Of a stretch of 64,000 nucleotides of DNA, positions 1 to 64,000 are shown piece by piece. A program made the translations under genes and the position numbers. The DNA is taken from positions 1-64,000 of the forward strand of contig CDMY01000240.1 in assembly GCA_001179505.1 (NCBI GenBank), in the 5' to 3' direction. The DNA is from Vitrella brassicaformis CCMP3155. Its lineage: Eukaryota > Protista > Chromerida. A model generated the notes under the pieces. That model saw nothing but the letters and a program-made list of their open reading frames with translations. It was not told where the DNA came from and did no database searches. How positions within the stretch are numbered: the stretch's first letter is position 1; every line of letters starts with the position of its first letter.

Positions 1-510
1 GGAGAGGACAAGGAAAGACAAGGAAAGCATTCTGAGGAGACACGATCTTATCAGCCATCACCGAAGTGAGATCTGTGTTGACCACCCTTCATGATGCCAT
101 ACATGGACAGAAACAACTTTGACTGATTGGCCAGTCCATCGGTCTTATTAAAGTAAAAGCTCTTTGGGACTTACCGCCCAGCAGATCCTCTATTCAGCTA
201 ACTACAGGAAAGGTCCTTACCGGCCTTTTCGCACACATCAGTCGTGATCTGATTCGCACCTCAGTCTTCAGCACCTTTCAGCTCGCAGGAGGAGATGCGA
301 TCCTTTCCCTGCGTCTTTCTCCATCTGTTTCAATCACATACGGCTTGTCTGAAGCACCCGGATCTCGCTTATCCATCACCATTTCCGCAGCGAGTAACCG
401 CTGCGTCTTTTCTCATCCGTCGCCACGTCAGTCACCCTCATCATTGGATTCGTGCAGCCAAACGCGCAATGTGTGCCGAACCGACTGCAGCTGCTGCGCC
501 AGATCAGCTG

Positions 511-1510
511 ATGGCATCGAGTCAATCAGCATCACGGCCGAATGAGGCGGCGGGTAGGGAGGGGAGAGGACGGAACAGGCGGCGTCAGCGACACAACGAC
601 AGCCACGACGTGCAGCTATCGAGGAGTCTGTCGATGGTGCTGCGGCACAAGGCGGCCGACTTTGGCCTTAATGTTCGGCCTGATGGGTTTGTTCGAGTGG
701 ACGACCTCATGCGGCTGAGTCGATTCACCGACTACTCGGTGCAGCAGCTCCACAGCGTGGTCGAGAATAACGACAAACAACGCTTCTCTCTGTGGACGGA
801 CGACGAGGGAACAGAATGGTCGGTGACCACGCGCACTCACAATGGCAGGCAGGCAGGCAGGCGGGCAACATGCCTCATTTGTGTGATCTTCTTTTTGTAC
901 TTCTTGTGTCAGGATAAGGGCGAATCAGGGCCACTCAGCGGGTGTCAACGTCTCAGCCGACGAGCTGTATGAGCGTATCGAGAGCGCAGAGGACATCCCC
1001 GTGTGTGTCCATGGCACGAGCGAGGGGGCGTGGGAGGCCATCAGGCGTCAGGGGCTCAAGAAGATGGGCAGGCAGCACATCCACTTCGCGCCTGGGTAAG
1101 GATCGGGTAACTCTCTCCGTCTGTCTGCCTGCCTGCCTGCCATTGTCCCATTTCTCTCTCTGTGTGTGTCGTTGTGTGCTGTTGTCAGTCTGCCAGGCGA
1201 GAGCGGTGTGATATCTGGGATGCGGTACTCGTGTTCGGTCTTCATTTACCTGGATGTGGCCAAGGCAATGGAGAGGGGCGTGGTGCTCTACCGATCGGCC
1301 AACAATGTCATCCTCACGGAGGGCCTCGACGGCACCATCCCGCCCAACCTCTTCGCCTCGGTCAGCCACGCTGACGGCAGGACGCTGTGGCCTGGCAACG
1401 GGCAGCAGCCGCAGGCAGACGTCCCACAAGCAGCTGACGAAGCCGCAGCACGGGAGATGCGGGCGAGGAGGGAGAGGGAGGGAGGGGTGATGGCGGCAAC
1501 AGCAAAGTAG
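511..1510 (+). CDS. TPT1: tRNA 2'-phosphotransferase (Tpt1/KptA family), 3 exons (511-818, 913-1095, 1189-1510)
   Basis: The spliced product carries the Tpt1 motifs LSRSLSMVLRH, DGFV, NDKQRF, IRANQGHS, HGT, GLKKMGRQHIHFA, GVISGMR and RSANNVILTEG. GT-AG introns 819-912 and 1096-1188 keep the frame. An alternative upstream ATG lies at 469. Confidence 0.93.
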
Positions 1511-1517
1511 AGAGCCA

Positions 1518-1775
1518 GGAGGGGAGTGTGAAGCGACAGAGGAGGTGGCGGAATACCTGACAGAGGCTGTGACCTTGTGTAACAATCCATGCGTTGTTTG
1601 CTCTGCTTTGCTTCGATGGAAACATGTATGTGTGAGTATATATATGTGCGTATGTGTGATTGATCGACCGTTGGAATGACTGACAGAGCGACTGATTGTT
1701 TGTCTGAATGTCTGTGTGCAATTGACTCGCTGCCGTTGCTTGTGCTTCTCTCTCTCGCGTGACTGATTGACTGAG
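1518..1775. repeat. TPT1 3'-flank sequence, copy 1 of a dispersed direct repeat (copy 2 at 6485-6685)
   Basis: Shared blocks gagtgtgaagcgac.gaggaggtgg.ggaat, gatcgacc.ttg.aatgac.gacagagc.actgattgtttgtc and tgactcgctgccgtt. Confidence 0.8.
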
Positions 1776-1783
1776 TGTGAGGG

Positions 1784-2525
1784 ATGGAGGAGCCCGAGCT
1801 GCAGGGCAACAGACTCAAGCGCAAGCACTCACGAGGCAGCCACAGCTCACATCGCAACAAGAAAAACAAGAAAGACCGGTAGAACCTCTGCAGACACACA
1901 CACAATGTCACCATTCTTCGTTCACTGCCTTTGTTTTGTTTTGTTTCGTTCAGAGACGCGTCGAGCAGCGGCCAGGAGGACAAGCAGCGATCAGACGACG
2001 AGAACCACGACAGAGAGAGCGCCGTCATGCTCTCGAGGCTGCGCTGCCAACTCATACCGGTGCACACACACTCTCAATGAGCATCCGTTGTGAGTGTGTG
2101 TGAATGTGGATGTGTGTGTCTCAGGTGAAGGAGGAGGGCGAGCAAGGAACCGACAAGGAGGACGATGGTGACCAAGACAACGACAATGAGGACGAGGCCG
2201 GCCGCCAGCACGACAGCACCTCGGGCCGATGGATGCAGCTGCTGGCCATGCTGCAAGAGGAGCAGAGACTCGAGGTCGGTCGCTGTGTGTGTGCATCGAT
2301 TTGTGGGCCTCAGGTGTGTCTGTCGTCAGTCTGCTGCTGCTGGTGCGTCTCGCGCTGCTGGCAACACGTCGGAGGCCGCTGCTGCTGCGGCGGCGGCCGA
2401 CCAGAGCAACAAACGGGTCAGCCAAGCCAGGAAGGAATATGGGCGATGGATGGATGGATGGACTTGTGTGTGTGCAGGATGGATCGATGATCGAGAAATG
2501 CTCCATCCTGTCGTTCTTCAAGTGA
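1784..2525 (+). CDS. Hypothetical low-complexity, charged protein, about 5 exons
   Basis: MEEPELQGNRLKRKHSRGSHSSHRNKKNKKDR, then exons bounded by GT/AG (RDASSSGQEDK..., VKEEGEQGTDKEDDGDQD..., SAAAGASRAAG..., DGSMIEKCSILSFFK*). No recognisable domain. Confidence 0.45.
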
Positions 2526-2775
2526 CTCGACCATACATCGACAGACAAAAATGGTGGCATTCGTGTGCAATCGAAGGCTACTCAGACCATTTGTGGCACA
2601 GAAACCATTCGCTGGGTCTGCGTGTACAATGCTTTGGTTCGGTTTGACTGGACCAATTCCCTACGGACACATAAACGTCTTTGACACAGAAACCCAGTAC
2701 TCCATCCATACACGCGTCAGTCAGTCATTCTCCTCTGTGGCACACACACGCCGATCGCCAGCCAGCCAGCACCCC

Positions 2776-3882
2776 TCACCCCACCACCCTCCCCCTGTCG
2801 ATGACGGCACTCCCGAGCTCGAATGGCCGCAGCAGACGGCGGGCGGCACCAACCGACACAGAGTAGCGCTGGGCGAGCGGCTGGGACCGATCGGCAGCAG
2901 ATGGCTCGGTCGTGTGCAGACTGATCGAGCCATATCCCCCCGTCTCAACCGACACGTGGGCGGCGACGGTCTCGTTGGGCCGAAAGCAGCTCACAATCAC
3001 ACGACGATTGTCCCTCGGATACGCAGAACCCAGATTGCCCCCGTCGTAGCGCCAGTCGGCAGTAATGCCCTGATCCTCTGTCATGTTGTCGGTCGTCAGC
3101 AGACGGCGATGACGAGCGTCGTCACCATAGCCGATGCCTGCCGACAGCACCCGCCTCTCGCTCACCCAATCTTCATCGTACCACCAGCTGAGCAGCATGT
3201 CGAGCAGGAAGGCCGAGAATGAGCGCACGAGATAGTTGCTCCAGCGGATGACGGGATCGGTCCGCTTGTAGCCCTCAGCATAGCGATGGCCGCCCGGCAG
3301 ATCACCCAACGGCACCACACGAAACGTCCAACCGCCAATCCGATAGTGGCCGTTGTCGGCTCGGCGCAGCTCCAGGCTGGTCCCTTTGTGTGTGAGCTGG
3401 TGGCCGATGATCTTGTAGATGGCCATCGCCAGGGGCAGCTGGTGGAAGGCCGTTGCTGTGGGCAGCGAGGAAGCCGACAGCCGGAGGGGCCGCGTGGCGT
3501 CAGCAGGGGTTAGCCGATAGATGAAGGCCAGCCGAAGGAACCGCCCCATTGCCCGCCACTCCTCGCCACTGCCCCGCTTCAGCAGATAGACCACCTTCAG
3601 GCCGCCCTCCAGATCATCGTCAATGTCGAAGGCCAACACGTCCGCCAGGCCGAGACGACTGATGTGCTCATCCACGCGGCGCCTCACCTCATAGAGCATC
3701 GTGTCGACATCATAAGGATCGCTGTTGCTGATCTGTGAGCGAAAAGCGGCTCGTCTGTTGGGGTCAGTGGACATGGCCATGCCGGCCATCTTTCTGATTG
3801 CGATGCTGCGCAGTGGTGGGACTGCCGGCGGGGCGGTGTGGCCATTGGGAGGGGGAGGCGGAGGCTGGGAAGAGGACGCCAT
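2776..3882 (-). CDS. Family A, subtype A1, hypothetical protein (368 aa, intronless)
   Basis: Intact ORF sharing LADVLAFDI..D.E.GLKVVYLL.RGSGEEW, FRVVPLG.LPGGH.YAEGYKRTDPVI, SFSAFLL, NETVAAH and TTEPSAADR..VIDRG.VVG with 8 other copies in the window. Confidence 0.8.
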   Translation of the reverse strand: MASSSQPPPPPPNGHTAPPAVPPLRSIAIRKMAGMAMSTDPNRRAAFRSQISNSDPYDVDTMLYEVRRRVDEHISRLGLADVLAFDIDDDLEGGLKVVYLLKRGSGEEWRAMGRFLRLAFIYRLTPADATRPLRLSASSLPTATAFHQLPLAMAIYKIIGHQLTHKGTSLELRRADNGHYRIGGWTFRVVPLGDLPGGHRYAEGYKRTDPVIRWSNYLVRSFSAFLLDMLLSWWYDEDWVSERRVLSAGIGYGDDARHRRLLTTDNMTEDQGITADWRYDGGNLGSAYPRDNRRVIVSCFRPNETVAAHVSVETGGYGSISLHTTEPSAADRSQPLAQRYSVSVGAARRLLRPFELGSAVIDRGRVVG

Positions 3883-4219
3883 CAGTCAGTCAACTGATCT
3901 GAATCAATGACACACACAAAGTGGCAATCAGTGCTCCCGAGATGAGTGTGCGTCTGTGTGCTAACCTCAAAACACTTGGCTATGAACAAATCTCTCTCAG
4001 CAGCCCAACACCATATGGGTGGGCGATGATTGACTCTGCAGGGACACACACGCAGCGTGGCAAGCCCGTGTGCTCACGAGCATCGGTCAAAATCAGTCAA
4101 TATCACAGCGAGGGAATCGGACGAGCCACCTACCGTCAGCAATGGCCTCCAGCGGCCCAAATGAAGCAATGGTGTGGCTATGTGGCCGTCGTCGTCAGCG
4201 AGCCCAACGAGGCACTGTG

Positions 4220-4580
4220 GGAGATCTGCAGGCACACAAAACACCGAAGCACAAGCTGATTGAATTTTTCAACGCTTCATCTGCCTCTCTCGCTGCCACC
4301 TTACCCTCTCTAAGCGTCTTGAGAGCTCCAGAGGCCTTTTGGCGCTTATTGCCGACCTGCGAGCTTTGGCTTTACGTCATCTTTTTTCGGTATTCTTGAC
4401 AACAGGGCCGCGTAGAGTGTCGGGAAGATGCCCAAAGAGCCGCTGTGATGACATCGATCAACACAGATGTGGCCGTCATCTGTCTGAGTGACGCCGATCT
4501 ATCGCATTGAGGTGAGGGAGGGGACGCAGGAGGGCCTGATGACATCAGCAATGATAGCCTGTGTGGTTTCTGTGTGTTTG
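4220..4580. repeat. Conserved spacer element between divergent gene pairs (other copies about 7740-7830, 9330-9500, 12910-13270, 50830-51180 inverted, 61570-61940)
   Basis: Recurrent blocks gagatctgcag.cacaca..aca, gcttcatctg.ctctctcgctgcc, gagccgctgtgatgacatcgatca..cagatgtggc, cgcattgaggtgag and gggcctgatgac..cagcaatga.agcctgtgtgg. Confidence 0.8.
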
Positions 4581-4664
4581 CGGCAGATTTGACGCCTTTG
4601 GGTATCGTTGTGCGGTTGAGGGAGAGAGGAGGAGAGCGCTCTGTCGTTGGTATCGGAGACCATC

Positions 4665-6169
4665 ATGGGCTGCAGTGCGACCAAGGTACGGGAAGGAAAG
4701 ACAGCCGCTCGGATGTTGACAGATCGATGAAGCGCCACAAATCCATTCACTGATATGATGTCCGTGATGTGTCTGTCGCGGATGTGCAGATCACGTCGGC
4801 TGCTGCTGAAGGAGGTGGTGGTGGCTCCATAGCTGACGAGCCGTCCTCGTCGGCTGCGTCTGCCGCCAATGGTAACCAACAAGTTCGCTCGAGAAAGGCA
4901 CGACAATGCCGGCACACAGCTGTCTGTCTGTTTATGTGGCGTTTTGCAGGTGCGGTCAGTGCATCGTCGGCGAACCACCACCAGCAACAGCAGCATGATC
5001 GCCTTATCAGTGCCGCTGACGTGCCGCAACACCTCGCCCCGACGGTCGCCGAGTACGTCAGGAGTTACTCACAGCTGGAGGCCCTCATCGACGCCCATCC
5101 CACCCTCCGCACTCCCTCCCTGCTGCTGCCGATCCTCATACGACTGCTGCCCGTAGTGGTGGACGTGCCAGTGCCCCAGCTGGCCCTGGACGTGGCTGCT
5201 CCGGCGACCTCCCCTCATGGCAGCGCCCTCTCCCGATTTCTCCTGCCGCTCGTGATGCGTTCGCTGGGGGTGCTGCTGCCTACTGTCGGCCTCGGCTCAT
5301 TCCTGATGCGCATAATCCCCCAATTGCCGCTCCCTCGATCACTCAGCCACGGCTGCCGCATGGCAATCGCCATCGAGCAGCTGACCCGCCGGCTGAAGAG
5401 GCTCGAGAGGGGCGGCGATTGGGCCAGATGGCGGCCTCACCTGGAGATGCTGTACCTGCTGCAAGGCAGGAGGCCTGTGGTGCTGGGTGACGAGAGCTTC
5501 GGTGTGTTCGGCAGCCGGGCGGCCTTCGTGATTGAGACAGAGGCGGTCCGGCAGTGGAAGATACTCAGCCGGGGCGTCACTGTCACTGATCATGATGGCC
5601 GGCACAGACAGGTGATGGACGGCGACAAGGTGCGCTGCTACAGCTTCAGCCTCAGGCACTGGGGCTATAGCCTTCCCACCCTCCTCCCCTCTGCCAGCCC
5701 CCTCTTCCCTCACGTACCATTTGACCCCGCCGACCCGCCCACAGAGCGAGACGGCTTGACATACCGCAGCTACACCTCAATAATGGCCTTCGTCCTGTTC
5801 TGCTGGCTCAGGTGTGGGGGCCACCTCCCTTGCATCAGATCCTGGATTTCTTGGCGTCGTGACTCTGCTGCATCCCGGCGTGTGAGGGAGCTGCTGGCGG
5901 CCTCTCCCAGCGATGCGGCACAGTGGGGGGCGGGGGCGACCGTATTCGACAGGAAGGATGGGTATGAACGGCATTATCGTTTGGTGGTGCTGGGCAGTGA
6001 GGCGGTGGGCGAGGGGCACATGGCGGTCATTTGGCTGAGCGATCGGGAGGGTCATTCTAAGGATGTCATCATACATTCAACCGAGCCGGCCCCCCACGAC
6101 CGCACACGCGATATCGTGATGAGAGGTCTGGGGCCCCACCTGGGGGGCATCGCGTGGTGGGAGGAGTGA
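4665..6169 (+). CDS. Family B hypothetical protein, copy 1 (F-box-like N-terminal segment; putative MGC myristoylation exon)
   Basis: Exon 1 4665-4685 (MGCSATK|gtacgg), intron to gtgcag 4789, in-frame 78-nt intron 4872-4949, then the long ORF with VPQHLAPTVAEYVRSYSQL, LERGGDWARWRPHLEMLYLL, EAVRQWKILSR and RLVVLGSEAVGEGHMAVIWL. Confidence 0.75.
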
Positions 6170-6484
6170 GAATGCTGAATGGATGGTAGCAGCAAGACGA
6201 TAGATTGTGGTATGTCCTGCCAGTCAGTGCATGAGGGTCTCGGCCACCACTGAGCAGATTGTCGATCATCGTTTTCAAGCAGCAGACCGACACAGACAGA
6301 CAGACAGACAGACAGACAACGGGTTGTTGCCCATCCTTCTATCCATCCATCCATCCTGTGGTATGTCTGTCTGTCTGTCTGTCTGTGTGTGTGTGTGTGT
6401 GTGCATTATGGGGGACGGGATGACGTGTGTGTGACTGACCACCAGGCGTCCTGTGAAGGGTTGCGTTGATTGTGAATGAATGCT

Positions 6485-6685
6485 GGAGGGGAGGTGAGTG
6501 TGAAGCGACTGAGGAGGTGGAGGAATGACAAATGTGACGATGTGTATGTGTGTGTGTGAATTTGTTTGTGATCGATCGACCATTGCAATGACGGACAGAG
6601 CAACTGATTGTTTGTCCGTCTGAATGTCTCTCTGACTCGCTGCCGTTCACGTTGCCTGCGCTTCTCTCTTGGTGATCGATGAGTG
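6485..6685. repeat. Copy 2 of the TPT1 3'-flank repeat
   Basis: Aligns by eye with 1518-1775 in the same orientation. Confidence 0.8.
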
Positions 6686-7159
6686 AGTTTGTTCAAGTGA
6701 CTTCAATCGACAAAAAAAAGCTGGCTTCTAGTCACCGAAGTGCATAGATACCGAGAAGATCCCACAACGAGATGAAGGCAGAAAGCCCGTCACGCCACTG
6801 CACTCATCCACAGTGAGAGAGGAGAGAGAGATACCGATGAAATATACACTAGCAGATAGACAACAGACGTACCTATCGCTTCATGATCATGATGACAACT
6901 ACGGACAGGCCGTGTGCGGTGTGGTTGTGTAGTCTGTGTGTATGTATTTTGTTCTACGTAGAACAATGACTATGTGTTCTGGTTTGCTGAACGAGGGGAC
7001 GCACAGACGGACAGACAGAGAGACAAATAGACAGACAGAAAGGGACCGTGACTGTCAGCCAGCCTCCATGCGTCTGTGGGTCTGTGGGTCTGTCTGTGTC
7101 TGTCTGAGCTTTGCTTTGGTTTGGTGTGACTGATCCACTTCCCCACGGACACAAAAGCA

Positions 7160-7341
7160 TCGCTGGCTACCTGTGGGTGGGGAATGGCGAAATCAGCCTG
7201 TGGACGATCGAGTCCCCTGCTGCCGATCGGTCTCATCCGCTCGCTGTCCGCTATCCAGTGTCGGTTGGTGCCGTCCGCCGTCTGCTGCGGCCATTCGGTC
7301 TCGAGCGTGACGTCATCGACAGGGGGACGGTGGTGGGGTGA
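7160..7341 (+). pseudogene. Orphan family A C-terminal fragment
   Basis: IAGYLWVGNGEISLWTIESPAADRSHPLAVRYPVSVGAVRRLLRPFGLERDVIDRGTVVG* with no upstream family sequence. Its downstream flank 7345-7620 matches 49310-49560 inverted. Confidence 0.8.
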
Positions 7342-8125
7342 GGGGTGGTGACCTGATAGGTGTTCCGGCATGTCGACCGACCAGAGCGTTTTAACGCGCC
7401 AAACGGACTGCCTCTTTTCTGATGAGAGTCGGCTCTGCCTCGCGTCGGTCGTGCCAGCATGAATGAATCAATGTCTCACTCGTTGTTATGGGACACTTTT
7501 GACTGCACATTAGTGAGTGAATGAATGGATCAGTGCAGATGACCCTCGACTCGTCTGATGGTCACATCGATCAACAAACGTCCTCGACCGTCACCGCCCC
7601 CTTCTTTCTTCCTTCCTCACTCATCCCTGAAGATCTGTCTCCGAATTTGGTGACGGCAGGGCCGTGTGGAGTGTCTGACGGATGCTCAAGGAGCTGCTGT
7701 TATGCTCTCGATCCGCACACGTGCTGCCATCTCATCTGAGTGAGGCGGATCTGACAAGTTGAGTTGATGTAGGGCGGGCAGGAGGGCCTGATGACGTCAG
7801 CAATGATAGCCTCTGTGGTCTCTGGTGTGTTGGTGCATTGGTTTGGTTCGTTTGCACACAGAAAGTCATTCGCCATGCATATGAATCAATGCTTGTTCAT
7901 TCTCGCAGTCGGTGAGTCAGCGAAAGGCATACATACCACGCTGTTCAGTCAGTCACATAAACTTACATAGAGAATGATCGATGCTCAAGGAACCAGCGAC
8001 TCGATTGACAACAAAGACTGACGTACAGAGCAGGGGGGGAAGAGCCCAACTAGGCTATGTAATGTACATACACCCATCCACCATCCCCACCCACGCAGCC
8101 TCTTCACACATGCATCTGCAACTAA

Positions 8126-8901
8126 CTACCTTGGGCTGCCCACAGCGGCGACGCGCTGACGCAGCCCATCCCCTTCGGCTGGATTGCCCGCCTGCTGCGG
8201 CATTCCTTCAACAGGAGGACCCTCAATTTGCGTCAGGACAGTGTCACATGATAAAGGTGAGCCTCTGGCGGGTGGTGAGACATTCCCTGAGAAAAGAAGA
8301 AACGACCTCACACAGTCTCAGTTGGAGATATGCCTGCCTGCCTGCCTGCCTGCCGCCCGCGTCGCTCACCACCATTGGACGCCTGGTTCACAGCAGGCCC
8401 GACCATCTGATGGCTGGTATTTGCGCTCGTCTGTTCCTCCGCAGCCCCTCCAGGCTGCGGACCGGCTTCTTGAATGCGTTTGCGCAGCTCCTCTCGCGCC
8501 TTTCTCAGCAAGCCCTCCAAGAACCGGCAGCGTTCGATAGCCTCATCGACATCGATCTCGCACTCCAGAAAGTTCATCTGGCGGCGATGGTCGTTGGGGT
8601 CTGCATCCAAGCGCTCCTTGGCGAGTTGCTTGCATCCGGACAGCTGCCCGATGTGCTGGCCAGACCAGCTGGTGAGGGATTTCAGTTCGTTGACCGTCCG
8701 CTCCGCCTCCTCGCGCGTCGCCCAGCGGGTGAGCTCCTTGTACCTCTCATGTCGGACAACCGCTGAGTTGACCCAGCCAGGCGTCCAGGACGGACAGTGG
8801 TCGAGCAGCCAGGTGTACAGCCGGATGCGGAAGACGCCAAACAAGCCGACGGCGCACGCCACGAGGGCCGCCACCGACACAAGCCCGAAGAACCACGACA
8901 T
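8126..8901 (-). CDS. Hypothetical protein with N-terminal signal anchor/TM and coiled coil, 2 exons
   Basis: MSWFFGLVSVAALVACAVGLFGVFRIRLY (hydrophobic) followed by a charged helical region. A putative intron (gtgagc...ttttctcag) leads to GNVSPPARG...VGSPR*. Confidence 0.5.
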
Positions 8902-9581
8902 TTCTCCGGAGGGCAACTGGGAATCAGACGAACTGCACGTGGAGGGCCGGACGGCAGCCCGTCACCAGGACTCTGCAGACACACAACAGCACAGATGCGG
9001 TGTGTACAAGTGCTATCATATTATGCAGCACCACACAGGCTCACCGAGGCCGTCGCAAAAGCGGCGGAAGTCGTCACCTCTCAGCGAGAAGGGTGCGAAA
9101 AGGGTGAGCGATAGATCTGCAGGCAAACGTGCACAAACCACAAGGCACCAGCAATTTGAAGCGCTTCGTTGATTTTGCCTCTCTGCCTATCCTCTTACCC
9201 TCCAATGAGGGGACGGGCTTCGTAGCAGCGGTTTCAGGAAGCACCCTTTCAAGATCTGCGAGCTTTTCATGAGTTCCTCGTCGGGTTTCACAGCGGGTGG
9301 GCGTAATGCACAAGGGCCTACTGTGATGCCATCGATCTGCATGCACCGTCCGAGTGGCGCTGATCTAATGCTGCGAGGTGCCCTCATCCCTGCGACGCCG
9401 TTCGGACGCTCTGAGGTGAGAGAAGGGCAACCAGGAGGGCCTGATGACACCAGCAATGACATCCCTGTGTGGTTCCTCTGTGTGATTGTGGCAGATCTGT
9501 GACTCACTAAGGGCTTCTTCCGTCGGCATGTTAACCGATGTGCGGCGATGGCTGAAGGGCTTATTCGCGGTGAGCCAGGCG

Positions 9582-10757
9582 ATGGGAGCAGCCTACAGTG
9601 AAACGGTCTGTCTGTGTTGATGTTGACTGCAGACATCGTCTGACGCATCAGCCACTGTCTTTGCCGCTGACGTGCCGCAAGATGTCGCCCCGACGGTTGC
9701 CGAGTACGTCAGGAGTTACTCACAGCTGGAGGCCCTCATCGACGCCCATCCCACCCAGTTCACCGCCGCCGTCCTGCTGCCCATCCTCAAGCGGCGGCTG
9801 TCCGTCGTGGTGGCCTCGATCTTTGGTGGCCTGGTGGAGGTGCCCCTACCTCAGCTGACTCAGAGTGTGTCCATCATTGTGGCCATCACACGTCGGCTCT
9901 TCATCCTCGAGAGGGGCGGCGATTGGGCCAGATGGCGGCCAGTGCTGGAGATGCTGTACTTGCTGAGGGGCAATAGGCCTTTGGTGCTGGATGACGACGA
10001 CTTCGGTGTCTGCGGCAGCCGGGCGGCCTTCATCGGCGAGACCGAGGCCGTCCGGCAGTGGAAGATACTCAGCCGGGGGGTCCCTGTCAGTTTTCGAGGC
10101 CAAATGATACGACTGATGGGCGCCAACATGATTTTCCGCCGCGGCGCCAACACGAGCCAGTATCTCCTCACCCCTCTGGACGGACCGAGCCCCCTCTTCC
10201 CTAATGTATTCGATCCAGCCAATCCGCCCACTCAGCTGAGAGACTGGACGAGCCCCAGCTACACATCGATGGTGGCCTTCGTCCTTTTCAGCTGGCTTCG
10301 TAACGGCGACCACATCCCTTGCATCAAGTTCTGGTTGTCTTGGCGTCCTGCCTCTGCTGCCTCTCGGCGTGTGAAAGGGCTGCTGGCGGCTTCTCCCAGC
10401 AAAGTGGCACAGAGGGGGGCGGGGGCGTTCGTGTTCGACGAAAAGTTCTCTGCCCGGGTGGTACGACAGGGAGATCCATCATCGGTGCCGGACGGGAAGA
10501 TAGAGAGCCGTCATCGGCGGCTGGTGGTGCTGGGCAGTGGGGCGATGGGTGAGGGGCACATGGCGGTCATTTGGCTGAGCGATCGGGAGGGTTATTATTT
10601 TCGTGATGTCTCCATCTACTCAACCGAGCCGGCCCCCCACGACAAGACGCGCACTGTCGTGATGAGAGTGTTGGGGGATCAGCTGGGGGGCAAAGTGTGG
10701 CGGGAGGAGAGGGAGACGGACGAGGCCAGGGAAGCTACGGCGTGCGCTGTGATGTGA
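9582..10757 (+). CDS. Family B hypothetical protein, copy 2
   Basis: The ORF from 9633/9672 has VPQDVAPTVAEYVRSYSQL, ILERGGDWARWRPVLEMLYLL and RLVVLGSGAMGEGHMAVIWL. Putative exon 1 MGAAYSET (9582-9605) is followed by a 27-nt GT-AG intron; the start is uncertain. Confidence 0.75.
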
Positions 10758-11506
10758 TCGGGGGCTCTGCTGTAAGTGTGTCGATTGTCCATCCAGGACA
10801 GACAGCTTGGCGGTCAATGAGAGGGGAGACAGACAGACAGACAGACAGACAGCCGGGCAAGGGGTTTTTGCTCTCTGCCCATCTGCTTGCATGGGCCTCT
10901 CTGTGCGTTCCCCTGGCTGCATCCTGCGAATGTCTGTCTGTCTGTCTGTCTGTCTGGAGCACTTGAGTGAATGAGCCCCATGTCACTTGATGGGAAAGAT
11001 GAAGGACAGTGGTTATGCTGGCTGATAGGTCCATATGTCAGTCAGACCTACACACACAGATGGACAAACGCACCCATAGACTCACTCGCGCGCACACACA
11101 CAGACACGTCTCATGACAGACACACGGCATCCATCGAGTAGGTCCCTCGTCTGTCAGTCAGACCCTCATCAACACAGCAGCCGACGGCGTCGTCCGGTGA
11201 CGTCCTGTGATCATGTTCATCAGTGTGTGTGTCGAGCCGCCCGGCCGTGCACACCAAACCTGCCACCCACCGAAACAGTTGACGTGTCGCTCATGGATTG
11301 TGTGGTTCATTCAGTCGTGCAGTCAGTGAGTCTGACAGAAATGAGTTAAACCCTCGCCCATCCGTCCCGACCACAATGCAAACAGAGCACATAAGCCATG
11401 CAGACGCACTCAGTTCCCCTCCACTAATTCTCGCCAGTCAGACAGGCAGACCCTCTCCACCAGTTAAATGCACCACCAACACCTAGTAGCCGACAGCCAG
11501 CACCCC

Positions 11507-12607
11507 TCATTCCATTACTGCTCCCCTGTCGATGACGTCACGCTCGAGACCGAATCGCCGCAGCAGACGGCGGGCAGCACCAACCGACACGGGGTAGCGC
11601 TGGGCGAGCGGGTGGGACCGATCGGCAGCAGATGGCTCAGTTGTGTAGAGGTCGATGGAGCCATCCTCCATCACCAGATGTGCAGCGATGGTCTCGTTGG
11701 GTCGGAAGCCGCTCACAATCACAAAACGATCGTGCCTCGCATCAGCAGCATTCAGATTGACCCTGTCGTAGCGGTAGTCGGCGACGATGCCTTGGTCCTC
11801 TGTGATGCCGTCGGTCCTTAGCAGACGGCCATAGCGCCGGTTGTCACGGCCAATGGTTCTAATGAGCACCTCCTTGTCGTCCACCCCCTCTCCATGTGAC
11901 CAATAGAGGAGCAGCCTGTGCAGCGGGAATGCCGAGAATGAGGGATACAGTTGGCCGCCCTGTCGGATGACGGGGTCAGCTCGCTTGTAGCCCTCAGCAT
12001 AGGGATGGCCGCCAGGCAGCTCACCCAACGGCACCACACGAAACGACTGATTGCCGGTCCGATAGCTCTCATAGGCCCCGTCATCGATTTGCTGCAGTGC
12101 CAGGCTGGAACCATAGTAGCTGAGCTGCTGGCCGATGATGTTGTAGATGGCCATGGCGAGTGGCAGTTGGTGGAAGGCCGTTGCTGTGAGCAGTGAGGCA
12201 GCCGGCAGACGGAGGGGCCGCGTCGCATTGGGGGTCAGCCGGTAGATGAAGGCCAGCCGAAGGAACCGCCCCATCGCCTGCCACTCCTCGCCACTGCCCC
12301 GCTCCAGCAGATAGACCACCTTCAAGCCGGCCTCCACATCACCGCCAATGTCGAAGGCCAACACGTCCGCCAGGCGCAGACGACTGATGTGCTCATCCAC
12401 GCGGCGCCTCACCTCATAGAGCATCGTGTCGACATCATCGGGATGGGTGTTGCTGATGTGTGAGCGGAGAGCGGCGCGTCTGTTGGGGTCAGTGGACATG
12501 GCCATTTCAGCCGCCTTGCTGATGGCGATGCTGCGCAGTGGCGGGACTGCCGGCGGGGCGGTGGGGCGATTGGGATTGGGAGGGGGAGGCTGGGCAGAGG
12601 ACGCCAT
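11507..12607 (-). CDS. Family A, subtype A1, hypothetical protein (366 aa)
   Basis: Intact ORF. The N-terminus is nearly the same as 2776-3882; the C-terminal framework is shared but the loops differ. Confidence 0.8.
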   Translation of the reverse strand: MASSAQPPPPNPNRPTAPPAVPPLRSIAISKAAEMAMSTDPNRRAALRSHISNTHPDDVDTMLYEVRRRVDEHISRLRLADVLAFDIGGDVEAGLKVVYLLERGSGEEWQAMGRFLRLAFIYRLTPNATRPLRLPAASLLTATAFHQLPLAMAIYNIIGQQLSYYGSSLALQQIDDGAYESYRTGNQSFRVVPLGELPGGHPYAEGYKRADPVIRQGGQLYPSFSAFPLHRLLLYWSHGEGVDDKEVLIRTIGRDNRRYGRLLRTDGITEDQGIVADYRYDRVNLNAADARHDRFVIVSGFRPNETIAAHLVMEDGSIDLYTTEPSAADRSHPLAQRYPVSVGAARRLLRRFGLERDVIDRGAVME

Positions 12608-13393
12608 CAGTCAGTCAACTGATCTGAATCAACGACACACAGAAGGTGACAGTGATCGAGAGGGAGATGAGTGTCCGTCTGTGTGCACCTTAAAACACTT
12701 GGCTATGAGGGAATGTCTGTCAGCAGCCCAACACCATATGTGATGGATGCGCTGGTGACTCTGCAGGCACCCACACAGCAGCATGATCCATCAGTGTCAG
12801 TCAATGCGACAGCGAGGGAATCAGACGAGCCACCGACCGTCAGCAATGGCTCCAGCGGCCCAAATGAAGCGATGGCGTGGCTATGCGGCCGTCGTCAACG
12901 AGCCAAGAAGGCACTGTGAGAGATCTGCAGGCACACAAAACACCGAAGCAGCAGCTGACTGAAGCATTTCAATGAATTCGTTGCCTCTCTGCATGCCATC
13001 TTACCCTCTCTTGAGCAGAAGAGGGATGGGATGCCCGTAGCGAAGATCTGCGAGCTTGGCATCGCGTAGCGAGGCGTTTTGGTGACAACAGGGCCGCGTA
13101 GAGTGTCGGGCAGATGCCCAAAGAGCCGCTGTGATGACATCGATCACCACAGATTCCGCCGCCATCTCCATGAGTGACGCCGTTGGGACACATTGAGGTG
13201 ATGGAGGGCAACCAGGGGGAGGGAAGGGCGTCAGCAGTGACAGCCTGTGTGATGTCTGTGTGTTTGTGGGCAGATATGTGACGTACAAGACCGACAAGGG
13301 AGCAGATCAGTCAAGGTGCGGCAAGGCATGCAGTGAGTGGTTTCGTCCCATCACACGCCGTTTGTGTGTGTCAGATCTCGGCTGCCGCTCCTG

Positions 13394-14542
13394 ATGGGCG
13401 CAGCCACCTCTAGCACGTCGCCGTCATGCCCGGGATTCTTCGCCTTCATGTCGCTAATCACACGTGGGAGGCAGCGAGGGCGAGAGGGCGTGTCCTTCTC
13501 GGCCGTCCCAGCTGAAGTGGTGCCGACGATCGCCCAGTGCCTCACCAGCTATGACGACTTGTGTGCCTTCCGCCGCATCGACAAGACCCGCCATGGCGCC
13601 CTCACGCCCGCCGCCCTGCTGCCCATCCTTACCCAGCTGCTGCCCGTCGTGGTGGCCTCTCTCGGCCTCGGTGGCCTCCTGGTGTGTATCATCCCCCAGC
13701 TGCCCCTCCGTGAGGCACTCAGCCACGGCTGCTGCACCGCATACCTCATCGAACAGCTCAGCCGCCGACTGTTCATCCTCGAGAGGGGCGGCGATTGGGC
13801 CAGATGGCGGCCGCACCTGGAGATGCTGTACTTGCTGAGGGGCAAGAGGCCTTTGGTGCTGAGTGACGACAACTTCGGCGTGTTCGGCAGCCGGGCGGCC
13901 TTCATGAGTGAGAGGGAGGCCGTCCGGCAGTGGAAGATACTCAGCCGGTGGATCACTTTCGCTGATGGAGAACAACAGAGACAGCTGATGGACGGCAACG
14001 CCATCCTTCGCCCTCACAATTGCCGTTTCACCCCTACCCTCCTCAACTCTCCCAGCCCCCTTTTCCCTCATGTAGCATTCGATCCCGCCGACCCGCCCAC
14101 AGAGATGGACGGCTGGACGAGCCCCAGCTGCACTCAAACGGTGGCATTCGAGCTTTTCAACTGGCTCGTTCGCAGCGGCCACATCCGTCGCATCAAATCC
14201 TGGTTGTCTTGGCGTCCTGCCTCTGCTGCATTCCGGGGTGTGTCTGAGCTGCTGGCGGCCTCTCCCGGCGATGCGGCACAGTGGGGGGCGGGGGCGACCG
14301 TGTTCGACGTGAAGCGGCCGGACGGGAAGGGGCATGATCGTTTGGTGGTGTTGGGCAGTGAGGCGATGGGCGAGGGGCACATGGCGGTCATTTGGCTGAT
14401 CGATTGGGGGGATTGTTGCCGCTCTGTTTATATTCTTACGACAGAGTCGGCCCCCCACGACAAGACGCGCACTGTCGTGATGAGAGCGTTGGGGGATCAG
14501 TTAGGGGGCAAGGTGTGGCGGGAGGAGAGGGATGGGCAGTGA
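13394..14542 (+). CDS. Family B hypothetical protein, copy 3 (clearest F-box-like segment)
   Basis: MGAATSS..., VPAEVVPTIAQCLTSYDDLCAFRRIDKTRHG (F-box-like spacing), LERGGDWARWRPHLEMLYLL, RLVVLGSEAMGEGHMAVIWL. Confidence 0.75.
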   Translation: MGAATSSTSPSCPGFFAFMSLITRGRQRGREGVSFSAVPAEVVPTIAQCLTSYDDLCAFRRIDKTRHGALTPAALLPILTQLLPVVVASLGLGGLLVCIIPQLPLREALSHGCCTAYLIEQLSRRLFILERGGDWARWRPHLEMLYLLRGKRPLVLSDDNFGVFGSRAAFMSEREAVRQWKILSRWITFADGEQQRQLMDGNAILRPHNCRFTPTLLNSPSPLFPHVAFDPADPPTEMDGWTSPSCTQTVAFELFNWLVRSGHIRRIKSWLSWRPASAAFRGVSELLAASPGDAAQWGAGATVFDVKRPDGKGHDRLVVLGSEAMGEGHMAVIWLIDWGDCCRSVYILTTESAPHDKTRTVVMRALGDQLGGKVWREERDGQ

Positions 14543-14589
14543 GCTGATGGGCGACGGGCAGATGGCACTCATCACGCTAGTGGGTTGCG

Positions 14590-14685
14590 GTCTTTTCATC
14601 CAGTCGACCGACTCTGCGCACACAAAATACGGTGATGAGAGTGCTGGTGGCATACCTGGGGGGCATAGCGTGGCGGAAGGAGTGA
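14590..14685 (+). pseudogene. Orphan duplicated family B C-terminal tail
   Basis: FIQSTDSA...VMRVLVAYLGGIAWRKE* parallels IIHSTEPA...VMRGLGPHLGGIAWWEE* of copy 1. The downstream flank 14690-14830 matches 6170-6360. Confidence 0.7.
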
Positions 14686-14851
14686 AAATGCTGAATGGAT
14701 GATAGCAAGACAGTGCCAGTCAGTGTACAGGCTATAGATCGTCGTTTTCAAGCAGCAGACCGACACAGACAGACATCCAGACAGGCAACGGGTTGTTGCC
14801 CTTCCTTTTATCCATCCATCCATCCTTGTGCAGTCTGTGTGAATGGCTTCC

Positions 14852-14890
<39 letters not shown>

Positions 14891-15136
14891 TCCGAATGAA
14901 CGAACGAAGATTGCTCGCATGCTTAGGCTGAATGGAAAAGTGCACCCCTGTCAAAATGGATGGGTCAAACACATTCACACTGCCGTGGGCATTGTCGCAC
15001 GACACAGCCCATCCGTCCGTTCACACGGCACAGCACTCACTCAGGGATCACCACAGAACACCATGGCACTCTCCAGCTGTCCATCCATATCTACACACAC
15101 TACCCTCCCATCCTTTCTCTCCCCTCTCCCAATAGG

Positions 15137-16186
15137 TCAATCCATCGCTTTCCTCGGACCGAAGCCCGCCACCTCCAGCGCATCATGAATGTCGTCACCA
15201 TGACCGCCATCCGTCCTCACCGCACTGCCGTCGCTCAGGCGGCGCTTCTTGCCAACGCCACCATCACCGTCAGCATCACCATCGGCCATACGTGCGTCTG
15301 CCGGGCCAGCGTGGCCCTCCTGCTGCTCCTCCTGTTTGCGCATCCTCTTGCGCTTCCTGCGGTCCTTGCGCATCAGCTCCTGCTCCATGTTCTGCTCGTG
15401 CCATACGTAGGCAATGTCGTCAGATGATATCCTGAGGCAATCGATGTATGTTCAGGGAATGGAGAGCACAGGGGTGTGTGTCTGTGTCTGTGTCTGTGGC
15501 GAGATGGGCGTTGGGTGGTGTGACTGACTGACCTTTTGCGCAGCTCGGCGATGAAGGTGCCTCCGGGTGTCCTCTTTCGCTTGCCGTCCGCCGTCTGCGT
15601 GCCCCCGGCCGCCTCGATGCGCTGAGCCATCACCACAACCAAGCAAGCGAAAGAGAGCATACGACACGTACCCTAATGTGTGTGGCACCTGCACACCCCT
15701 CCCACCTACTACCTGCGTCTCTTGAAGCACCTCGAGGCACAGCTGGACGCCCAGGCGGCTCACCATCCGCTCAAACAGGGGGATGTTGGCCTCCCTCAGC
15801 TCGTGCACCAGTTGTACGAGGGTCTCGATGTCGGTCTTGTCGCTCAGCAGCCGGAGCGACGACGTCACGCGGGACTCAACCACCTCGTATGACAAATCTT
15901 GAGGCTGTCGGTCTCGAGCGTCATGGTCTCTTCGGCTGGATGGATGCCGCCTTGGTGGCGGTGCGGGTCTGTTGCCGCCTCCCCTGCGCGTCTTGTCCTG
16001 CCGCTGGCCCCGGCTCGGCGGGTGGCGGCTCTGCATGGCGGCAGCGCCATCATTGGCCGCCTGCGGGGTGCCGTCCTGCCGATTTGCTGTGCTGTGACGC
16101 TGATCTGGCTGCAGCCCGCTTCTTTGCTCCTTCCCTTCGCTTGGAGGGTCGGCAATGTCCTTATAGGACACCGGCTCCTGCATCAT
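15137..16186 (-). CDS. PHAX: PHAX RNA-binding-domain protein (phosphorylated adaptor for RNA export-like), 3 exons
   Basis: Spliced LVHELREANIPLFERMVSRLGVQLCLEVLQETQ|RIEAAGGTQTADGKRKRTPGGTFIAELRKR matches the PHAX domain pattern (E..GG...DG.R.RTPGGVF). Exons 16186-15713, 15621-15533 and 15431-15137. Confidence 0.8.
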
Positions 16187-16376
16187 GATCTAGCAGTCTG
16201 GTCTGGTCTGCGAGCTTGGCGCGCAAAAGTTCGCAAAAAGTCCGCTGCTGGGGAAGGGATTCTGGTGAAGAAAGCCTCGCATTCACTCGCCTCAATTGAC
16301 AGTAAGCATCAAGGAAACGAGATCTCTCACAGTCCCGAACGAGTGTCTGTGTGTTGCTTTCAGACTCGGCTGTCTG

Positions 16377-18467
16377 ATGATGCAGTCATCAGCTGTATTG
16401 CCGGCATTCCTGTTGGGATCTATTCTGCTCTGCTGTGTCGAGAGGTCAGCCGCATTCTCTCATCTGCAGCTCCCGTCTTTGCCGCGGTCGCATCGGCGGC
16501 CATCCGTCAGTGTGGACTCATCTCCCTCTCTCTCTCTATCCCCGCCTGTCGGCTCGTCAAGCGTCCTCTTGCACAGGAGGCGGCCGACGGCACGGCGAAC
16601 ATCGCTGCTGGCCTCCACCGATTCTGCTGCTGATGCTGCGACTGGCACCCTTGACAAGAGTCCTTTCTTCATCACGACCCCGATCTACTATGTCAACGAC
16701 GCGCCCCACATCGGCCACGCCTACACGACCGTGGCCTGCGACGTCATCGCTCGGTTCATGCGGCTGGACGGGCGGGAGGTGTGCTTCCTGACAGGCACTG
16801 ACGAGCACGGGCAGAAGGTGCAGGAGGCCGCCGACAGGGCGGGGAGGACGGCCATCGAGTTCTGCGACGACGTGTCCGAGACCTTCCGGCAGCTGACCTA
16901 CGACCGGCTCAACTGCACGGTGGACCGGTTCATTCGGACGACAGAGGAGGGCCACAGGAAGGCGGTGCAGCACTTATGGCGTGTGCTAGAGGAGAGGGGC
17001 CACATCTATCTGGGTGCCTATGAGGGCTGGTACTCTGTCCGGGACGAGGCCTACTTCTCTGACAGCGAGCTGGTCGACGGCAAGGCGCCCACAGGGGCGG
17101 AGGTGATCAAGGTGGTCAAGGAGCCCAGCTACTTCTTCCGGCTGTCCGAGTGGCAAGACGCGCTGCTGAGGTTCTATGAGGAGAATCCCGATTTCCTTGG
17201 CCCGTGGTCGCGCAAGAACGAGGTCATTTCGTTTGTCAAAGAGGGGCTGAGGGATCTCTCCATCTCACGCACATCCTTCCAGGTATGCCATTCAAGCAGC
17301 ACTGTGTCCATTGCCTACGAATCTCTCTCTCTCTGTCTCTCTCTCTCTGTGTGTGTGTGTGTGTGTGTGTGTTGTGTGCAGTGGGGCGTGCGTGTGCCCG
17401 AGAGCGATGAACACGTTGTGTACGTGTGGCTCGACGCCCTGACTAACTACCTCACGGCCGTGGGCTACCCCGACACAGAGAGCGAGCCCTTTCGCAAGTA
17501 CTGGCCCGCTTCGCTGCACGTGGTGGGCAAGGACATCCTCCGCTTCCACGCCATCATGTGGCCGGCCTTTCTGTTGGCTGCCGGCATTGAGCCGCCCAAG
17601 AGGGTCTTTGCCCACGGCTGGTGGACGAGGGACGGGCAGAAGATCTCAAAGAGCGTCGGCAATGTCATCGATCCCATTCAGCTGGTCAGTGAGAAAGAGA
17701 CAGAGGGAGGGAGGGGGGCGAAGGGAGCAACACAACGCACATGCATCTGTGTGTGTCTGTGTGTGTCTGTGTGTGTGTGTGCACAGGTTGAGCGATATGG
17801 TTTGGACGCCGTGCGGTACTTCATGATATCCGAGGTGGCCTTCGGTCAGGACGGCGACTACTCCGACACGTCCATGGCCAACGCCGCCAACACGCTCGCC
17901 AACGACCTCGGCAACCTGCTGCAGCGCACTCTCACGCTGGTCTACAAGAACTGCGACAAACAGATCCCCCAGCCGCAGACCGACTTTACCGAGGACGATC
18001 AGGCGCTGCTGTCGGCTGCCGATGGGCTGCTGGAAGAGTGCCGGCGGTCCGTCGCGCTCACCCAGGGCCTGCACCACTACGCCGAGGCGCTCATCAAGGT
18101 GGCCCGTCAGGCCAACAAGTACATCGAAAGCCAGGCGCCCTGGCAGCTCAAAAAGACCGACGCCGCCCGCATGACGACCGTCCTGTTTGTGCTGTGTGAG
18201 ACGCTGCGGCGAGTGGCTGTCTTGTTCCAGCCGATCATCCCTCTGGCGGCCTCCCAGATGCTCGACCAGCTGGGCGTCCCCACGGACGAGAGGGCCTTCG
18301 ACAGTGTGGAGGAGGGCAGGCGTAAGAGCGGCGTGGCGATTGACAAACCGTCGCCCGTCTTCCGAAAGATGGAGATTGAGACAGGGGACGATGCGGCAAA
18401 GGCCGATAAGGGCGGGAGGGAACAGACAAAGGCACAGAAGGAGACTCTGCCTGCCGTTGCGCTATGA
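16377..18467 (+). CDS. metG: Methionyl-tRNA synthetase, organellar (bipartite plastid-type presequence), 3 exons
   Basis: FFITTPIYYVNDAPHIGHAYTT (HIGH), FLTGTDEHGQK, LRDLSISR, YVWLDALTNY, VGKDILRFHA, HGWW and KISKSVGN (KMSKS). Introns 17283-17381 and 17685-17786. The N-terminus has a signal peptide ending ERSAAF and a Ser/Arg-rich transit region. Confidence 0.97.
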   Translation: MMQSSAVLPAFLLGSILLCCVERSAAFSHLQLPSLPRSHRRPSVSVDSSPSLSLSPPVGSSSVLLHRRRPTARRTSLLASTDSAADAATGTLDKSPFFITTPIYYVNDAPHIGHAYTTVACDVIARFMRLDGREVCFLTGTDEHGQKVQEAADRAGRTAIEFCDDVSETFRQLTYDRLNCTVDRFIRTTEEGHRKAVQHLWRVLEERGHIYLGAYEGWYSVRDEAYFSDSELVDGKAPTGAEVIKVVKEPSYFFRLSEWQDALLRFYEENPDFLGPWSRKNEVISFVKEGLRDLSISRTSFQVCHSSSTVSIAYESLSLCLSLSVCVCVCVCCVQWGVRVPESDEHVVYVWLDALTNYLTAVGYPDTESEPFRKYWPASLHVVGKDILRFHAIMWPAFLLAAGIEPPKRVFAHGWWTRDGQKISKSVGNVIDPIQLVSEKETEGGRGAKGATQRTCICVCLCVSVCVCAQVERYGLDAVRYFMISEVAFGQDGDYSDTSMANAANTLANDLGNLLQRTLTLVYKNCDKQIPQPQTDFTEDDQALLSAADGLLEECRRSVALTQGLHHYAEALIKVARQANKYIESQAPWQLKKTDAARMTTVLFVLCETLRRVAVLFQPIIPLAASQMLDQLGVPTDERAFDSVEEGRRKSGVAIDKPSPVFRKMEIETGDDAAKADKGGREQTKAQKETLPAVAL

Positions 18468-18491
18468 GTTAACGTATGTCACACACAGAAG

Positions 18492-18602
18492 GAGACTGTG
18501 GCTGTGAGTTGAGACTTGAGAATGGCTTGAGAATGTGAGTGGAGCGTGGATCAGTTGATGACTAGAGCGAGATGTGTCGTCATTTTGTTGCGATGCACTG
18601 CT
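18492..18602. repeat. Direct repeat, left copy, flanking the adhesin gene (right copy 23134-23280)
   Basis: gagactgtggctgtgagttgaga and ttgatgact.gagcgagatgtgtcgtcattt.gttgcgatgcactgct occur in both copies. Confidence 0.8.
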
Positions 18603-18695
18603 CGTCGATCAATAAAGCAACGCGAGGTTCACTTACCTCGTAAATTCCATGACTCAGGCCCCCACAGGCCCCCTGGGCGCACCTGCACACCGAAT

Positions 18696-21600
18696 ATGCT
18701 GTGCTACATCGCCTCCTTCGCCTTTCTCGGACTCGCGACGTAAGCCACGACGCTCACGACACACAGATGGACACACAGATGGCTGTATGTCATGTGTGAT
18801 GATCCCCTGCTGATGGCGGCCGGGGGCAGCGTGGCACTGGGCGTGCAGTCCAAGGTGGGACCGATCCCTGTACACGACCGTTTCCAGAACCTCTACAAGA
18901 CGCTTACAGGATCAACATTCACGTCTTCAGTGGTGCGCACACAGCACAACAGACTCCGAATGGCCGCACATGTACACACCATGTGTCTTGCCCTCTCTTT
19001 CGCGTTTTAGTTCGGATGCGACTTCGATAACCTAGGCATGCTCACTACGGGCAATGAGTGCCAAGACGCTAGGACAGGTTGTTGTCCCACTTTCACTCAA
19101 CTCAAGGCTGCGCTGAACGGTAGAAACATGCTTAGAATACGGCAAAAGTCCGGCTGGCTTGGCTTGTAGTCTTCCTTTGCTTGCCATATGTACAGATAAA
19201 CCGTGTGATTATAGCGACCTTCTCCAGAACGCAACCAAAGTGGCCATGCTAGCCAACAATGCCGATCTGCAGACGGCCTGTACCAACGGCTGCCTCAAAA
19301 AAGCCAAGACGGCACTCGAGAGTGGACTCAATACGGCGGGTGTCAAGGGCAGGGGATGTGTGGCTGCACAGACGGCGCTGCGCACTATCGAAAACATCTG
19401 CGCCATGGAGGTGACGGAAGCAAAAAATGGAAAATAGAAGGAGGTTTATAGTGTTCTCTTTTGCAGAATATCGATACATACTGTTTTGAGTACTTCAACA
19501 ACCACCTAGAGATCTACGAGGCGGCCATCCAGGACCACAGTACCTCACTCGTACACAAAAAGCCCCCCCTCCATACACACCGAGACACAGAGGAGACACA
19601 GAGCAGAGCAGCATTTTCTCTTCTTTTTTCCCTTTCATTCGTCAGGTAAGTTCTCTGATGATGGTATGCCTTGGGACGTGTGCGCGGAGCGATGCTTCCT
19701 AACCAACACCGCCGTAGTCCTCACTTCTCTAGGCGACACAACGGCCGGAAAGGTCGCTCGCAAGCAAGCCGATGACTACTTCAAGATGGTCTGCTCTAAG
19801 GTCATTTCCTCGAGTCACACACACAGACCAGCACAAAGCGGTGCACACAGAATGACGCACGTCTGCATACATATAAGCGCACATTCGCTTGCTTGCTTGC
19901 TTGATAGCAGTTAACGAACCCGCTCCCCGACCAAGCTGATCAATGCACTCAAGAGACTACCGCGCCAGCCGCCACTGTGCCAGCCCCGAGGCTGCGGGAG
20001 CTTGAGGAGACCGCTGCCTGGTACCAAATCGGCGCCGACATCGATGGCGAAGCGGCCGGTGACCGATCGGGGATAGCAGTGGCTATCTCAAGTGATGGCT
20101 CTCGTTTGGCCATCGGTGCTGACTATAATGATGGCGGTGGTTCTGACAGCAGTCATGTTCGCGTGTTTGACCTCACTGGATCCACCTGGACTCAAGTCGG
20201 CGCCGACATTGATGGCAAAGCGGCCGGTGATCAATCGGGGTATTCAGTGGCCATGTCCAGTGATGGCTCTCGTTTGGCCATCGGTGCTTACTGGAATGAT
20301 GCTGGTGGTTATGCAAGCGGTCATGTTCGCGTGTTTGACCTCGTTGAATCCACCTGGACTCAAGTCGGCGCCGACATCGATGGCCTAGCGGCCTATGACC
20401 AATCGGGGTATTCAGTGGCCATGTCCAGTGATGGCTCTCGTTTGGCCATCGGTGCTTGGGGGAATGATGACGGTGGTTCTGACAGCGGTCATGTTCGCGT
20501 GTTTGACCTCGTTGAATCCACCTGGACTCAAGTCGGCGCCGACATCGATGGCGAAGCGGCGGATGACTGGTCGGGGGCAGCAGTGGCGATGTCCAGTGAT
20601 GGCTCTCGTTTGGCCATCGGTGCCCCCTACCATTTTGGTAGTAGTCTTGACAGCGGTCATGTTCGCGTGTTTGACCTCGTTGAATCCACCTGGACTCAAG
20701 TCGGCGCCGACATCGATGGCGAAGCGGTCTTCGACAATTCGGGGTATTCAGTGGCCATGTCCAGTGATGGCTCTCGTTTGGCCATCGGTACTCAGGGGAA
20801 TAATGGCGGAGGTTCTGGCCGCGGTCATGTTCGCGTGTTTGACCTCGTTGAGTCCACCTGGACTCAAGTCGGCGTCGACATCGATGGCGAAGCGGATGAT
20901 GACCGGTCGGGGCAGTCAGTGGCCATGTCCAGTGATGGCTCTCGTTTGGCCATCGGTGCTTGGGGGAATGATGGCGGTGGTTCTCTTAGCGGTCATGTTC
21001 GCGTGTTTGACCTCGTTGAATCCACCTGGACTCAAGTCGGCGCCGACATCGATGGCGAAGCGGCCAATGACCAATCGAGGCGGTCGGTGGCCATGTCCAG
21101 TGATGGCTCTTCCTTCGCCATCGGTGCTCCGAGGAATGGTGGCGGCGGTTCTGACAGCGGCCATGTTCGCGTGTTCACGACCACTCCACAGCTGACACTG
21201 ACGACTGCTGCACCAAGCACAGCATCACTGACGAGTGCTGCAGCAAGCACAATATCACTGACGAGTGCTGAACCAAGCACAGAATCACTGACGAGTGCTG
21301 AACCAAGCACAGAATTACCAACCACTACTCCAGCAACCACATCAGCTCCAACAATTTCATCCGAGACGCCAACGCCAACGTCATCTATGCTGATATCCGA
21401 TCTGCTAGCCGATGGGCACATCATGGTCGACAGCGTCACCCCTGATGATCAGGAGGATGCGGCAGCTGTGTGTCATATATCATTCACCACGAGGGTGTCT
21501 TGTATTGCCGCCAACTATCCCAAGCGCATCACTTTGGCAGAGGACAGCCCTGTTACGGATGTCGAGGGCACCAGCTATGACGATATTATTACGGGCAACG

Positions 21601-22370
21601 CTAGAGACAATACGCTGGAAGGTGGAAATGGTAATGACACCATCGTCAGCGGTGGCGGAGATGACAGTAAGCGACCGAATAGAGAGAGAGAAAAGAGCTT
21701 TTCTTAGTCTATTGCCTTCATTCGTGTGTATTGCGTGTGTGTGTGTTTTTGAGTTAGTTCTGCTCGGAATGCAAGGAGCGGACATGTTGTAGGCAACACA
21801 AGATACTGAAGAGTTGCATGTTCATCCATTGTGAGCTCATGTCTGATACAGTGTGATTTCCAACAAGGCGGCCACGTATCCATCCCCGTGTTTGACACAC
21901 TTGACGATGGCAATCAACACGATGTGCTGGACCTGACTAACTTTCTACACATTACCACCATGGCCGACCTCATGACTCGAGTGTCGGAGGGAAGTGTTCG
22001 TATCGTCGTCAACCAAAACGTCTTGGTGACGATACAGAACCTCATGCCTGAGGGCATGCGTGAGGAATATATCGCTTTGCCCGCGCTGCAAAACACTTCG
22101 ACAGGCGAGAACATACATATTGGCTGATCTGCATCTTTTAATTTTTCCTATACATGCAGAGTCACCTGGGTCTTCGACTTCAACCGCGACTGCCTTGACC
22201 AAGAAGGCCTTGGTGGCGTCTTTGGTATTATCGCTGTATGCCTTGTATATGGCGGTATTGTATGGGTCGTAATGCGGAGGAGAGTGAGGAGAAGAAAGCC
22301 AAGAAGTTCGACCTGGAGATCGAGGAGGGCGCTGACAATCATCGTCAGAGAAGGAGGGGAGCGCAAAGTA
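18696..22370 (+). CDS. Secreted/surface adhesin-like protein: signal peptide, Cys-rich domain, 7 FG-GAP-like propeller repeats, Thr/Ser linker, RTX (hemolysin-type) Ca-binding repeats, possible C-terminal TM; 3' end uncertain or frameshifted
   Basis: Exon 1 MLCYIASFAFLGLAT; phase-consistent Cys-rich exons (FGCDFD..GCCPTF, DKPCDY..CTNGC, YCFEYF, VCAERCF); a large exon with seven 56-aa WTQVGADIDGEAA.D.SG.SVAMSSDGSRLAIGA...GHVRVF units; GTSYDDIITGNARDNTLEGGNGNDTIVSGGGDD..GADM (GGxGxD nonapeptides); hydrophobic stretch near 22210-22270. Confidence 0.75.
20019..21176 (+). repeat. Seven tandem 168-bp coding repeats (FG-GAP-like beta-propeller blades)
   Basis: The unit tggactcaagtcggcgccgacatcgatggc...atgtccagtgatggctctcgtttggccatcggt...gtcatgttcgcgtgtttgacctc repeats every 168 nt. 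Confidence 0.95.
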
Positions 22371-23133
22371 CTCACAACAAAAACTTCTTCTTGAACCCTT
22401 CTTCACTAGTGCTTTTCGGGTGTTCGTTTATCTGGATCCGTATGCCTCTAGCTGATTGACATGTGTCCGACTGTCTTTCGATCCCTCCCTGCCAACTTCC
22501 TGGTGTCTGTCCGTCCGTCCGTTTGTCCGTATGTCAGGCTTGCTTGTCAGGAAAGCAGGATTTCGGTCGGTTTGCCTTCTCTCTTGAACGACTGACCCAC
22601 TAATTAATTAATTAATTAATTAATCAATCAATCGTTCATCATTGCAAAGAGGTCCGAGATGAATTAATTGAGATTCATTCACGCCTGTACAAGTGCAATT
22701 GACCGGCAAATCTGGGGATGGGATAGCAAGAGAGAGAGCAAGATAGAGAAGAACGAGCAACAATTGAGTAAAGGACAGAAATCAAGCCGCCAACACTCGA
22801 AGGATCTGCAGTGTCTTCTGTTCGATGAAGGCGTGAGAGAGACAGACAGAGACACAGAGAGAGACAGAGAGACAGGCGCACGGGGCAGGCAGAGACATGC
22901 ACAGGCTTGTCTGCGGGATCCGGTCCTATTGCGCATAGCTGCAGGGACGGCAGATGGTACATTACGCGTTGCGGCTGGCTCGTCTCTTTGTCAGCGCTTA
23001 CTTGCGACTGGCTCACACACTTGAGCAGGACAGGATGTGTGTTTCCACGAATCTGACCGATAGACAATCAATTATCGTGGGGGGCGGGGAGTGTGGGTGA
23101 TGCGAGAAGTATCCTGGTGGTGGCAGGAGGGCT

Positions 23134-23280
23134 GAGACTGTGGCTGTGAGTTGAGAGTGTGCGAGAATGTGACTTGTGAGGTGAGACTTGAGACTGTGTC
23201 TGTGTCTGTGTGTTGGGGCGTGTGTGGGTCAATTGATGACTTGAGCGAGATGTGTCGTCATTTCGTTGCGATGCACTGCT
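23134..23280. repeat. Direct repeat, right copy, flanking the adhesin gene
   Basis: Matches 18492-18602 with an internal expansion. Confidence 0.8.
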
Positions 23281-23531
23281 ATACAATAGAATACACAGAC
23301 CTCATCCATGTCATGTGCCCTAGAAGTCAGGCGTCATCTCATCTCACACGAAGAGCCCAACCAACAGCTGTCTGTACACAAGCAGCAGTCTCGCCGCTAG
23401 ACCAATGTCGACCATTCTTCCTTCCTGATGCTGGCGTAGATCCTGTCTGGCACGATCCGGAAGAACAGAGACCCGTGCCAACCAGGACAGACGACAACCG
23501 AAGGCAGACAGTCGACATGGCTGTGACTGAC

Positions 23532-23647
23532 TCAGGTAAGGTACTTCTTGCCGGCCTGTTTGACTCGTTTGTCGAACCCCGAGGAGTAGATGGGCCGATT
23601 GACCTCATAGAAGGGATTCAGCAACGTCTGCGCACACACGGATACAC

Positions 23648-23678
<31 letters not shown>

Positions 23679-24164
23679 AGAGAGAGATATCAGCACGGGG
23701 GCAGGGTGCATGTGCATGTGTGTGCTGCCTCCCTCTCTGCCTCTCTTCTCTGCCTGGCTGGCTGGCTGGCTGTCTGACCCTGATGTATAGGTCGTGGACC
23801 TCCTGGAAGAAGTTCTTGATGTTGTCCTCGTTGCGGTGCTTGTGCAGCAGCATCAACTTGATGTGCCCCGCCGTTACATAGCCCGACACGAAGAACTCAT
23901 TGAACTTGTCCACCAGCTTCAGATACCTTCACACACCCGAACAACACACAAACACACGATTCATCTGCTGTCTGTCAGCAGACCGCCATATGCTCACATC
24001 TGTTGAGTGTGGAAGACCTGCGCGTCCACCATGTCGAGAGCCGCGTGGAGGATGAACTGGTCAAGGTGCGGGCTGTCGTCCCGCTTGCCCGCCGAGCTCA
24101 GGTCCGCCTCGTACAGCAGCTGGTCGCCCTTGCCCACAATCACAAACACATACACCGTCGCCAT
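23532..24164 (-). CDS. TRAPPC2: TRAPP complex subunit 2 (sedlin/Trs20), 3 exons (24164-23998, 23926-23779, 23627-23532)
   Basis: [22 protein letters not shown]...[15 protein letters not shown]...[46 protein letters not shown]|TLLNPFY..F..RV...GKKYL is a typical sedlin sequence. Confidence 0.93.
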
Positions 24165-24571
24165 CGACAATCAATCTGAGCGGCTGCGGCTCCAAATCTT
24201 CACTCAGAGATGGAATATTGGCTCAGATCATGGGCAGCAAAGGGCCTCTGGCATGTTGACCGCTGCGCATCGACGCCCAGACACTTTCTCTGAGGTCTCA
24301 CAATCACTGCGAGCTCAAATTGTGCGGCGAGTTAAGCTCGCTCAGAGGGGAGGGAGAGAGGGAAGCAGGAGCGGAAGGCGTCCTTCAGCCATAGTCCTCC
24401 TCTTGCACTCGCTTATCAGATCAGCCAAAGATCCACAAGCAACCGCTGCTCCATCGGAATTGTCTTCTGTTGGTCCCTTGCTGTTGTTGCGCCTTCCATT
24501 CCTTAAAGATCTCTCTCTGCAAGTGACTGAGTTCTGCTGCCCCGCTGCCTGTTATGGTCCGTGAGCGCGAA

Positions 24572-26973
24572 ATGGATGCGTCGACGTCGTGCACCGAAGA
24601 TGTGGCAGGGCCGCCAGCCAAGAAGCAGCGCATGGACATGGACTCGCCATCCTCACCTGCACGCCCTTGGGACCCGCTCACGTGGAAGGTGAGATGACAA
24701 CAACACACAACACATCATCTGCCATAGCTCATGGTTTGGTTAAATGTCTTGTGCAGGCGCTGCCCAGCTGCCAGAACCCGTTTGCATCGGTCATGCCGGC
24801 TGCTGTGGCGAGTGTCGAGCGTCAACTGTCGGCGCTGCCCCCCCTGGTGTACCCCACTGAGGTGCAGAAGCTGAGAGGGCTGCTCGAGGAGGTCCACGGG
24901 GGGCAGCGGTTCTTGCTGCAGGGAGGTACGTGAAGAGAAGAATGGGCGGGTGGATGGATGGATGGCATTGATTGTGTTGTTGTGTGCAGGTGACTGTGCT
25001 GAGCGTTTCCTGGACTGCTCTGCGAGTGTGATTGCGGTCAAGCTCAAGATCCTCCTGCAGATGAGCCTCGTCCTCTCGTATGCAGGTGCGTGAGGGTCAC
25101 TATACCATCATATGTGTGTGTGTGTGGTCATGGTGTGTCTGTTCAATGATCCATTCAGGCCGCAAGCCCACAGTGAGGATTGCGCGCATTGCAGGACAGT
25201 ACGGCAAGCCACGGTGAGCACATGAAGGAGGTGCAATCGCACACGCTTTTATGTGTGGGCGGATCAATGGTCAGGTCGTCAGCCATGGAGACCGTCAATG
25301 GCCAGCAGGTGCCCTCATTCAGGGGCGACAACGTCAATGACATGGACCCAAACAACCGCACACCTGACCCGGAGAGGCTCGTCAAAGGTCCGTTAGTCAG
25401 TCAACACACACACACACCCAGACACAGACAGGCACATCAGCCATGTGCCCGTTTGTGTCCTTCAGCGTATTTCCATTCGGCGGCAACGCTCAACTACCTG
25501 CGGGCCCTGCTGACTGGCGGCTTCGCGGACCTCCACGAGTCCAAACACTGGGAACTGGAATACGTCAACAGCAAGGAGCGCAGGCAAGCAATGGCGAGAA
25601 GAGACAGTAATGTGAAGCAGGTGGGGACGCTCTCTCTCTCTCTGTGTGTGCAGGCTCGAGTACGAGGCGTTGGTTGAGAATTTGCTGGACGGGCTGTCCT
25701 TCCTCGACGTGTGTGGGGCCACTGGCGAAGCGGTGAGCGGGGCGGCCTGGTGGCTGGACGGCATGAGGGCATGGCCATGGGGGATGTGTGGTGGTTTCGA
25801 TCAGTCCAAGACGGTCGATCTGTTCACCAGCCACGAGGCCCTCGTACTGCCCTACGAGGCGGCCATGACGCGACGCTTCAACGGACAGGTCAGCCAGCCG
25901 CTTTGCCAACACACACGCAGCACATCCATCCATCCATCCATATTTCTCTCTCTCTGTCTGTGTGTCTGTGTGTCTGTGTGTGCAGTGGTTCAACACAAGC
26001 GCCCACTTGGTGTGGATCGGCGACCGCACGAGACAGCTCGACCACGCACACGTCGAATACTGCCGAGGCATCGAGAATCCCGTGGGCATCAAGGTGGGCC
26101 CCTCAGCCCCGCCCAGCGAGATTGTCGACCTGTGCAAGAGGCTCGACCCGCAGAACCAGCCGGGCAAGCTGGTGCTCATCACGCGGCTGGGGGCCAAGAA
26201 CGTCCAAACACACCTGCCGCCGCTCATCAAGGCTGCCAAAGAGGTCTGTGGGCGTGTCTGTGGGCGGTGGGTGGGCACAGACATGCACATGATCTCTCTC
26301 TCTGCGTATGTGTGTGTGTGGTGTGCAGGCTGGTCTGAATGTCATCTTCCAGTGCGACCCTATGCACGGTATGCATCACGCCGGCCCCCGTGTATGTATT
26401 TATGTGTGTATATGTGTGGCTGTGTGTGTGTGTAGGCAACACTGAGAAGGCCAGCAGCGGCCACAAAACGCGCCGCTTCGACACGGTGCTCGAGGAGCTC
26501 CTCGAGACATTCAAGACACACAAGGTGACTGCACACGGATGGATGGACACAGACAGACAGACAGGCAGACAGACAGACAGACGTGCACACCTGTGCGTGT
26601 TGTGTGTGCAGGCGCACGGCTCGCATCTCGGCGGTGTGCATTTCGAGATGACCGGTCAGTCAGTCAGTCAGTCGGCCTTGAGCGACCATGCCGCGACAGA
26701 GAGGCACATGGATACGTGTCTTTCTGGTTGCAGGTGAGGACGTCACCGAGTGCACCGGTGGGCCCCAGGAGATCGACGACACCGACCTCCACATACGGTT
26801 GGCACATGAGCCCACACACACGTTCACACACACATACACACACTCTTCGCGTGGTGGTGTCTCTGTGTGTCCCTCCCTCCCTCCCTGACAGGTACACGAC
26901 CTACTGCGACCCCCGCCTCAACTACGCCCAAAGCCTCGAGATGGCCTTCAAACTCGCAGCATGCCTCAAGTAA
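24572..26973 (+). CDS. DAHPS: Class II DAHP synthase (3-deoxy-7-phosphoheptulonate synthase), multi-exon
   Basis: Exon motifs LPPLV, FLLQGGDCAERF, RIAGQYGKPR, SFRGDNVN, PDPERL, SAATLNYLRAL, FTSHEALVLPYE, SAHLVWIGDRTRQLDHAHVEY, NPVGIKVG, CDPMHGNT, KTRRFD, GGVHFEMTG, VTECTGG and YTTYCDPRLNYAQSLE. Confidence 0.96.
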
Positions 26974-27339
26974 CCAACACACTGACCCACACACACGCAC
27001 AAGCCAGACAGCTCCACATGGATGTGTGTGTGTGCAGGAGTGACCGGCGGGCGCCCTTCACGAGCAGCGGCAGTGCCCACGACATCGAGGCGCCCCCCAC
27101 CACACACGAGTGAAGCTGAATTAATCTGATGCGTGTGTGGGCTGTGTACAGGTGTGTGCATGACTGCCTTTTTGAACGGACCAATGGGCTTTACTGAGAA
27201 TGAATGAGAGCTGCCTATGCGCAACAGCCAGCCAGCCTGTCTGTCAGTTGGTTTGGTCAACGGCCTTCTCTGTGTGTTCATTCAAGTTAGATTTTTGAAT
27301 CCTGTGTGCAGCCAGAGCTGGCCGCAGTTAATTAAAATT

Positions 27340-28480
27340 CGTCCTGCCGGAGGCTTGGATGGAGTGAACGCGCTTGTTTGTGCGTGCCGCGATTGACTAA
27401 GGTGACAATCAAGATGTCCGATGGTCCGCAAAACAGAGATCGAATAGACAGACAGAGACCGAATAGACAGACAGATCGACAGACGAAGAGACAGGCAGGG
27501 AGGTCATCGGGAGGGAGGGAGGGAGGGCAACACGATATGTGTCGTGCCATCAACGCCCACTTCAATCGGCGCAATGAACAATTGTCAATGCGCCGATTGA
27601 ACGATCGCCATGATACCCACACACACGCACCCGAATGTCTCGCAACACACGTGAACCCATACATCTCCATCCATCCATTCACCCACAACGCACACACACA
27701 CACACAGGGAGAGAGAGAGAGAGAAAAGGCAGCAAAGAAAGGAGAAGAAAAAAAGACGATACAATACAATGATTGCATCCGTGTGTCCGCATGAAAGGAA
27801 TATGCATGTGTGCAGACCAATGCACGGCGTCAAGTGAATGAATTAACAGCTGACACACATTTTCATCGTGTCTGTTCCCGTAGAGTTCGAGAGTCGAGAC
27901 AAAGATGCATTGTGTGTGCACGCATATGCGTTTCTTGTGTATACACAGAACCGCTCAATTTGATGTGTGAGGAGGAGGCCATGGAGGTGTGAAGAGGCCA
28001 TGGGTAATGAACCGAAAGACAAGACGGCAGACAGCAACAGGGGGCTTGACTTGCATTCTGCGTATGTGTTGGCTGCTTGACTGCGTGTGCTTGTTGTAAT
28101 TGTTCGTGCCGGTTGACTAACGAGACAATCGAGATGTATCGCATTTATCATTCCCATGGTCTGCAACGTGGATGTACAGCAATCCATCAACACACGCCAA
28201 CACACAGACATATCGACACACACGAATGCACAGGCAGGCAGGCAGGCAGGCAGGTAGGCAGGGAGGGAGGGAGGGAGGATACGATATGTGTCGTGCCACA
28301 CCCAGTTCAATCCGCACAATGAATGATCGTCAACAAGCCGATTCTACGATGAATCACGTGCATCTCCATCAAGTTATCCACAACGCACACACACAAACAG
28401 AGAGAGAGAAGACAGCAAGGAAGAACACGATACGATACGATACGATACGATGACATGATTTTATGTCTGCAAATGAAAAG
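27340..28480. repeat. Two degenerate tandem units (about 27340-27800 and 28060-28480) with a third copy at about 32980-33260
   Basis: Shared cgtgccg..ttga.taa, (cagg)n(ggga)n, acgatatgtgtcgtgcca..., gcgcaatgaa blocks. No clear coding frame. Confidence 0.6.
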
Positions 28481-28924
28481 CGTCTGTAAGCAACCAAGCG
28501 TAGCTCGACGAATGAACGAAGGGTAGCTAGAACGATGTCAACAGTTGACACATCACGATGCACTCAAAATAAATACATCAAACATCACGCATATCCGTGA
28601 GCCCACACGTCCATATGCCCCTGTTCGATTGCTCGCTCCTTCGATGCCCTCTCCCGCCCACATATACACGAGACTACACGGCACGACACGCAACCCAATA
28701 GACGCTGACCCACTGCACAGCTGGCAGCCTTTCGCGAGGCGATCAGATTGCCGCACGAGGCAACACGGAAAATACCAACACATACAAACAACCACAACGA
28801 TTGCAACACAGAACAAGTACCCACTGCAAGAGCTCACGCCCTGTCCTCATACGTATGCACACACATGCACCCGTTTACACAGCAGCACACCAGGGAAAGA
28901 AGGTCTGTGTGTGTCAGACAGATC

Positions 28925-30017
28925 TCAGTCAAACTCCAATTGGAAGGCCAGGTAGGGCTGATGGTGGTTGGGGAGGGGAGTGCAGACCCCGGCGGCGCAG
29001 CCCTCGCGATTGTAGGTGGCAACGTCGAACTTGAGCTTCAACTTCATATCGTCCAATCCCGGCATCGATAGCCTCTCAACCTTGCCCTGACACACAGAAC
29101 AAACAGCCGTTTGTAATACCGGATGGATCCTGTTTGGCGTCGGTGTGCGGTGTGTGTATACCCACCCGATTCTTGACGAGGTCTTTCAGTATGCACTCGA
29201 GGCAAAACTCGTCCATGAAGTCGTCAAACCAGCCCTCCATTCCCTCATAGATGGTCTCGAGCTGCTCCGTGACCATGTCGATCATGTACTGCAGAGTGAA
29301 GGTGCCGGCGCCCCCCAGGATGTCCTTCACGATCGCCGTGATCCCTTCGGCGTACTCTTTCTCATCAATCACCTCACCTACACAGACACAGACAGAGAGG
29401 GAGAGGGAGAGATACACAAATGCACCAAGGGCGTCCTAATGTGCTGGCTCACCCCAAAACACTTGACCACACTCATAAGGTCCACCAAAGGGGTCTGGCT
29501 CACACCGCGGTCCGTATTCCTCATTTATCTCGCGCTTCTTTTCGTTGCGATTGCTGGAAACGATGTCGTCAAGGCCGGTAGCCTCAGCAATTCCGTCGCG
29601 AACCCTCGAGGCGGCCTGACCGGCTGCCTCCTGCAAGTCACCCACTCCAGCGGGATCTTCTGCAAGCTCTTTGGCTCCTTGAACGGCCCCCGCGACGTCA
29701 CCACGCCGCGCAGCGTCGACGGTGTTCTCAACCCTCTCTCGTTGGTTGTCCACATACTGCTGGCCAGCGTCAGCAACTTGCTGGCCTGCGTTGGAGAGGC
29801 CATCTGCAGCCTTTTTGAATGGGTTCAGCTTGCGGTGCTCGCCGTCGCCCGCACCACCACCTCGTAGGCCAGACGGGGCCTGATGTGACACGACATACAC
29901 GCACAATGTCATGCGGCACACAACGATGTGACAGAGATGCGTCCAGCCGCCAATGCTTACCGAGGACGCAGGCCAGATGGCGATGGCGAGTGCAACCGTC
30001 AGCAGGGCCAGCTTCAT
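28925..30017 (-). CDS. Family D secreted protein, copy 1 (4 exons)
   Basis: MKLALLTVALAIAIWPASS|APSGLRGGGAGDGEHRKL...EKKREINEEYGPRC..ECGQVFWG|EVIDEKEYAEGITAIVKDILGGAGTFTLQY..LVKNR|GKVERL..KFDVATYNREGCAAGVCTPLPNHHQPYLAFQLEFD*, with phase-consistent GT-AG introns. Confidence 0.8.
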
Positions 30018-30663
30018 TGTGACGGCTGAACAAGTGCTTGTCGAGGCTGAGGTAATGAAGAGCGCAAGGGGAGCAATGAAGAGCGGGATAGATGAAGAGG
30101 ACGTAGCCGACGTCGATGACAGATGAGGGCAGACAGATGAGGGCGGCGGATGGAGACAACTCGAGGCGAAGACTCCTCTCGATAGGAGAGAGCCTCGAGA
30201 ATACATCCATCTCTTTTACATCTTTCTCTCCCCTCTCTCCCCGATTCTCTTCAGCTTTACGAATGAACGCTTTAAGCACGGTGTTGTTGAAGCGGAGGGC
30301 TTTCCAGGCCTTCCCAGGGTGTTGCTCCTTACGGATCGATCTCTGTTTTGCTCGGGGAGCCTTGCATCGGGCCGATCTGAGCTGGTACGGACAGCACATG
30401 CAATCTGACACAGATGGCGATGGATGCGAGAGCTCTCGATTCATTTGCCGCTCTGTGTGTTCTTCCCGTTCTTCTCTTCTTCAGGCGCCTTTGAGCGGCT
30501 TCTTCATCATAGGGGAGGGAAGGGAATCTTGGGTATGCTTCGCTCCCGTGGGTGCAGATCTCTTCACACCCTGCTACAGCTCATGACAGCGATGCTACCG
30601 CTTCATTCAGCCACTGTAGCCGTCAGTGGTGGTTGCCATGTGCTGACTGAGTGAGTCGTCACG

Positions 30664-31696
30664 ATGTCTGATTCAGTGCCTGACGAGCTGTGGCTCGGGC
30701 GCATTCTGCCGTCCCTTCTCGTCCATGAGGCGGTCTGTGTCCGAGCGACCTGCCGGGCCAAGGCGGCTCTCGTGACCGCCACTCTGCTGGTGGAGCGCAT
30801 CGACGGCTCCCTCGCCCGCCACTCCCTCACCGGCCTCATCGACATCGACCGCACCGCCCCTCTCCCATTCAGCTATGTGCTGCGGGCGGCCTATGTGCTG
30901 GAGCAGGGCAGCAACGAGTGGCCTTGCGATGGGGCGGTTCATCCGGCTGGCCGCCATCCATCGGCTGACGCCTGCCAATGGGCTGCCCCTGGTGCTGTCG
31001 GCTCAGTGGCTGACAGCCCACCTTCCCAGCAGGACGGCATTCCACCAGCTGCCCTTGGCCATGGCCATCTTTCGGCTGTTCGGCCATATGCTCACACACA
31101 ACACACACAGCCTGGCGCTGCAGCAAGCCGATAATGGGGCCTATCGGATCGGCTATCAGTCGTTCCGTGTGGCGCCGTTGGGTGAGCTGCCGGGCGGCCA
31201 TCGCTATGCTGTGGGCTACAACCGGACCGATCCCGTCATCCCACGGGGAAACGAGCTCTGTCCCTCCTTCTCGGCATTCCTGCTACGCCTGCTGCTCGTC
31301 TTGTGGTCGGATGGAGAGGGGGTGGGCGAGAGGCGGGCGCTGTGGGCCAACATCGGCCGTGGCGACGCTCGCTATGGCCGTCTGCTGCTGACCGACAGCA
31401 TCACAGAGGACCAGGGCATTACTGCCGACTGGCGCAATGACTGGGGCAACCTGGGTGGTCATGCGAGGGACCATCGTCGTGTGATAGTGAGCGATTTCCG
31501 GCCGGGTGAGACCGTGGCTGCCCAGCTGTGGGTGGCGTGAGACGACATCCACCTATGGACGACCGAGCGGCCTGCTGCCCATCGGTCTCAGCCGCTCGCC
31601 GGCCGATTCCCCACTTCAAAGCCCCTGTGGTGTGGTTTGCTGCGGCGATTCGAGCTGGAGAGTGATGTCATCGACAGGGGGAGGGTAATGGGGTGA
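30664..31696 (+). pseudogene. Family A, subtype A2, disrupted (frameshift near 30925, in-frame TGA 31538-31540)
   Basis: Starts MSDSVPDELWLGRILPSLLVHEAVCVRATC; gagtggccttgcgatgggg has one extra base versus gagtggcctgggatg in sibling copies; gtggcgTGAgacgac lies in the C-terminal frame. Confidence 0.8.
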
Positions 31697-31719
31697 GGAG
31701 TGTTGGCTCGTGGTTAGGG

Positions 31720-31882
31720 TGGGGATGGCGGCCTGGAGCTGCGGACGACCGAGCCATCTGCTGCCGATCGGGCTCATTCGCTCGCCGACCGCTATCCTCA
31801 GTTGGTTGGTGCCGCCCGCCGTCTGCTGCGGCGATTCGGTCTCGAGAGTGACCTTATCGACAGGGGGACGGTGGTGGGGTGA
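31720..31882 (+). pseudogene. Second, tandem family A C-terminal tail
   Basis: GDGGLELRTTEPSAADRAHSLADRYPQLVGAARRLLRRFGLESDLIDRGTVVG* directly after the stop of the preceding copy. Confidence 0.8.
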
Positions 31883-31960
31883 GGAGTGACGGCTGGCGCC
31901 TGGTATGGTTGGTGCCTTTAATGAGTTGGGGTGTGTCTGTGTCTGTGTGTGTCCGGTGAC

Positions 31961-32045
31961 TGACGCATTGACTGACGTGAGTACTCCGTAGGCTAGCGAG
32001 ACTGACGATGACAAATGTCCCTTAATCTCCGTCTTTATGTACACA
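31961..32045 (+). repeat. Conserved element downstream of family A genes (also 37011-37090, 52478-52565, 59637-59713 inverted, 63334-63420)
   Basis: tgacgca...acgtgagt(a/g)ctccgta..(c/t)tagcgagactga.gatgacaaatttcccttaa.ctccgt.tttatgtacac recurs about 60-130 nt after the last family A stop codon. Confidence 0.8.
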
Positions 32046-33341
32046 GGGCACACACAAAGACAGAGACAGACAGACAGACGGACAGGCGTGTGTCCCATAC
32101 GCACGGCTAATAAAAGTCCCCCCTCCTCTCTCCCGCCCCTCCAGCTGTCGTCACTCGCGGGACAAAATTGCTGGGAGGGATCAGATCAATCGCAGCAAAG
32201 CCAAGGTGAGACACAGCAGCACTCAAGACCAATCACAACACTTGGCCCCATAGCAGAACAGACGAACAGACGCCGCCAACGAGCAATCAGACAGGCTCAA
32301 ATGTGAGTAGGGTGTGTGTATGTGTCTGAGACACACACACACACACACACACATACACATACACACACAGAAAGAGAGAGAGACGGAAACTGTGGAGTGC
32401 ATGGGCTATGGTGTTTTCGAGTGTGATGCCTGGCGTGACTTGCACACGCTCACACGTGCGCCTCGCCTGACTGTATATGTGCGTAACAAACAAACATCGG
32501 GTCTTTCAGATCGTATATGCCGGCCTATCTCTCCCCGTCTGTCTGTCTGTCTGTCTGTCCGTTGTGTTGGTGTTTGCAATGGCAAATGGCGGCAAGTGTC
32601 ACGGTGGCTCTCTCTCAGTCGACCGACCGGTGGGCCGGCCAAGAGAGGAGTGAGTATATGGATGCACACTGCTACACTGTACTGGTGGTCGGTCTGCCGG
32701 TCGGTCACGGCAGACAAGAAGGGGCCATAGATGGGATAAACCGACGGACAAGAAGGCAGACAGGGAGAGGGAGAGAGAGAGAGAGAGAGATGGGCAAACC
32801 AGCCGCAGGATGTGTCAACAGAGGTAAGCCATCCATCCATCCATGCGTGAGCCAGCCAGCCCTGGACAAACAAAGAGGAGACAGCACGTCTGTGCACACA
32901 CCACGCACCCACCGACCACCCCCACCCGCACCACCGCTCCACCCACGCATGCGATCGCTATGCACATATGATTGATGTCTGCATGTGTACCAGAATTAAT
33001 GGCCTGGCTCCCTTGCTTGCTTGTGCGTGCCGATTGAGTAACGAGACATTCAATCGAAGTGAATCCCATTTATCATTCCCATGGTCTGCAGCGTGGATGT
33101 ACAGCAATCCATCAACACACGCCAACACACAGATAGGTCGACACACGAACACACAGGCAGGGAGGTGACATGCATGACACGTATTGTGCCATGGTGATGT
33201 CAATGAGACAGAGCGGCCAGTCCAACAGGCGCAATGAACTATCGTCATGTGGCCTATGAAGTCATGTCTGTATCAGAATACATACACCCACCCATACCCA
33301 CGAACCCTCCATCCACCCACAATACACTCACACGCACGCAG

Positions 33342-33372
<31 letters not shown>

Positions 33373-33744
33373 GCACGTCAGTGTTAAGTAGGTTACATTA
33401 TATCTCGACAAATAAGCAAAAAGTTGAGAGGGTGTCAACAGACACATCACGATGCACTCAAAATACATCAAACATCACGCACTATTTGTGAGCCCACACG
33501 TCCACCTGCCCCTGTTCGATTGCTCGCTCCTTTGATGCCCTCTCCCGCCCACACACACACGAGACGACACGACGCAACAGACATTTACCCACTGCACAGC
33601 TGGCAGCCTTTCGCGAGGCGATCAGATAGCCTCACGAGGCAATACAGGAACACCCAACACACGCAACATACAACGACAATTGCAACACAGAACAAGTACC
33701 CACTGCAAGAGCTCACGCCCCTGTCCTCATGCGTACACAAACAC

Positions 33745-35232
33745 TTAAAAAAGGGGGTCTCCAAAGAGCGACGAGGGATCCACCACTTCCTTCACTTCCT
33801 CCGGTGCCACTTCCCCTCTGAACAGAAAGGTATCACGTTGCACCACTTTGAAGGCCAGGTAGGGCTGATGGTGGTTGGCAGGCGGAGTGCAGACCCCGGC
33901 GGCGCACCCCTCGCTCTTGTAGGTTTCAACGTCGAACTTGATCTTCACCTCCATATCGTCCAATCCCGGCATCGATAGCCTCTCAACCTTACCCTGAAAC
34001 ACAAAGCAAATAGCCATTTGCAATAACGGATGGATCCTGTTTGGCGTCGGTGTGCGGTGTGTGAGTGCATACCCGATTCTTGACGAGGTCTTTCAGTATG
34101 AAGGAGAGGTCAAACTCCTTGACAAACTTGTCAAAAGAGCTCTTCATTCCCTCATAGATGGTCTTGAGCTGCTCAGTGACCTCGTCCTCCAAGAATTGCA
34201 GCGTGAAAGTGCCGAAGCCTCCCAGGATGTCCTTCACGATCGCCTCGCCTGCTTCGGCATACTCTTTCTCACCAATCTCCTTACCTACACACACGCACGC
34301 ACACACACACACACACACAGAGGGAGAGGGAGAGGGAGACATACACAAATGTACGAAGGGCATTTTAATGTGCTGTCTCACCCCAAAACACTTCACCACA
34401 CTTGAAATGTCCACCAAGAAGGCCTAGGGGGAGCTCACACCGCGGTCCGTATTCCTCATTTATCTCGCGCTTCTTCTCGTTGCGATTGCTGCGAATGTCA
34501 GTGCTGGTAGCCTTAGCAATTTCGTTTTTCACGTCAGCGAGTGTTCCTCATCGGCTTTCTCCGCGAACTTCTCATTCGCGCCATGTGGGTCAGTCGCAAT
34601 CTCTTTGCCTCCTTGAATGACCCCAGGAACGTCACCCTTCCGCACAGCGTCGACAGTCTTCTGAACATTCTCTCGTGTGTTGTCCACAGCGTTCTCTACC
34701 TCCTTCTGAACTTCCTTGGCGGCCTTCTTGACGGTGTCCGCAACCTTCTTGACCGGGTTCGGCATCGAAAATTGCAGCTTGCGGTGCTCTTGGTCGCCCT
34801 CACCACCACCCCGTAGGCCAGACGGGGCCTGGAGTGACACGACACACACGCACATGCGTCAAGCACGTCAGAATGTGCAGAGGTGGAAATCAGTGGTTAC
34901 TTGGACGACATCAGGAAAGAGAGGATGTCGAATCTCGGGCTCGTATCTGGGATAAGTCATGCGCTCGGTCACCTCCTGCACCGTCTTGATCGGGTCCGTT
35001 TTGATCGGGTCGTTTTCCCACGGCCGGTCGGGACCCAGCTTGCGGTGCTCTTCGTCGCCCTCACGACCACCTCGTAGGCCAGCTGACGGTGCCTGATGTG
35101 ACACGACACACACACGCACAATGTCATGCGGCACACAACGATGTGACAGAGATGCGTCCAGCCGCCAATGCTTACCGAGGACGCAGGCCAGATGGCGATG
35201 GCGAGTGCAACCGTCAGCAGGGCCAGCTTCAT
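33745..35232 (-). pseudogene. Family D secreted protein, copy 2, with an extra duplicated exon 2 and a frameshift near 34540
   Basis: Signal exon, then APSAGLRGGREGDEEHRKL...DVVQ|gtaacc, then a second APSGLRGGGEGDQEHRKL exon whose frame hits TGA at 34529-34531 while the homologous continuation (VKNEIAKAT..EKKREINEEYGPRC) is in another frame. Confidence 0.75.
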
Positions 35233-35905
35233 TGTGACGGCTGAACAAGTGCTTGTCGAGGCTGAGGTAATGAAGAGCGCAAGGGGAGCAATGAAGAGCG
35301 GGATAGATGAAGAGGACGTAGCCGACGTCGATGATAGATGAGGGCAGACAGATGAGGGCGGCGGATGGAGACAGCTCGAGGCGAAGACTCCTCTCGATAG
35401 GAGAGAGCCTCGAGAACACATCCATCTCTACACATCCATCTCTTTTACATCTTTCTCTCCCCTCTCTCCCCGATTCTCTTCAGTTTTACGAATGAAAGCT
35501 CTAAGCACGTGTCGTTGAAGGGAGGGAGGCCTTCCTAGGTTTTGCTCGGGGAGCCCTGCATCGGGCCGATCTGAGCTGGTACGGACAGCACATGCAATCT
35601 GACACAGATGGCGATGGATGCGAGAGCTCTCGATTCATTTGCCGCTCTGTGTGTTCTTCCCGTTCTTCTCTTCTTCAGGCGCCTTTGAGCGGCTTCTTCA
35701 TCATCGACTTCCGCTCATTGAGTCTCAAAGGATGGTGCGGTAACAGAGGGGAGGGAAGAGAATCTTGGGTATGCTTCGCTTCTGTGGGTGCAGATCTCTC
35801 ACTCCTCACACCCTGCTACAGCTCATGACAGCGATGCTACCGCTTCATTCAGCCACTGTAGCCGTCAGTGGCGATGGTCATGTGCTGACTGAGTGAGTCG
35901 TCACG

Positions 35906-36946
35906 ATATCTGATTCGGTGCCCGACGACCGGTGGCGGAGGCGCATTCTGCCGTCCCTTCTCGTCCATGAGGCGGTCTGTGTCCGAGCGACCTGCTGGGC
36001 GAAGGCGGCTCTCGTGACCGCCGCTCTGCTGGTGGAGCGCATCGACGGCTCCCTCGTCCGCCACTCCCTCACCGGCCTCATCGACATCGACCGCACCGCC
36101 CCTCTCCCATTCAGCTATGTGCTGCGGGCGGCCTATGTGCTGGAGCAGGGCAGCAACGAGTGGCCTGGGATGGAACGGTTCATCCGGCTGGCCGCCATCT
36201 ATCGGCTGACGCCTGCCAATGGGCTGCCCCTGGTGCTGTCGGCTCAGTGGCTGGCAGCCCACCTTCCCAGCAGGACGGCATTCCACCAGCTGCCATTGGC
36301 CATGGCAATCTATCGGCTGTTCGGCCACCTGCTCACACACCACACACACAGCCTGGCGCTGCAGGAAATCGACAACCGACACTATTGGATCGGCGATGTA
36401 GAGACATTTCGTGTGGTGCCGTTGGGTGAGTTGCCGGGCGGCCATCGCTATGCTGACGGCTACAAGCGAGCTGACCCCGCCATCCGCTCGAGCACTTACG
36501 TCTTCCCCTTTTTTTCGGCATTCCTGCTGAACAGTCTGCTCTCCTACTGGTGCGATGGAGAGGGGGTGGGTCACAGGAGGGTGCTGCGTGCGGACATCGG
36601 CCGTGGTGACTGTCGGTATGGTCGTCTGGTGAGGACCGACGGCATCACAGAGGACTTGGGCATCGTCGCCGACTGGGGCTACGATAGGGGCAATCTTGAC
36701 TGGGTATATGTGGGGATGGAGAAGCGCTTTGTCGTTGTGAGCGGCTTCCGCCAGGGCGAGACGATCGCTGCCTATCTGCTTGTGGAGTTCGGCTCCATCC
36801 ATCTGTACACCACTGAGCGGCCTGCTGCCAATACGCCTGCATCTCTCACTGTCCGCTTCTCCGGGTCGATGCCCTTGTGGCGCCGTCTGCTGCGTCCATT
36901 CGGTCTCAAGAGTGACGTCATTGACAGGGGGACGGTGGTGGGGTGA
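35906..36946 (+). CDS. Family A, subtype A2; reading frame intact but the start codon is ATA (probable start loss)
   Basis: gtcacgATAtctgattcggtgccc here versus gtcacgATGtctgattcagtgcct at 30664; the rest is an open 340+ aa frame. Confidence 0.7.
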   Translation: MSDSVPDDRWRRRILPSLLVHEAVCVRATCWAKAALVTAALLVERIDGSLVRHSLTGLIDIDRTAPLPFSYVLRAAYVLEQGSNEWPGMERFIRLAAIYRLTPANGLPLVLSAQWLAAHLPSRTAFHQLPLAMAIYRLFGHLLTHHTHSLALQEIDNRHYWIGDVETFRVVPLGELPGGHRYADGYKRADPAIRSSTYVFPFFSAFLLNSLLSYWCDGEGVGHRRVLRADIGRGDCRYGRLVRTDGITEDLGIVADWGYDRGNLDWVYVGMEKRFVVVSGFRQGETIAAYLLVEFGSIHLYTTERPAANTPASLTVRFSGSMPLWRRLLRPFGLKSDVIDRGTVVG

Positions 36947-37769
36947 GTGATGCCGGCCGGCTGGGGGGCTAATGGCTGCAGGGGTGTGCACGTGTGAGTG
37001 TCCGGTGACTTGACGCATTGAGCACGTGAGTACTCCGTAGACTAGAGAGACTGATGATGACAAATTTCCCTTAAGCCACGTCTTTATGTGTATTACACAT
37101 GCGTCTGTCCATCCATCCGAGCAGTCGACCACGGGAAGGCAAGACCCACACAGACATGCACACACAAAGACCTCACACATCGTCTATTCGTGCCCTCATG
37201 CAGTCATCGTGTTGTGTTGGGTTCCATTAGGCATCCCCTGGCCGCCGTGTGAGAGATAGCGGTGTCGTTGTCTGTCGTTGCTGCGCGTGGTGTGTTGCGA
37301 CGCGTTGAGAGAGCATCCCTCCATAGCTTCACAGGTATGGTGCGAAAGCAGCACAGGGCCCAGGGTGCCTCTGTCTGTTGATGGATCATCCGTGTGGTTT
37401 TGCTTCTCTTCGCCTCTGCAGGCAGCGTATCGAATCGGCGGCACGTGCCGGCTCAAAATCCTTCGTCGCCTTCAGCTCCCCCCGACCCGCAGGTACAGTG
37501 AATTCACATGGCCACGCTGAGCCACTCGCACCGTTCTCTCCATCCGTCACGTATGCGCGTTGTATGCTTTGCCGATCAGCATACACCTGACGACGGCAAG
37601 TCGTCGTATCGCCTCGTGAGCACCACTGGCCGCCAGCCGACCACATAACAACAACCCCGGGTAGCTACCTGCACTGACCACACAGCTCGCCATGCAACAC
37701 ACACAAGATGAATCAATCAATCAATCAATCATGGCCCCTTGCTGCGCTGTGGTGTCTGTCCTTATTGTG

Positions 37770-38590
37770 CAGGCCGGTTCTCGTCTATGTGAGGCGGAGC
37801 TGTCGTGTGTGTTTGCCAACTGGCAGCCGTGCGAGCTGACTCGGCTGCGTCCGGCCATCGGGACGTCTCTGTTCCTCCATGCTGCCGCCAACTACACCCA
37901 CCTGGTCATCGACTCGACCGCCGAGAGACCGCGGCAGATGTGGGAGCGGATGCGGCTTCCCATCGCACACAAGAGGGGTGGCAGGGCGATCAACCTGCGG
38001 CATGTGGGCCACCGTGCTGACGACCCCAATGGCCAACGCATTCACGACCGACAACGGCGTGTCGGTGACCATGAGCAAGCTTGACCTTGACCTGCGCAAC
38101 ATCTCAGAGGCGGCAGGGATGGCCGCACTGGTATCGCTGGGCAGCGACAAGAAGCTCAAGGCGGTGTACATGGAGCTGACGGGGGTGGGGCAGAAGGGGC
38201 TGCAGTGGGGCCAGAGTGTGGAGCGCCTGCCGGCCGTCGAATACATGATAATCAAGCTGGATGGTGGGCTAGTGAAGGGCAGATCACACACACAGACAGA
38301 CACTGTGTCTCTCTCTATCTGCCTCTGTGTGTGTGTGTGACTCATCAGTGTGTCGTGCCCGCCCGACCGTCACATCTCTGCTGCAGCTGCGAGGCCTGCG
38401 AGAGCTGCACGTATACGTTCACCGCAACGAGTGTGTCCAGAGGGCCATGACCCAGCACAACGTCCACGGCTTCACCATCACGCAGCGGAATGGCAGTGGC
38501 GACGTCGTGTGGTTTCGCCTCGAGTGGGCCGTGGAGGACGGCATGGTCGAAGTGACGGCTCAAAGAGAGGCACAAGAGGTATGCAGGCGC
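37770..38590 (+). pseudogene. Degenerate member of another lineage-expanded hypothetical family (F-box-like start), frameshifted and running into the gap
   Basis: LSCVFANWQPCELTRLRPAIGTSLFLHAAANYTHLVID...WERMRLPIAHK.G.RAINLRH, with later blocks in other frames (LKAVYMELTG..LPAVE, LLQLRGLRELHV). Confidence 0.45.
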
Positions 38591-38608
38591 CAGGGAGGGG
38601 GGGGGGGG

Positions 38609-38908
38609 NNNNNNNNNNNNNNNNNNNNNNNNNNNNNNNNNNNNNNNNNNNNNNNNNNNNNNNNNNNNNNNNNNNNNNNNNNNNNNNNNNNNNNNNNNNN
38701 NNNNNNNNNNNNNNNNNNNNNNNNNNNNNNNNNNNNNNNNNNNNNNNNNNNNNNNNNNNNNNNNNNNNNNNNNNNNNNNNNNNNNNNNNNNNNNNNNNNN
38801 NNNNNNNNNNNNNNNNNNNNNNNNNNNNNNNNNNNNNNNNNNNNNNNNNNNNNNNNNNNNNNNNNNNNNNNNNNNNNNNNNNNNNNNNNNNNNNNNNNNN
38901 NNNNNNNN
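38609..38908. other. Assembly gap (300 N)
   Basis: Run of n. Confidence 1.
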
Positions 38909-39512
38909 GGGAGGGAGGGATGGCTGTTTATGTGGCTCGGTGTTGTTTGTTGTCGTGTGTCTGCCAGGTTAGCAGCTGCCCGGCGACGAGGCCGTGTTTG
39001 TAACCGCTTGAAGCGGATGGATGGACCCATGGTCTCGCCGCAGCAAGTATCGTCTTCCCGGCCGACCGAGCGACTGTTTTCCGTTCTGCCTGTTCATATC
39101 GGCGATGCACATAGCTTGTCGATGAATGCCGGACTGACTGCGTGTCTTGTACACTAGGGGCAAGGGCAGCGTATGGGAGAAGACTGCTCGTATTCTCATG
39201 AGGGGGACATGTGATCACATATTCAGGCATAATTGACAAAGTCCATCGCAGCACCAACACGTAGATAACACGCTTCGCTTCACCCACTCAGAGTGAGTGA
39301 GGAGCATGAGTCAATTGACCTCATCCTTATCAGCGAGGCCACGCAATCAGTCACAGCATGTGAAGTGGACACATGACCCATCCAAACACAGTATCCAAAC
39401 GCACTCAGCCACCTTCCACCACTGCTTGTCAGGCAGACAGGCAGACAGGCAGGCAGACAGACCCTCTTCACCCATTGCGTGAACCAGCTACACCAAATCG
39501 CCAGCCAGCCCC

Positions 39513-40550
39513 TCACCCCACCACCGTCCCCCTGTCGATGACGTCACGCTCGAGACCGAATGGCCGCAGCAGACGGCGGACGGCACCAATCGACACCTGG
39601 AAGCGGACGGAGAGAGGCTGAGGCCGATCGGCAGTACGCCGCTCGGTCGTGAACAGATCGATACGGCCATTCCATACCAACAGGTGGGAAGCGACGGTCT
39701 CGTTGGGCCGAAACCCGCTCACGATCACATTACGTTCGTCCCTCGCATCAGCAGCATTCAGATCGCCCCGGTCACGACGGTAGTCGACAGTAATGCCCTG
39801 ATCCTCTGTGATGTTGTCGGTCAGCAGACGGCCATACCGACAGTCACCATGGCCGATGTGTGCTTCGAGGACCCTCCTATGACCCACCACCCCCTCTCCA
39901 TCCGACCACCAGAGGAACACCGCATGCATCAGGAATGCCGAGAAGGAGAGGTAGAGGAATCTGTCCGAGCGGATGACTGGATCGGTCCGCTTGTAGCCGT
40001 AAGCGTAGGGATGGCCGCCCGGCAGCTCACCCAACGGCACCACACGAAAGGTCCACAAATTGCCAATCCAATAGCTCCCGTCATCGGCTGGCTGCAGCGC
40101 CAGGCTGGTCCCTTCGTCTGTGAGCAGGTGGCTGAACAGCCGATAAATCGCCATCGCCAAGGGCAGCTGGTGGAATGCCGTCCTGCTGGGAAGGTGGGCT
40201 GTCAGCCACTGAGCCGACAGCACCAGGGGCAGCCCATTGGCAGGCGTCAGCCGATAGATGGCGGCCAGCCGGATGAACCGCCCCATCCCAGGCCACTCGT
40301 TGCTGCCCTGCTCCAGCACATAGGCCGCCCGCAGGACATAGCTGAATGGGAGAGGGGCGGTGCGGTCGATGTCGATGAGGCCGGTGAGGGAGTGGCGGGC
40401 GAGGGAGCCGTCGATGCGCTCCACCAGCAGAGCGGCCGTCACCAGAGCCGCCTTCACCCGGCAGGTCGCTCGGACACAGACCGCCTCATGGACGAGAAGG
40501 GACGGCAGAATGCGCCCGAGCCACAGCTCGTCAGGCACCGAATCAGACAT
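39513..40550 (-). CDS. Family A, subtype A2, intact
   Basis: MSDSVPDELWLGRILPSLLVHEAVCVRATCRVKAALV (F-box-like) ... VIDRGTVVG*. The only A2 copy with both an ATG and no disruption. Confidence 0.8.
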   Translation of the reverse strand: MSDSVPDELWLGRILPSLLVHEAVCVRATCRVKAALVTAALLVERIDGSLARHSLTGLIDIDRTAPLPFSYVLRAAYVLEQGSNEWPGMGRFIRLAAIYRLTPANGLPLVLSAQWLTAHLPSRTAFHQLPLAMAIYRLFSHLLTDEGTSLALQPADDGSYWIGNLWTFRVVPLGELPGGHPYAYGYKRTDPVIRSDRFLYLSFSAFLMHAVFLWWSDGEGVVGHRRVLEAHIGHGDCRYGRLLTDNITEDQGITVDYRRDRGDLNAADARDERNVIVSGFRPNETVASHLLVWNGRIDLFTTERRTADRPQPLSVRFQVSIGAVRRLLRPFGLERDVIDRGTVVG

Positions 40551-41152
40551 CACCAAGAATCACTCAGTGAGCGCACGGCCACAACCACTGACGGCCACAG
40601 CGGCTGAATGAAGCGGTACGTCGCTGTCATGAGCTGCAGCAGGGTGTGAGGAGGCGAGAGATCTGCATCCACACAAACATACAGCAGCAGCTGCTGCTCG
40701 AAGCATACCCAAGATTCCCTCCCTTCTCTTCCCTCACCCTTTGAGACTCGAGCAATGAGCGGAACGCCGCCGCCATGGAGAGGAACGGGGAGACCCCACT
40801 GAATCACTGGCTGCAGTTGGAGTATCAGCAGTAGCTCGGGGTAGCGAGTAGGAATGTGACGAAGCCGGAAGAAGCATTTAGTGACGACGGAGGTCTCATG
40901 GAAAGCTTGGGTCCATCCGCATCATGTCTCGTAGATCTGGTCCGTGTAACTCGCCGCCGACAGTTAGACAGCTCTCCTCGCGAGAGGAGACGAGAGGAGC
41001 CCTCGAGTTGTCTCTTTCCGCCGCCCTATCATCTGTCTGCCCTCATCATCTCATCAGTTCACCCGTTTCTCCGAGTCTGCATCTCCCCTTCGTTGCTTCC
41101 CTTGCTCTCTTGCCTCAGTCCCGACAGCACAACAGTCAAGACAACAGCCGTC

Positions 41153-42290
41153 ATGATGAAGCTGGCCCTGCTGACCCTTGCACTCGCCATCGCCATCTGG
41201 CCTGCGTCATCGGTAAGCATTGGCGGCTGGACGCATCTCTGTCGTGCAGCACGACAATTGAAGTGTGTGTGTCGTGTCACATCAGGCGCCGTCTGGCCTA
41301 CGAGGTGGTCGCGAGGGTGACGAAGAGCACCGGAAGCTGCTAAAGGTCAAGGTTCCGAACCCGGCCAAGAAGGTTGTGGACACCGTCAAGAAGACCGCCG
41401 ACGCTGTTCGGCGTGGCGACGTTGTTGGGGCCGCCCAAGGAGCCAGCCGGGTGGCGAGAGATGTACAAGGAGAGGGCCTGAGGGATGCAGCCGGTCAGGC
41501 CGCCTCGAGGGTTCGCAACGAAATTGCTGATGCTACCGGCGTTGACGGGGTCGTTCGCACAACCAGAGGCGAAAAGAAGCGCGAGATAAACGAGGAATAC
41601 GAGCCGCGGTGTGATGAGTCATTTTACTCCACCGGGTGTGGTGACGTGTTATGGGGTGAGTTAGCATATTAGGATGGTCTTGATGCATTGTTGTATATCT
41701 GTATGTCTCTCTCTCTCTCTCTCTCTGTGTGTGTCCGTGTGTGTGTACGTGTGTGTCTCCGTGTGTGTGTGCGTGTCTGTCTGTCTGTCTGTGTAGGTAA
41801 AATGATTGATGAGAAAAAGTACGCCGAAGGAATCACGGCGATCGTGGCGGACATCTTGGGAGGCGCTGGGACCTTCACGCTGCAATACTTGGTCGACATG
41901 GTCACGGAGCAAGTCGAGGCCATCTATGGAGACATGCAAAGCTCCTTGACCGAGTTCATGAACGAGGTCTGCCTGGAGTGCATACTGAGAGAAGTCATCA
42001 AGAATCGAGTATGTGCGCACACGCGCTCGAGGTTGAAGCCATTTGCTGTAAATGGCTGTTTGTCCGATGTCTATGGCTTCTGTGTGGCCTGTCAGGGAGA
42101 TATCACGTCGCTGGAGCTGACTGGACTGGGAATGGGTATAAATGGTAATGGGGAGACACTTAAGACTATGTACATGGAGCTCAAGTTCGATGTTCTGACG
42201 TACAAGCGCGAGGGGTGCGTCGCCGACGTCTGCACTCCCCTCCCCAACCACCATCAGCCCTACCTGGCCTTCAAGCTGAAGACTTCCTAA
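41153..42290 (+). CDS. Family D secreted protein, copy 3 (4 exons, intact)
   Basis: MMKLALLTLALAIAIWPASS|APSGLRGGREGDEEHRKL...RCDE..GCGDVLWG|KMIDEKKYAEGITAIVADILGGAGTFTLQY..VIKNR|GDITSL..KFDVLTYKREGCVADVCTPLPNHHQPYLAFKLKTS*. Confidence 0.8.
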
Positions 42291-44650
42291 CTGCCTTCTC
42301 TGTCTCTCGGCTGCATGACGTGGCGCGCATGAAGGTGTCCGTGTGTGTGCATGTGAGGATCTGTGACGAGGCAATGCCGCCTCAAGAGGAACGCAGCTGT
42401 ACGGCGGAGAGGAGGGGGTTCCACGTAGTGCGTGATGTTTGTTGAAGGTGGTGTGTGTGTGTGCACAAGTGTGTGTGAATCGTCTGTGCTGTCTACGAAT
42501 GCGTTTGTGTCTCGAGAAAGAACGCAGATGTCTATGCCGTTCGCGCAGAGACACCAGACACGCAGAGACAGATTTGCAGCTATGTGTGCGTGAGTGACAC
42601 ACGCGTTCATCGCATCGTGTTATCCTTGCACTGCCTTCTCTCTCTCTCCCTCTCTCGCTCTCTGTGTGTGTGTGTGTGTGTGTGTGCGTGTGTGTGTCTT
42701 TGTGTGCACGTGTTGTGAGACAATCGGGACAGGCGGACGTGACAGTCTCTTCGTTCTCGCGTGGGCGAACATGTGTGTCTAAAGCTTGTTAAGTGTCTCG
42801 TTGTTCCTAGGAATGGCACCCACATATGGATTCATCCACAGCGTCTGTCGGTCTCTCTGTGCGTCTGTATGTTCTGTCTGTGTGTCTGTGTCGTTAGTCA
42901 ATCGGCGCGCACAAACCTCGACGTTCACTCCGTTTGCAAGCACCCACACATGCAGCCATGCAACACCCTTCGTTTGTTGCTTTAGACACCGCTTCGTGCC
43001 GCTGCTCCGTTATGGTGGCGTGGGGGGTGCGCTGATGGCATTTAAGACTCCTCCTGACGAGGAGAGCTCACACCTGTCAGTTTTGTAGGAGATGATGCCC
43101 TGGCTAGGACTTCTGGCCAGGGTTCAGTCTGAAAGGCCACTCACTGCAGGTTCGCAGGTCTGTCTTTCACGCACACACACAGACAGTCAGCTGTGGCTTG
43201 TCTGTCGTTCGAGTCTGCCTGTCATCTCGGTCTCTCTCTGTTCGTCTGCCTGGGCCTGTCTGCGATGGACTTGACGGTCGGTCATGGAAGGCACAGCGGT
43301 CGGGCGGGCAATCAGAGAGAGAGCTGAGCTTTCAGAGCTCTCCTGCATGCCTCGATCGCACAAGCACATCAGATGCCTCAAGAGCTGCCTTGCTTCAAGA
43401 GAGAGCATCACACACAAGCATTGCAAGGCAGAGGTAACAAAGATCGGTGGGTAACCACACGCATCCATCCATCCATCCATCCATCCATAAGCCGATCAGT
43501 CGGTTTAGTCAGTCACACAGCATGGCAGAAAAAATGCCCGTCGATGATCAGATCGTCTTGGTCGGCCGGTCGGCAGCATCAACTCATGCGGCCGCACGCA
43601 CTCTCAGAGATAGATAGCGAGAATGAACGGGCGGAGAGAGTAATTAGGCCCCCAGTGCATCGTTGCGTCAGGGGGGTACACACGAGACACACATACACAC
43701 ACATAATGATGCACTGAGGGAGGGAGGAAGGGACATTGAAAGCAAGATCCGTCTGTCTGTCTGTCTGTCTGGTGACATACGGAGAGATGTGGCGACGCCC
43801 ATCTTGCGTCGCTGCTGGCTTCTCGTCACGGCCGGGAAGGAACTGACACACAGCCGCTGTCGGCCAGACGGCAGTACTTTCCCTTCCACTGGGAGAAATC
43901 AGCAGCGACCGCCGAGATGACGGCCGGCCGTGGACACTCGGTCACCGACGAGAGTCGAGACAGAGAGAACATAGAGAGTAGGGACTGATATCAAAGCCAC
44001 CCATACCCACCCACCAATCCACCCACTGCACGGACCCAAACAACCAAAGCATCCCTCTCACTCATCCACTCTCTCGCACAACCACTTGACGTGTCAGAGC
44101 TTATCACAGACAGACAGACAGGTAGACAGACAGATACATGGGGGCAGGGCGCACTGCTCTCTTCCTGTTGTGTATAGAAACAGAAGACAGACACATACAG
44201 AGGGGATCGGTTTACAGAAGTGAAGCAGCGCGAAAAGTCCATGCCCCGTTTTGTTTGTCATCACCAATGCAGCGCACATACAGACAGACGGCATTTCGCC
44301 GTGCGAGTCGTTTCTAGCCGGTGTCGCGGCCTTCCTGAGATGGCTCGTGTTGCGATGCTGCTGCTGCCTTACGAGAGAGAGCGAGAGAGAGAGAGAGGTG
44401 GAAAAAACCGAAAAGAGAAGAGAACCAATGTGCGCACTCTTTCCCTCCCTCCCTCCCTCTCCCTCCCCTCCCTGTCAGTAGACCATCACAAAGGCACACG
44501 CACTCCCCTCCTCCCTCTCTCACACGGACCCATCCACTCAAACCCCCACACACAGAAAGAAAGAAAAACAAAACAAAAGAAACATTAGATTAGACAACAT
44601 ACCAACCAACCCATAGCAGCCGGCCAGCCAGCCGCATGGGTCATCTCTCT

Positions 44651-46153
44651 CTATCTGCCCACATCCCGCGACACAAACGAGTTGCCCTGCTGCTGCTGCT
44701 GCTGCTGTTGCTGCTGTAATGGGTCGAATCTGTTCTGCGCCCGTGTCATCAGCCGGCTCCCGCCCCTCATGGGCCCTGCTGCCGACGCCTGCTGCTGCTG
44801 CTGCTGCCCCTGCCCCTGCCCCTCGGTCGTTGGCTGCTGCACCGATCGCTGATGGTTCATGGGGCTGCCGACGCCCCTGTTGGTGGTCTGGTGGTCGTTG
44901 TGGTGGATCTGTGTGGACTCGGAGGCATAGCCATACTGATGTGTGTGGGTATGAGGGGGTGGGTGGCCGGGCTGCGTGTGCACTGGGTGGGAGAAGGGAT
45001 TGGGATTGGCGGGGAGGGGGTGTGGNNNNNNNNNNNNNNNNNNNNNNNNNNNNNNNNNNNNNNNNNNNNNNNNNNNNNNNNNNNNNNNNNNNNNNNNNNN
45101 NNNNNNNNNNNNNNNNNNNNNNNNNNNNNNNNNNNNNNNNNNNNNNNNNNNNNNNNNNNNNNNNNNNNNNNNNNNNNNNNNNNNNNNNNNNNNNNNNNNN
45201 NNNNNNNNNNNNNNNNNNNNNNNNNNNNNNNNNNNNNNNNNNNNNNNNNNNNNNNNNNNNNNNNNNNNNNNNNNNNNNNNNNNNNNNNNNNNNNNNNNNN
45301 NNNNNNNNNNNNNNNNNNNNNNNNNAGGGTGGCCGTTTCGTTCCTGTCGACGAAGGAGGGGGGCGGGGGCGGCCAGGCTGATGTGAGTGTCGACTGCGTG
45401 ACAGTGTCCGCCTCGCTCGCGCAGTGGCCACCGTCGGCATCGTCAGCCTGGCACCATAAAGGCAGAGAGAGAGGGAGGGAGGGAGGGAGGGAGAGAGATG
45501 TGCACAGAGTCATTCTATGTGTGTGGGATCTCCTCTCCTCAGTGCTGACTGACCTCGGCTGACTGCGGTGGGTACTTCCTGAGCTTGAACGAGACGCCGT
45601 CAGGTATGAGGAAGGCTCGCCGGTTGCTCTCGAGGTGGCGCTTGACGTGCCCCCAGGCCTTGTTGCTGAGGTGCTTGCCGCCGCCCACACGCTCCTTCTC
45701 CGCGTTGTGGTGCACCTCGATCGCTGTCACCATACCTGCACACACACACACACATATACACACACATACAGAGTCAGAGACGTCTCTCCCTCTCCCTCCC
45801 TCTGTGTGTCCCTCCCTCCCTGTTTGTGCGTACCAGAAAAGGGCGGCGAGTAGGGGACGGCTTCGATTCGGTTGCACTCCTTGAGCTCGGCCGTGGATGC
45901 GGCGGAGCTGCTGTCGAGCCAGTTGATGATGCGGCCCCAGGCGTCGCACGGCAGCTGGAAGTGCTTCCCGTTCTTCTCGGCGTGGACGTACTGACACACA
46001 CGCACAGGCGCACGATAGACACACACGAGGGATGGCCGTGACATCAGAAAGAGAGCAACGTGTACCCTGCCTGTGTGTGTGTGTGTGTCCATCTGTTCTC
46101 ACCTGTGTAGCTTGTGTCGTGGGAGGGGGTTGCTGCGCAGAGGACGGCAGCAT
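44651..46153 (-). CDS. Hypothetical Gln/Pro-rich protein, multi-exon, interrupted by the assembly gap
   Basis: Putative exons MLPSSAQQPPPTTQATQ|YVHAEKNGKHFQLPCDAWGRIINWLD..PPFS|GMVTAIEVHH..RKYPPQSAE|...polyQ...SRDVGR* with GT-AG borders. Confidence 0.45.
45026..45325. other. Assembly gap (300 N)
   Basis: Run of n. Confidence 1.
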
Positions 46154-46541
46154 CCTATACACACACGTGTCTGTCGTCGATGGGCAAGGAAGGGACGGGA
46201 GGTCCACTTGCCGGCCAGTACGGCGGACGGAGCGACCAACCAACCAACCAAAGGATGACGCTATCCCTCGCTAATGCGTGTGTATTCCGTCACCCCTGCA
46301 TCACTCGCTGCGGCAAGTGGCTCGCGCGGACTGTGCGTACCGGAGAGAGCGCACGTTGAAGGTCGTGGGTGGGTGGGAGTGAGGTCGCCTTAAGGGGAGA
46401 TCCGCGCTGCACCGCCAGCCGACGTGGTGTGGCAGGAACTGCACGACGAGCACTGCCTTGGTCCTGCCGTATCCCTATTCTCACCTGCAACGCAGATCTC
46501 CCGCAAGCTGAGCTCGCACTGATTGGCGAACGGCGTTGAAG

Positions 46542-49313
46542 ATGAAGATGAAGCTGCAGGCGTTGATGCTTGGCACGGTGGCGTCCTCTTACCCCTCTCA
46601 TGGATCCCAAGCTCTCATTTCTCATGCTCATCTGTCCTTCGCATCGCAGGCAACGGCGTGCGTCCCGCCGGCATTCGCCCTGACCATGCCGCCGTTCCGC
46701 AGATGTCGGCACAGCAGAAGATCTCGCCTCAGCTCTGTCGCAGATCCGCCCGCCTCAACGCGGCGCTCAGGAGATGCAAGGACGGGCAGACAACAGAGGC
46801 CATCTCGCGCTGACGAAGAGGATGATGAATCAGGTGGGCGCGAGATGGATGGATGGATGGATCGGCACTTCTCATCTCACCACCTGATTCTCCAATTGTG
46901 TGTGCCGTTTGCTGCAGATCATGGTCAAGGTGACGTCCCGCTGTATCTCGAGGAGCTGCCCTTGCCGTCCCTCCGCTCTCAGCTGCAGAGGCGAGGCCTC
47001 TCTGCCGCTGGCACCAGGAGGCAGCTCACGGCCAGGCTCACTGAGGCACTGCAGAAGGAGGCGCCGGCCGACAGCCGACCCAGGGGGCTGGCGCGAGCTG
47101 ACCAAAGGGATGAGAGGGATGCTGCTGCTGGCGGTGATGACTTCCTGCCTGACGACATCGGTCGGTGGGCTTGTGGTGGTGGGGTGGGGTGGGGTGGGTG
47201 AGGCGAGTGGGCGCGTCATGCCTGCTGGTTGCTTGGCTTGCTGTCAGATGAGGGCGCGTTGAGCGATGCGGAGATCGACGATGAGGAACTGATAGAGGCG
47301 GAGCAACGGCTCAACGCGTTCGAACAAAAGGTGCCTTGCCACTGGTCGACCACACAAAGACACACACACACACACACACGCACACACCGCATTTCTGGCT
47401 CTTCTGTGTGTCTGTCAGTTCTCCGATGAGCAGGAACAGCGTCTGAAGGCTATCAGACAGCACCAAAGCCGCCCACCACCAGCAGCACCAGCAGCAGCAG
47501 CCTCAGTCGACAGCGACCTTGCGCTGCTGGAGTCACTGACGGGCGAGAAGCTGCCCCCAGAGGAAACGGAGATCTCCGAGGACGAGCGCAACGCCATGTT
47601 TGTCAGGCAGCTGCGGCAGACTGTGGCCGGCGGCAAATCAGCGGCCCCTGATGGGCAAGAAGAGATGGACACGAGCTTCCTCGCCGCTCTGGGCATCGAC
47701 TCTTTGGAGGCCCTGGAGGCCATGAAGGACGATGAGCTGATCCGCAGTGGGCTAGAGGGCGAGAGCCAAGACGACGATGGGTCGGCGGAGCTGGCGGTCT
47801 TCAGTGCCATGAAGAAAGAGGTCTTCGGCGTCGACAATGACACTCTCGGGGCCCCTGCTCCCGCCCCAGCAGCAGACGACGCCTACAGCTCGGCCGAGGA
47901 GGAGGCCATTCTGGCTTTCCTCCTTGCCGAGAGCGGGCAACAGCGGCAGTCACAGAAAGCCTCACCCTCAGCCAAGCCACCCCTCCGTGAAGTGGAGACG
48001 ATGGTTGATGACGTCGATGGTGAGGGCGATGAGCGGATTGAGGGCATCGCGTACCGACTGAACAAGGGCAGAAAGGCCGAGCGCGAGCGCGAGGCGGGTG
48101 ATGCTGATGCTGATGAGGGTGAGGTGGAGCGTCGGATCGTCGAGTGCAAGAAGGAGATCCGGCAGCTGTCACGGCGGCTAGGCACACTCAACAAGAAACT
48201 CAGGGAGGTACGCCGGTCTCTGCAGGCCTCTGGAACAAGAGATGCTCGTGTGCAGGTGTTGTGTTGTGCCCTCCCGTGTGTGTCAGATTGTCGACCTGGA
48301 AAAGGCCGCCGAGTCAGGTGCAGAGCTCAACGTCGACCAGGTACTACCCCTCTACCCGACACACACACTTCCATCCATCCATCCACCCGTGTGTCTCTCC
48401 CTTTCTTGCCATCCATCAGCGGCGCAAGGCCGGTCGACGGCTGGAGCTGGTGACCCAGATCCGCCTGACGACACGGATGCGTGTGCGGCTGCAGCGAGAG
48501 GTCAGCTTGCTTGAGAAACGAGCAGGCACCTCCGTGGCCGAGGCCGCCAGGATCGCCGCCCCCAAGCTCAGGAACAGACGGCTGTGGGAAATGGAGGATG
48601 GCAAGAAACGGACGATGAGCGACGACGAGCTGAGAGAATACATGAGTGCGTGGGCGAGAGAGGGAGTGAGGGAGCGAGGGGAGGACACAATGAGCTGTGG
48701 ACATCTCTCTGTCTGTGTATGGGTGTGTGTAGTCAATGAAGACGAGTTTGCGAGGATGGATGGCGACGAGGAGTCGGGGCCGGGCGGGGGTGAGATGCCC
48801 CGGCGGCTGCTGTCGGCTCTATCGTGGTGTCGCGTGGCGTCCCGTGAGGACTGCCGTTTCATCCTGCAGGCCGGAGGGGTCACCGTCAACGGACAGACAG
48901 GTACATTCACCCGCCCACACGCGCACGCGCGCTTCATCGATCTGTTTGTGTGCATGGTCGGTGTCTGTGTTGTGTGTGCAGTACGTGAGCCGGGCCACCC
49001 CGTCAATCTGCTGACGGATGAGATCATCGCCTTCGGGCAGAAAGTGGAGGTCCCCACCAAGAACTGGTCCGTGCGTCAAGGGATCTCTCCCAACACCACA
49101 CACACAGAGCATCTCCACACAATACAAGTGCCTGTGTGTTGTCATGGCTGTGGCTGGGCCATTAACAGGTTTGGCGGTCCGCGGCTGACGAAATCGCAAC
49201 GCAAGGCGATGCTTGTGGACTACTCGCGGCGCATCGAGGATGTGTCGCGAACGGGGCGGCCAAACACGAGGAGGCGGCGAGGCGGCGGGGGGTTTGGGCA
49301 GCCTAAGGGGTGA
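46542..49313 (+). CDS. Probable plastid-targeted protein with a SAP-like motif, acidic/coiled-coil middle and C-terminal S4-like RNA-binding domain
   Basis: MKMKLQALMLGT|ATACVPPAFALT plus an Arg/Ser-rich transit region; LPSLRSQLQRRGLSAAGTRRQLTARL (SAP/HeH); RLLSALSWCRVASREDCRFILQAGGVTVNGQT|VREPGHPVNLLTDEIIAFG (S4-like, as at the N-terminus of RsuA/RluB). Confidence 0.7.
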
Positions 49314-49563
49314 GGGAGGAAGGGAGAAAGGGAGGGTGACGGTCGAGGACGTTGGGTGATCGATGTGGCAATCAGACGAGTCGAGGGCGATTGGCACCAT
49401 AATCCATTCATTCACTCACTAATGTGCAGTCAACAGAGTCCCATAACAACCAGTGAGACATCCGATGCGAAGCAGAGCCGACTCTTATCAAGAAACAGGC
49501 ACGTCACACCTTTGAAAGCTCTGGTCGGTCGACATGCCGGAACACCTATCAAGTCACCACCCC

Positions 49564-50594
49564 TCACTGCAGCACCGTCCCCCTTTCAATGACGTCACTC
49601 TCGAGACCGAATGGCCGAAGCGCACGGCGGGCGGCACCAACCGACACAGTGTAGCGGTCGGCGAGCGGATGAGATCCATCAGCTATAGGTGCCTCGGTCG
49701 TGAACAAATACTTCCCAACCACAGGTGAGCAGCGATGGTCTCGTTGGATCGCCAGCCGCTCACAATGACACTACGAAAAACAATCGGATTCGCATCATTC
49801 AGATTGCCCCCATCGTAGCGGAAGTCGGCGACGATGCCCAGACCCTCTGTGATGCTATCGGTCAGCAGCACACGGCCATAGCGAGGGTCACCGCGGCCGA
49901 TGTCTGCACGCAGCACCATCCTGCGGCCCATTCCCTCTCCATCGGGCCACCAGAGGAGTCGCCTGTGCAGCAGGAATGCCGAGAAGAAGGGAAAGAGATT
50001 GAGGCCGCAGCGGATGACGGGGTCGGTCCGCTTGTAGCCCTCAGCATAAGGATGCCCGCCCGGCAGCTCACCAAGAGACACCACACGAAACGGACCAGAA
50101 TTGCCGATCCAATAGAGTCCGTTGTCATCGGCTTGCTGCAGCGCCAGGCTGGTCCTTCTGTGTGTGAGCAGGTGGCCGAACAGCCGATAGATTGCCATCG
50201 CCAATGGCAGCTGGTGGAATGCCGTCCTGCTGGGAAGGTGGGCTGTCAGCCACTGAGCCGACAGCACCAGGGGCAGCCCATTGGCAGGCGTCAGCCGATA
50301 GATGGCGGCCAGCCGGATGAACCGCCCCATCCCAGGCCACTCGTTGCTGCCCTGCTCCAGCACATAGGCCGCCCGCAGCACACAGCTGAATGGGAGAGGG
50401 GCGGTGCGGTCGATGTCGATGAGGCCGGTGAGAGAGTGGCGGGCGAGGGAGCCGACGATGCGCTCCACCAGCAGAGCGGCGGTCACCAGAGCCGCCTTCA
50501 CCCGGCAGGTCGCTCGGACACAGACCGCCTCATGGACGAGAAGGGACGGCAGAATGCGCCTCCGCCACAGGTCGTCGGGCACCAAATCAGACAT
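49564..50594 (-). pseudogene. Family A, subtype A2, with a 10-nt deletion near 49705 that frameshifts the tail
   Basis: gggaagt|atttgttcacg versus gggaagtggctacatctatctgttcacg in the 62162 copy. Confidence 0.8.
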
Positions 50595-51219
50595 CGTCAC
50601 GACTCAGTCAGTGAGCGCATGACAACAACCTTCCTGACAGCACACAGGACACACACATGGAAGCAGAAATAGAGTGCATTTCGAATCGGCTTGCGTGGTT
50701 CTTCTCTCACCCTTCACAAGTTGACCACGTGCAGTGCAGGAGGCACAACGACGCCGGCCTGTGTGATCATGAAGCCTCTGTCTGCTCACTCGGGAAGATC
50801 AAGATGAACAAGGCAGACGGCGACTCAGACCTGCCACAATCACACACAGAGACCACACAGGCTGTCATTGCTGATGTCATAAGGCCCTCCTGGGTGCCCT
50901 CGCTCACCTCAATGCGTCAGATCAGCGCCGGTCAGAGAGATGACGGCGACATCTGTGTTGATCGATGTCATCACAGCAGCTCTTTGATCACCTCCCAGGC
51001 ACTCCACGCCGCCCGTGCAAAAAGGAAAGGCAAACGATCTGCACGCCAAGCTCGCAAAGCACGGTTTCGGACCCTCTCAAGGGACTCATCGGAGGTGAGA
51101 GGGCAGCAACAGAGACAGATGAAGCATCGGAGTGCCGCAAACCGATCCCTCTTCGTGTGTCTGTTGCGTGGCTGCAGATCTGTTGTGTGATTCCTCGCTC
51201 AGGCCTCAGGACACTCCCG

Positions 51220-52356
51220 ATGCAGCCCACTGGTGCAGCCCACCCCTCGTCCCGTCCCCCCAGCCCTGCCCTCTTCCAGCCCGCCGACCTCTTTGACCTG
51301 TCATTGCCCATCAGCAAGATGGCCGCCATGGCCATGGCGACTGACGATGCCAAACGAGCCGCTCTCCGCTCGCAGCTCGCCACCCGCACTCGGCAACAGG
51401 AGCTGCTGGGCCACACTGCGGAGACCGTCAACAGCACCCTGCTCAACGCCGTCCAGCAGCACATCCACAAGGCCCTCAGTCAAAGAGGTGTGGCGGACGT
51501 CTTGGCCTTCGACATTGGCGGTAATGTGGAGGCCGGCTTGAGGGTGGTCTATGTGCTGGAGCGGGGCAATGGCGAGGAGTGGCGGGCGATGGGGCGGCTC
51601 CCTCGGCTGGCCTTCATCTACCGGCTGACGCCTGCTGATGCGACTCGGCCTCTCCGTCTGTCGGCCGACGCACTGCCCACAGCAACGGCCTTCCACCAGC
51701 TGCCACTCACCATGGCCATCTACAAAATCATGGGCCGTCAGCTTACGCTCAGATGGCCCACACTGGAGCTGCAGCAAGTCGACGACAACGGACTCTATCG
51801 GATCGGCAATTCTGGTCCATTTCGTGTGGTGCCTTTGGGTGAGCTGCCGGGCGGCCATCGCTATGCTGAGGGCTACAAGCGGACCGATCCCGTCATCCGA
51901 TGGGGCCCCTATCTCTATCGCTCATTCTCGGCATTCCTGATGGACGCGCTGCTCTGGTGGTGGGACCGTGAAGAGGGGGTGGGTCAGAGGATGGTGCTGT
52001 CGGCCAACATCGGCTGCCGCGACCCTCGCTATCACCGACTGTTGAGGACCGACAACATCACAGAGGATCAGGGCATCGCTATCGATTATCGCAATGATGC
52101 GGGCAATCTCAATGTTGCTGATTCGATTGACTTTCGGAATGTGATTGTGAGCGGCTGCCGCGAAAACGAGACCGTCGCTGCGCACCTGTGGGTGGCGTGG
52201 GGCGGAATCAGGCTGTACACGACCGAGCCATCTGCTGCCCATCGACTTCAGCCGCTCGCTGTCCGCTTCCCCACTTCATTGCCCTTGTGGCGCAGTGTGC
52301 TGCTGGGATGCGGGCTTGACAACGATGTCATCAACAGGGGGCGGGTGGTGCCATGA
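51220..52356 (+). CDS. Family A, subtype A1 (MQPTGAA variant), intact
   Basis: MQPTGAAHPSSRPPSPALFQPADLFDLSLPISKMAAMAMATDDAKRAALRSQ...VADVLAFDIGG...VINRGRVVP*. Confidence 0.8.
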   Translation: MQPTGAAHPSSRPPSPALFQPADLFDLSLPISKMAAMAMATDDAKRAALRSQLATRTRQQELLGHTAETVNSTLLNAVQQHIHKALSQRGVADVLAFDIGGNVEAGLRVVYVLERGNGEEWRAMGRLPRLAFIYRLTPADATRPLRLSADALPTATAFHQLPLTMAIYKIMGRQLTLRWPTLELQQVDDNGLYRIGNSGPFRVVPLGELPGGHRYAEGYKRTDPVIRWGPYLYRSFSAFLMDALLWWWDREEGVGQRMVLSANIGCRDPRYHRLLRTDNITEDQGIAIDYRNDAGNLNVADSIDFRNVIVSGCRENETVAAHLWVAWGGIRLYTTEPSAAHRLQPLAVRFPTSLPLWRSVLLGCGLDNDVINRGRVVP

Positions 52357-52941
52357 GGGGTGCCGGCCGGCTGGTGCCTGATTTGGCTGGTGCGTTTAAT
52401 GAGTTGGGGGGGCCGCGGGGGGAGGGGCTAATGGCTGCAGGGTTGTCCACATGTGGGTGTGTCTGTGTCCGGTGGCTTGACGCATTGCCTGACGTGAGTG
52501 CTCCGTATGTTAGCGAGACTGACTGATGACAAATTTCCCTTAATCTCCGTATTTTATGTACACAGCCGTCCGTCCATCCGAACAGACCACAGGGCACACA
52601 CACAGACAGACAGAGACAGACAGACGGACGGACGGACAGGTAATGTTCAAAGCTCTGCTCCCCGCCCGTCAAGCTGTCGTCAGTCGTGACGATTTCACAT
52701 GAGCTTGACAGTATAGAAGCAGGCCTGTCTTTGGGCATGTGTGTGGTGATTGTGTGTGCTGATTATGTCTTTCTTTGCAGTGTGCGAAGCATTGAATGGA
52801 ACAAGGGTGGAAGGATGAATGGAAGGGCATCGCAGTGAGTGCACCAGGTGCCCGTCACACACTTCATTCTCTCATTGTCAGTCAGGCCATGCAGAGAGAG
52901 AGAGAACACTGGACACTCATCCTTTACATGTAGCTGTCTGT

Positions 52942-55230
52942 CTATCGGCTCTCAGTTCCCCTCTGCTTCATCGGGTCAATCTCAACCACCTGATCCTGCA
53001 CACACACACACATTGAACAAACAGCCGGCCAAAGAAGTGGCCCGCCCGTCATCCATCGATCCAATCCAACGAACGGACCTCTTATTATCCACCTAGTGTG
53101 TACCTGATTAGGGTTGACGATACTGGCAGTGAAGTCAAGATACCACTCCCACAGCAGCACCGCCAGCAGCAACTGAACCACACCTCACTCAACACACCGC
53201 ACCCTTCTGTCTGTCTATGGTGTGGTGGTGCCGTCCCCTGCCCACCGGCGTGACGGTCTGTTGCAGCTTGGCGTCATACGCCTGTGTGCCGGGGACGGCC
53301 ATCAAGAACCGAATGCCGTTGTACACCTGTTGATCGATCAACGGATGGATGGATGGATGCGCACAGGGCTGCGCTGCGTGTGTGGGTCACTAAGAGAGTG
53401 CCTCCCTCACTTCAGTGAGTGCTTCATTCACTGACTGACCGCGGCGAAGGTGCATCCTGAGGCGAGCAGGAACTGCAGGCGCTTTGGGAAGAACCTCTGG
53501 CAGCTCCACAGCTGCAGCTTCAGACCGAAATCACGCGCCTCAACCCTGCAAACAAACAAAGGGAGTTGTTAACACACAACACAGCCATTCGTATCACGAG
53601 GTCATCCATGGCCATGGTGGTGCTAGAGAGGGTCGTGTGCATGTGTGTGTGTATGTCTATGTACCTGACTTTCTGAGGCCAGTACTGGAGGTCAGTCGGC
53701 TGGTTTCGAGACTCCCGCTCCCTCAGCCACGTCAGCTGAGCCAAAGACACACAGACAGACAGACACGCGAAGATTCTCCACATTTGTGGGGCTGGTCTGG
53801 AATTTTTCTGGTTGGTTGGTTGGCTACCAGGTGTGGAGGGGCCACCTCATCCAGCTGCTGAGTCTGCCCCACACACACACACACACACACACGACCCAGG
53901 ACCCAGCCATGGGTGTTCCGATCACCCATGGCAGCATTGCATTCACACCGACATACGCACCTGTTGAATGAGTTCCCTGATGATGTCCCGCTGCTCCTTG
54001 GTGAACTGCAGCAGCGCCCGGCGCACATACGCACGTTTGCGAGACCTGGCGTCCCTCCCTCCAGACACCTGCTGGCATGAACCAACCAACAGCCACACAC
54101 ACACATCACGGACGGCACCTCAGCCCACCAGGCCACACACATACCTGAGCGTCGCTCGCCGTCTTCGTAGCTGCTGCGCCATCCCCCAGTGGCTGCACCA
54201 TCCGCCACGCCTCTTCGCTGCTGCTGCTGCTGCTGCTGCTGCTGACAGGTGTGTGTGGCGGTGAAGGTGCCGTTGGCTGTATGTTGAGGTCGTGCATCTG
54301 TGTCTGCAGCTTCCGCAGCCTCTGCTGCAGTGTCGTCAGCTGGGCGTAGTCCTTCTGAAGCGACTCCACCACCTCAGGATACCGAGAGAAACCCGACAGC
54401 TGCACAACACATAGAAATGTGGCTGCCTGCTTTTCGCCATTGATGGCTGGATACACTCACTCACCGCTTCCACAGGCAGAGAGGACACATTTGGCGCGAC
54501 AGCCGACGGCCTCGACACTTCCCTTAGGCCCCCCGCACCGGTCGCCACCTCCTGCCGCTGCTTGACCTTGATGTTTCTGAAGTAGCGGTCGAATATCTGC
54601 CGCTTCCTGAGGGCGATCTCCGACTTGAGCGACGAGATCTGCTGCTCACGGGGGTCGGTGAACGGCCGGGAAGGGGCGGCTGGGGGAGAGGGGGAGGGCT
54701 CGAGCAGGCGGCTCAGAGAGGGTGGCAGAGCTGGCTCTGAGAGAGAGAGAGAGAAAGGGAGCCATTGAATGGTGTATGCTTTGTGTGTTGGGGGCATACC
54801 GCTGGTGTCCGTCTTGACGGGTGGCATGTTGGGGTCATCGAGCTCGGCCAGGACCTCCTCAAACACAGCTGACACAACACAGCACAACACAACGAGCGAA
54901 TGAACACATGGAATGGGACGCTGGCTCTCCACCCTCCCACCACGTCTGCTCACCGAGATCCACACCCTCTTCCAGTGCAAGCCCGCTCGACTGTTTCAGC
55001 AGCAGCAGCAACTCATCCCGCAGGCCGCCGCGGCCTCCTGGCGCCACTGTGGCAGCAGCTGACGATGAGGGCCTGGTCTCCGTCGCCGGCTGAGCTGACA
55101 TCCTCGGAACCGTCGGTAGAGAGAACAGAGGCCGGTGGGATGGGGAGGGAGGGGGGCTGACGATGAATGCATTTGACGCCGCGATGCACTGCCACACCGC
55201 AAGGATGAAGAGCGTCGTCGGTAGGGGCAT
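52942..55230 (-). CDS. Hypothetical plastid-targeted protein, multi-exon, coiled coil plus C-terminal hydrophobic segments
   Basis: MPLPTTLFILAVWQCIAASNAF plus an S/P/R-rich transit region; exons such as EQQISSLKSEIALRKRQIF, LQKDYAQLTTLQQRLRKLQ, VVQLLLAVLLWEWYLDF and DQVVEIDPMKQRGTESR*. Confidence 0.6.
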
Positions 55231-55459
55231 ACAGATGGGATCAGTCATCGGCACTCATTCACTCGTCCAGATCTCGCAAAGCCGGAAGCTCACGCTGCAG
55301 CAGTTGTCGGCTGCCCACTGATTCTTATATGTTTGACCCTCATCTGCCTTCGCTTTTATCGCGTCCCATTCAAGCTCGCCATTTTGTTCGAGCGCGCAGC
55401 ACGAAACCACGCGCTGACGAGGGTGAATCCCGTAGGAGGAGGACCCCAGCAGCACAAGG

Positions 55460-57934
55460 ATGGCGCCTCGGACCAGCACTGGCCGCAAGCACTCGTCACA
55501 CGCCGACGGTCCACCCTCCCCAAAGCGGCGGTCCTCGTCCTTCTGCCTCCTGCGCGCCATCCCGCTCGGCAGGCAAAGGACGGCCACCCACGACGACCTG
55601 GTGCACCACCCATCCCTCAGTGGCAAGCCCGTCGTGTGGTCCGCCCTCCCCGACGAGATAGAGGAGTTGGTGTTGATCAGCCTGGGTGCGAGGGACATCT
55701 GCATCCTCCAGGCGGCTTCTGGTGGGCTGAGGGCGAGGGGCAAGAGGGTGCTGGACAAGAGGGTCGCGGCGCTGAGTTTGCGTGAGGCTGGGGCGGACGT
55801 CAAGGCCGTCCACTTCTGGGAGACGCGGCAGCCGCGTGCGGGGCCGAACGGCTCGCTCAGCGCCAATGGACTCATCGCCGTCTGTCAAAAGGCCAACGGC
55901 AGGTCAGCAAGCTACCTAGCATCCATTGTGCTCATGTGTGCCACTGGTTTCTGGGGTTCGGTTGGCTAATTGCAGGGTGGTTGTGTGTGGTCACACGCCT
56001 TCCCTGCCCCAATGGCTGGACCCGATACTCGACACGGCCATCGCGCCCCCCCTCCCCCGCGCGCACAGACGCCCATCGGCCTCCCACCATCACGACAGCG
56101 ACGTGCAGATGCCCATCGGCTGGCCGAGAGACATCACGGCGTGTCTGCCGCCGAGCAGGGAGATGGCGCACCTCGGCACATGGACCTGCGTCACGCGGGA
56201 CGGCCTGGTGTACCTCTGCTTCCCCCCTCTGCTGCTGCCGCTCTCCCTCCCCCTCTTCAATCTCCCGCCATCAGCCGGCAGGAGCGGGGCGTTGGCGACG
56301 CCTGGCGCCATACCGGCCCCGCTGCCCAGCAAGGCCCCTGCCAAGAGCAAGACCCCCCACAAGTGCAGGCGGCACTGCCCCTGCCGAGCGGCGGGTATGG
56401 CCTCGCTGTACCCCTCTCGGTCAACGCCCACCGTCTCGCAGCAGCAGCAGGAGAGTGGCATGGACGACAGGGGCGACAGTGACAGGGCCCCCGCCACCCC
56501 CCCTGCACGGACTGGGCAGGTGCAGGTGGGGTTTGGTGCGATGATGCAGCATCATCGGGTGGCGCAGCTGCCGCGGCTGCCGTGTCTGCGGAGCATGGTC
56601 CGCGTCGTCGCGAGCACCTGCGACCACATGGCCTTCGTCACTGGCCAAGGTACGCTACGCCGCACCTACGGTTGTCCGTCCCTCCATCACTTCACATGCA
56701 TAATACGTGTGTGTCACCTCAATTGCTGCATGGTACACAGGTGAGTTGTGGCTACTTGGCGACCAGCGACATCAGCAGTTCTCTCCCTCTGCACCATCCA
56801 GCTGGTCGGCCCCCATGATCCCCGAGCGCGTGCACGGCCTCGACAAGCAGCGCGTCACACACGTGGCCGTGGGCGGCGGCAGGGCGACCGGCAGCGGCCC
56901 CCCATCCCCCTCATCCACCCCCACCCACTTCACGCTGGCCCTGACGGACACAGGCCACGTGTATGGCGTCGGCTGCGACAGCAGGGGCCAGCTGGGGAGG
57001 GGCGACGTCAGGCAAAGGCAGAGGAAGGGCGTCGGCGAGTTCCTCGAGGCCACACGAATCGAACCCAAGCTCTTCAACAATGAGAAGGTGGGTCAGCTTG
57101 GCCAAGGTCACCACTGATTCTTCTCGAGTGTGTGCACTTGTATGTTTGTGTGTCGATGTGGTTTAGGTGGTTGCCTTGGCAGCCGGTGCGGCGCATGCAG
57201 CCGCCCTGACGGCCACCGGTGCGGCCTTCACCTGGGGCTCTGGCGACAGAGGCCAGCTCGGACACCGATTTCCCGTGGACGAGTACGAGCCCGTCCCCAC
57301 GCGCATCGACTACGTCAAGGACAGCCGCGCCACCTCACCCCCCTCACACACCGGCGGCCCTGCCAACCCCCCGAGCACGCCCCCCTCCCCTTCGCTCATC
57401 GAGGCGTCACGACGAATGGTCTTCTCGCGGGTGTCGTGCGGCGCCTGCCACACCCTGCTGACCACTGACGACGGCAAGGTCTACGGCTGCGGGGCCAATG
57501 ATGGCGCTCTGGGGCTGGGTGACCCGTATCAGCGATACCTTCCGACACTCGTCGCACGATTTCTCGCCAAAGGGGTCAGTGACTTGGCACACAACAGACA
57601 GACGGACGGACGGACGGACAGACAGGAGAATTGTCATGTCTCTGTGTGCTTGTCTCAGGTGCGTGTGGTGGAAAGTGCGGGGGGCCAGGCGTTCAGTTTG
57701 TTCCTAGACAGCACCGGGGGCCTCTGGTGGACGGGCGAGGCGCCCTGGGGCTTCCACAGCCGCCGGGCCACGCACAAGCCAGCACCCCCCACGTCGCCAT
57801 CCATCAAGGGCACGCTGCTGCGGCTGGTGGGCGAGCACCACCCCTGTGGCCGCCCCTCCCACGCCCCGTCGTCGCTGGTGCCCGTCAGGCTGCCCACGCC
57901 GTCTGTCGTCCATGCCACTGCGGCCTCAGGCTGA
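55460..57934 (+). CDS. F-box and RCC1-repeat protein
   Basis: WSALPDEIEELVLISLGARDICILQAAS (F-box); RCC1 repeats FTLALTDTGHVYGVGCDSRGQLG, VALAAGAAHAAALTATGAAFTWGSGDRGQLG, VSCGACHTLLTTDDGKVYGCGANDGALGLG and SAGGQAFSLFLDSTGGLWWTG. Confidence 0.88.
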
Positions 57935-59814
57935 CAAGAATAGTCGTTCTCTGCCGAACGAAGCGAACCAATCGGTCGCTGCGTAGCACTCGCGACATCT
58001 GTGCCGTGTGTGACGTGACAGCTGGGACATTGCCGTTTTTCTGTCGTCCTCATGGCTTGATTGGCTTGATTGGCTTGTCCGCCTGCTTGCTTGGATGGTG
58101 TCTCTTACTGTCGTCTCTCCATCTCTCCGTCTCTCTTTCTGTGCCCGTGTTGTGCGTGTGTTGTGTTGTGATTCGTTTCGTTGACTGGGCTGCCATTTTT
58201 CTGTCCCAGCTCGTCTGTACGCGGATGGATGGATGGATGCACTGATTGGGGGAAACATGGCTCGGGTCCTCTCTGTAGCGAGCTGGGCTAATCGAGACAA
58301 AAGTGGGGCGGGGAGGATGGCGTGATTAATGCTGCTGCTGCGTCCCTGCCTGCCCGTCTGGCTCGTTGCCGGCACGGGTTTTCCGCTATTGGTGATGCTG
58401 ACTGCTGCCCTGCCATGTATATTATCTATTACCTACTGTCCGTTGGGTGGGTCGGGTCTGATGTTCACACGTGAGAGAGAATTGTGACAAGCCTCTTGAC
58501 GATTGGCTGACTGCTGCATTCACGATTACGGTCCTGCGGGCGGGCGGTGGGTGTCTGGTGTTCTCTCGGTGCTTTTGTGCTTCCCTCAGACGGTTGTCGT
58601 GCCTGTGACTGACAGCAGGCAGGGAAGGCGTCTGTCGGTGGCGTCTGAGCCATGAGAGGACAACGGACCCCTAGGGACACGGGAGAGAGAGGGAAAGCCT
58701 CCTCGTGACGCTCTATCTGACTGACTGTGTGTGGGCACTGTGAATGTTCACCACCCCACCCCCACTCACTCACCTCTCTGTGTCGATCGATGTATGGCAT
58801 GGCTGTTGTACAGTAAGTATATACGGGGGACACCACAACGGAAAGGACGAGGGGTTCCATTCGTGCTGCTTCGTGGCTATCGAGCAAATATGCCTGCGAG
58901 CATGACTTCTCCATGATGTGTCACAATACAAGGCATCGAAGTGAGTCGAGAGCAGCCACAGCGCTCGACTCACACCGATGTCGAGGGACGCGACACATCA
59001 AGAGAGACGTGCCTGCCTGTCTGTTGGTCGTCGTCACTATCCCAAACTGATCTCAACTGGCTGGGCATTATGGGATTTTTCACTTGCGGCTGAGTACGTG
59101 TGTGCGTGTGATTGCGACTCAGAGAGGGAGTGCACTGTGTGTCCGTGTTGTGTGTGCCCAAAGGGCAGATTGCATGGCTGCATACCTTGATTGTGTTGTG
59201 GGAGTGCATGATGTGGATGGGTGGCTATGGACGAACGCGTGGATGAGGGATTCAATCGTAAATTTCGTTTCTCCAGCCCTGATCACGGACCGTCTGGGGG
59301 TACGGCGAACTCACAGGCACGACCCACATGATTGATGCCAGCTATAGACGAATTCGGCTCTCATGTATACAGTGCGGCTGTGGGCGTGGTCTGACTGTCC
59401 ACACCATGAGAATGTCAGCACCAACAATCACCATAGACATGCCCAAAGACAAGACTGTCACACGCCTGTTGTTGTACTGTCAAGCTTATCTGAGAGTATC
59501 ACGAGTGACGACAGCCTGACGGGCAGGGAGGAGGGAGAGCTTTAGAACATCAGCTGTGCCTGTCCGCCTGTCTGTCTGTCTGTCTGTCTGTCTCTGTCTG
59601 TGTGTCCTGTGGTCTGTTCGGATGGACGGACGCCTGTGTACACAAACACGGAGAGTAAGGAAAATTTGTTCTAAGCACTCTCGCTGACATACAGAGTACT
59701 CACGTCAGCGTCAGTCACCGGACACACAAACACACACATGGACACCCATGCAGCCATTGGCCCTGCCCTAACTCATTAAAGGCACCAACCATACCAGGCG
59801 CCAGCCGGCACCCC

Positions 59815-60306
59815 TCATCCCAACACTCTCCCCTATCGATGACGGCACTTTCGAGACCGAATGGCCACAGCAGACGGCGAGCGGCACCAACCGACACAGA
59901 GTAGCGGTCGGCGAGCGGATGAGGCCGATCGGCAGCAGATGGCTCGGTCGTGTACAGCTCGACGAGGCCATCTCCCACCCGCAGATGGGCAGCGACGGTC
60001 TCGTTGAGTCGGAATCCGATCAGAATGACATCACGATGGTCTTCTATATTGCCCCGATCGTAGCGGTAGTCGACAGCGATGCCCTGATCCTCTGGGATGT
60101 TGTCTGTTCTCAGCAGACGGCCGTAGCGAGCGTCGCCACGGCCGATGTCGGCCCACAGCACCATCTTCTGCTCCACTCCCTCTCCATCCGACCACCATAA
60201 GAGCACCCTGTCCAGCAGGAAGGCCGAGAAGGAGCGATTGAGCCATTCGCCCTGTCGGATGGCGGGGTCGGCCCGCTTATATCCCTCAGCGTAGGGATGG
60301 CCGCCC
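59815..60306 (-). pseudogene. Orphan C-terminal half of a family A gene, in tandem behind 60402-61538
   Basis: Begins abruptly at GGHPYAEGYKRADPAIR and runs to FGLESAVIDRG; its variable loops differ from the upstream full copy. Confidence 0.85.
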
Positions 60307-60401
60307 GTCCCCCCATTCATCGCACCTACTTCAAATCACTCAGTCCCCTTCCACCCGCCCTCTAACACCGCCACCAACACCCAATCGCCAGCCAGCACTC
60401 C

Positions 60402-61538
60402 TCACCCCGCGCCCATCACCCTCCCCCTGTCGATGACGACACTCTCGAGATCGAATCGCCGCAGCACAGCACACCACAGGGGCATTGACACGGGGAAGCG
60501 GTCGGAGAGCGGATGAGTCCGATCAGCAGCAGATGGCTCGGTCGTCCACACAGTGATGTAGCCATTTCCGACCCTCAGATGGGTAGCGACGGTCTCGCCG
60601 AATCGCCAGCCGCTCACAATCACACGACGACAGTCCCCCGCATCAGCAAAATTCAGACTGCCCCGGTCGTAGCGGTAGCCGACAGCGATGCCCTGATCCT
60701 CCGTGATGTTGTCTGTCCTCAGCAGGCGGCCATAGCGTGGGTCGTCACGGCCGATGTGTGCTTCAAGCACCAGCCTGTGATCCACTCCCTCTTCATCCGA
60801 CCACCAGAAGAGCAGCGAGTCAATCAGGAACGCCGAGAATGAGACGAAGAGATTGCCGCCGCATCGGATGACGGGGTCGGTCCGCTTGTAGCCTTCGGCA
60901 TACGGATGGCCGCCCGGCAGCTCACCCAATGACACCACACGAAAGGTCCACACATTGCCAATCCGATAGGCCCCATTGTCGGCTGGCTGCAGCGCCAGGC
61001 TGTGTGTGTTGTATGTGAGCAGGTGGCCGATGATTTTGTAGATGGCCATAGTCAGGGGCAGCTGGTGGAAGGCCGTTGATGCGGGCAGTGCGTCGGCCGA
61101 TAAACGGAGAGGCCGAGTCGCATTGAGAGGGGTGAGCCGGTAGATGAAGGCCAGCCAAAAGAACCGCCCCATCGCCCGCCACTCCTCGCCACTGCCCCGC
61201 TCCAGCACATAGACCGCCTTCAAGCCGGCCTCCACATCACCGCCAATGTCGAAGGCCAACACGTCCGCCAGGCCTCTTTGACTGAGGGCCTTGTCGATGT
61301 GCTGCTGGACGGCGTTGAGCAGGGTGCTGTTGACGGTCTCCGCAGTGTGGCCCAGCAGCTCCTGTTGCCGAGTGCGGGTGGCGAGCTGCGAGCGGAGAGC
61401 GGCTCGTCTGGCATAGTCAGTCGCCATGGCCATGGCGGCCATCTTGCTGATGGGCAATGACAGGTCAAAGAGGTCGGCGGGCTGGAAGAGGGCAGGGCCG
61501 GCGGGACGGGACGAGGGCGCCGCACCAGTGGGCTGCAT
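60402..61538 (-). CDS. Family A, subtype A1 (MQPTGAA variant), intact (378 aa)
   Basis: N-terminus nearly identical to 51220-52356; the C-terminal loops differ. Confidence 0.8.
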   Translation of the reverse strand: MQPTGAAPSSRPAGPALFQPADLFDLSLPISKMAAMAMATDYARRAALRSQLATRTRQQELLGHTAETVNSTLLNAVQQHIDKALSQRGLADVLAFDIGGDVEAGLKAVYVLERGSGEEWRAMGRFFWLAFIYRLTPLNATRPLRLSADALPASTAFHQLPLTMAIYKIIGHLLTYNTHSLALQPADNGAYRIGNVWTFRVVSLGELPGGHPYAEGYKRTDPVIRCGGNLFVSFSAFLIDSLLFWWSDEEGVDHRLVLEAHIGRDDPRYGRLLRTDNITEDQGIAVGYRYDRGSLNFADAGDCRRVIVSGWRFGETVATHLRVGNGYITVWTTEPSAADRTHPLSDRFPVSMPLWCAVLRRFDLESVVIDRGRVMGAG

Positions 61539-62161
61539 CGGGAGTGTCCTGAGGTCTCAGCGTGGCGTCACACAAGAGATCTGCAGCCACACACAACAGA
61601 CACACGGAGAGGGATCGGTTTGCAGCATTTCGATGCTTCATCTGTCTCTCTCGCTGCCCTCTCACCTCCAATGAGTGTCTTGAGAGCGAAAACGTCCAAT
61701 CCACTGATGGGGCTTTTTGCGAGCTTGCTTTGCAGATCTCTCCCCCTTTTTTGCGATGACAGGGCGGCGTGGAGTGCCTGGGAGGTGATCAAAGAGCCGC
61801 TGTGATGACATCGATCACCACAGATGTGGCGGTCATCTCTCTGACGGACGCTGATCTGACGCATTGAGGTGAGAGAGGGCACCCAAGAGGGTCTGATGAC
61901 ATCAGCAATGACAGCCTGTGTGGTCTCTGTGTGTGGTTGGGCAGGACTGAGTCGCCTTCTGCCTTGTTTATCTTGATCTTTGCGAGTGAGCAGACAGGCC
62001 GGCGTCGTTGTGCCTCGTGCACTGCACGTGGTCAACTTATGAAGGGTGAGAGAAGAACCACGCAAGCCGATTCAAAATGCACTCGCTGTTTGCTTCCTTG
62101 TGTGTGTTCTGTGTGCTCTCTGGCAGATGGTTGCCATGTGCTGACTGAGTGAGTCGTGGCG

Positions 62162-63221
62162 ATGTCTGATTTGGTGCCCGACGACCTGTGGCGGAGGCGC
62201 ATTCTGCCGTCCCTTCTCGTCCATGAGGCGGTCTGTGTCCGAGCGACCTGCCGGCCGAAGGCGGCTCTGGTGACCGCCGCTCTGCTGGTGGAGCGCATCG
62301 ACGGCTCCCTCGCCCGCCACTCCCTCACCGGCCTCATCGACATCGACCGCACCGCCCCTCTCCCATTCACCTATGTGCTGCGGGCGGCCTATGTGCTGGA
62401 GCAGGGCAGCAACGAGTGGCCTGGGATGCGGCGGTTCATCCGGCTGGCCGCCATCTATCGGCTGACGCCTGCCAATGGGCTGCCCCTGGTGCTGTCGGCT
62501 CAGTGGCTGACAGCCCACCTTCCCAGCAGGACGGCATTCCATCAGCTGCCATGGGCGATGGCCATCTACAAGATCATCGGCAATCTATCGGCTGTTCGGC
62601 CACCGGCTCACAGACGCAGGGAACAGCCTGGCGCTGCAGCAAATCGACGACAACGGACGCTATCGGATCGCCGGCGGTTGGCCGTTTCGTGTGGTGCCGT
62701 TGGGTGAGCTGCCGGGCGGCCATGGCTATGCTGAGGGCTACAAGCGGACCGACCCCGTCATCCGCTGGCCGGCCCTCCTCTTCCCCTCATTCTCGACATT
62801 CCTGCTGGAGAGGGTACTCGTCAGGTGGTGCTATGGTAAAGGAGCGGGCCAGAGGAAGGTGCTGCGTGCAGTCATCGGCCGTGATGATGCTCGGTATGGC
62901 CGTGTGCTGCTGACCGATAGCATCACAGAGGGTCTGGGCATCGTCGCCGACTTCCGCTACGATGGGGGCAATCTGAATGATGCGAATCCGATTGTTTTTC
63001 GTAGTGTCATTGTGAGCGGCTGGCGACCCAACGAGACCATCGCTGCTCACCTGTGGTTGGGAAGTGGCTACATCTATCTGTTCACGACCGAGGCACCCGT
63101 GGCTGATCGGTCTCAGCCGCTCGCCGACCGCTTCCCCGTGTCGGTTGGCGCCGCCCGCCGTCTGCTGCGGCCATTAGGTCTCGAGAGTGACGTCATCGAC
63201 AGGGGGACCGTGGTGGGGTGA
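62162..63221 (+). pseudogene. Family A, subtype A2, frameshifted by a 19-nt insertion at 62563-62581
   Basis: atggc[catctacaagatcatcggc]aatctatcgg versus atggcaatctatcgg in sibling A2 copies. Confidence 0.85.
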
Positions 63222-64000
63222 GAGGTGCCGACTGGCGCCTGATATGGTTCAACTTGGTGCTTTTAATGAGTTGGGGCAGGCTAATGGCTGCATGGGTGTC
63301 CATGTGTGTGTGTCCGTGTGTGTGTCTGAGCACTGACGCACATAGACTGACTTGAGTGCTCCGTAGGTCAGCGACAGTGACGATGACAAATTTCCCTTAC
63401 TCTCCGTATTTATGTACATAAACGTCCGTCCATCCGAACAGACCACAGGGCACTCACACAGACAGACAGACAGACAGACGGACGGACAGACGGACACACG
63501 CCCGTGCGTCCCACTCGCACGGCTAATAAAGGCCCCCCCTCCTCCCTCCCGCCCCTCTAGCTGTCGTCACTCGCGGACAAAATTGCGGGGAGGGGTCAAT
63601 CAATCGCAGCAACAGCCAAGATATGGCACACTCCATGCAGCACTTAAGACTAATCACCAAGCGTACCAATCACAATACCTGGCCCCATAGCAGCACAGAC
63701 GAACAGACGCAGCCAACGAGCAATCGGACAGGCTCAAATGTGAGTAGGGTGGGTGTGTCTGTGAGACACACACACAAACACACACACAGAGAGAGAGAGT
63801 CAGAGAGACGGAGACATTTTCCCCGTCCGGCCATCATATCAGACGCAGTGCTCAACGCCCAAGGCAGAACGGTGTGTGTCCATTTGTGGCTGGCCGCCCT
63901 CCTTCAGCTCATCAGAGATAGCAAAGAGCACAGCAAAGCCCAGAGACGCAGAGAGAACAGGCAGGCCGAGAGAGACACAGAACACAAAACACAAACCACA

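Follow-up and report, generated by a model that had tools for sequence, protein, structure and literature searches.

Interchangeable heads on a mosaic core in family A of Vitrella brassicaformis, a candidate set of cullin-ligase substrate receptors

The window analysed here, a stretch of 64,000 nucleotides of Vitrella brassicaformis (CDMY01000240.1:1-64000), carries members of a gene family, family A, in which different N-terminal heads are joined to one core domain. On balance, and with modest confidence, these genes are read as new cullin-ligase substrate receptors that evolve via birth-and-death and gene conversion; family A has the look of a novel kit of parts by which the protein-disposal machinery of the cell might seize its targets. 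The core would be a protein-recognition module and, in the A2-type members, an F-box would dock it to Skp1-Cul1, such that bound targets would be ubiquitinated. The substrate-receptor reading has its limits, in that the F-box evidence consists of matches below threshold and of a predicted fold whose Z scores stay under 7, and A1, which accounts for 13 of the 22 intact copies analysed, shows no detectable F-box.

Copies of family A and their divergence

Family A loci were located by tblastn with three members as queries against the window. This gave nine near-full-length loci, four of type A1 and five of type A2, as well as one C-terminal-only copy and two fragments. The first-pass annotation had listed nine full-length copies; there are indeed nine near-full-length loci, but only five of them are intact (4/4 A1, 1/5 A2). 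The A1 copies lie at 2776-3882 (minus strand, 368 aa, P0025), 11507-12607 (minus, 366 aa, P0024), 51220-52356 (plus, 378 aa, P0035) and 60402-61538 (minus, 378 aa, P0019), the last of which was modelled and has a helical, non-F-box head. The copy at 39513-40550 (minus, 345 aa, P0001; also modelled) is the sole intact, ATG-initiated A2, since those at 30658-31696 (plus), 49567-50600 (minus) and 62162-63221 (plus) are off-frame and that at 35900-36946 (plus), whose frame is open, has ATA for ATG; its gene model, P0006, has a different start. Aligned with the intact copy, the three off-frame copies have lengths that are no multiple of three. The frameshifts fall near 30930-30980 in the first (length 1039, not divisible by three), near 49707-49722 in the second, where P0007 is a truncated product, and near 62574-62587 in the third, where gene model P0009 spans the break via an intron. 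The C-terminal-only copy at 59811-60335 (minus; gene model P0073, 201 aa) holds core residues ~180-347, and the fragments at 7150-7323 (plus) and 31733-31879 (plus) hold only the last ~58 aa and ~49 aa, respectively. The repertoire loses members through frameshift and start-codon loss.

Two assembly gaps (N runs at 38609-38908 and 45026-45325) lie outside all family A copies, and the copy count covers the window sequence outside them. The copy end closest to the first gap, 39513, is 605 nt away; no family A similarity in the window abuts either N run, and the continuity of the sequence across the gaps therefore has no effect on the finding.

The A2 copies are 90-95% identical over their first 110 aa and ~52-65% identical over their last 200 aa, which bears out the near-constant N-terminus and variable C-terminus described at first reading; in the alignments, the motifs of the framework and the strings of the loops after DP(V/A)IR also read as they had been quoted. 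The reading of the N-terminus as a constant adaptor needs amending. Median dS between A2 copies is 0.086 in residues 60-125 and 0.43-0.58 in residues 126-347, and since synonymous divergence in the N-terminus is thus ~5-fold lower while omega is similar to that of the rest, its constancy reflects recent common ancestry or gene conversion and not stronger purifying selection.

The C-halves are mosaics that are common to both types. Here dS between A1 and A2 (0.47-0.52) equals the values within types, and the A2 copies are not monophyletic; in segment trees they are so only in residues 60-125, with 100% support. A test for recombination was significant (PHI-like p<0.001), and the tree of copies is star-like and poorly supported. 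Recombination or gene conversion reshuffles the copies such that the head and residues 60-125 are left near-identical within each type and the C-halves mosaic across types.

Selection on the core

The proteins evolve fast as a whole, at an overall omega of 0.567, which is well below 1. Within the core, omega climbs from 0.38 N-terminally to 0.70-0.73 C-terminally, with mean values of 0.57-0.61 that are no different in loops and in secondary-structure elements. Around 15% of sites appear to change faster than synonymous sites; all of these are within residues ~148-332, with statistical support only in 201-347. In a grid mixture test the class with omega>1 gave 2dlnL of 81.5, compared to a maximum of 24.4 in 91 null simulations, and with segment trees only residues 201-270 and 271-347 beat all null replicates. 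Recombination inflates site-model tests, and because it is pervasive among these copies the tests for selection are weakened. The diversifying selection that had been suggested for the C-terminal loops is retained in part: a class of sites with omega>1 appears to be present in the named variable stretches, with support in 201-347, but mean omega is 0.57 and the loops behave as the structured elements do.

It is possible, though we think it unlikely, that family A is young and already decaying through birth and death as constraint relaxes. Copies would then arise in segmental blocks, drift near-neutrally and be lost, and the loops would be tolerant positions that reflect neither adaptive diversification nor a recognition repertoire. 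The uniform omega across loops and secondary-structure elements would be expected of such a family, as would the four broken copies among the nine near-full-length ones, the three further pieces and the star-like tree; further, the per-site test puts only 2 sites at q<0.1, and recombination could have generated false positives. Against this, purifying selection acts on 123 of 280 sites (posterior >0.9) and the framework is kept throughout the superfamily, the likelihood gain for omega>1 lies far above the null simulations and persists with segment trees in 201-347, many intact copies are present at other loci, and some members are represented in transcriptomes (MMETSP sources).

In the predicted structure some of the fast sites recur with a periodicity that hints at a single exposed surface, with 272/274/276 and 231/233 on strands and 212/215 and 328/332 on helices. 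If the genes do encode substrate receptors, these sites may mark the target-binding surface. The loops had also been called rich in W/Y/F/R. At the 16 candidate selected sites this is so for arginine (18% vs 10%, p=3e-5), but W/Y/F alone are not enriched (12.9% vs 10.4%, p=0.16).

One core domain, interchangeable heads

The core is an alpha/beta domain of ~290 residues, for which a two-lobed structure is predicted at high confidence. Neither Pfam nor the sequences of the PDB gave a match to it, and Foldseek gave none at E<=0.001 (best 0.22). The family A homologs found number 85, nearly all of them from Vitrella. A core profile searched against 1.84 billion proteins gave 165 matches at E<=1e-3; 15 of 20 sampled matches named an organism, and in each of the 15 it was Vitrella. 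Judged from these sequence matches, the core unites at least 165 clusters, family B included, in a superfamily that is essentially confined to Vitrella.

In the two models (A2 39513-40550 and A1 60402-61538) the middle lobe weakly resembles SUKH domains, with Z of 4.2 and 4.7 for 2icg_A and 4.3 and 4.2 for YobK 2prv_B, all in the chance range; the alignments cover 113-120 of 152-159 residues and are reproduced in both models. No SMI1_KNR4 or other SUKH profile matched any of the window copies at E<=1, or any of 41 members searched singly at E<=10. The C-terminal lobe is predicted in both models to be TBP-like, a sheet plus helices: residues ~225-347 match TATA-box binding protein and phosphoglucomutase domain 4 (Z 5.9-6.4, 85-94 aligned, rmsd 3.2-3.5). 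These domains share a common two-layer arrangement, and the likeness is one of predicted fold, at only 7-9% sequence identity.

Several polar residues are conserved (H182, Y184, Y188, D192-P193, R196, T303 and E305), the string lying in a loop that was modelled with confidence, and even the most distant paralogs retain the 'TTE' motif. Such a site could be taken as that of an enzyme or small-ligand-binding domain, in which case the heads would serve only for localisation and the variable residues would be irrelevant surface; the weak matches of the C-terminal lobe to phosphoglucomutase domain 4 and to several triphosphate-tunnel enzymes (Z 4-6.4) point the same way. We regard this as rather improbable, as no enzyme family was matched by sequence, the fold matches are low and involve one lobe only, substrate receptors are typically what is fused to F-box and BTB heads, and more than 150 fast-diverging paralogs in one genome would be unusual for an enzyme with a single chemistry. 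In a substrate receptor, the 'LPGGH.YA.GYKR.DP' loop and the 'TTE' motif may instead be a constant element, structural or for docking, next to the binding surface.

The A2 model (pLDDT 91.5, pTM 0.89) has a divergent F-box at residues ~5-55 and the core at ~60-347; helices 9-19, 22-31 and 33-36 make up the predicted three-helix F-box fold, which typically spans ~45 residues, and a linker helix comes after them at 41-54. With VIA-align, the top six matches to residues 1-87 were F-box proteins whose structures are of Skp1 complexes (Z 6.9-6.1; 69-81 residues aligned at rmsd 3.4-4.0), although VIA-align itself rates Z below 7 as middling and the structure is a prediction. The best match was beta-TrCP1 (Z 6.9, 80 aligned, rmsd 3.4); other Z were 6.8 for Cdc4, 6.6 for FBXO31 and 6.1 for Fbs2, and Fbw7, FBXW8, SLY1, FBXO42 and FBXO3 were also matched. 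When a profile of the N-terminus was compared to PDB sequences, six of the ten best matches were F-box regions (E values: Cyclin-F 0.033, FBXW7 0.13, Skp2 0.2, AnkB 0.28, Skp2-like 1.2, FBXO4 1.8). Its LP, hydrophobic and R-a-t-s-k columns line up with the Cyclin-F and FBXW7 F-boxes, in keeping with the F-box spacing LPxE...hydrophobic...L...D/E-L...R-x-V/T-S/C-K/R.

The Pfam F-box profiles (PF00646 / PF12937) gave no match at E<=10 in ten A2-type N-termini, the window copy included, nor in any of the window copies. Across 39 superfamily N-termini, four had F-box-like Pfam matches (best E 5.6e-4, 20.1 bits vs a cutoff of 24.3) and none exceeded the curated threshold. Among distant paralogs, P0151 and P0170 are named 'F-box domain-containing' in UniRef, and P0189 a BTB protein. 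The earlier suggestion that the A2 start is F-box-like thus agrees with the fold matches, the PDB profile matches and the paralog names, but not with the Pfam searches; on the predicted fold, the weak profile matches and the F-box/BTB annotation of distant paralogs, the A2 head appears to be a very divergent F-box that lies below Pfam thresholds.

An F-box adaptor across the whole of family A is not supported, since the A1 copies (4/9 in the window) carry a different head. In the A1 model (pLDDT 87.2) this head is helical, and fold matching detected no F-box signal in it. The divergent F-box head occurs in A2 and many distant paralogs, and single paralogs carry BTB (K-channel tetramerisation type), TPR, ubiquitin, HMG and other heads. 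The N-terminal heads are interchangeable on one core.

The substrate-receptor reading invites comparison with the expanded, fast-evolving F-box families of nematodes, such as Caenorhabditis, and plants (PMC8120010, PMC3719486). Family A shares with these a lineage-specific, clustered expansion with many pseudogenes, a conserved cullin-adaptor head followed by a fast-changing C-terminal recognition domain, and, apparently, positive selection confined to a minority of recognition-domain sites. Unlike them, its recognition domain is without a Pfam family or solved relative, its F-box does not reach the profile thresholds, a non-F-box head is carried by over half of the copies analysed, the constancy of the head stems from gene conversion or recent ancestry and not from stronger constraint, and the host is a free-living chromerid alga.

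FBXO3 and SKIP16 (F-box, SUKH and ApaG) resemble A2 in having an N-terminal F-box followed by an alpha+beta domain, and 210 residues of the A2 model can be aligned with FBXO3 (Z 5.0). SUKH domains, whose core comprises four helices and a split sheet of six strands, are versatile in the proteins that they bind, and SUKH genes of the eukaryotic FBXO3 type are reported to lack any lineage-specific expansion (PMC3113570). Family A, by contrast, is hugely expanded, its C-terminal lobe is TBP-like and not the ApaG/Ig-like beta-sandwich of FBXO3, and no sequence-profile link to SUKH was found.

Gene neighbourhood and transcripts

Three distant paralogs with the core domain, forming family B, are also present on the plus strand of the window: B1 (4665-6169), divergent to the A1 copy at 2776-3882, B2 (9341-10757), and B3 (13201-14542), which stands head-to-head with the A1 copy 11507-12607. 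Another head-to-head pair is formed by the A2 copy 49567-50600 and the A1 copy 51220-52356. Comparison of the window with itself showed that divergently transcribed pairs (A1/A2, A1/B, A2/D) have been duplicated as blocks, one of which is an inverted 2.9-kb repeat at 85% identity; the similarity is confined to the genes and their common intergenic spacer. The repertoire gains members through segmental duplication of such head-to-head pairs. By eye, the start of gene model P0076 resembles a retroelement polyprotein.

The blockwise duplication of the pairs, together with the P0076 start, could suggest that a selfish or mobile unit, such as toxin-antidote-like head-to-head pairs or a module borne by a transposon, carries the genes as its cargo and spreads and recombines to its own ends, but this is very improbable, as the self-comparison showed no terminal repeats or transposase-like ORFs adjoining the similar segments, the Pfam families reported for the 75 members scanned include none of transposases, integrases or reverse transcriptases, and the copies are interspersed with ordinary housekeeping genes. 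Upstream of the A2 copy at 62162, GT..AG joints at 61866-61943 and 62044-62126 were seen in two runs, presumed to be of RNA.

Copies of family A and their mosaic ancestry

With three members as tblastn queries, nine near-full-length family A loci were found in the window. Those with the A1 type of N-terminal head lie at 2776-3882 (-), 11507-12607 (-), 51220-52356 (+) and 60402-61538 (-); those of the A2 type lie at 30658-31696 (+), 35900-36946 (+), 39513-40550 (-), 49567-50600 (-) and 62162-63221 (+). The search also returned a copy at 59811-60335 (-) that has only the C-terminal part (gene model P0073, core residues ~180-347) and, at 7150-7323 and 31733-31879, two short family A fragments. 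The first-pass annotation had counted nine full-length copies; nine is the right number of near-full-length loci, but not of intact ones, since the A2 copies are broken except for that at 39513-40550, the only intact A2 gene in the window. Three A2 copies have a length that is not a multiple of three against the intact copy, the frameshifts lying near 30930-30980 in the 30658 copy, 49707-49722 in the 49567 copy and 62574-62587 in the 62162 copy, and the 35900 copy has ATA at the position where the others carry ATG. At the break in the 62162 copy (62574-62587), contigs from four public runs match the window with no indel, so the frameshift there, at least, cannot be put down to a private error of this assembly. 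Both N runs (38609-38908 and 45026-45325) lie outside all family A copies and no family A similarity abuts either, so the finding is independent of continuity across the gaps. The G+C content of the window is 50-66%.

The pattern that had been described in these copies is real. The framework motifs and loop strings occur in the alignments exactly as quoted, and the A2 copies are 90-95% identical in their first 110 residues as against about 52-65% in the last 200. It had been taken as the mark of a constant adaptor joined to a hypervariable receptor; the contrast stands, but its cause is mainly mosaic ancestry through gene conversion, and not a difference in the strength of selection. This was seen in a codon alignment of 22 intact copies, 9 of A2 and 13 of A1 type, taken from the window and from nine other loci, from which L004, a fetched locus that overlaps the window, and the copy at L003:6808, whose ORF runs into N's, were left out. 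Within A2, median dS is 0.086 and dN 0.072 for residues 60-125, compared with dS of 0.43-0.58 and dN of 0.24-0.37 for residues 126-347, and yet pairwise omega is about 0.6 in both. Since dS is low at a similar omega, the "constant" N-terminal part is young or homogenised DNA, and not a region of stronger protein constraint. Furthermore, in residues 126-347 the divergence between A1 and A2 (dS 0.47-0.52) equals that within each type, and in segment trees an A2 clade (100% support) is present only for residues 60-125 and is absent from the three C-terminal segments. A PHI-like test was significant for the core, the domain of ~290 residues common to A1, A2 and the wider superfamily (p<0.001), and for residues 201-347 (p 0.018); half of the informative site pairs fail the four-gamete test.

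Duplicated segments can also be seen in the window itself. The stretch 49552-52350 is an inverted copy of 60414-63233 (85.4% identity), a 2.9-kb repeat that carries an A2/A1 head-to-head pair, and 2763-4591 matches 11494-13278 (an A1 gene and its spacer towards family B). Overall, this is the pattern of a family that evolves by birth-and-death, via segmental duplication and frequent recombination or gene conversion. The A1(-)/A2(+) pairing recurs at two other fetched loci (L001 8217-11032 and L006 1045-3857), which hints that the head-to-head pairs are units, possibly with a shared bidirectional promoter or function. A transposon origin was rejected, no supporting features being found in the Pfam scan of members or in the self-comparison of the window.

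Several other genes have a similar arrangement. B1 and B3 of family B are divergent to A1 genes, with about 600 bp between B3 and its A1 partner. Three A2 copies have as head-to-head neighbours the small spliced genes called "family D" (29513-30220 (-), 33745-35232 (-) and 41156-42290 (+)), which begin with a signal-peptide-like sequence and give no match to the superfamily HMM. On CDMY01000600.1 (locus L010), a gene for 847 residues, weakly matched by Pfam Skp1_POZ (6041-9494 (-)), is head-to-head with the A2-type gene P0005 (10001-11035). The C-terminal-only copy at 59811-60335 lies directly behind the intact A1 gene 60402-61538 and has exact-matching contigs in public runs; it could be either a remnant or a conversion donor.

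Several family members are present in MMETSP transcriptome sources. Over 58000-63900, the A1 and A2 copies and the C-terminal-only one are covered by contigs that match exactly; these contigs come from two runs guessed to be RNA and two of unknown kind, and carry no level or strand information. Contigs of two runs skip 76 nt at 61866-61943 and 81 nt at 62044-62126, each time with a GT..AG joint. Both joints fall between the A1 gene 60402-61538 and the A2 start at 62162, just upstream of the latter, and probably mark introns in the 5' UTR of the A2 transcript.

Selection along the core

Omega was estimated by GY94 maximum likelihood on a nucleotide tree of fixed topology, giving 0.567 for the core, 0.611 for helices and strands and 0.572 for loops; on segment trees it was 0.38 (residues 60-125), 0.44 (126-200), 0.73 (201-270) and 0.70 (271-347). 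A dN/dS below 1 and uniform across the C-terminus had been named as the result that would speak against a diversifying repertoire. The mean is indeed below 1 and the loops are not special, but omega is not uniform along the chain.

A purpose-written FUBAR-like grid of synonymous and nonsynonymous rates placed 14.7% of its weight on beta>alpha, with 123 of 280 sites purifying. The likelihood gain over a grid restricted to beta<=alpha was 81.5, compared with a mean of 5.1 and a maximum of 24.4 in 91 parametric null simulations. This likelihood ratio is preferred to the count of sites with posterior >0.9 for beta>alpha (16), as that count is unreliable and reached up to 37 in the null simulations. 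On segment trees, where recombination distorts the test less, the gain lay above all null replicates only in residues 201-270 (25.5 vs 11.1) and 271-347 (22.8 vs 16.5); in residues 60-125 and 126-200 the null replicates were not all exceeded. Per-site likelihood-ratio tests were modest: p<0.01 was reached by 10 sites, q<0.2 by 8 and q<0.1 by 2.

The recurrent fast sites (199, 212, 215, 219, 231, 268, 274, 276, 296, 300, 306 and 332) are all located in variable stretches that the first-pass annotation had listed. These stretches had been called rich in W/Y/F/R; arginine is enriched at the fast sites, but aromatics alone are not. In the secondary structure of the model, sites 272/274/276 and 231/233 are on strands and 212/215 and 328/332 on helices, a spacing which suggests that the fast sites lie on single faces of the sheet and helices and which, read along the chain, would cluster them on one surface. 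That a minority of sites within the last 150 residues are under diversifying selection is plausible, although sensitive to recombination.

The core fold and its heads

No Pfam family was matched by the full family proteins, and no PDB sequence by profiles of the family and superfamily alignments. The AlphaFold2 models, made with the family alignment, are confident, with a pLDDT of 91.5 and pTM of 0.89 for A2 (39513-40550) and a pLDDT of 87.2 for A1 (60402-61538). Foldseek found nothing in the PDB at E<=0.001 (best E 0.22), and searches of the ESM Atlas by shape and by features gave nothing useful. When the A2 model was aligned exhaustively with 48,161 representative PDB structures, its matches fell into three parts of the chain. 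Behind the head, residues ~85-231 weakly match the SUKH proteins YobK (2prv) and 2icg (Z 4.2-4.3), and residues ~225-347 match TBP-like folds (phosphoglucomutase (PGM) domain 4, Z 6.1; TBP, Z 5.9). The A1 model gives the same two core parts (2icg Z 4.7, 2prv Z 4.2, PGM Z 6.4, TBP Z 6.2). In one A2 member, P0002 (L006 2720-3857), ~37 residues of the core helix region are internally duplicated, the segment LPL..SA..LP...AFHQLPLAMAIY being repeated.

The remaining part, residues 1-87 of A2, has as its top fold matches F-box proteins solved with Skp1: beta-TrCP1 (Z 6.9 and 6.5), Cdc4 (6.8), FBXO31 (6.6) and Fbs2 (6.1), with Fbw7, FBXW8, SLY1, FBXO42 and FBXO3 ranked lower. Pfam gave no F-box match for ten A2-type N-termini even at E<=10; among 39 N-termini of A2 and distant paralogs it gave F-box-like in 4, F-box in 1 and F-box-like_2 in 1, all below threshold (best F-box-like E 5.6e-4). 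When the N-terminal profile was compared with 177,635 PDB sequences, F-box regions made up six of the ten best matches (Cyclin-F, FBXW7, Skp2, Legionella AnkB, a Skp2-like protein and FBXO4), with the LP, hydrophobic and R-x-t-s-k columns lining up. As F-box proteins account for less than one percent of the PDB, this enrichment is not chance. UniRef labels two distant paralogs "F-box domain-containing protein" and a third as a BTB protein of the tetramerisation type. On these three weak sequence lines and the fold matches together, the A2 head is taken to be a very divergent F-box, short of formal profile membership, with putative docking to Skp1.

The suggestion of an F-box in the family is thus supported for A2, at the level of remote homology (weak profile matches and fold matches), but not for A1, which has no F-box signal. 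The A1 model has a disordered proline-rich start followed by a helical head. A hidden F-box in this head was not supported: hhalign of A1-type against F-box-like N-termini paired nothing but the common helix at the start of the core, and F-box proteins are absent from the 50 best structural matches of the A1 model. Other superfamily members carry TPR (3 members), ubiquitin (2), HMG box (2), Cyclin_C, BTB_2, SAP, TLDc or CBM_25 heads. In two A1-type proteins from other contigs, P0033 and P0084, a CBM_25 starch-binding module stands between the A1 head and the core. Because the core stands repeatedly behind F-box and BTB heads, the simplest reading of it is as a module by which cullin ligases recognise their substrates.

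Function and spread of the superfamily

The function that we infer as most likely is to recognise substrates for cullin-RING ligases, with a scaffold that is new. The main rivals to this reading are that the copies are products of relaxed birth-and-death drift, or that the core has an enzymatic or ligand role at a site of conserved residues, namely H182, Y184, Y188, D192, R196, T303 and E305. If instead the core does bind targets, Vitrella has a new type of cullin-ligase substrate receptor, with a fold that has no described relative, expanded to well over a hundred genes; if true, adaptor expansion under diversifying pressure, as in nematodes and plants, would extend to a free-living relative of apicomplexan parasites. 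The family is also a compact natural system in which to follow how gene conversion keeps an adaptor head uniform while the recognition halves shuffle, and the core merits a family definition and a solved structure.

A more specific version of recognition, which we consider rather improbable, is an intracellular repertoire against non-self or fast-changing targets (viral, bacterial or selfish-element proteins), diversified by gene conversion from silent donors. The broken and C-terminal-only copies among the many paralogs would be the donors, and the new cullin-coupled scaffold, possibly derived from SUKH-type immunity proteins, would be coupled to the ligases by its F-box or BTB heads; pseudogene-templated diversification in immune and antigenic-variation systems would then be a parallel.

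A word-indexed search found 85 family A homologs, and a profile search of 1.84 billion representatives found 165 proteins at E<=1e-3, of which 74 reach E<=1e-30. Twenty of the profile matches were looked up. An organism name is given for 15, and in each case it is Vitrella; the remainder consists of three JGI/IMG sequences from short contigs, an MMETSP transcript and P0198. The latter, a 328-residue protein on a 31-kb Logan/ENA contig with an A+T-rich codon style, is the only sampled match not attributable to Vitrella; it weakly matches profile positions 152-353 (E 2e-5) and could be a relative of the core domain from another organism. Neither the family nor Vitrella F-box genes are mentioned in the chromerid genome paper (PMC4501334) or in other literature found.

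The family B genes of the window (4665-6169, 9341-10757 and 13201-14542, all (+)) score E 6e-20 to 3e-28 with the superfamily HMM and reach distant superfamily members at about 1e-9 by BLASTP; by sequence comparison they are therefore assigned as distant paralogs of family A sharing its core domain. Pairwise BLASTP of A against B is not significant (E 0.84), and the link is made only via intermediate paralogs and the superfamily HMM.

Two further genes were noted in the window. That at 16380-18467 (+) encodes methionyl-tRNA synthetase, and the GT/CA microsatellites in its introns appear as CVCVCV runs in the raw ORF. The gene at 19786-21792 (+) encodes about seven tandem copies of a 56-residue repeat (20017-21175; 168-nt period, about 85% identity), with weak FG-GAP/Kelch matches and a HemolysinCabind match, followed by a Ser/Thr/Pro-rich tail.

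Follow-up and report, generated by a model that had tools for sequence, protein, structure and literature searches.

Inverted A2/A1 gene pairs and the family they belong to

The window analyzed here, a stretch of 64,000 nucleotides of Vitrella brassicaformis DNA, contains an inverted repeat whose two arms (49.55–52.75 kb and 59.43–63.24 kb) share an identity that is uneven along their length. Each arm consists of a head-to-head pair of genes of subtypes A2 and A1, and the two A2 copies, c49 and c62, lie about 13 kb apart in inverted orientation (Table 1). The c49 reading frame is cut short by the absence of 10 nt between positions 49711 and 49710, and the frame of c62 is shifted by a 19-nt A1-like insert at 62560–62578. 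The window belongs to a 72.7-Mb genome assembly of 1064 contigs and has N gaps at 38609–38908 and 45026–45325.

Table 1. Features of the two arms of the inverted repeat, in window coordinates.
Feature	Position	Strand	Remarks
A2 copy c49	49552–50600	−	Broken; ORF 49683–50600 (305 aa)
Conversion tract in c49 (putative)	49688–49880	−	193 nt; differs from c62 by 2 transitions (49748, 49707) and one 10-bp indel
Divergent segment adjoining the c49 tract	49881–50003	−	73–78% identity to c62; genome-wide best match 82%
49-nt motif in c49	50079–50127	−	Closest copy is the A1 neighbor c51 (3 mismatches); largely present also in the A2 copy on contig C350
A2 5′ core in c49	50164–50484	−	c49 positions 240–560; 97–100% identity in most A2 copies; dS 0.084
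Spacer of first head-to-head pair	50601–51219		83% identity to its counterpart at 61539–62155; 70–85%, partial only, to other pairs
A1 copy c51	51220–52356	+	Reading frame intact, 378 aa
Partial 3′ copy	59811–60335	−	Residues ~199–378; missing from the other arm; ~72–78% identity to sampled copies
A1 copy c60	60402–61538	−	Intact, 378 aa; identity to c51 91% in the 5′ half, 76% in the 3′ half
Spacer of second head-to-head pair	61539–62155
A2 copy c62	62156–63221	+	Broken; ORFs 62156–62707 and 62691–63221
Conversion tract in c62 (putative)	62895–63097	+	203 nt, including 10 nt at 63065–63074 missing in c49

These genes are members of a family of at least 114 copies, which are clustered on few contigs and of which about 45% of those sampled are broken. 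About four N-terminal types, encoded by distinct 5′ modules, can be distinguished, and all named matches to the family come from V. brassicaformis. Several members are transcribed (mmetsp sources), and transcript contigs show that the 5′ UTR is spliced. The family does not appear to be a transposable element, in view of the clustering of the copies, the spliced 5′ UTR, and the lack of a Pfam domain of any kind in the proteins searched. Transcript contigs from JGI sample 3300017148 were also considered, as evidence from a second strain. Their 5′ UTR exons match C782 at 100% and their coding sequence matches C387 best, at 94%; they map as chimeras and are therefore unusable as independent alleles.

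The family protein is confidently predicted to adopt a fold without known match, and the model is that of a soluble globular protein. Pfam searches gave no match for three proteins of the window or for 35 family members, neither sequence searches of PDB nor Foldseek searches against PDB found a match to the family protein, and the shape search of the ESM Atlas reached a TM-score of at most 0.31.

A near-identical tract in two divergent A2 copies

The initial annotation had drawn attention to a nearly identical block of about 190 nt in c49 and c62, lying beside a very different upstream segment. The block is 99% identical over 193 nt, and the peptide stretches cited for it are found in ORFs of both copies, while the 100–120 nt directly upstream are 73–78% identical. 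Counted over longer segments, the two copies differ at 62 of 283 nt on the upstream side, 2 of 192 nt within the tract, and 38 of about 155 nt on the downstream side. In a search of the whole assembly, the patch matched its partner at 99% and every other copy at no more than 80–81%. It constitutes a run of 111–126 concordant polymorphic sites, compared with a maximum of 58–61 in 200–300 site permutations over all pairs, a null model that does not preserve local rate differences. At synonymous sites, pS is 0.021 in the tract vs. 0.19–0.25 in the flanks, where pN is about equal to pS.

Phylogenetic analysis grouped c49 with c62 in the tract (support 98), the tree of the 3′ halves likewise joined them as sisters (support 97), and their sisterhood was rejected in no segment (AU p 0.68–0.74). 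The pair thus shows no topological incongruence, and one topology fits all segments; what points to exchange between these two copies is that depth differs 10- to 20-fold while the tree stays the same. Depth alone leaves room for a recent duplication with later divergence elsewhere, since the similarity of the tract (2 differences in 193 nt) does not significantly exceed that of the 5′ half of the pair (12 in 437 nt).

In one history of this kind, c49 and c62 would be recent duplicates, diverged by about 1–3%, whose intervening segments were overwritten by conversion from other paralogues, leaving the patch as a remnant. The similar divergence of tract and 5′ half, the sister relationship throughout, and the occurrence of cross-copy tracts in the family are all compatible with it. 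However, the near-identity of the 5′ halves is family-wide and not specific to this pair, with c49 positions of about 240–560 being 97–100% identical in most A2 copies, and the non-coding spacers of the arms are just 83% identical. Moreover, the whole-genome search found no donor above 82% for the divergent flanks of either copy, which therefore point to long-standing divergence rather than recent import. We consider overwritten duplicates unlikely. The partial copy at 59811–60335 was examined as a donor as well, and was rejected at an identity of only about 72–78% to the sampled copies.

In our view, c49 and c62 are probably old inverted sister paralogues that carry a recent short gene-conversion tract, within a family in which recombination acts at two scales. 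The two arms carrying c49 and c62 would have arisen when a head-to-head A2/A1 pair was duplicated in inverted orientation, and these arms would have diverged to about 75–83% identity in the spacer and the 3′ halves before the conversion. A short non-reciprocal repair event, that is, interlocus gene conversion with a tract of about 190–200 bp, may then have copied sequence of one arm onto the other and restored identity in that segment, which would since have accumulated 2 substitutions and lost 10 bp in one copy. Either copy may have served as the donor; whole-genome searches with the patch and its flanks returned no third copy resolving the polarity.

It is quite improbable that the patch is false and arose in the assembly, as a short-read chimera or a partial collapse of the repeated family. 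The assembly is indeed fragmented and contains N gaps, and the family's transcript contigs, when compared with the genome, are chimeras. However, the patch lies inside a single contig with unique, diverged sequence at either end, has no N gap near it, and carries its own 2 substitutions and an indel, and many copies located on different contigs contain comparable tracts. Least credible of all, and very improbable, is an origin without exchange, by purifying selection on the patch and diversifying selection or targeted hypermutation beside it: a family-wide pN/pS of 0.7–0.8 in the 3′ half would suit such local differences in constraint or mutation, but patch and flank are about 10-fold apart in synonymous divergence, the region of the patch ranks with the most variable ones of the family (at most 81–88% identity in other copies), both copies are frameshifted, and the unbiased substitution spectrum of the flanks (26 transitions, 36 transversions) led to the rejection of targeted hypermutation.

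Two further parts of the initial annotation fared less well. The exchange of short tracts had been proposed to shuffle variable loops; in the structural model, the c49–c62 tract corresponds to residues ~239–302, the predicted beta-sheet core of the C-terminal domain. Since c49 and c62 are both frameshifted, they lend no support to functional shuffling. A motif had also been described as shared only by c49 and its A1 neighbor c51, across subtypes. The closeness is confirmed, c51 (at 51775–51840) being the copy nearest to the 49-nt motif. The exclusiveness is wrong, because the A2 copy on contig C350 (~103.2 kb) has most of the motif, with 6 mismatches, and its last 35 nt are identical to the A1 neighbor. 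In the tract test, the c49–c51 pair falls short of global significance, and the motif, being neither exclusive nor significant, was rejected as a specific event.

Exchange of modules and short tracts across the family

The DNA sample covered 64 of the at least 114 copies (330 candidates). Globally significant identical tracts were detected in 12 of the 2016 sampled pairs; seven of these 12 pairs connect different subtypes, and in seven the two copies share a contig (odds ratio 10). The short identical tracts measure 50–130 nt and occur between copies that are otherwise 70–78% identical.

The 5′ halves of the copies split cleanly by subtype, and the 3′ halves are fully intermixed. The 5′ tree requires two changes of the A1/A2 label and the 3′ tree 21, with shuffled labels needing 22. 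Monophyly of A2 is rejected in the 3′ half (AU test, delta lnL 264, p 1.3e-64), and of the 15 small 3′ clades with good support, 7 contain more than one subtype. Three A2 copies have, where the modules meet, a 111-nt A1-type insert, the first 50–70 nt of which match A1 copies at 91–98%; the 19-nt A1-like insert of c62 is separate from it. In A2, dS is 0.084 in the 5′ core vs. 0.42 in the 3′ part, and conservation is higher in the 5′ core than in the adjoining non-coding spacer. The PHI test on the 3′ half (65 copies) gave z −0.8 at w = 100 (109 of 500 permutations) and p values of 0 to 0.06 in smaller windows. It was treated as uninformative because incompatibility did not decay with distance, as would be expected under saturation or very frequent exchange.

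The exchange between paralogues proposed in the initial annotation is thus real, as the significant c49–c62 tract, the 12 significant pairs, and the incompatible 5′ and 3′ histories indicate. It mainly involves the swapping of whole modules and short tracts rather than loops, and there is no support for fresh import or functional shuffling, or for the motif as a specific event. A single tree for all windows had been named as the observation that speaks against exchange: one topology fits the c49–c62 pair everywhere; family-wide, the 5′ and 3′ halves are incompatible. These patterns probably reflect two scales of recombination, one at which the 5′ modules would be kept nearly uniform within each type, and another at which diverse 3′ modules would be re-assorted between types at the conserved junction, with short identical tracts in addition.

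Sequence exchange among clustered paralogues is textbook knowledge, and multigene families are well known to undergo gene conversion. New in this case is the substrate, a previously undescribed family with over 100 copies whose named matches come from one chromerid alga only, with a few uniform 5′ modules and many diverse 3′ modules re-assorted among them. For annotation, the family carries a warning that its gene models, transcript assemblies, and trees are mosaics.

A possible F-box end and comparison with known systems

The N-terminus of A2 is possibly F-box-like, judging from the predicted structure. Residues 1–84 of the model align to beta-TrCP1 (two entries), FBXO31, Cdc4, and Fbs2 at Z 4.6–5.3, and longer alignments were obtained with FBXO3 (Z 5.4 over residues 1–338) and SLY1 (Z 4.6 over residues 4–122), all of these scores being below 8, where similarity can be that of a common arrangement. 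A domain-only AlphaFold model of residues 1–145 had a pLDDT of 46, and the predicted C-terminal fold corresponds to none of the known F-box partner domains. The F-box profiles PF00646 and PF12937 had no Pfam match in the three window proteins and 35 members, and a genome scan with PF12937 at E-values up to 10 listed no match on the contigs carrying sampled A2 copies. One distant relative gave a sub-threshold match of 17.4 bits.

A more far-reaching proposal, which we regard as rather doubtful, is that the A family, with F-box-like A2 and other N-terminal types, provides Vitrella with a lineage-specific repertoire of cullin-RING ubiquitin-ligase adaptors, more than 100 in number. The target-binding half of the family would be diversified by modular recombination and by short-tract conversion from a reservoir of pseudogenes and partial cassettes, providing an innate-immunity-like recognition in a free-living relative of apicomplexan parasites. 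If the N-terminus is truly an F-box, the family would represent rapidly diversifying ubiquitin-ligase receptors in the photosynthetic organisms most closely related to Apicomplexa and would bear on the origin of recombining multigene families in this lineage.

The F-box receptor families of plants and nematodes combine a conserved adaptor end with a fast-evolving target-binding end. The Vitrella family resembles them in its conserved N-terminal and variable C-terminal modules, its hundreds of clustered lineage-specific copies, and its many pseudogenes, but differs in the absence of a Pfam F-box match in the members tested, in a predicted C-terminal fold that is not a known partner domain, and in a pN/pS of 0.7–0.8, which falls short of showing positive selection. 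VSG, var, vlsE, and pilS are antigenic-variation families in which mosaic genes are built from pseudogene reservoirs. Many Vitrella copies are likewise broken or partial, and segmental exchange and conserved ends around variable cores are common to both; in contrast to these systems, Vitrella is a photosynthetic alga, and its family proteins are predicted to be soluble and globular.

Y-chromosome palindromes maintain more than 99.9% identity over tens of kb, unlike the Vitrella arms, which are homogenized over only about 190 bp and are otherwise 75–83% identical. Arm-to-arm conversion in inverted repeats and palindromes has been described, for example, in primate Y ampliconic families (PMC4772468, PMC5056753). 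Similarly, c49 and c62 are inverted on one chromosome, about 13 kb apart, with a tract that was probably reset to near-identity within older diverged arms. Concerted evolution with partial escape, in which one part of a gene is homogenized among paralogues and another part diverges, as in the Vitrella family, is reported, for example, for CEACAM1 paralogues (PMC7042247) and the TLR1 family (PMC3125219). The Vitrella family differs in that the homogenized A2 5′ core exceeds the neighboring non-coding spacer in conservation and that the variable halves are re-assorted between subtypes.

Inverted duplication and the patch of identity between two A2 copies

A head-to-head pair of genes from the A family, a Vitrella multigene family divided by N-terminus into subtypes A1 and A2, is present in the window as an inverted duplication. 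Since homology runs on into the downstream flanks, the arms span 49.55–52.75 kb and 59.43–63.24 kb. The extra partial copy in arm 2 is about 72–78% identical to the sampled copies and is thus old and not a recent donor. The non-coding spacer is 83% identical between the arms, and 70–85% identical, in partial alignment only, to the spacers of other pairs.

Positions in the window of the features discussed
Feature	Position	Strand	Remark
A2 copy c49, arm 1	49552–50600	-	frameshifted
A1 copy c51, arm 1	51220–52356	+	intact
A1 copy c60, arm 2	60402–61538	-	intact
A2 copy c62, arm 2	62156–63221	+	frameshifted
Partial 3′ copy, arm 2	59811–60335		directly behind the A1 copy; missing from arm 1
Patch in c49	49688–49880	-	
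Patch in c62	62895–63097	+	
49-nt motif in c49	50079–50127		
A1-like insert in c62	62560–62578		19 nt
A2 5′ core	50164–50484		
Non-coding spacer, arm 1	50601–51219		
RCC1-like ORFs	56700–57950	+	between the arms
Antisense ORF (example)	49725–50672	+	
N runs	38609–38908; 45026–45325		300 nt each

At 88% overall DNA identity, c49 and c62, the A2 copies of the two arms, are reciprocal best matches in the genome. Their identity is 96–100% over the 5′ 440 nt of coding sequence, 75–88% over the following 280 nt (except for one motif conserved family-wide), 99% over the 193-nt patch (two transitions and a 10-bp indel), and again about 75–88% from the patch to the end. Both peptides quoted in the initial annotation were found in the ORFs of c49 and c62, and its claim of about 190 near-identical nucleotides beside a divergent segment was confirmed as specific to this pair. 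In a search of the whole genome, the 183-nt patch core matched its partner at 99% and every other copy at ≤81%. Over the 120 nt directly upstream, c49 and c62 are 78% identical, and the best other copy reaches 82% for c49 and 80% for c62. At family-polymorphic sites, concordance in the patch extends over 111 consecutive sites when 30 A2 copies are considered and over 126 with 64 copies, while the longest run for any pair under permuted site order was 58 (300 permutations) and 61 (200 permutations), respectively. Between the two copies, pS is 0.021 in the patch and 0.25 and 0.19 in two upstream segments, in both of which pN is about equal to pS, and the flank mismatches (26 transitions, 36 transversions) display no mutational bias. 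Taken together, the genome search, run test, pS and unbiased spectrum indicate that the patch is probably real, and that it is pair-specific, far beyond chance and not a product of constraint.

Gene conversion is the best explanation of the patch, and a probable one; an old inverted duplication of the A2/A1 pair would have been followed, recently, by conversion of some 190 bp between c49 and c62. The two copies are sisters across the whole 3′ half (support 97). A single tree fitting all windows had been proposed as evidence against conversion; since no flank rejects the sisterhood of c49 and c62 (AU p 0.68–0.74), one tree formally does fit, but in topology only, and the depth differs by an order of magnitude. 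Alternatively, c49 and c62 may be recent duplicates whose other segments were overwritten later, a history that retains a small probability, as some copies may be missing from the assembly. It is nevertheless unlikely, and old duplication followed by recent conversion is preferred, because the spacer is only 83% identical between the arms, the 5′ similarity is family-wide, and the assembly holds no plausible donor for either divergent flank.

Neither of the N runs (assembly gaps) is close to the tract. The ORFs between the arms carry repeated G.GD.GQLG-type motifs resembling RCC1 repeats and probably belong to an unrelated multi-exon gene. Long antisense ORFs (~300 aa) cross the A genes, as is expected in coding sequence of 60% GC, and are no evidence of a second gene.

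Uniform 5′ half and exchange between subtypes

The 5′ near-identity of c49 and c62 is common to most A2 copies and not pair-specific: positions ~240–560 of c49 are 97–100% identical in most of them, including those on other contigs. Mean pairwise identity among 31 A2-like copies is 0.88–0.93 in this interval vs. 0.6–0.75 in the 3′ half, and the median dS of 20 A2 copies rises from 0.084 in the 5′ core to 0.42 in the 3′ segments. The A1 copies follow the same gradient in a milder form (0.84–0.93 down to 0.68–0.80). The A2 5′ core is also more uniform than the adjoining non-coding spacer, and no larger homogenised block explains this island of homogeneity.

Across the family, there is good support for recombination between subtypes. 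When 64 copies were projected onto c49 coordinates, the A1/A2 label changed twice on the 5′ core tree (positions 330–560; 21.7 with shuffled labels) and 21 times on the 3′ tree (625 nt; 22.0 with shuffled labels). The 3′ tree does not simply lack resolution: SH-aLRT was ≥90 on 22 of 62 branches and subtypes were mixed in 7 of 15 small well-supported clades, and constraining A2 to one clade in the 3′ half cost 264 log-likelihood units (AU p 1.3e-64). Identical tracts of 52–132 nt exceeded the global 95% permutation threshold in 12 of 2016 pairs. Seven of the 12 were A1–A2 pairs, and seven were same-contig pairs, compared with 248 of the 2016 overall (odds ratio 10; the p value is indicative, the pairs being non-independent). 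Three A2 copies (L013, L034 and L015, the last on contig C350) contain a 111-nt insert precisely at the boundary of the uniform 5′ and variable 3′ modules, the first 50–70 nt of which are 91–98% identical to A1 copies; this insert is an out-of-register A2 × A1 junction. The A1-like insert of c62 is its own. In the C350 copy (~103.2–103.9 kb; L015:5384–5818), the 111-nt insert is in frame, and a 377-aa protein is annotated.

While the observation of the patch stands, a second one, that a motif is shared only by c49 and its A1 neighbour c51, was wrong, as the C350 A2 copy has most of it. Over the 49-nt motif, the A1 neighbour comes closest to c49 (3 mismatches); the C350 copy has 6 mismatches, and the motif's last 35 nt are the same in it as in the A1 neighbour. 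Since the C350 copy is the sister of c49 and c62 in the 3′ tree (support 96), the motif probably dates back to the common ancestor of the three. The c49–c51 pair fell below the global threshold in the identical-tract test, and the motif proves nothing as a single case of exchange.

Extent of the family and the predicted protein

The c49–c62 pair would add an instance of a known process; the family to which it belongs is lineage-specific and undescribed. The window, which covers the initial 64 kb of contig C240, contains a dozen or so copies and fragments of these single-ORF genes (~345–380 aa). In the 72.7-Mb assembly (1064 contigs), a six-frame search gave at least 114 matches out of 330 first-look candidates. 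A1 proteins begin with MQPTGAA... or MASS.QPPP... and A2 proteins with MSD.VPD.LW... or MASS.P.E.W..., and ~45% of 64 sampled copies carry frameshifts or stops. When 1.84 billion representatives were searched with a profile, 150 clusters matched, and all ten of those looked up were from Vitrella. Members also occur on a small number of short contigs from metagenomes and transcriptomes, and transcript records exist for several. The metagenome contig k147_490098 (ENA ERZ893784; L043:280–1395) contains an A1-type member whose DNA is 81% identical to a copy on contig C500, which suggests that an environmental relative or another strain also has the family. In transcript contigs of JGI sample 3300017148 (L041:1–1799, L042:1–1569), the 5′ UTR exons match one locus (C782 or C387) at 99–100%, with gaps resembling introns, and the coding parts best match a different locus at 92–94%; either these contigs were assembled as chimeras, or they derive from copies that the genome assembly lacks.

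Pfam, PDB sequence and Foldseek searches gave no match to A family proteins. An AlphaFold model from a 35-sequence family alignment is confident (pLDDT 90.8, pTM 0.88) and predicts a helical N-terminal part and a C-terminal alpha/beta domain. Skp1-bound F-box proteins account for 7 of the top 32 matches in an exhaustive structural comparison: beta-TrCP1 (two entries), FBXO31, Cdc4 and Fbs2 align to model residues 1–84 or slightly less (Z 4.6–5.3), and FBXO3 (Z 5.4) and SLY1 (Z 4.6) give longer alignments. The C-terminal domain has generic alpha/beta matches only (Z 5–6). By sequence, evidence for an F-box in the family is negative; one distant relative has a sub-threshold match to PF12937, and two are named 'F-box domain-containing' in UniRef. 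The tract encodes residues ~239–302, which form strands of the C-terminal sheet in the model and not loops, and c49 and c62 are both broken; the suggested shuffling of variable loops is therefore unsupported.

In Vitrella gene models (P0192, P0156, P0189, P0196, P0033), the A family domain is joined to BTB_2 (one model), ubiquitin (one model), or cyclin C-terminal, HMG-box or CBM_25 domains. The partners are mixed, and the combinations are either genuine fusions or products of model merging, which may apply to some of them.

Follow-up and report, generated by a model that had tools for sequence, protein, structure and literature searches.

Interlocus gene conversion and micro-conversion, in which synthesis-dependent strand annealing is accompanied by template switching, are known, e.g., from CYP21A2/CYP21A1P, and Drosophila gap-repair products combine copying with end joining. 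Mosaic genes are formed in the VSG repertoire of trypanosomes, and gene expansions of rapidly evolving F-box adaptors are known from plants and nematodes. Mosaic formation has also been described for the var genes of Plasmodium (commentary, PMC4270491). Templated insertions at double-strand-break junctions, associated with polymerase theta or synthesis-dependent microhomology-mediated end joining, have been reported in several studies (PMC7165422, PMC2895639, PMC9303309).

The locus described here lies in a 64,000-base stretch of DNA (C240:1-64000, referred to as the window) from Vitrella brassicaformis CCMP3155. This organism is a free-living photosynthetic relative of apicomplexans. One A2-type copy of a large gene family carries a 19-base tract in the state of its A1-type paralogs, followed directly by the A2 version of the same codons. 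This site, referred to as the scar, combines features of ectopic gene conversion with features of templated-insertion end joining. Products of the latter process likewise show a copied insert of about 5 to 30 bases, a microhomology of a few bases, intact flanks, and a frame-breaking outcome. However, the template in these products usually lies tens of bases from the break in cis, whereas the template of the scar is the homologous position of a paralog, located on another scaffold or no closer than 1.5 kb. With ectopic gene conversion the scar shares a short paralog patch in an unchanged recipient, in a family with many in-register patches and mosaic blocks. Classical conversion is in register and keeps the length, whereas the right end of the scar was resolved 19 bases out of register.

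The var and VSG families are similar in that they are large, exchange segments at short blocks of identity, and place a conserved module beside a hypervariable one. They encode parasite surface antigens, and their recombinants are reported to be mostly in frame, whereas the Vitrella family is F-box-like and of intracellular type, belongs to a free-living alga, and yielded a frameshifted product, with no sign of any programmed process. The F-box expansions of plants and nematodes resemble it in copy number (more than 100), in the abundance of pseudogenes, and in the combination of a conserved F-box-like helix bundle at the N terminus with a variable C-terminal domain. Unlike these, the Vitrella family has no Pfam F-box match, its C-terminal domain has no recognized counterpart, and Skp1 binding is putative. 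The scar is a fresh example of a kind of mutational footprint that is already known, tidy but ordinary. If confirmed by reads, it would be a natural repair event caught midway between gene conversion and end joining. Since the original codons are kept next to the copied ones, template type, entry point, and 3-base exit point would be directly readable.

The gene family and the 19-base surplus

Genome-wide searches were performed in the 72.7-Mb assembly of V. brassicaformis CCMP3155, which comprises 1,064 scaffolds. The A1 and A2 genes belong to one family with at least 115 matches genome-wide, and about one quarter of these matches contain internal stops. A1-type genes comprise about 370 codons; those of the A2 type have about 345 and a different N terminus. 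Apart from Vitrella proteins, the only relatives of the family found were MMETSP transcripts and a small number of short environmental contigs. Scaffold gaps, two runs of exactly 300 N (window positions 38609 to 38908 and 45026 to 45325), are present among the family copies. The site of the scar was aligned in nine copies of the window and then in about 100 copies fetched genome-wide. The coordinates of the features are listed in Table 1.

Table 1. Features of the scar copy and of related family copies (window positions unless a scaffold or locus is named)
Feature	Position	Strand	Evidence or remark
Scar copy (A2-type family gene, frame broken by one lesion)	62162-63221	+	Both sides open, in different frames; locus of public model P0056
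Stretch with 75-mers common to 2 to 7 other copies, end of the homogenized 5' module	62430-62544	+	75-mer comparison
15-base motif GCCATCTATCGGCTG, upstream copy	62450-62464	+	Motif search; recurs at 62580-62594
79-base GT..AG "intron" of the public model	62494-62572	+	P0056; skips the frameshift, AG from the inserted tract
28-mer with two further exact copies in the genome	62554-62581	+	Exact sequence search
19-base surplus, A1-type version of the next 19 bases	62560-62578 (equally 62563-62581)	+	Alignment; absent from the other aligned copies
10-base cassette CAAGATCATC, diagnostic of A1 type	62569-62578	+	Cassette census
GGC, 3-base overlap at the out-of-register junction	62579-62581	+	Sequence and alignment
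Native A2 unit (AIYRLFGH codons), backbone continues	62579-62603	+	Nearly identical at 25 A2 sites of the genome
Block of 132 bases with perfect identity to the copy at 49558-50600	62895-63026	+	Within 16%-diverged 3' region; permutation 0/20,000
Homologous site in A1 gene 2776-3882, candidate donor of the 19-mer (among at least 7)	3403-3430	-	Exact match
Homologous site in the head-to-head A1 neighbor (gene 60402-61538)	61026-61053	-	Matches 18/19 of the insert
Copies with the 111-base duplication	L104 285-1424 (C350:102684-103823); L032 480-656; L034 1058-1232	minus (L104)	

The surplus of 19 bases was present in this copy only, among about 100 aligned family copies, and it is the sole lesion of the gene; both sides are otherwise open. 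tblastn splits the copy into two frames, and the upstream frame ends with a stop at 62705 to 62707. An earlier sequence-only reading of this DNA had attributed a frameshift to 19 surplus nucleotides, and the two tblastn frames agree with this. Because GGC is present at both ends, the surplus can be placed at two equivalent positions. After the tract, the native A2 unit GCA ATC TAT CGG CTG TTC GGC CAC is found at 62580 to 62603, and the claim that the A2 version follows directly is correct. When the surplus is removed, the backbone reads GGCGAT joined to GGCAATCTATCGGCTGTTCGGCCAC, which is the exact native A2 27-mer of four other copies; the same 27-mer with one or two changes occurs in 21 further copies genome-wide. 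Since the backbone minus the surplus is native A2, no sequence was lost, and the event is a pure insertion. In the flanks of the scar, identity with sister copies is about 98%. The junction 19-mer occurs only once in the 72.7-Mb genome.

Comparison of the insert with the adjacent native unit revealed differences at 7 of 19 bases, and all seven are in the state of the K cassette (A1 type). This result, with flanks that have diverged so little, indicates that the tract was templated by a paralog and did not arise by slippage and drift. The description of the tract as A1 type holds for these seven bases, but it is too broad for the 28-mer as a whole, of which only 10 bases (62569 to 62578) are diagnostic; the GGCGAT at its left belongs to the A2 backbone as well, and GGCCATCTA was found in many A2 copies in the cassette census. 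This census, done on alignment columns, counted 16 RL and 2 K cassettes in strict A2-upstream copies and 38 K and 16 RL cassettes in A1-upstream copies. The earlier reading had conceded that it would fail if many A2 copies natively carried the KIIG variant; the K-type cassette is native in only one or two of about 20 A2-type copies. The observation is real: it comprises an insertion, its A1-type identity, an intact backbone, a 3-base overlap, a unique junction, and a single lesion. The pure insertion, the A1-state bases, and the overlap of exactly GGC support the earlier interpretation as a footprint of inter-paralog exchange joined at GGC. The scar copy is most likely a young pseudogene.

The 28-mer is, as had been claimed, an exact match to the reverse complement of positions 3403 to 3430, with an expectation of zero chance matches. 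A third exact genomic copy was detected at C350:87919-87946. For the 22-mer there are four possible donors, and the 19-mer of the insert is exact in at least seven family copies among those fetched. The nearest near-match (18 of 19 bases) is the neighboring gene about 1.5 kb away, and the exact matches lie on other scaffolds or at a distance of 59 kb or more. The cassette was found nowhere else within the scar gene, i.e., there is no template close in cis. The A1 neighbor carries AAA and not AAG, as originally noted, and has two mismatches in the flanks in addition. A more distant donor had been proposed from this difference. The neighbor does mismatch at 62572, but the proposal depends on that single base, and at least seven copies match at 19 of 19 bases. 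In view of at least seven exact copies and a neighbor matching at 18 of 19 bases, no donor can be named; a search for the best donor of the 28-mer yielded the third exact copy but no single candidate.

A scan of metagenome contigs with the junction 24-mer gave no match, and no relatives of the 3' half of the scar copy were found in the metagenome contigs scanned. The two half-ORFs, looked up by exact product, had no match. A word search with the frameshifted tail retrieved only P0090, a different broken copy. P0090 (L033, C377:76200-77600) is an A2 copy that lacks 2 bases of a CA-rich run shortly downstream of the hinge described below, and this loss leads into the same alternative frame as in the scar copy.

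The hinge and the proposed repair route

The mean pairwise identity among 17 A2 copies is 92 to 94% up to about position 62545 and 66 to 80% beyond it. This drop in identity places the scar at the edge of a homogenized 5' module. The hinge at this edge is a recurrent exchange point. An in-register chimera at C350:87295-88080 (L031 484-1530, minus strand; P0046) passes from an A2-type 5' module through the K cassette into an A1-like continuation and contains the exact 28-mer. In-register RL patches are present inside A1-type genes, e.g., in L003. A 111-base in-frame, out-of-register duplication, whose first unit is A2 type and whose second unit is A1 type, was found in three diverged copies (L032, L007/L104, and L034), and one copy with this duplication is an intact 379-codon ORF. 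Another copy (L056 1007-1072; C1000:203800-205800, minus strand) contains a perfect 33-base (11-codon) in-frame tandem duplication that starts at the codon of the scar. The search for similar out-of-register duplications suggested by the sequence-only reading was thereby successful, and in-frame out-of-register products have persisted in the family. Exchange at the hinge is relevant to the diversification of mosaic gene families in this apicomplexan-relative lineage.

Further features of the region were recorded. L032 additionally carries a 1-base deletion. A 19-base periodic slippage site was considered and dropped, as the raw sequence of L056 contains the 33-base duplication and not a second 19-base one. 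In each A2 gene the motif GCCATCTATCGGCTG (codons AIYRL) is present in two copies, about 111 to 130 bases apart. The upstream copy may in turn have served as the template of the A2-type RL cassette.

One sister A2 copy, located at 49558 to 50600, is the closest relative on either flank of the scar. Compared with this copy, the scar copy shows 3 mismatches in 154 bases upstream, and the sister copy is the best or second-best match downstream. The perfect 132-base block shared by the two copies in a region of 16% divergence (p < 5e-5) is a segmental conversion tract, formed between copies that are 12 kb apart and in opposite orientation (49558-50600 on the minus strand). Because the closest relative is the same on both flanks, a short patch in one A2 backbone is both a simpler reading and a better fit than a crossover between two genes. 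The scar consists of a patch in paralog state with recipient-type sequence on both sides. It is not an in-register replacement of unchanged length; both versions are retained, with a surplus of 19 bases.

The junction would also result, with no patch at all, if a K-cassette A2/A1 hybrid like the chimera at C350:87295-88080 had undergone one unequal crossover with an ordinary A2 gene. Such a hybrid exists, with the exact 28-mer and A2-type upstream sequence, and it gives the best overall local score for 62400 to 62581; in addition, the 111-base hybrid duplications show that out-of-register crossovers happen. However, over the 50 bases upstream, the present-day hybrid and the scar copy disagree at three additional diagnostic sites, and one closest relative for both flanks (49558-50600) is not predicted from two different parents. 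A crossover of this kind is considered unlikely.

A patch copied into an A2 backbone would be explained by the following steps. A DNA break would have occurred in an ordinary A2-type gene just after GGCGATGGC. The broken 3' end would then have paired with the homologous site of a K-cassette (A1-type) paralog, with identity over up to 9 or more bases. About 19 bases would have been synthesized through the K-I-I-G codons before the end left the template, and the released end would have been joined to the other broken end via GGC instead of re-annealing in register. The expected product would be a pure 19-base templated insertion with tandem paralogous units, A1 type first and A2 type second, and a shifted frame. 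The insert is identical to a template elsewhere in the genome, and the flanks of the recipient are intact with a short microhomology. It is quite probable that a broken end copied a short stretch of a paralog and was subsequently joined out of register. Of this explanation, we infer from the product that a break and a strand invasion took place and in which order the steps followed. A two-step history (duplication, then micro-conversion) or a single unequal crossover with an unseen hybrid parent would give the same sequence.

Assembly, splicing, and slippage as alternatives

The junction might have been created during assembly or gap closure, if contig ends, one of which had drifted into a K-cassette path, were butt-joined by GapFiller or IMAGE at the edge of the repeated module. 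The assembly was generated with velvet (k = 75), followed by SSPACE, GapFiller, ICORN, IMAGE, and REAPR (PMC4501334). The scar lies about 35 bases beyond the stretch with 75-mers present in 2 to 7 copies, and shared 75-mers starting at 62430 to 62470 make a contig boundary nearby plausible. However, all 75-mers across 62480 to 62700 are unique among the fetched copies, and a velvet path of k = 75 through the junction therefore needs real reads. The private bases 62542, 62553, and 62605 stand together with the junction within single 75-mers, and de Bruijn or overlap-based merging requires more than a 3-base overlap. The two 300-N gaps elsewhere on the scaffold would fit a gap-closure error, but they are the only gaps, and no N is present near the scar. 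Sequence searches gave no independent match to the junction, which is compatible with an artifact; on the other hand, the left part of the junction (the A2 5' module with its private bases and the K cassette) occurs nowhere else in the assembly, and genuine out-of-register products exist in three diverged copies. An assembly error is improbable.

The public gene model P0056 (326 aa) was reproduced exactly by joining 62162-62493 to 62573-63221. The interval left out has GT..AG borders and a frame-restoring length. If it were a genuine intron, the gene would be unbroken: the new acceptor AG (62571-62572) would come from the inserted tract, 79 bases that were formerly coding would be spliced out with restoration of the frame, and the scar would have been rescued by the birth of an intron. 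The splice is used exactly in P0056, the models of other frameshifted copies (P0090 and P0069) are truncated and not rescued, and the gaps between tubulin exons, roughly 70 to 120 bases, suggest that introns of such sizes exist in the genome. RNA-seq hints were, moreover, fed into the gene prediction for this assembly (PMC4501334). The interval 62494-62572 corresponds to 26 codons that are translated in the model of the sister copy, P0069, and in all intact paralogs. These codons include the nearly invariant residues L120, A134, and Y136 and confidently modeled helices, all of which would be lost by splicing. The same GT context is present in every A2 copy and remains unspliced in their models, and a pyrimidine-rich tract before the AG is absent. 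Gene predictors routinely bridge frameshifts with invented introns. We regard the intron of P0056 as a frame-bridging prediction artifact and its birth from the scar as decidedly improbable. The public model bridges the frameshift by a doubtful intron, and the family needs pseudogene-aware annotation. A tiny real intron spanning just the 19 bases was rejected, as GT..AG borders of fitting length are not present.

Slippage could have made a perfect 19-base tandem duplication, the first unit of which was later overwritten by an in-register A1 micro-conversion. Each step has a parallel in the family: a perfect 33-base tandem duplication begins at the same codon in L056, and short in-register cassette swaps are known. 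An unconverted 19-base duplication, however, was seen in no copy, either in the about 100 aligned copies or in the genome-wide junction search, and two rare events at one spot would be required where one suffices. Drift alone, in place of conversion, cannot yield seven of seven differences in the A1 state. Slippage as the first step is the least likely of these explanations and very improbable. Simple replication slippage was dismissed, as the two units are not identical and the 7 of 19 bases that differ are all A1 type.

Predicted fold of the family proteins

A Pfam profile scan of the A1 and A2 proteins detected no domain and no F-box hit at E ≤ 5. The structure of an A2 protein (P0039) was modeled with AlphaFold2 using a 60-sequence family alignment, and the model was confident (pLDDT 89, pTM 0.86). 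Residues 1 to 44 of the model (e.g., window positions 62162 to 62293) superpose on at least 10 Skp1-bound F-boxes with an rmsd of 1.5 to 2.2 Å and Z scores of 4.2 to 5.5, which are middling values for a small domain. The Atlas lead to an F-box-like N terminus was weak (score, 0.86), and a Foldseek search against the PDB gave nothing below E = 0.1. For the remaining approximately 300 residues, no convincing solved counterpart was found. The scar maps to helix 131-142, directly ahead of the beta-rich domain, which is variable. On the basis of the model, the family may consist of F-box-type adaptors with a variable recognition domain. Two family members on other scaffolds, P0019 and P0072, are fused to a CBM_25-like carbohydrate-binding domain, with a match just under the Pfam cutoff.
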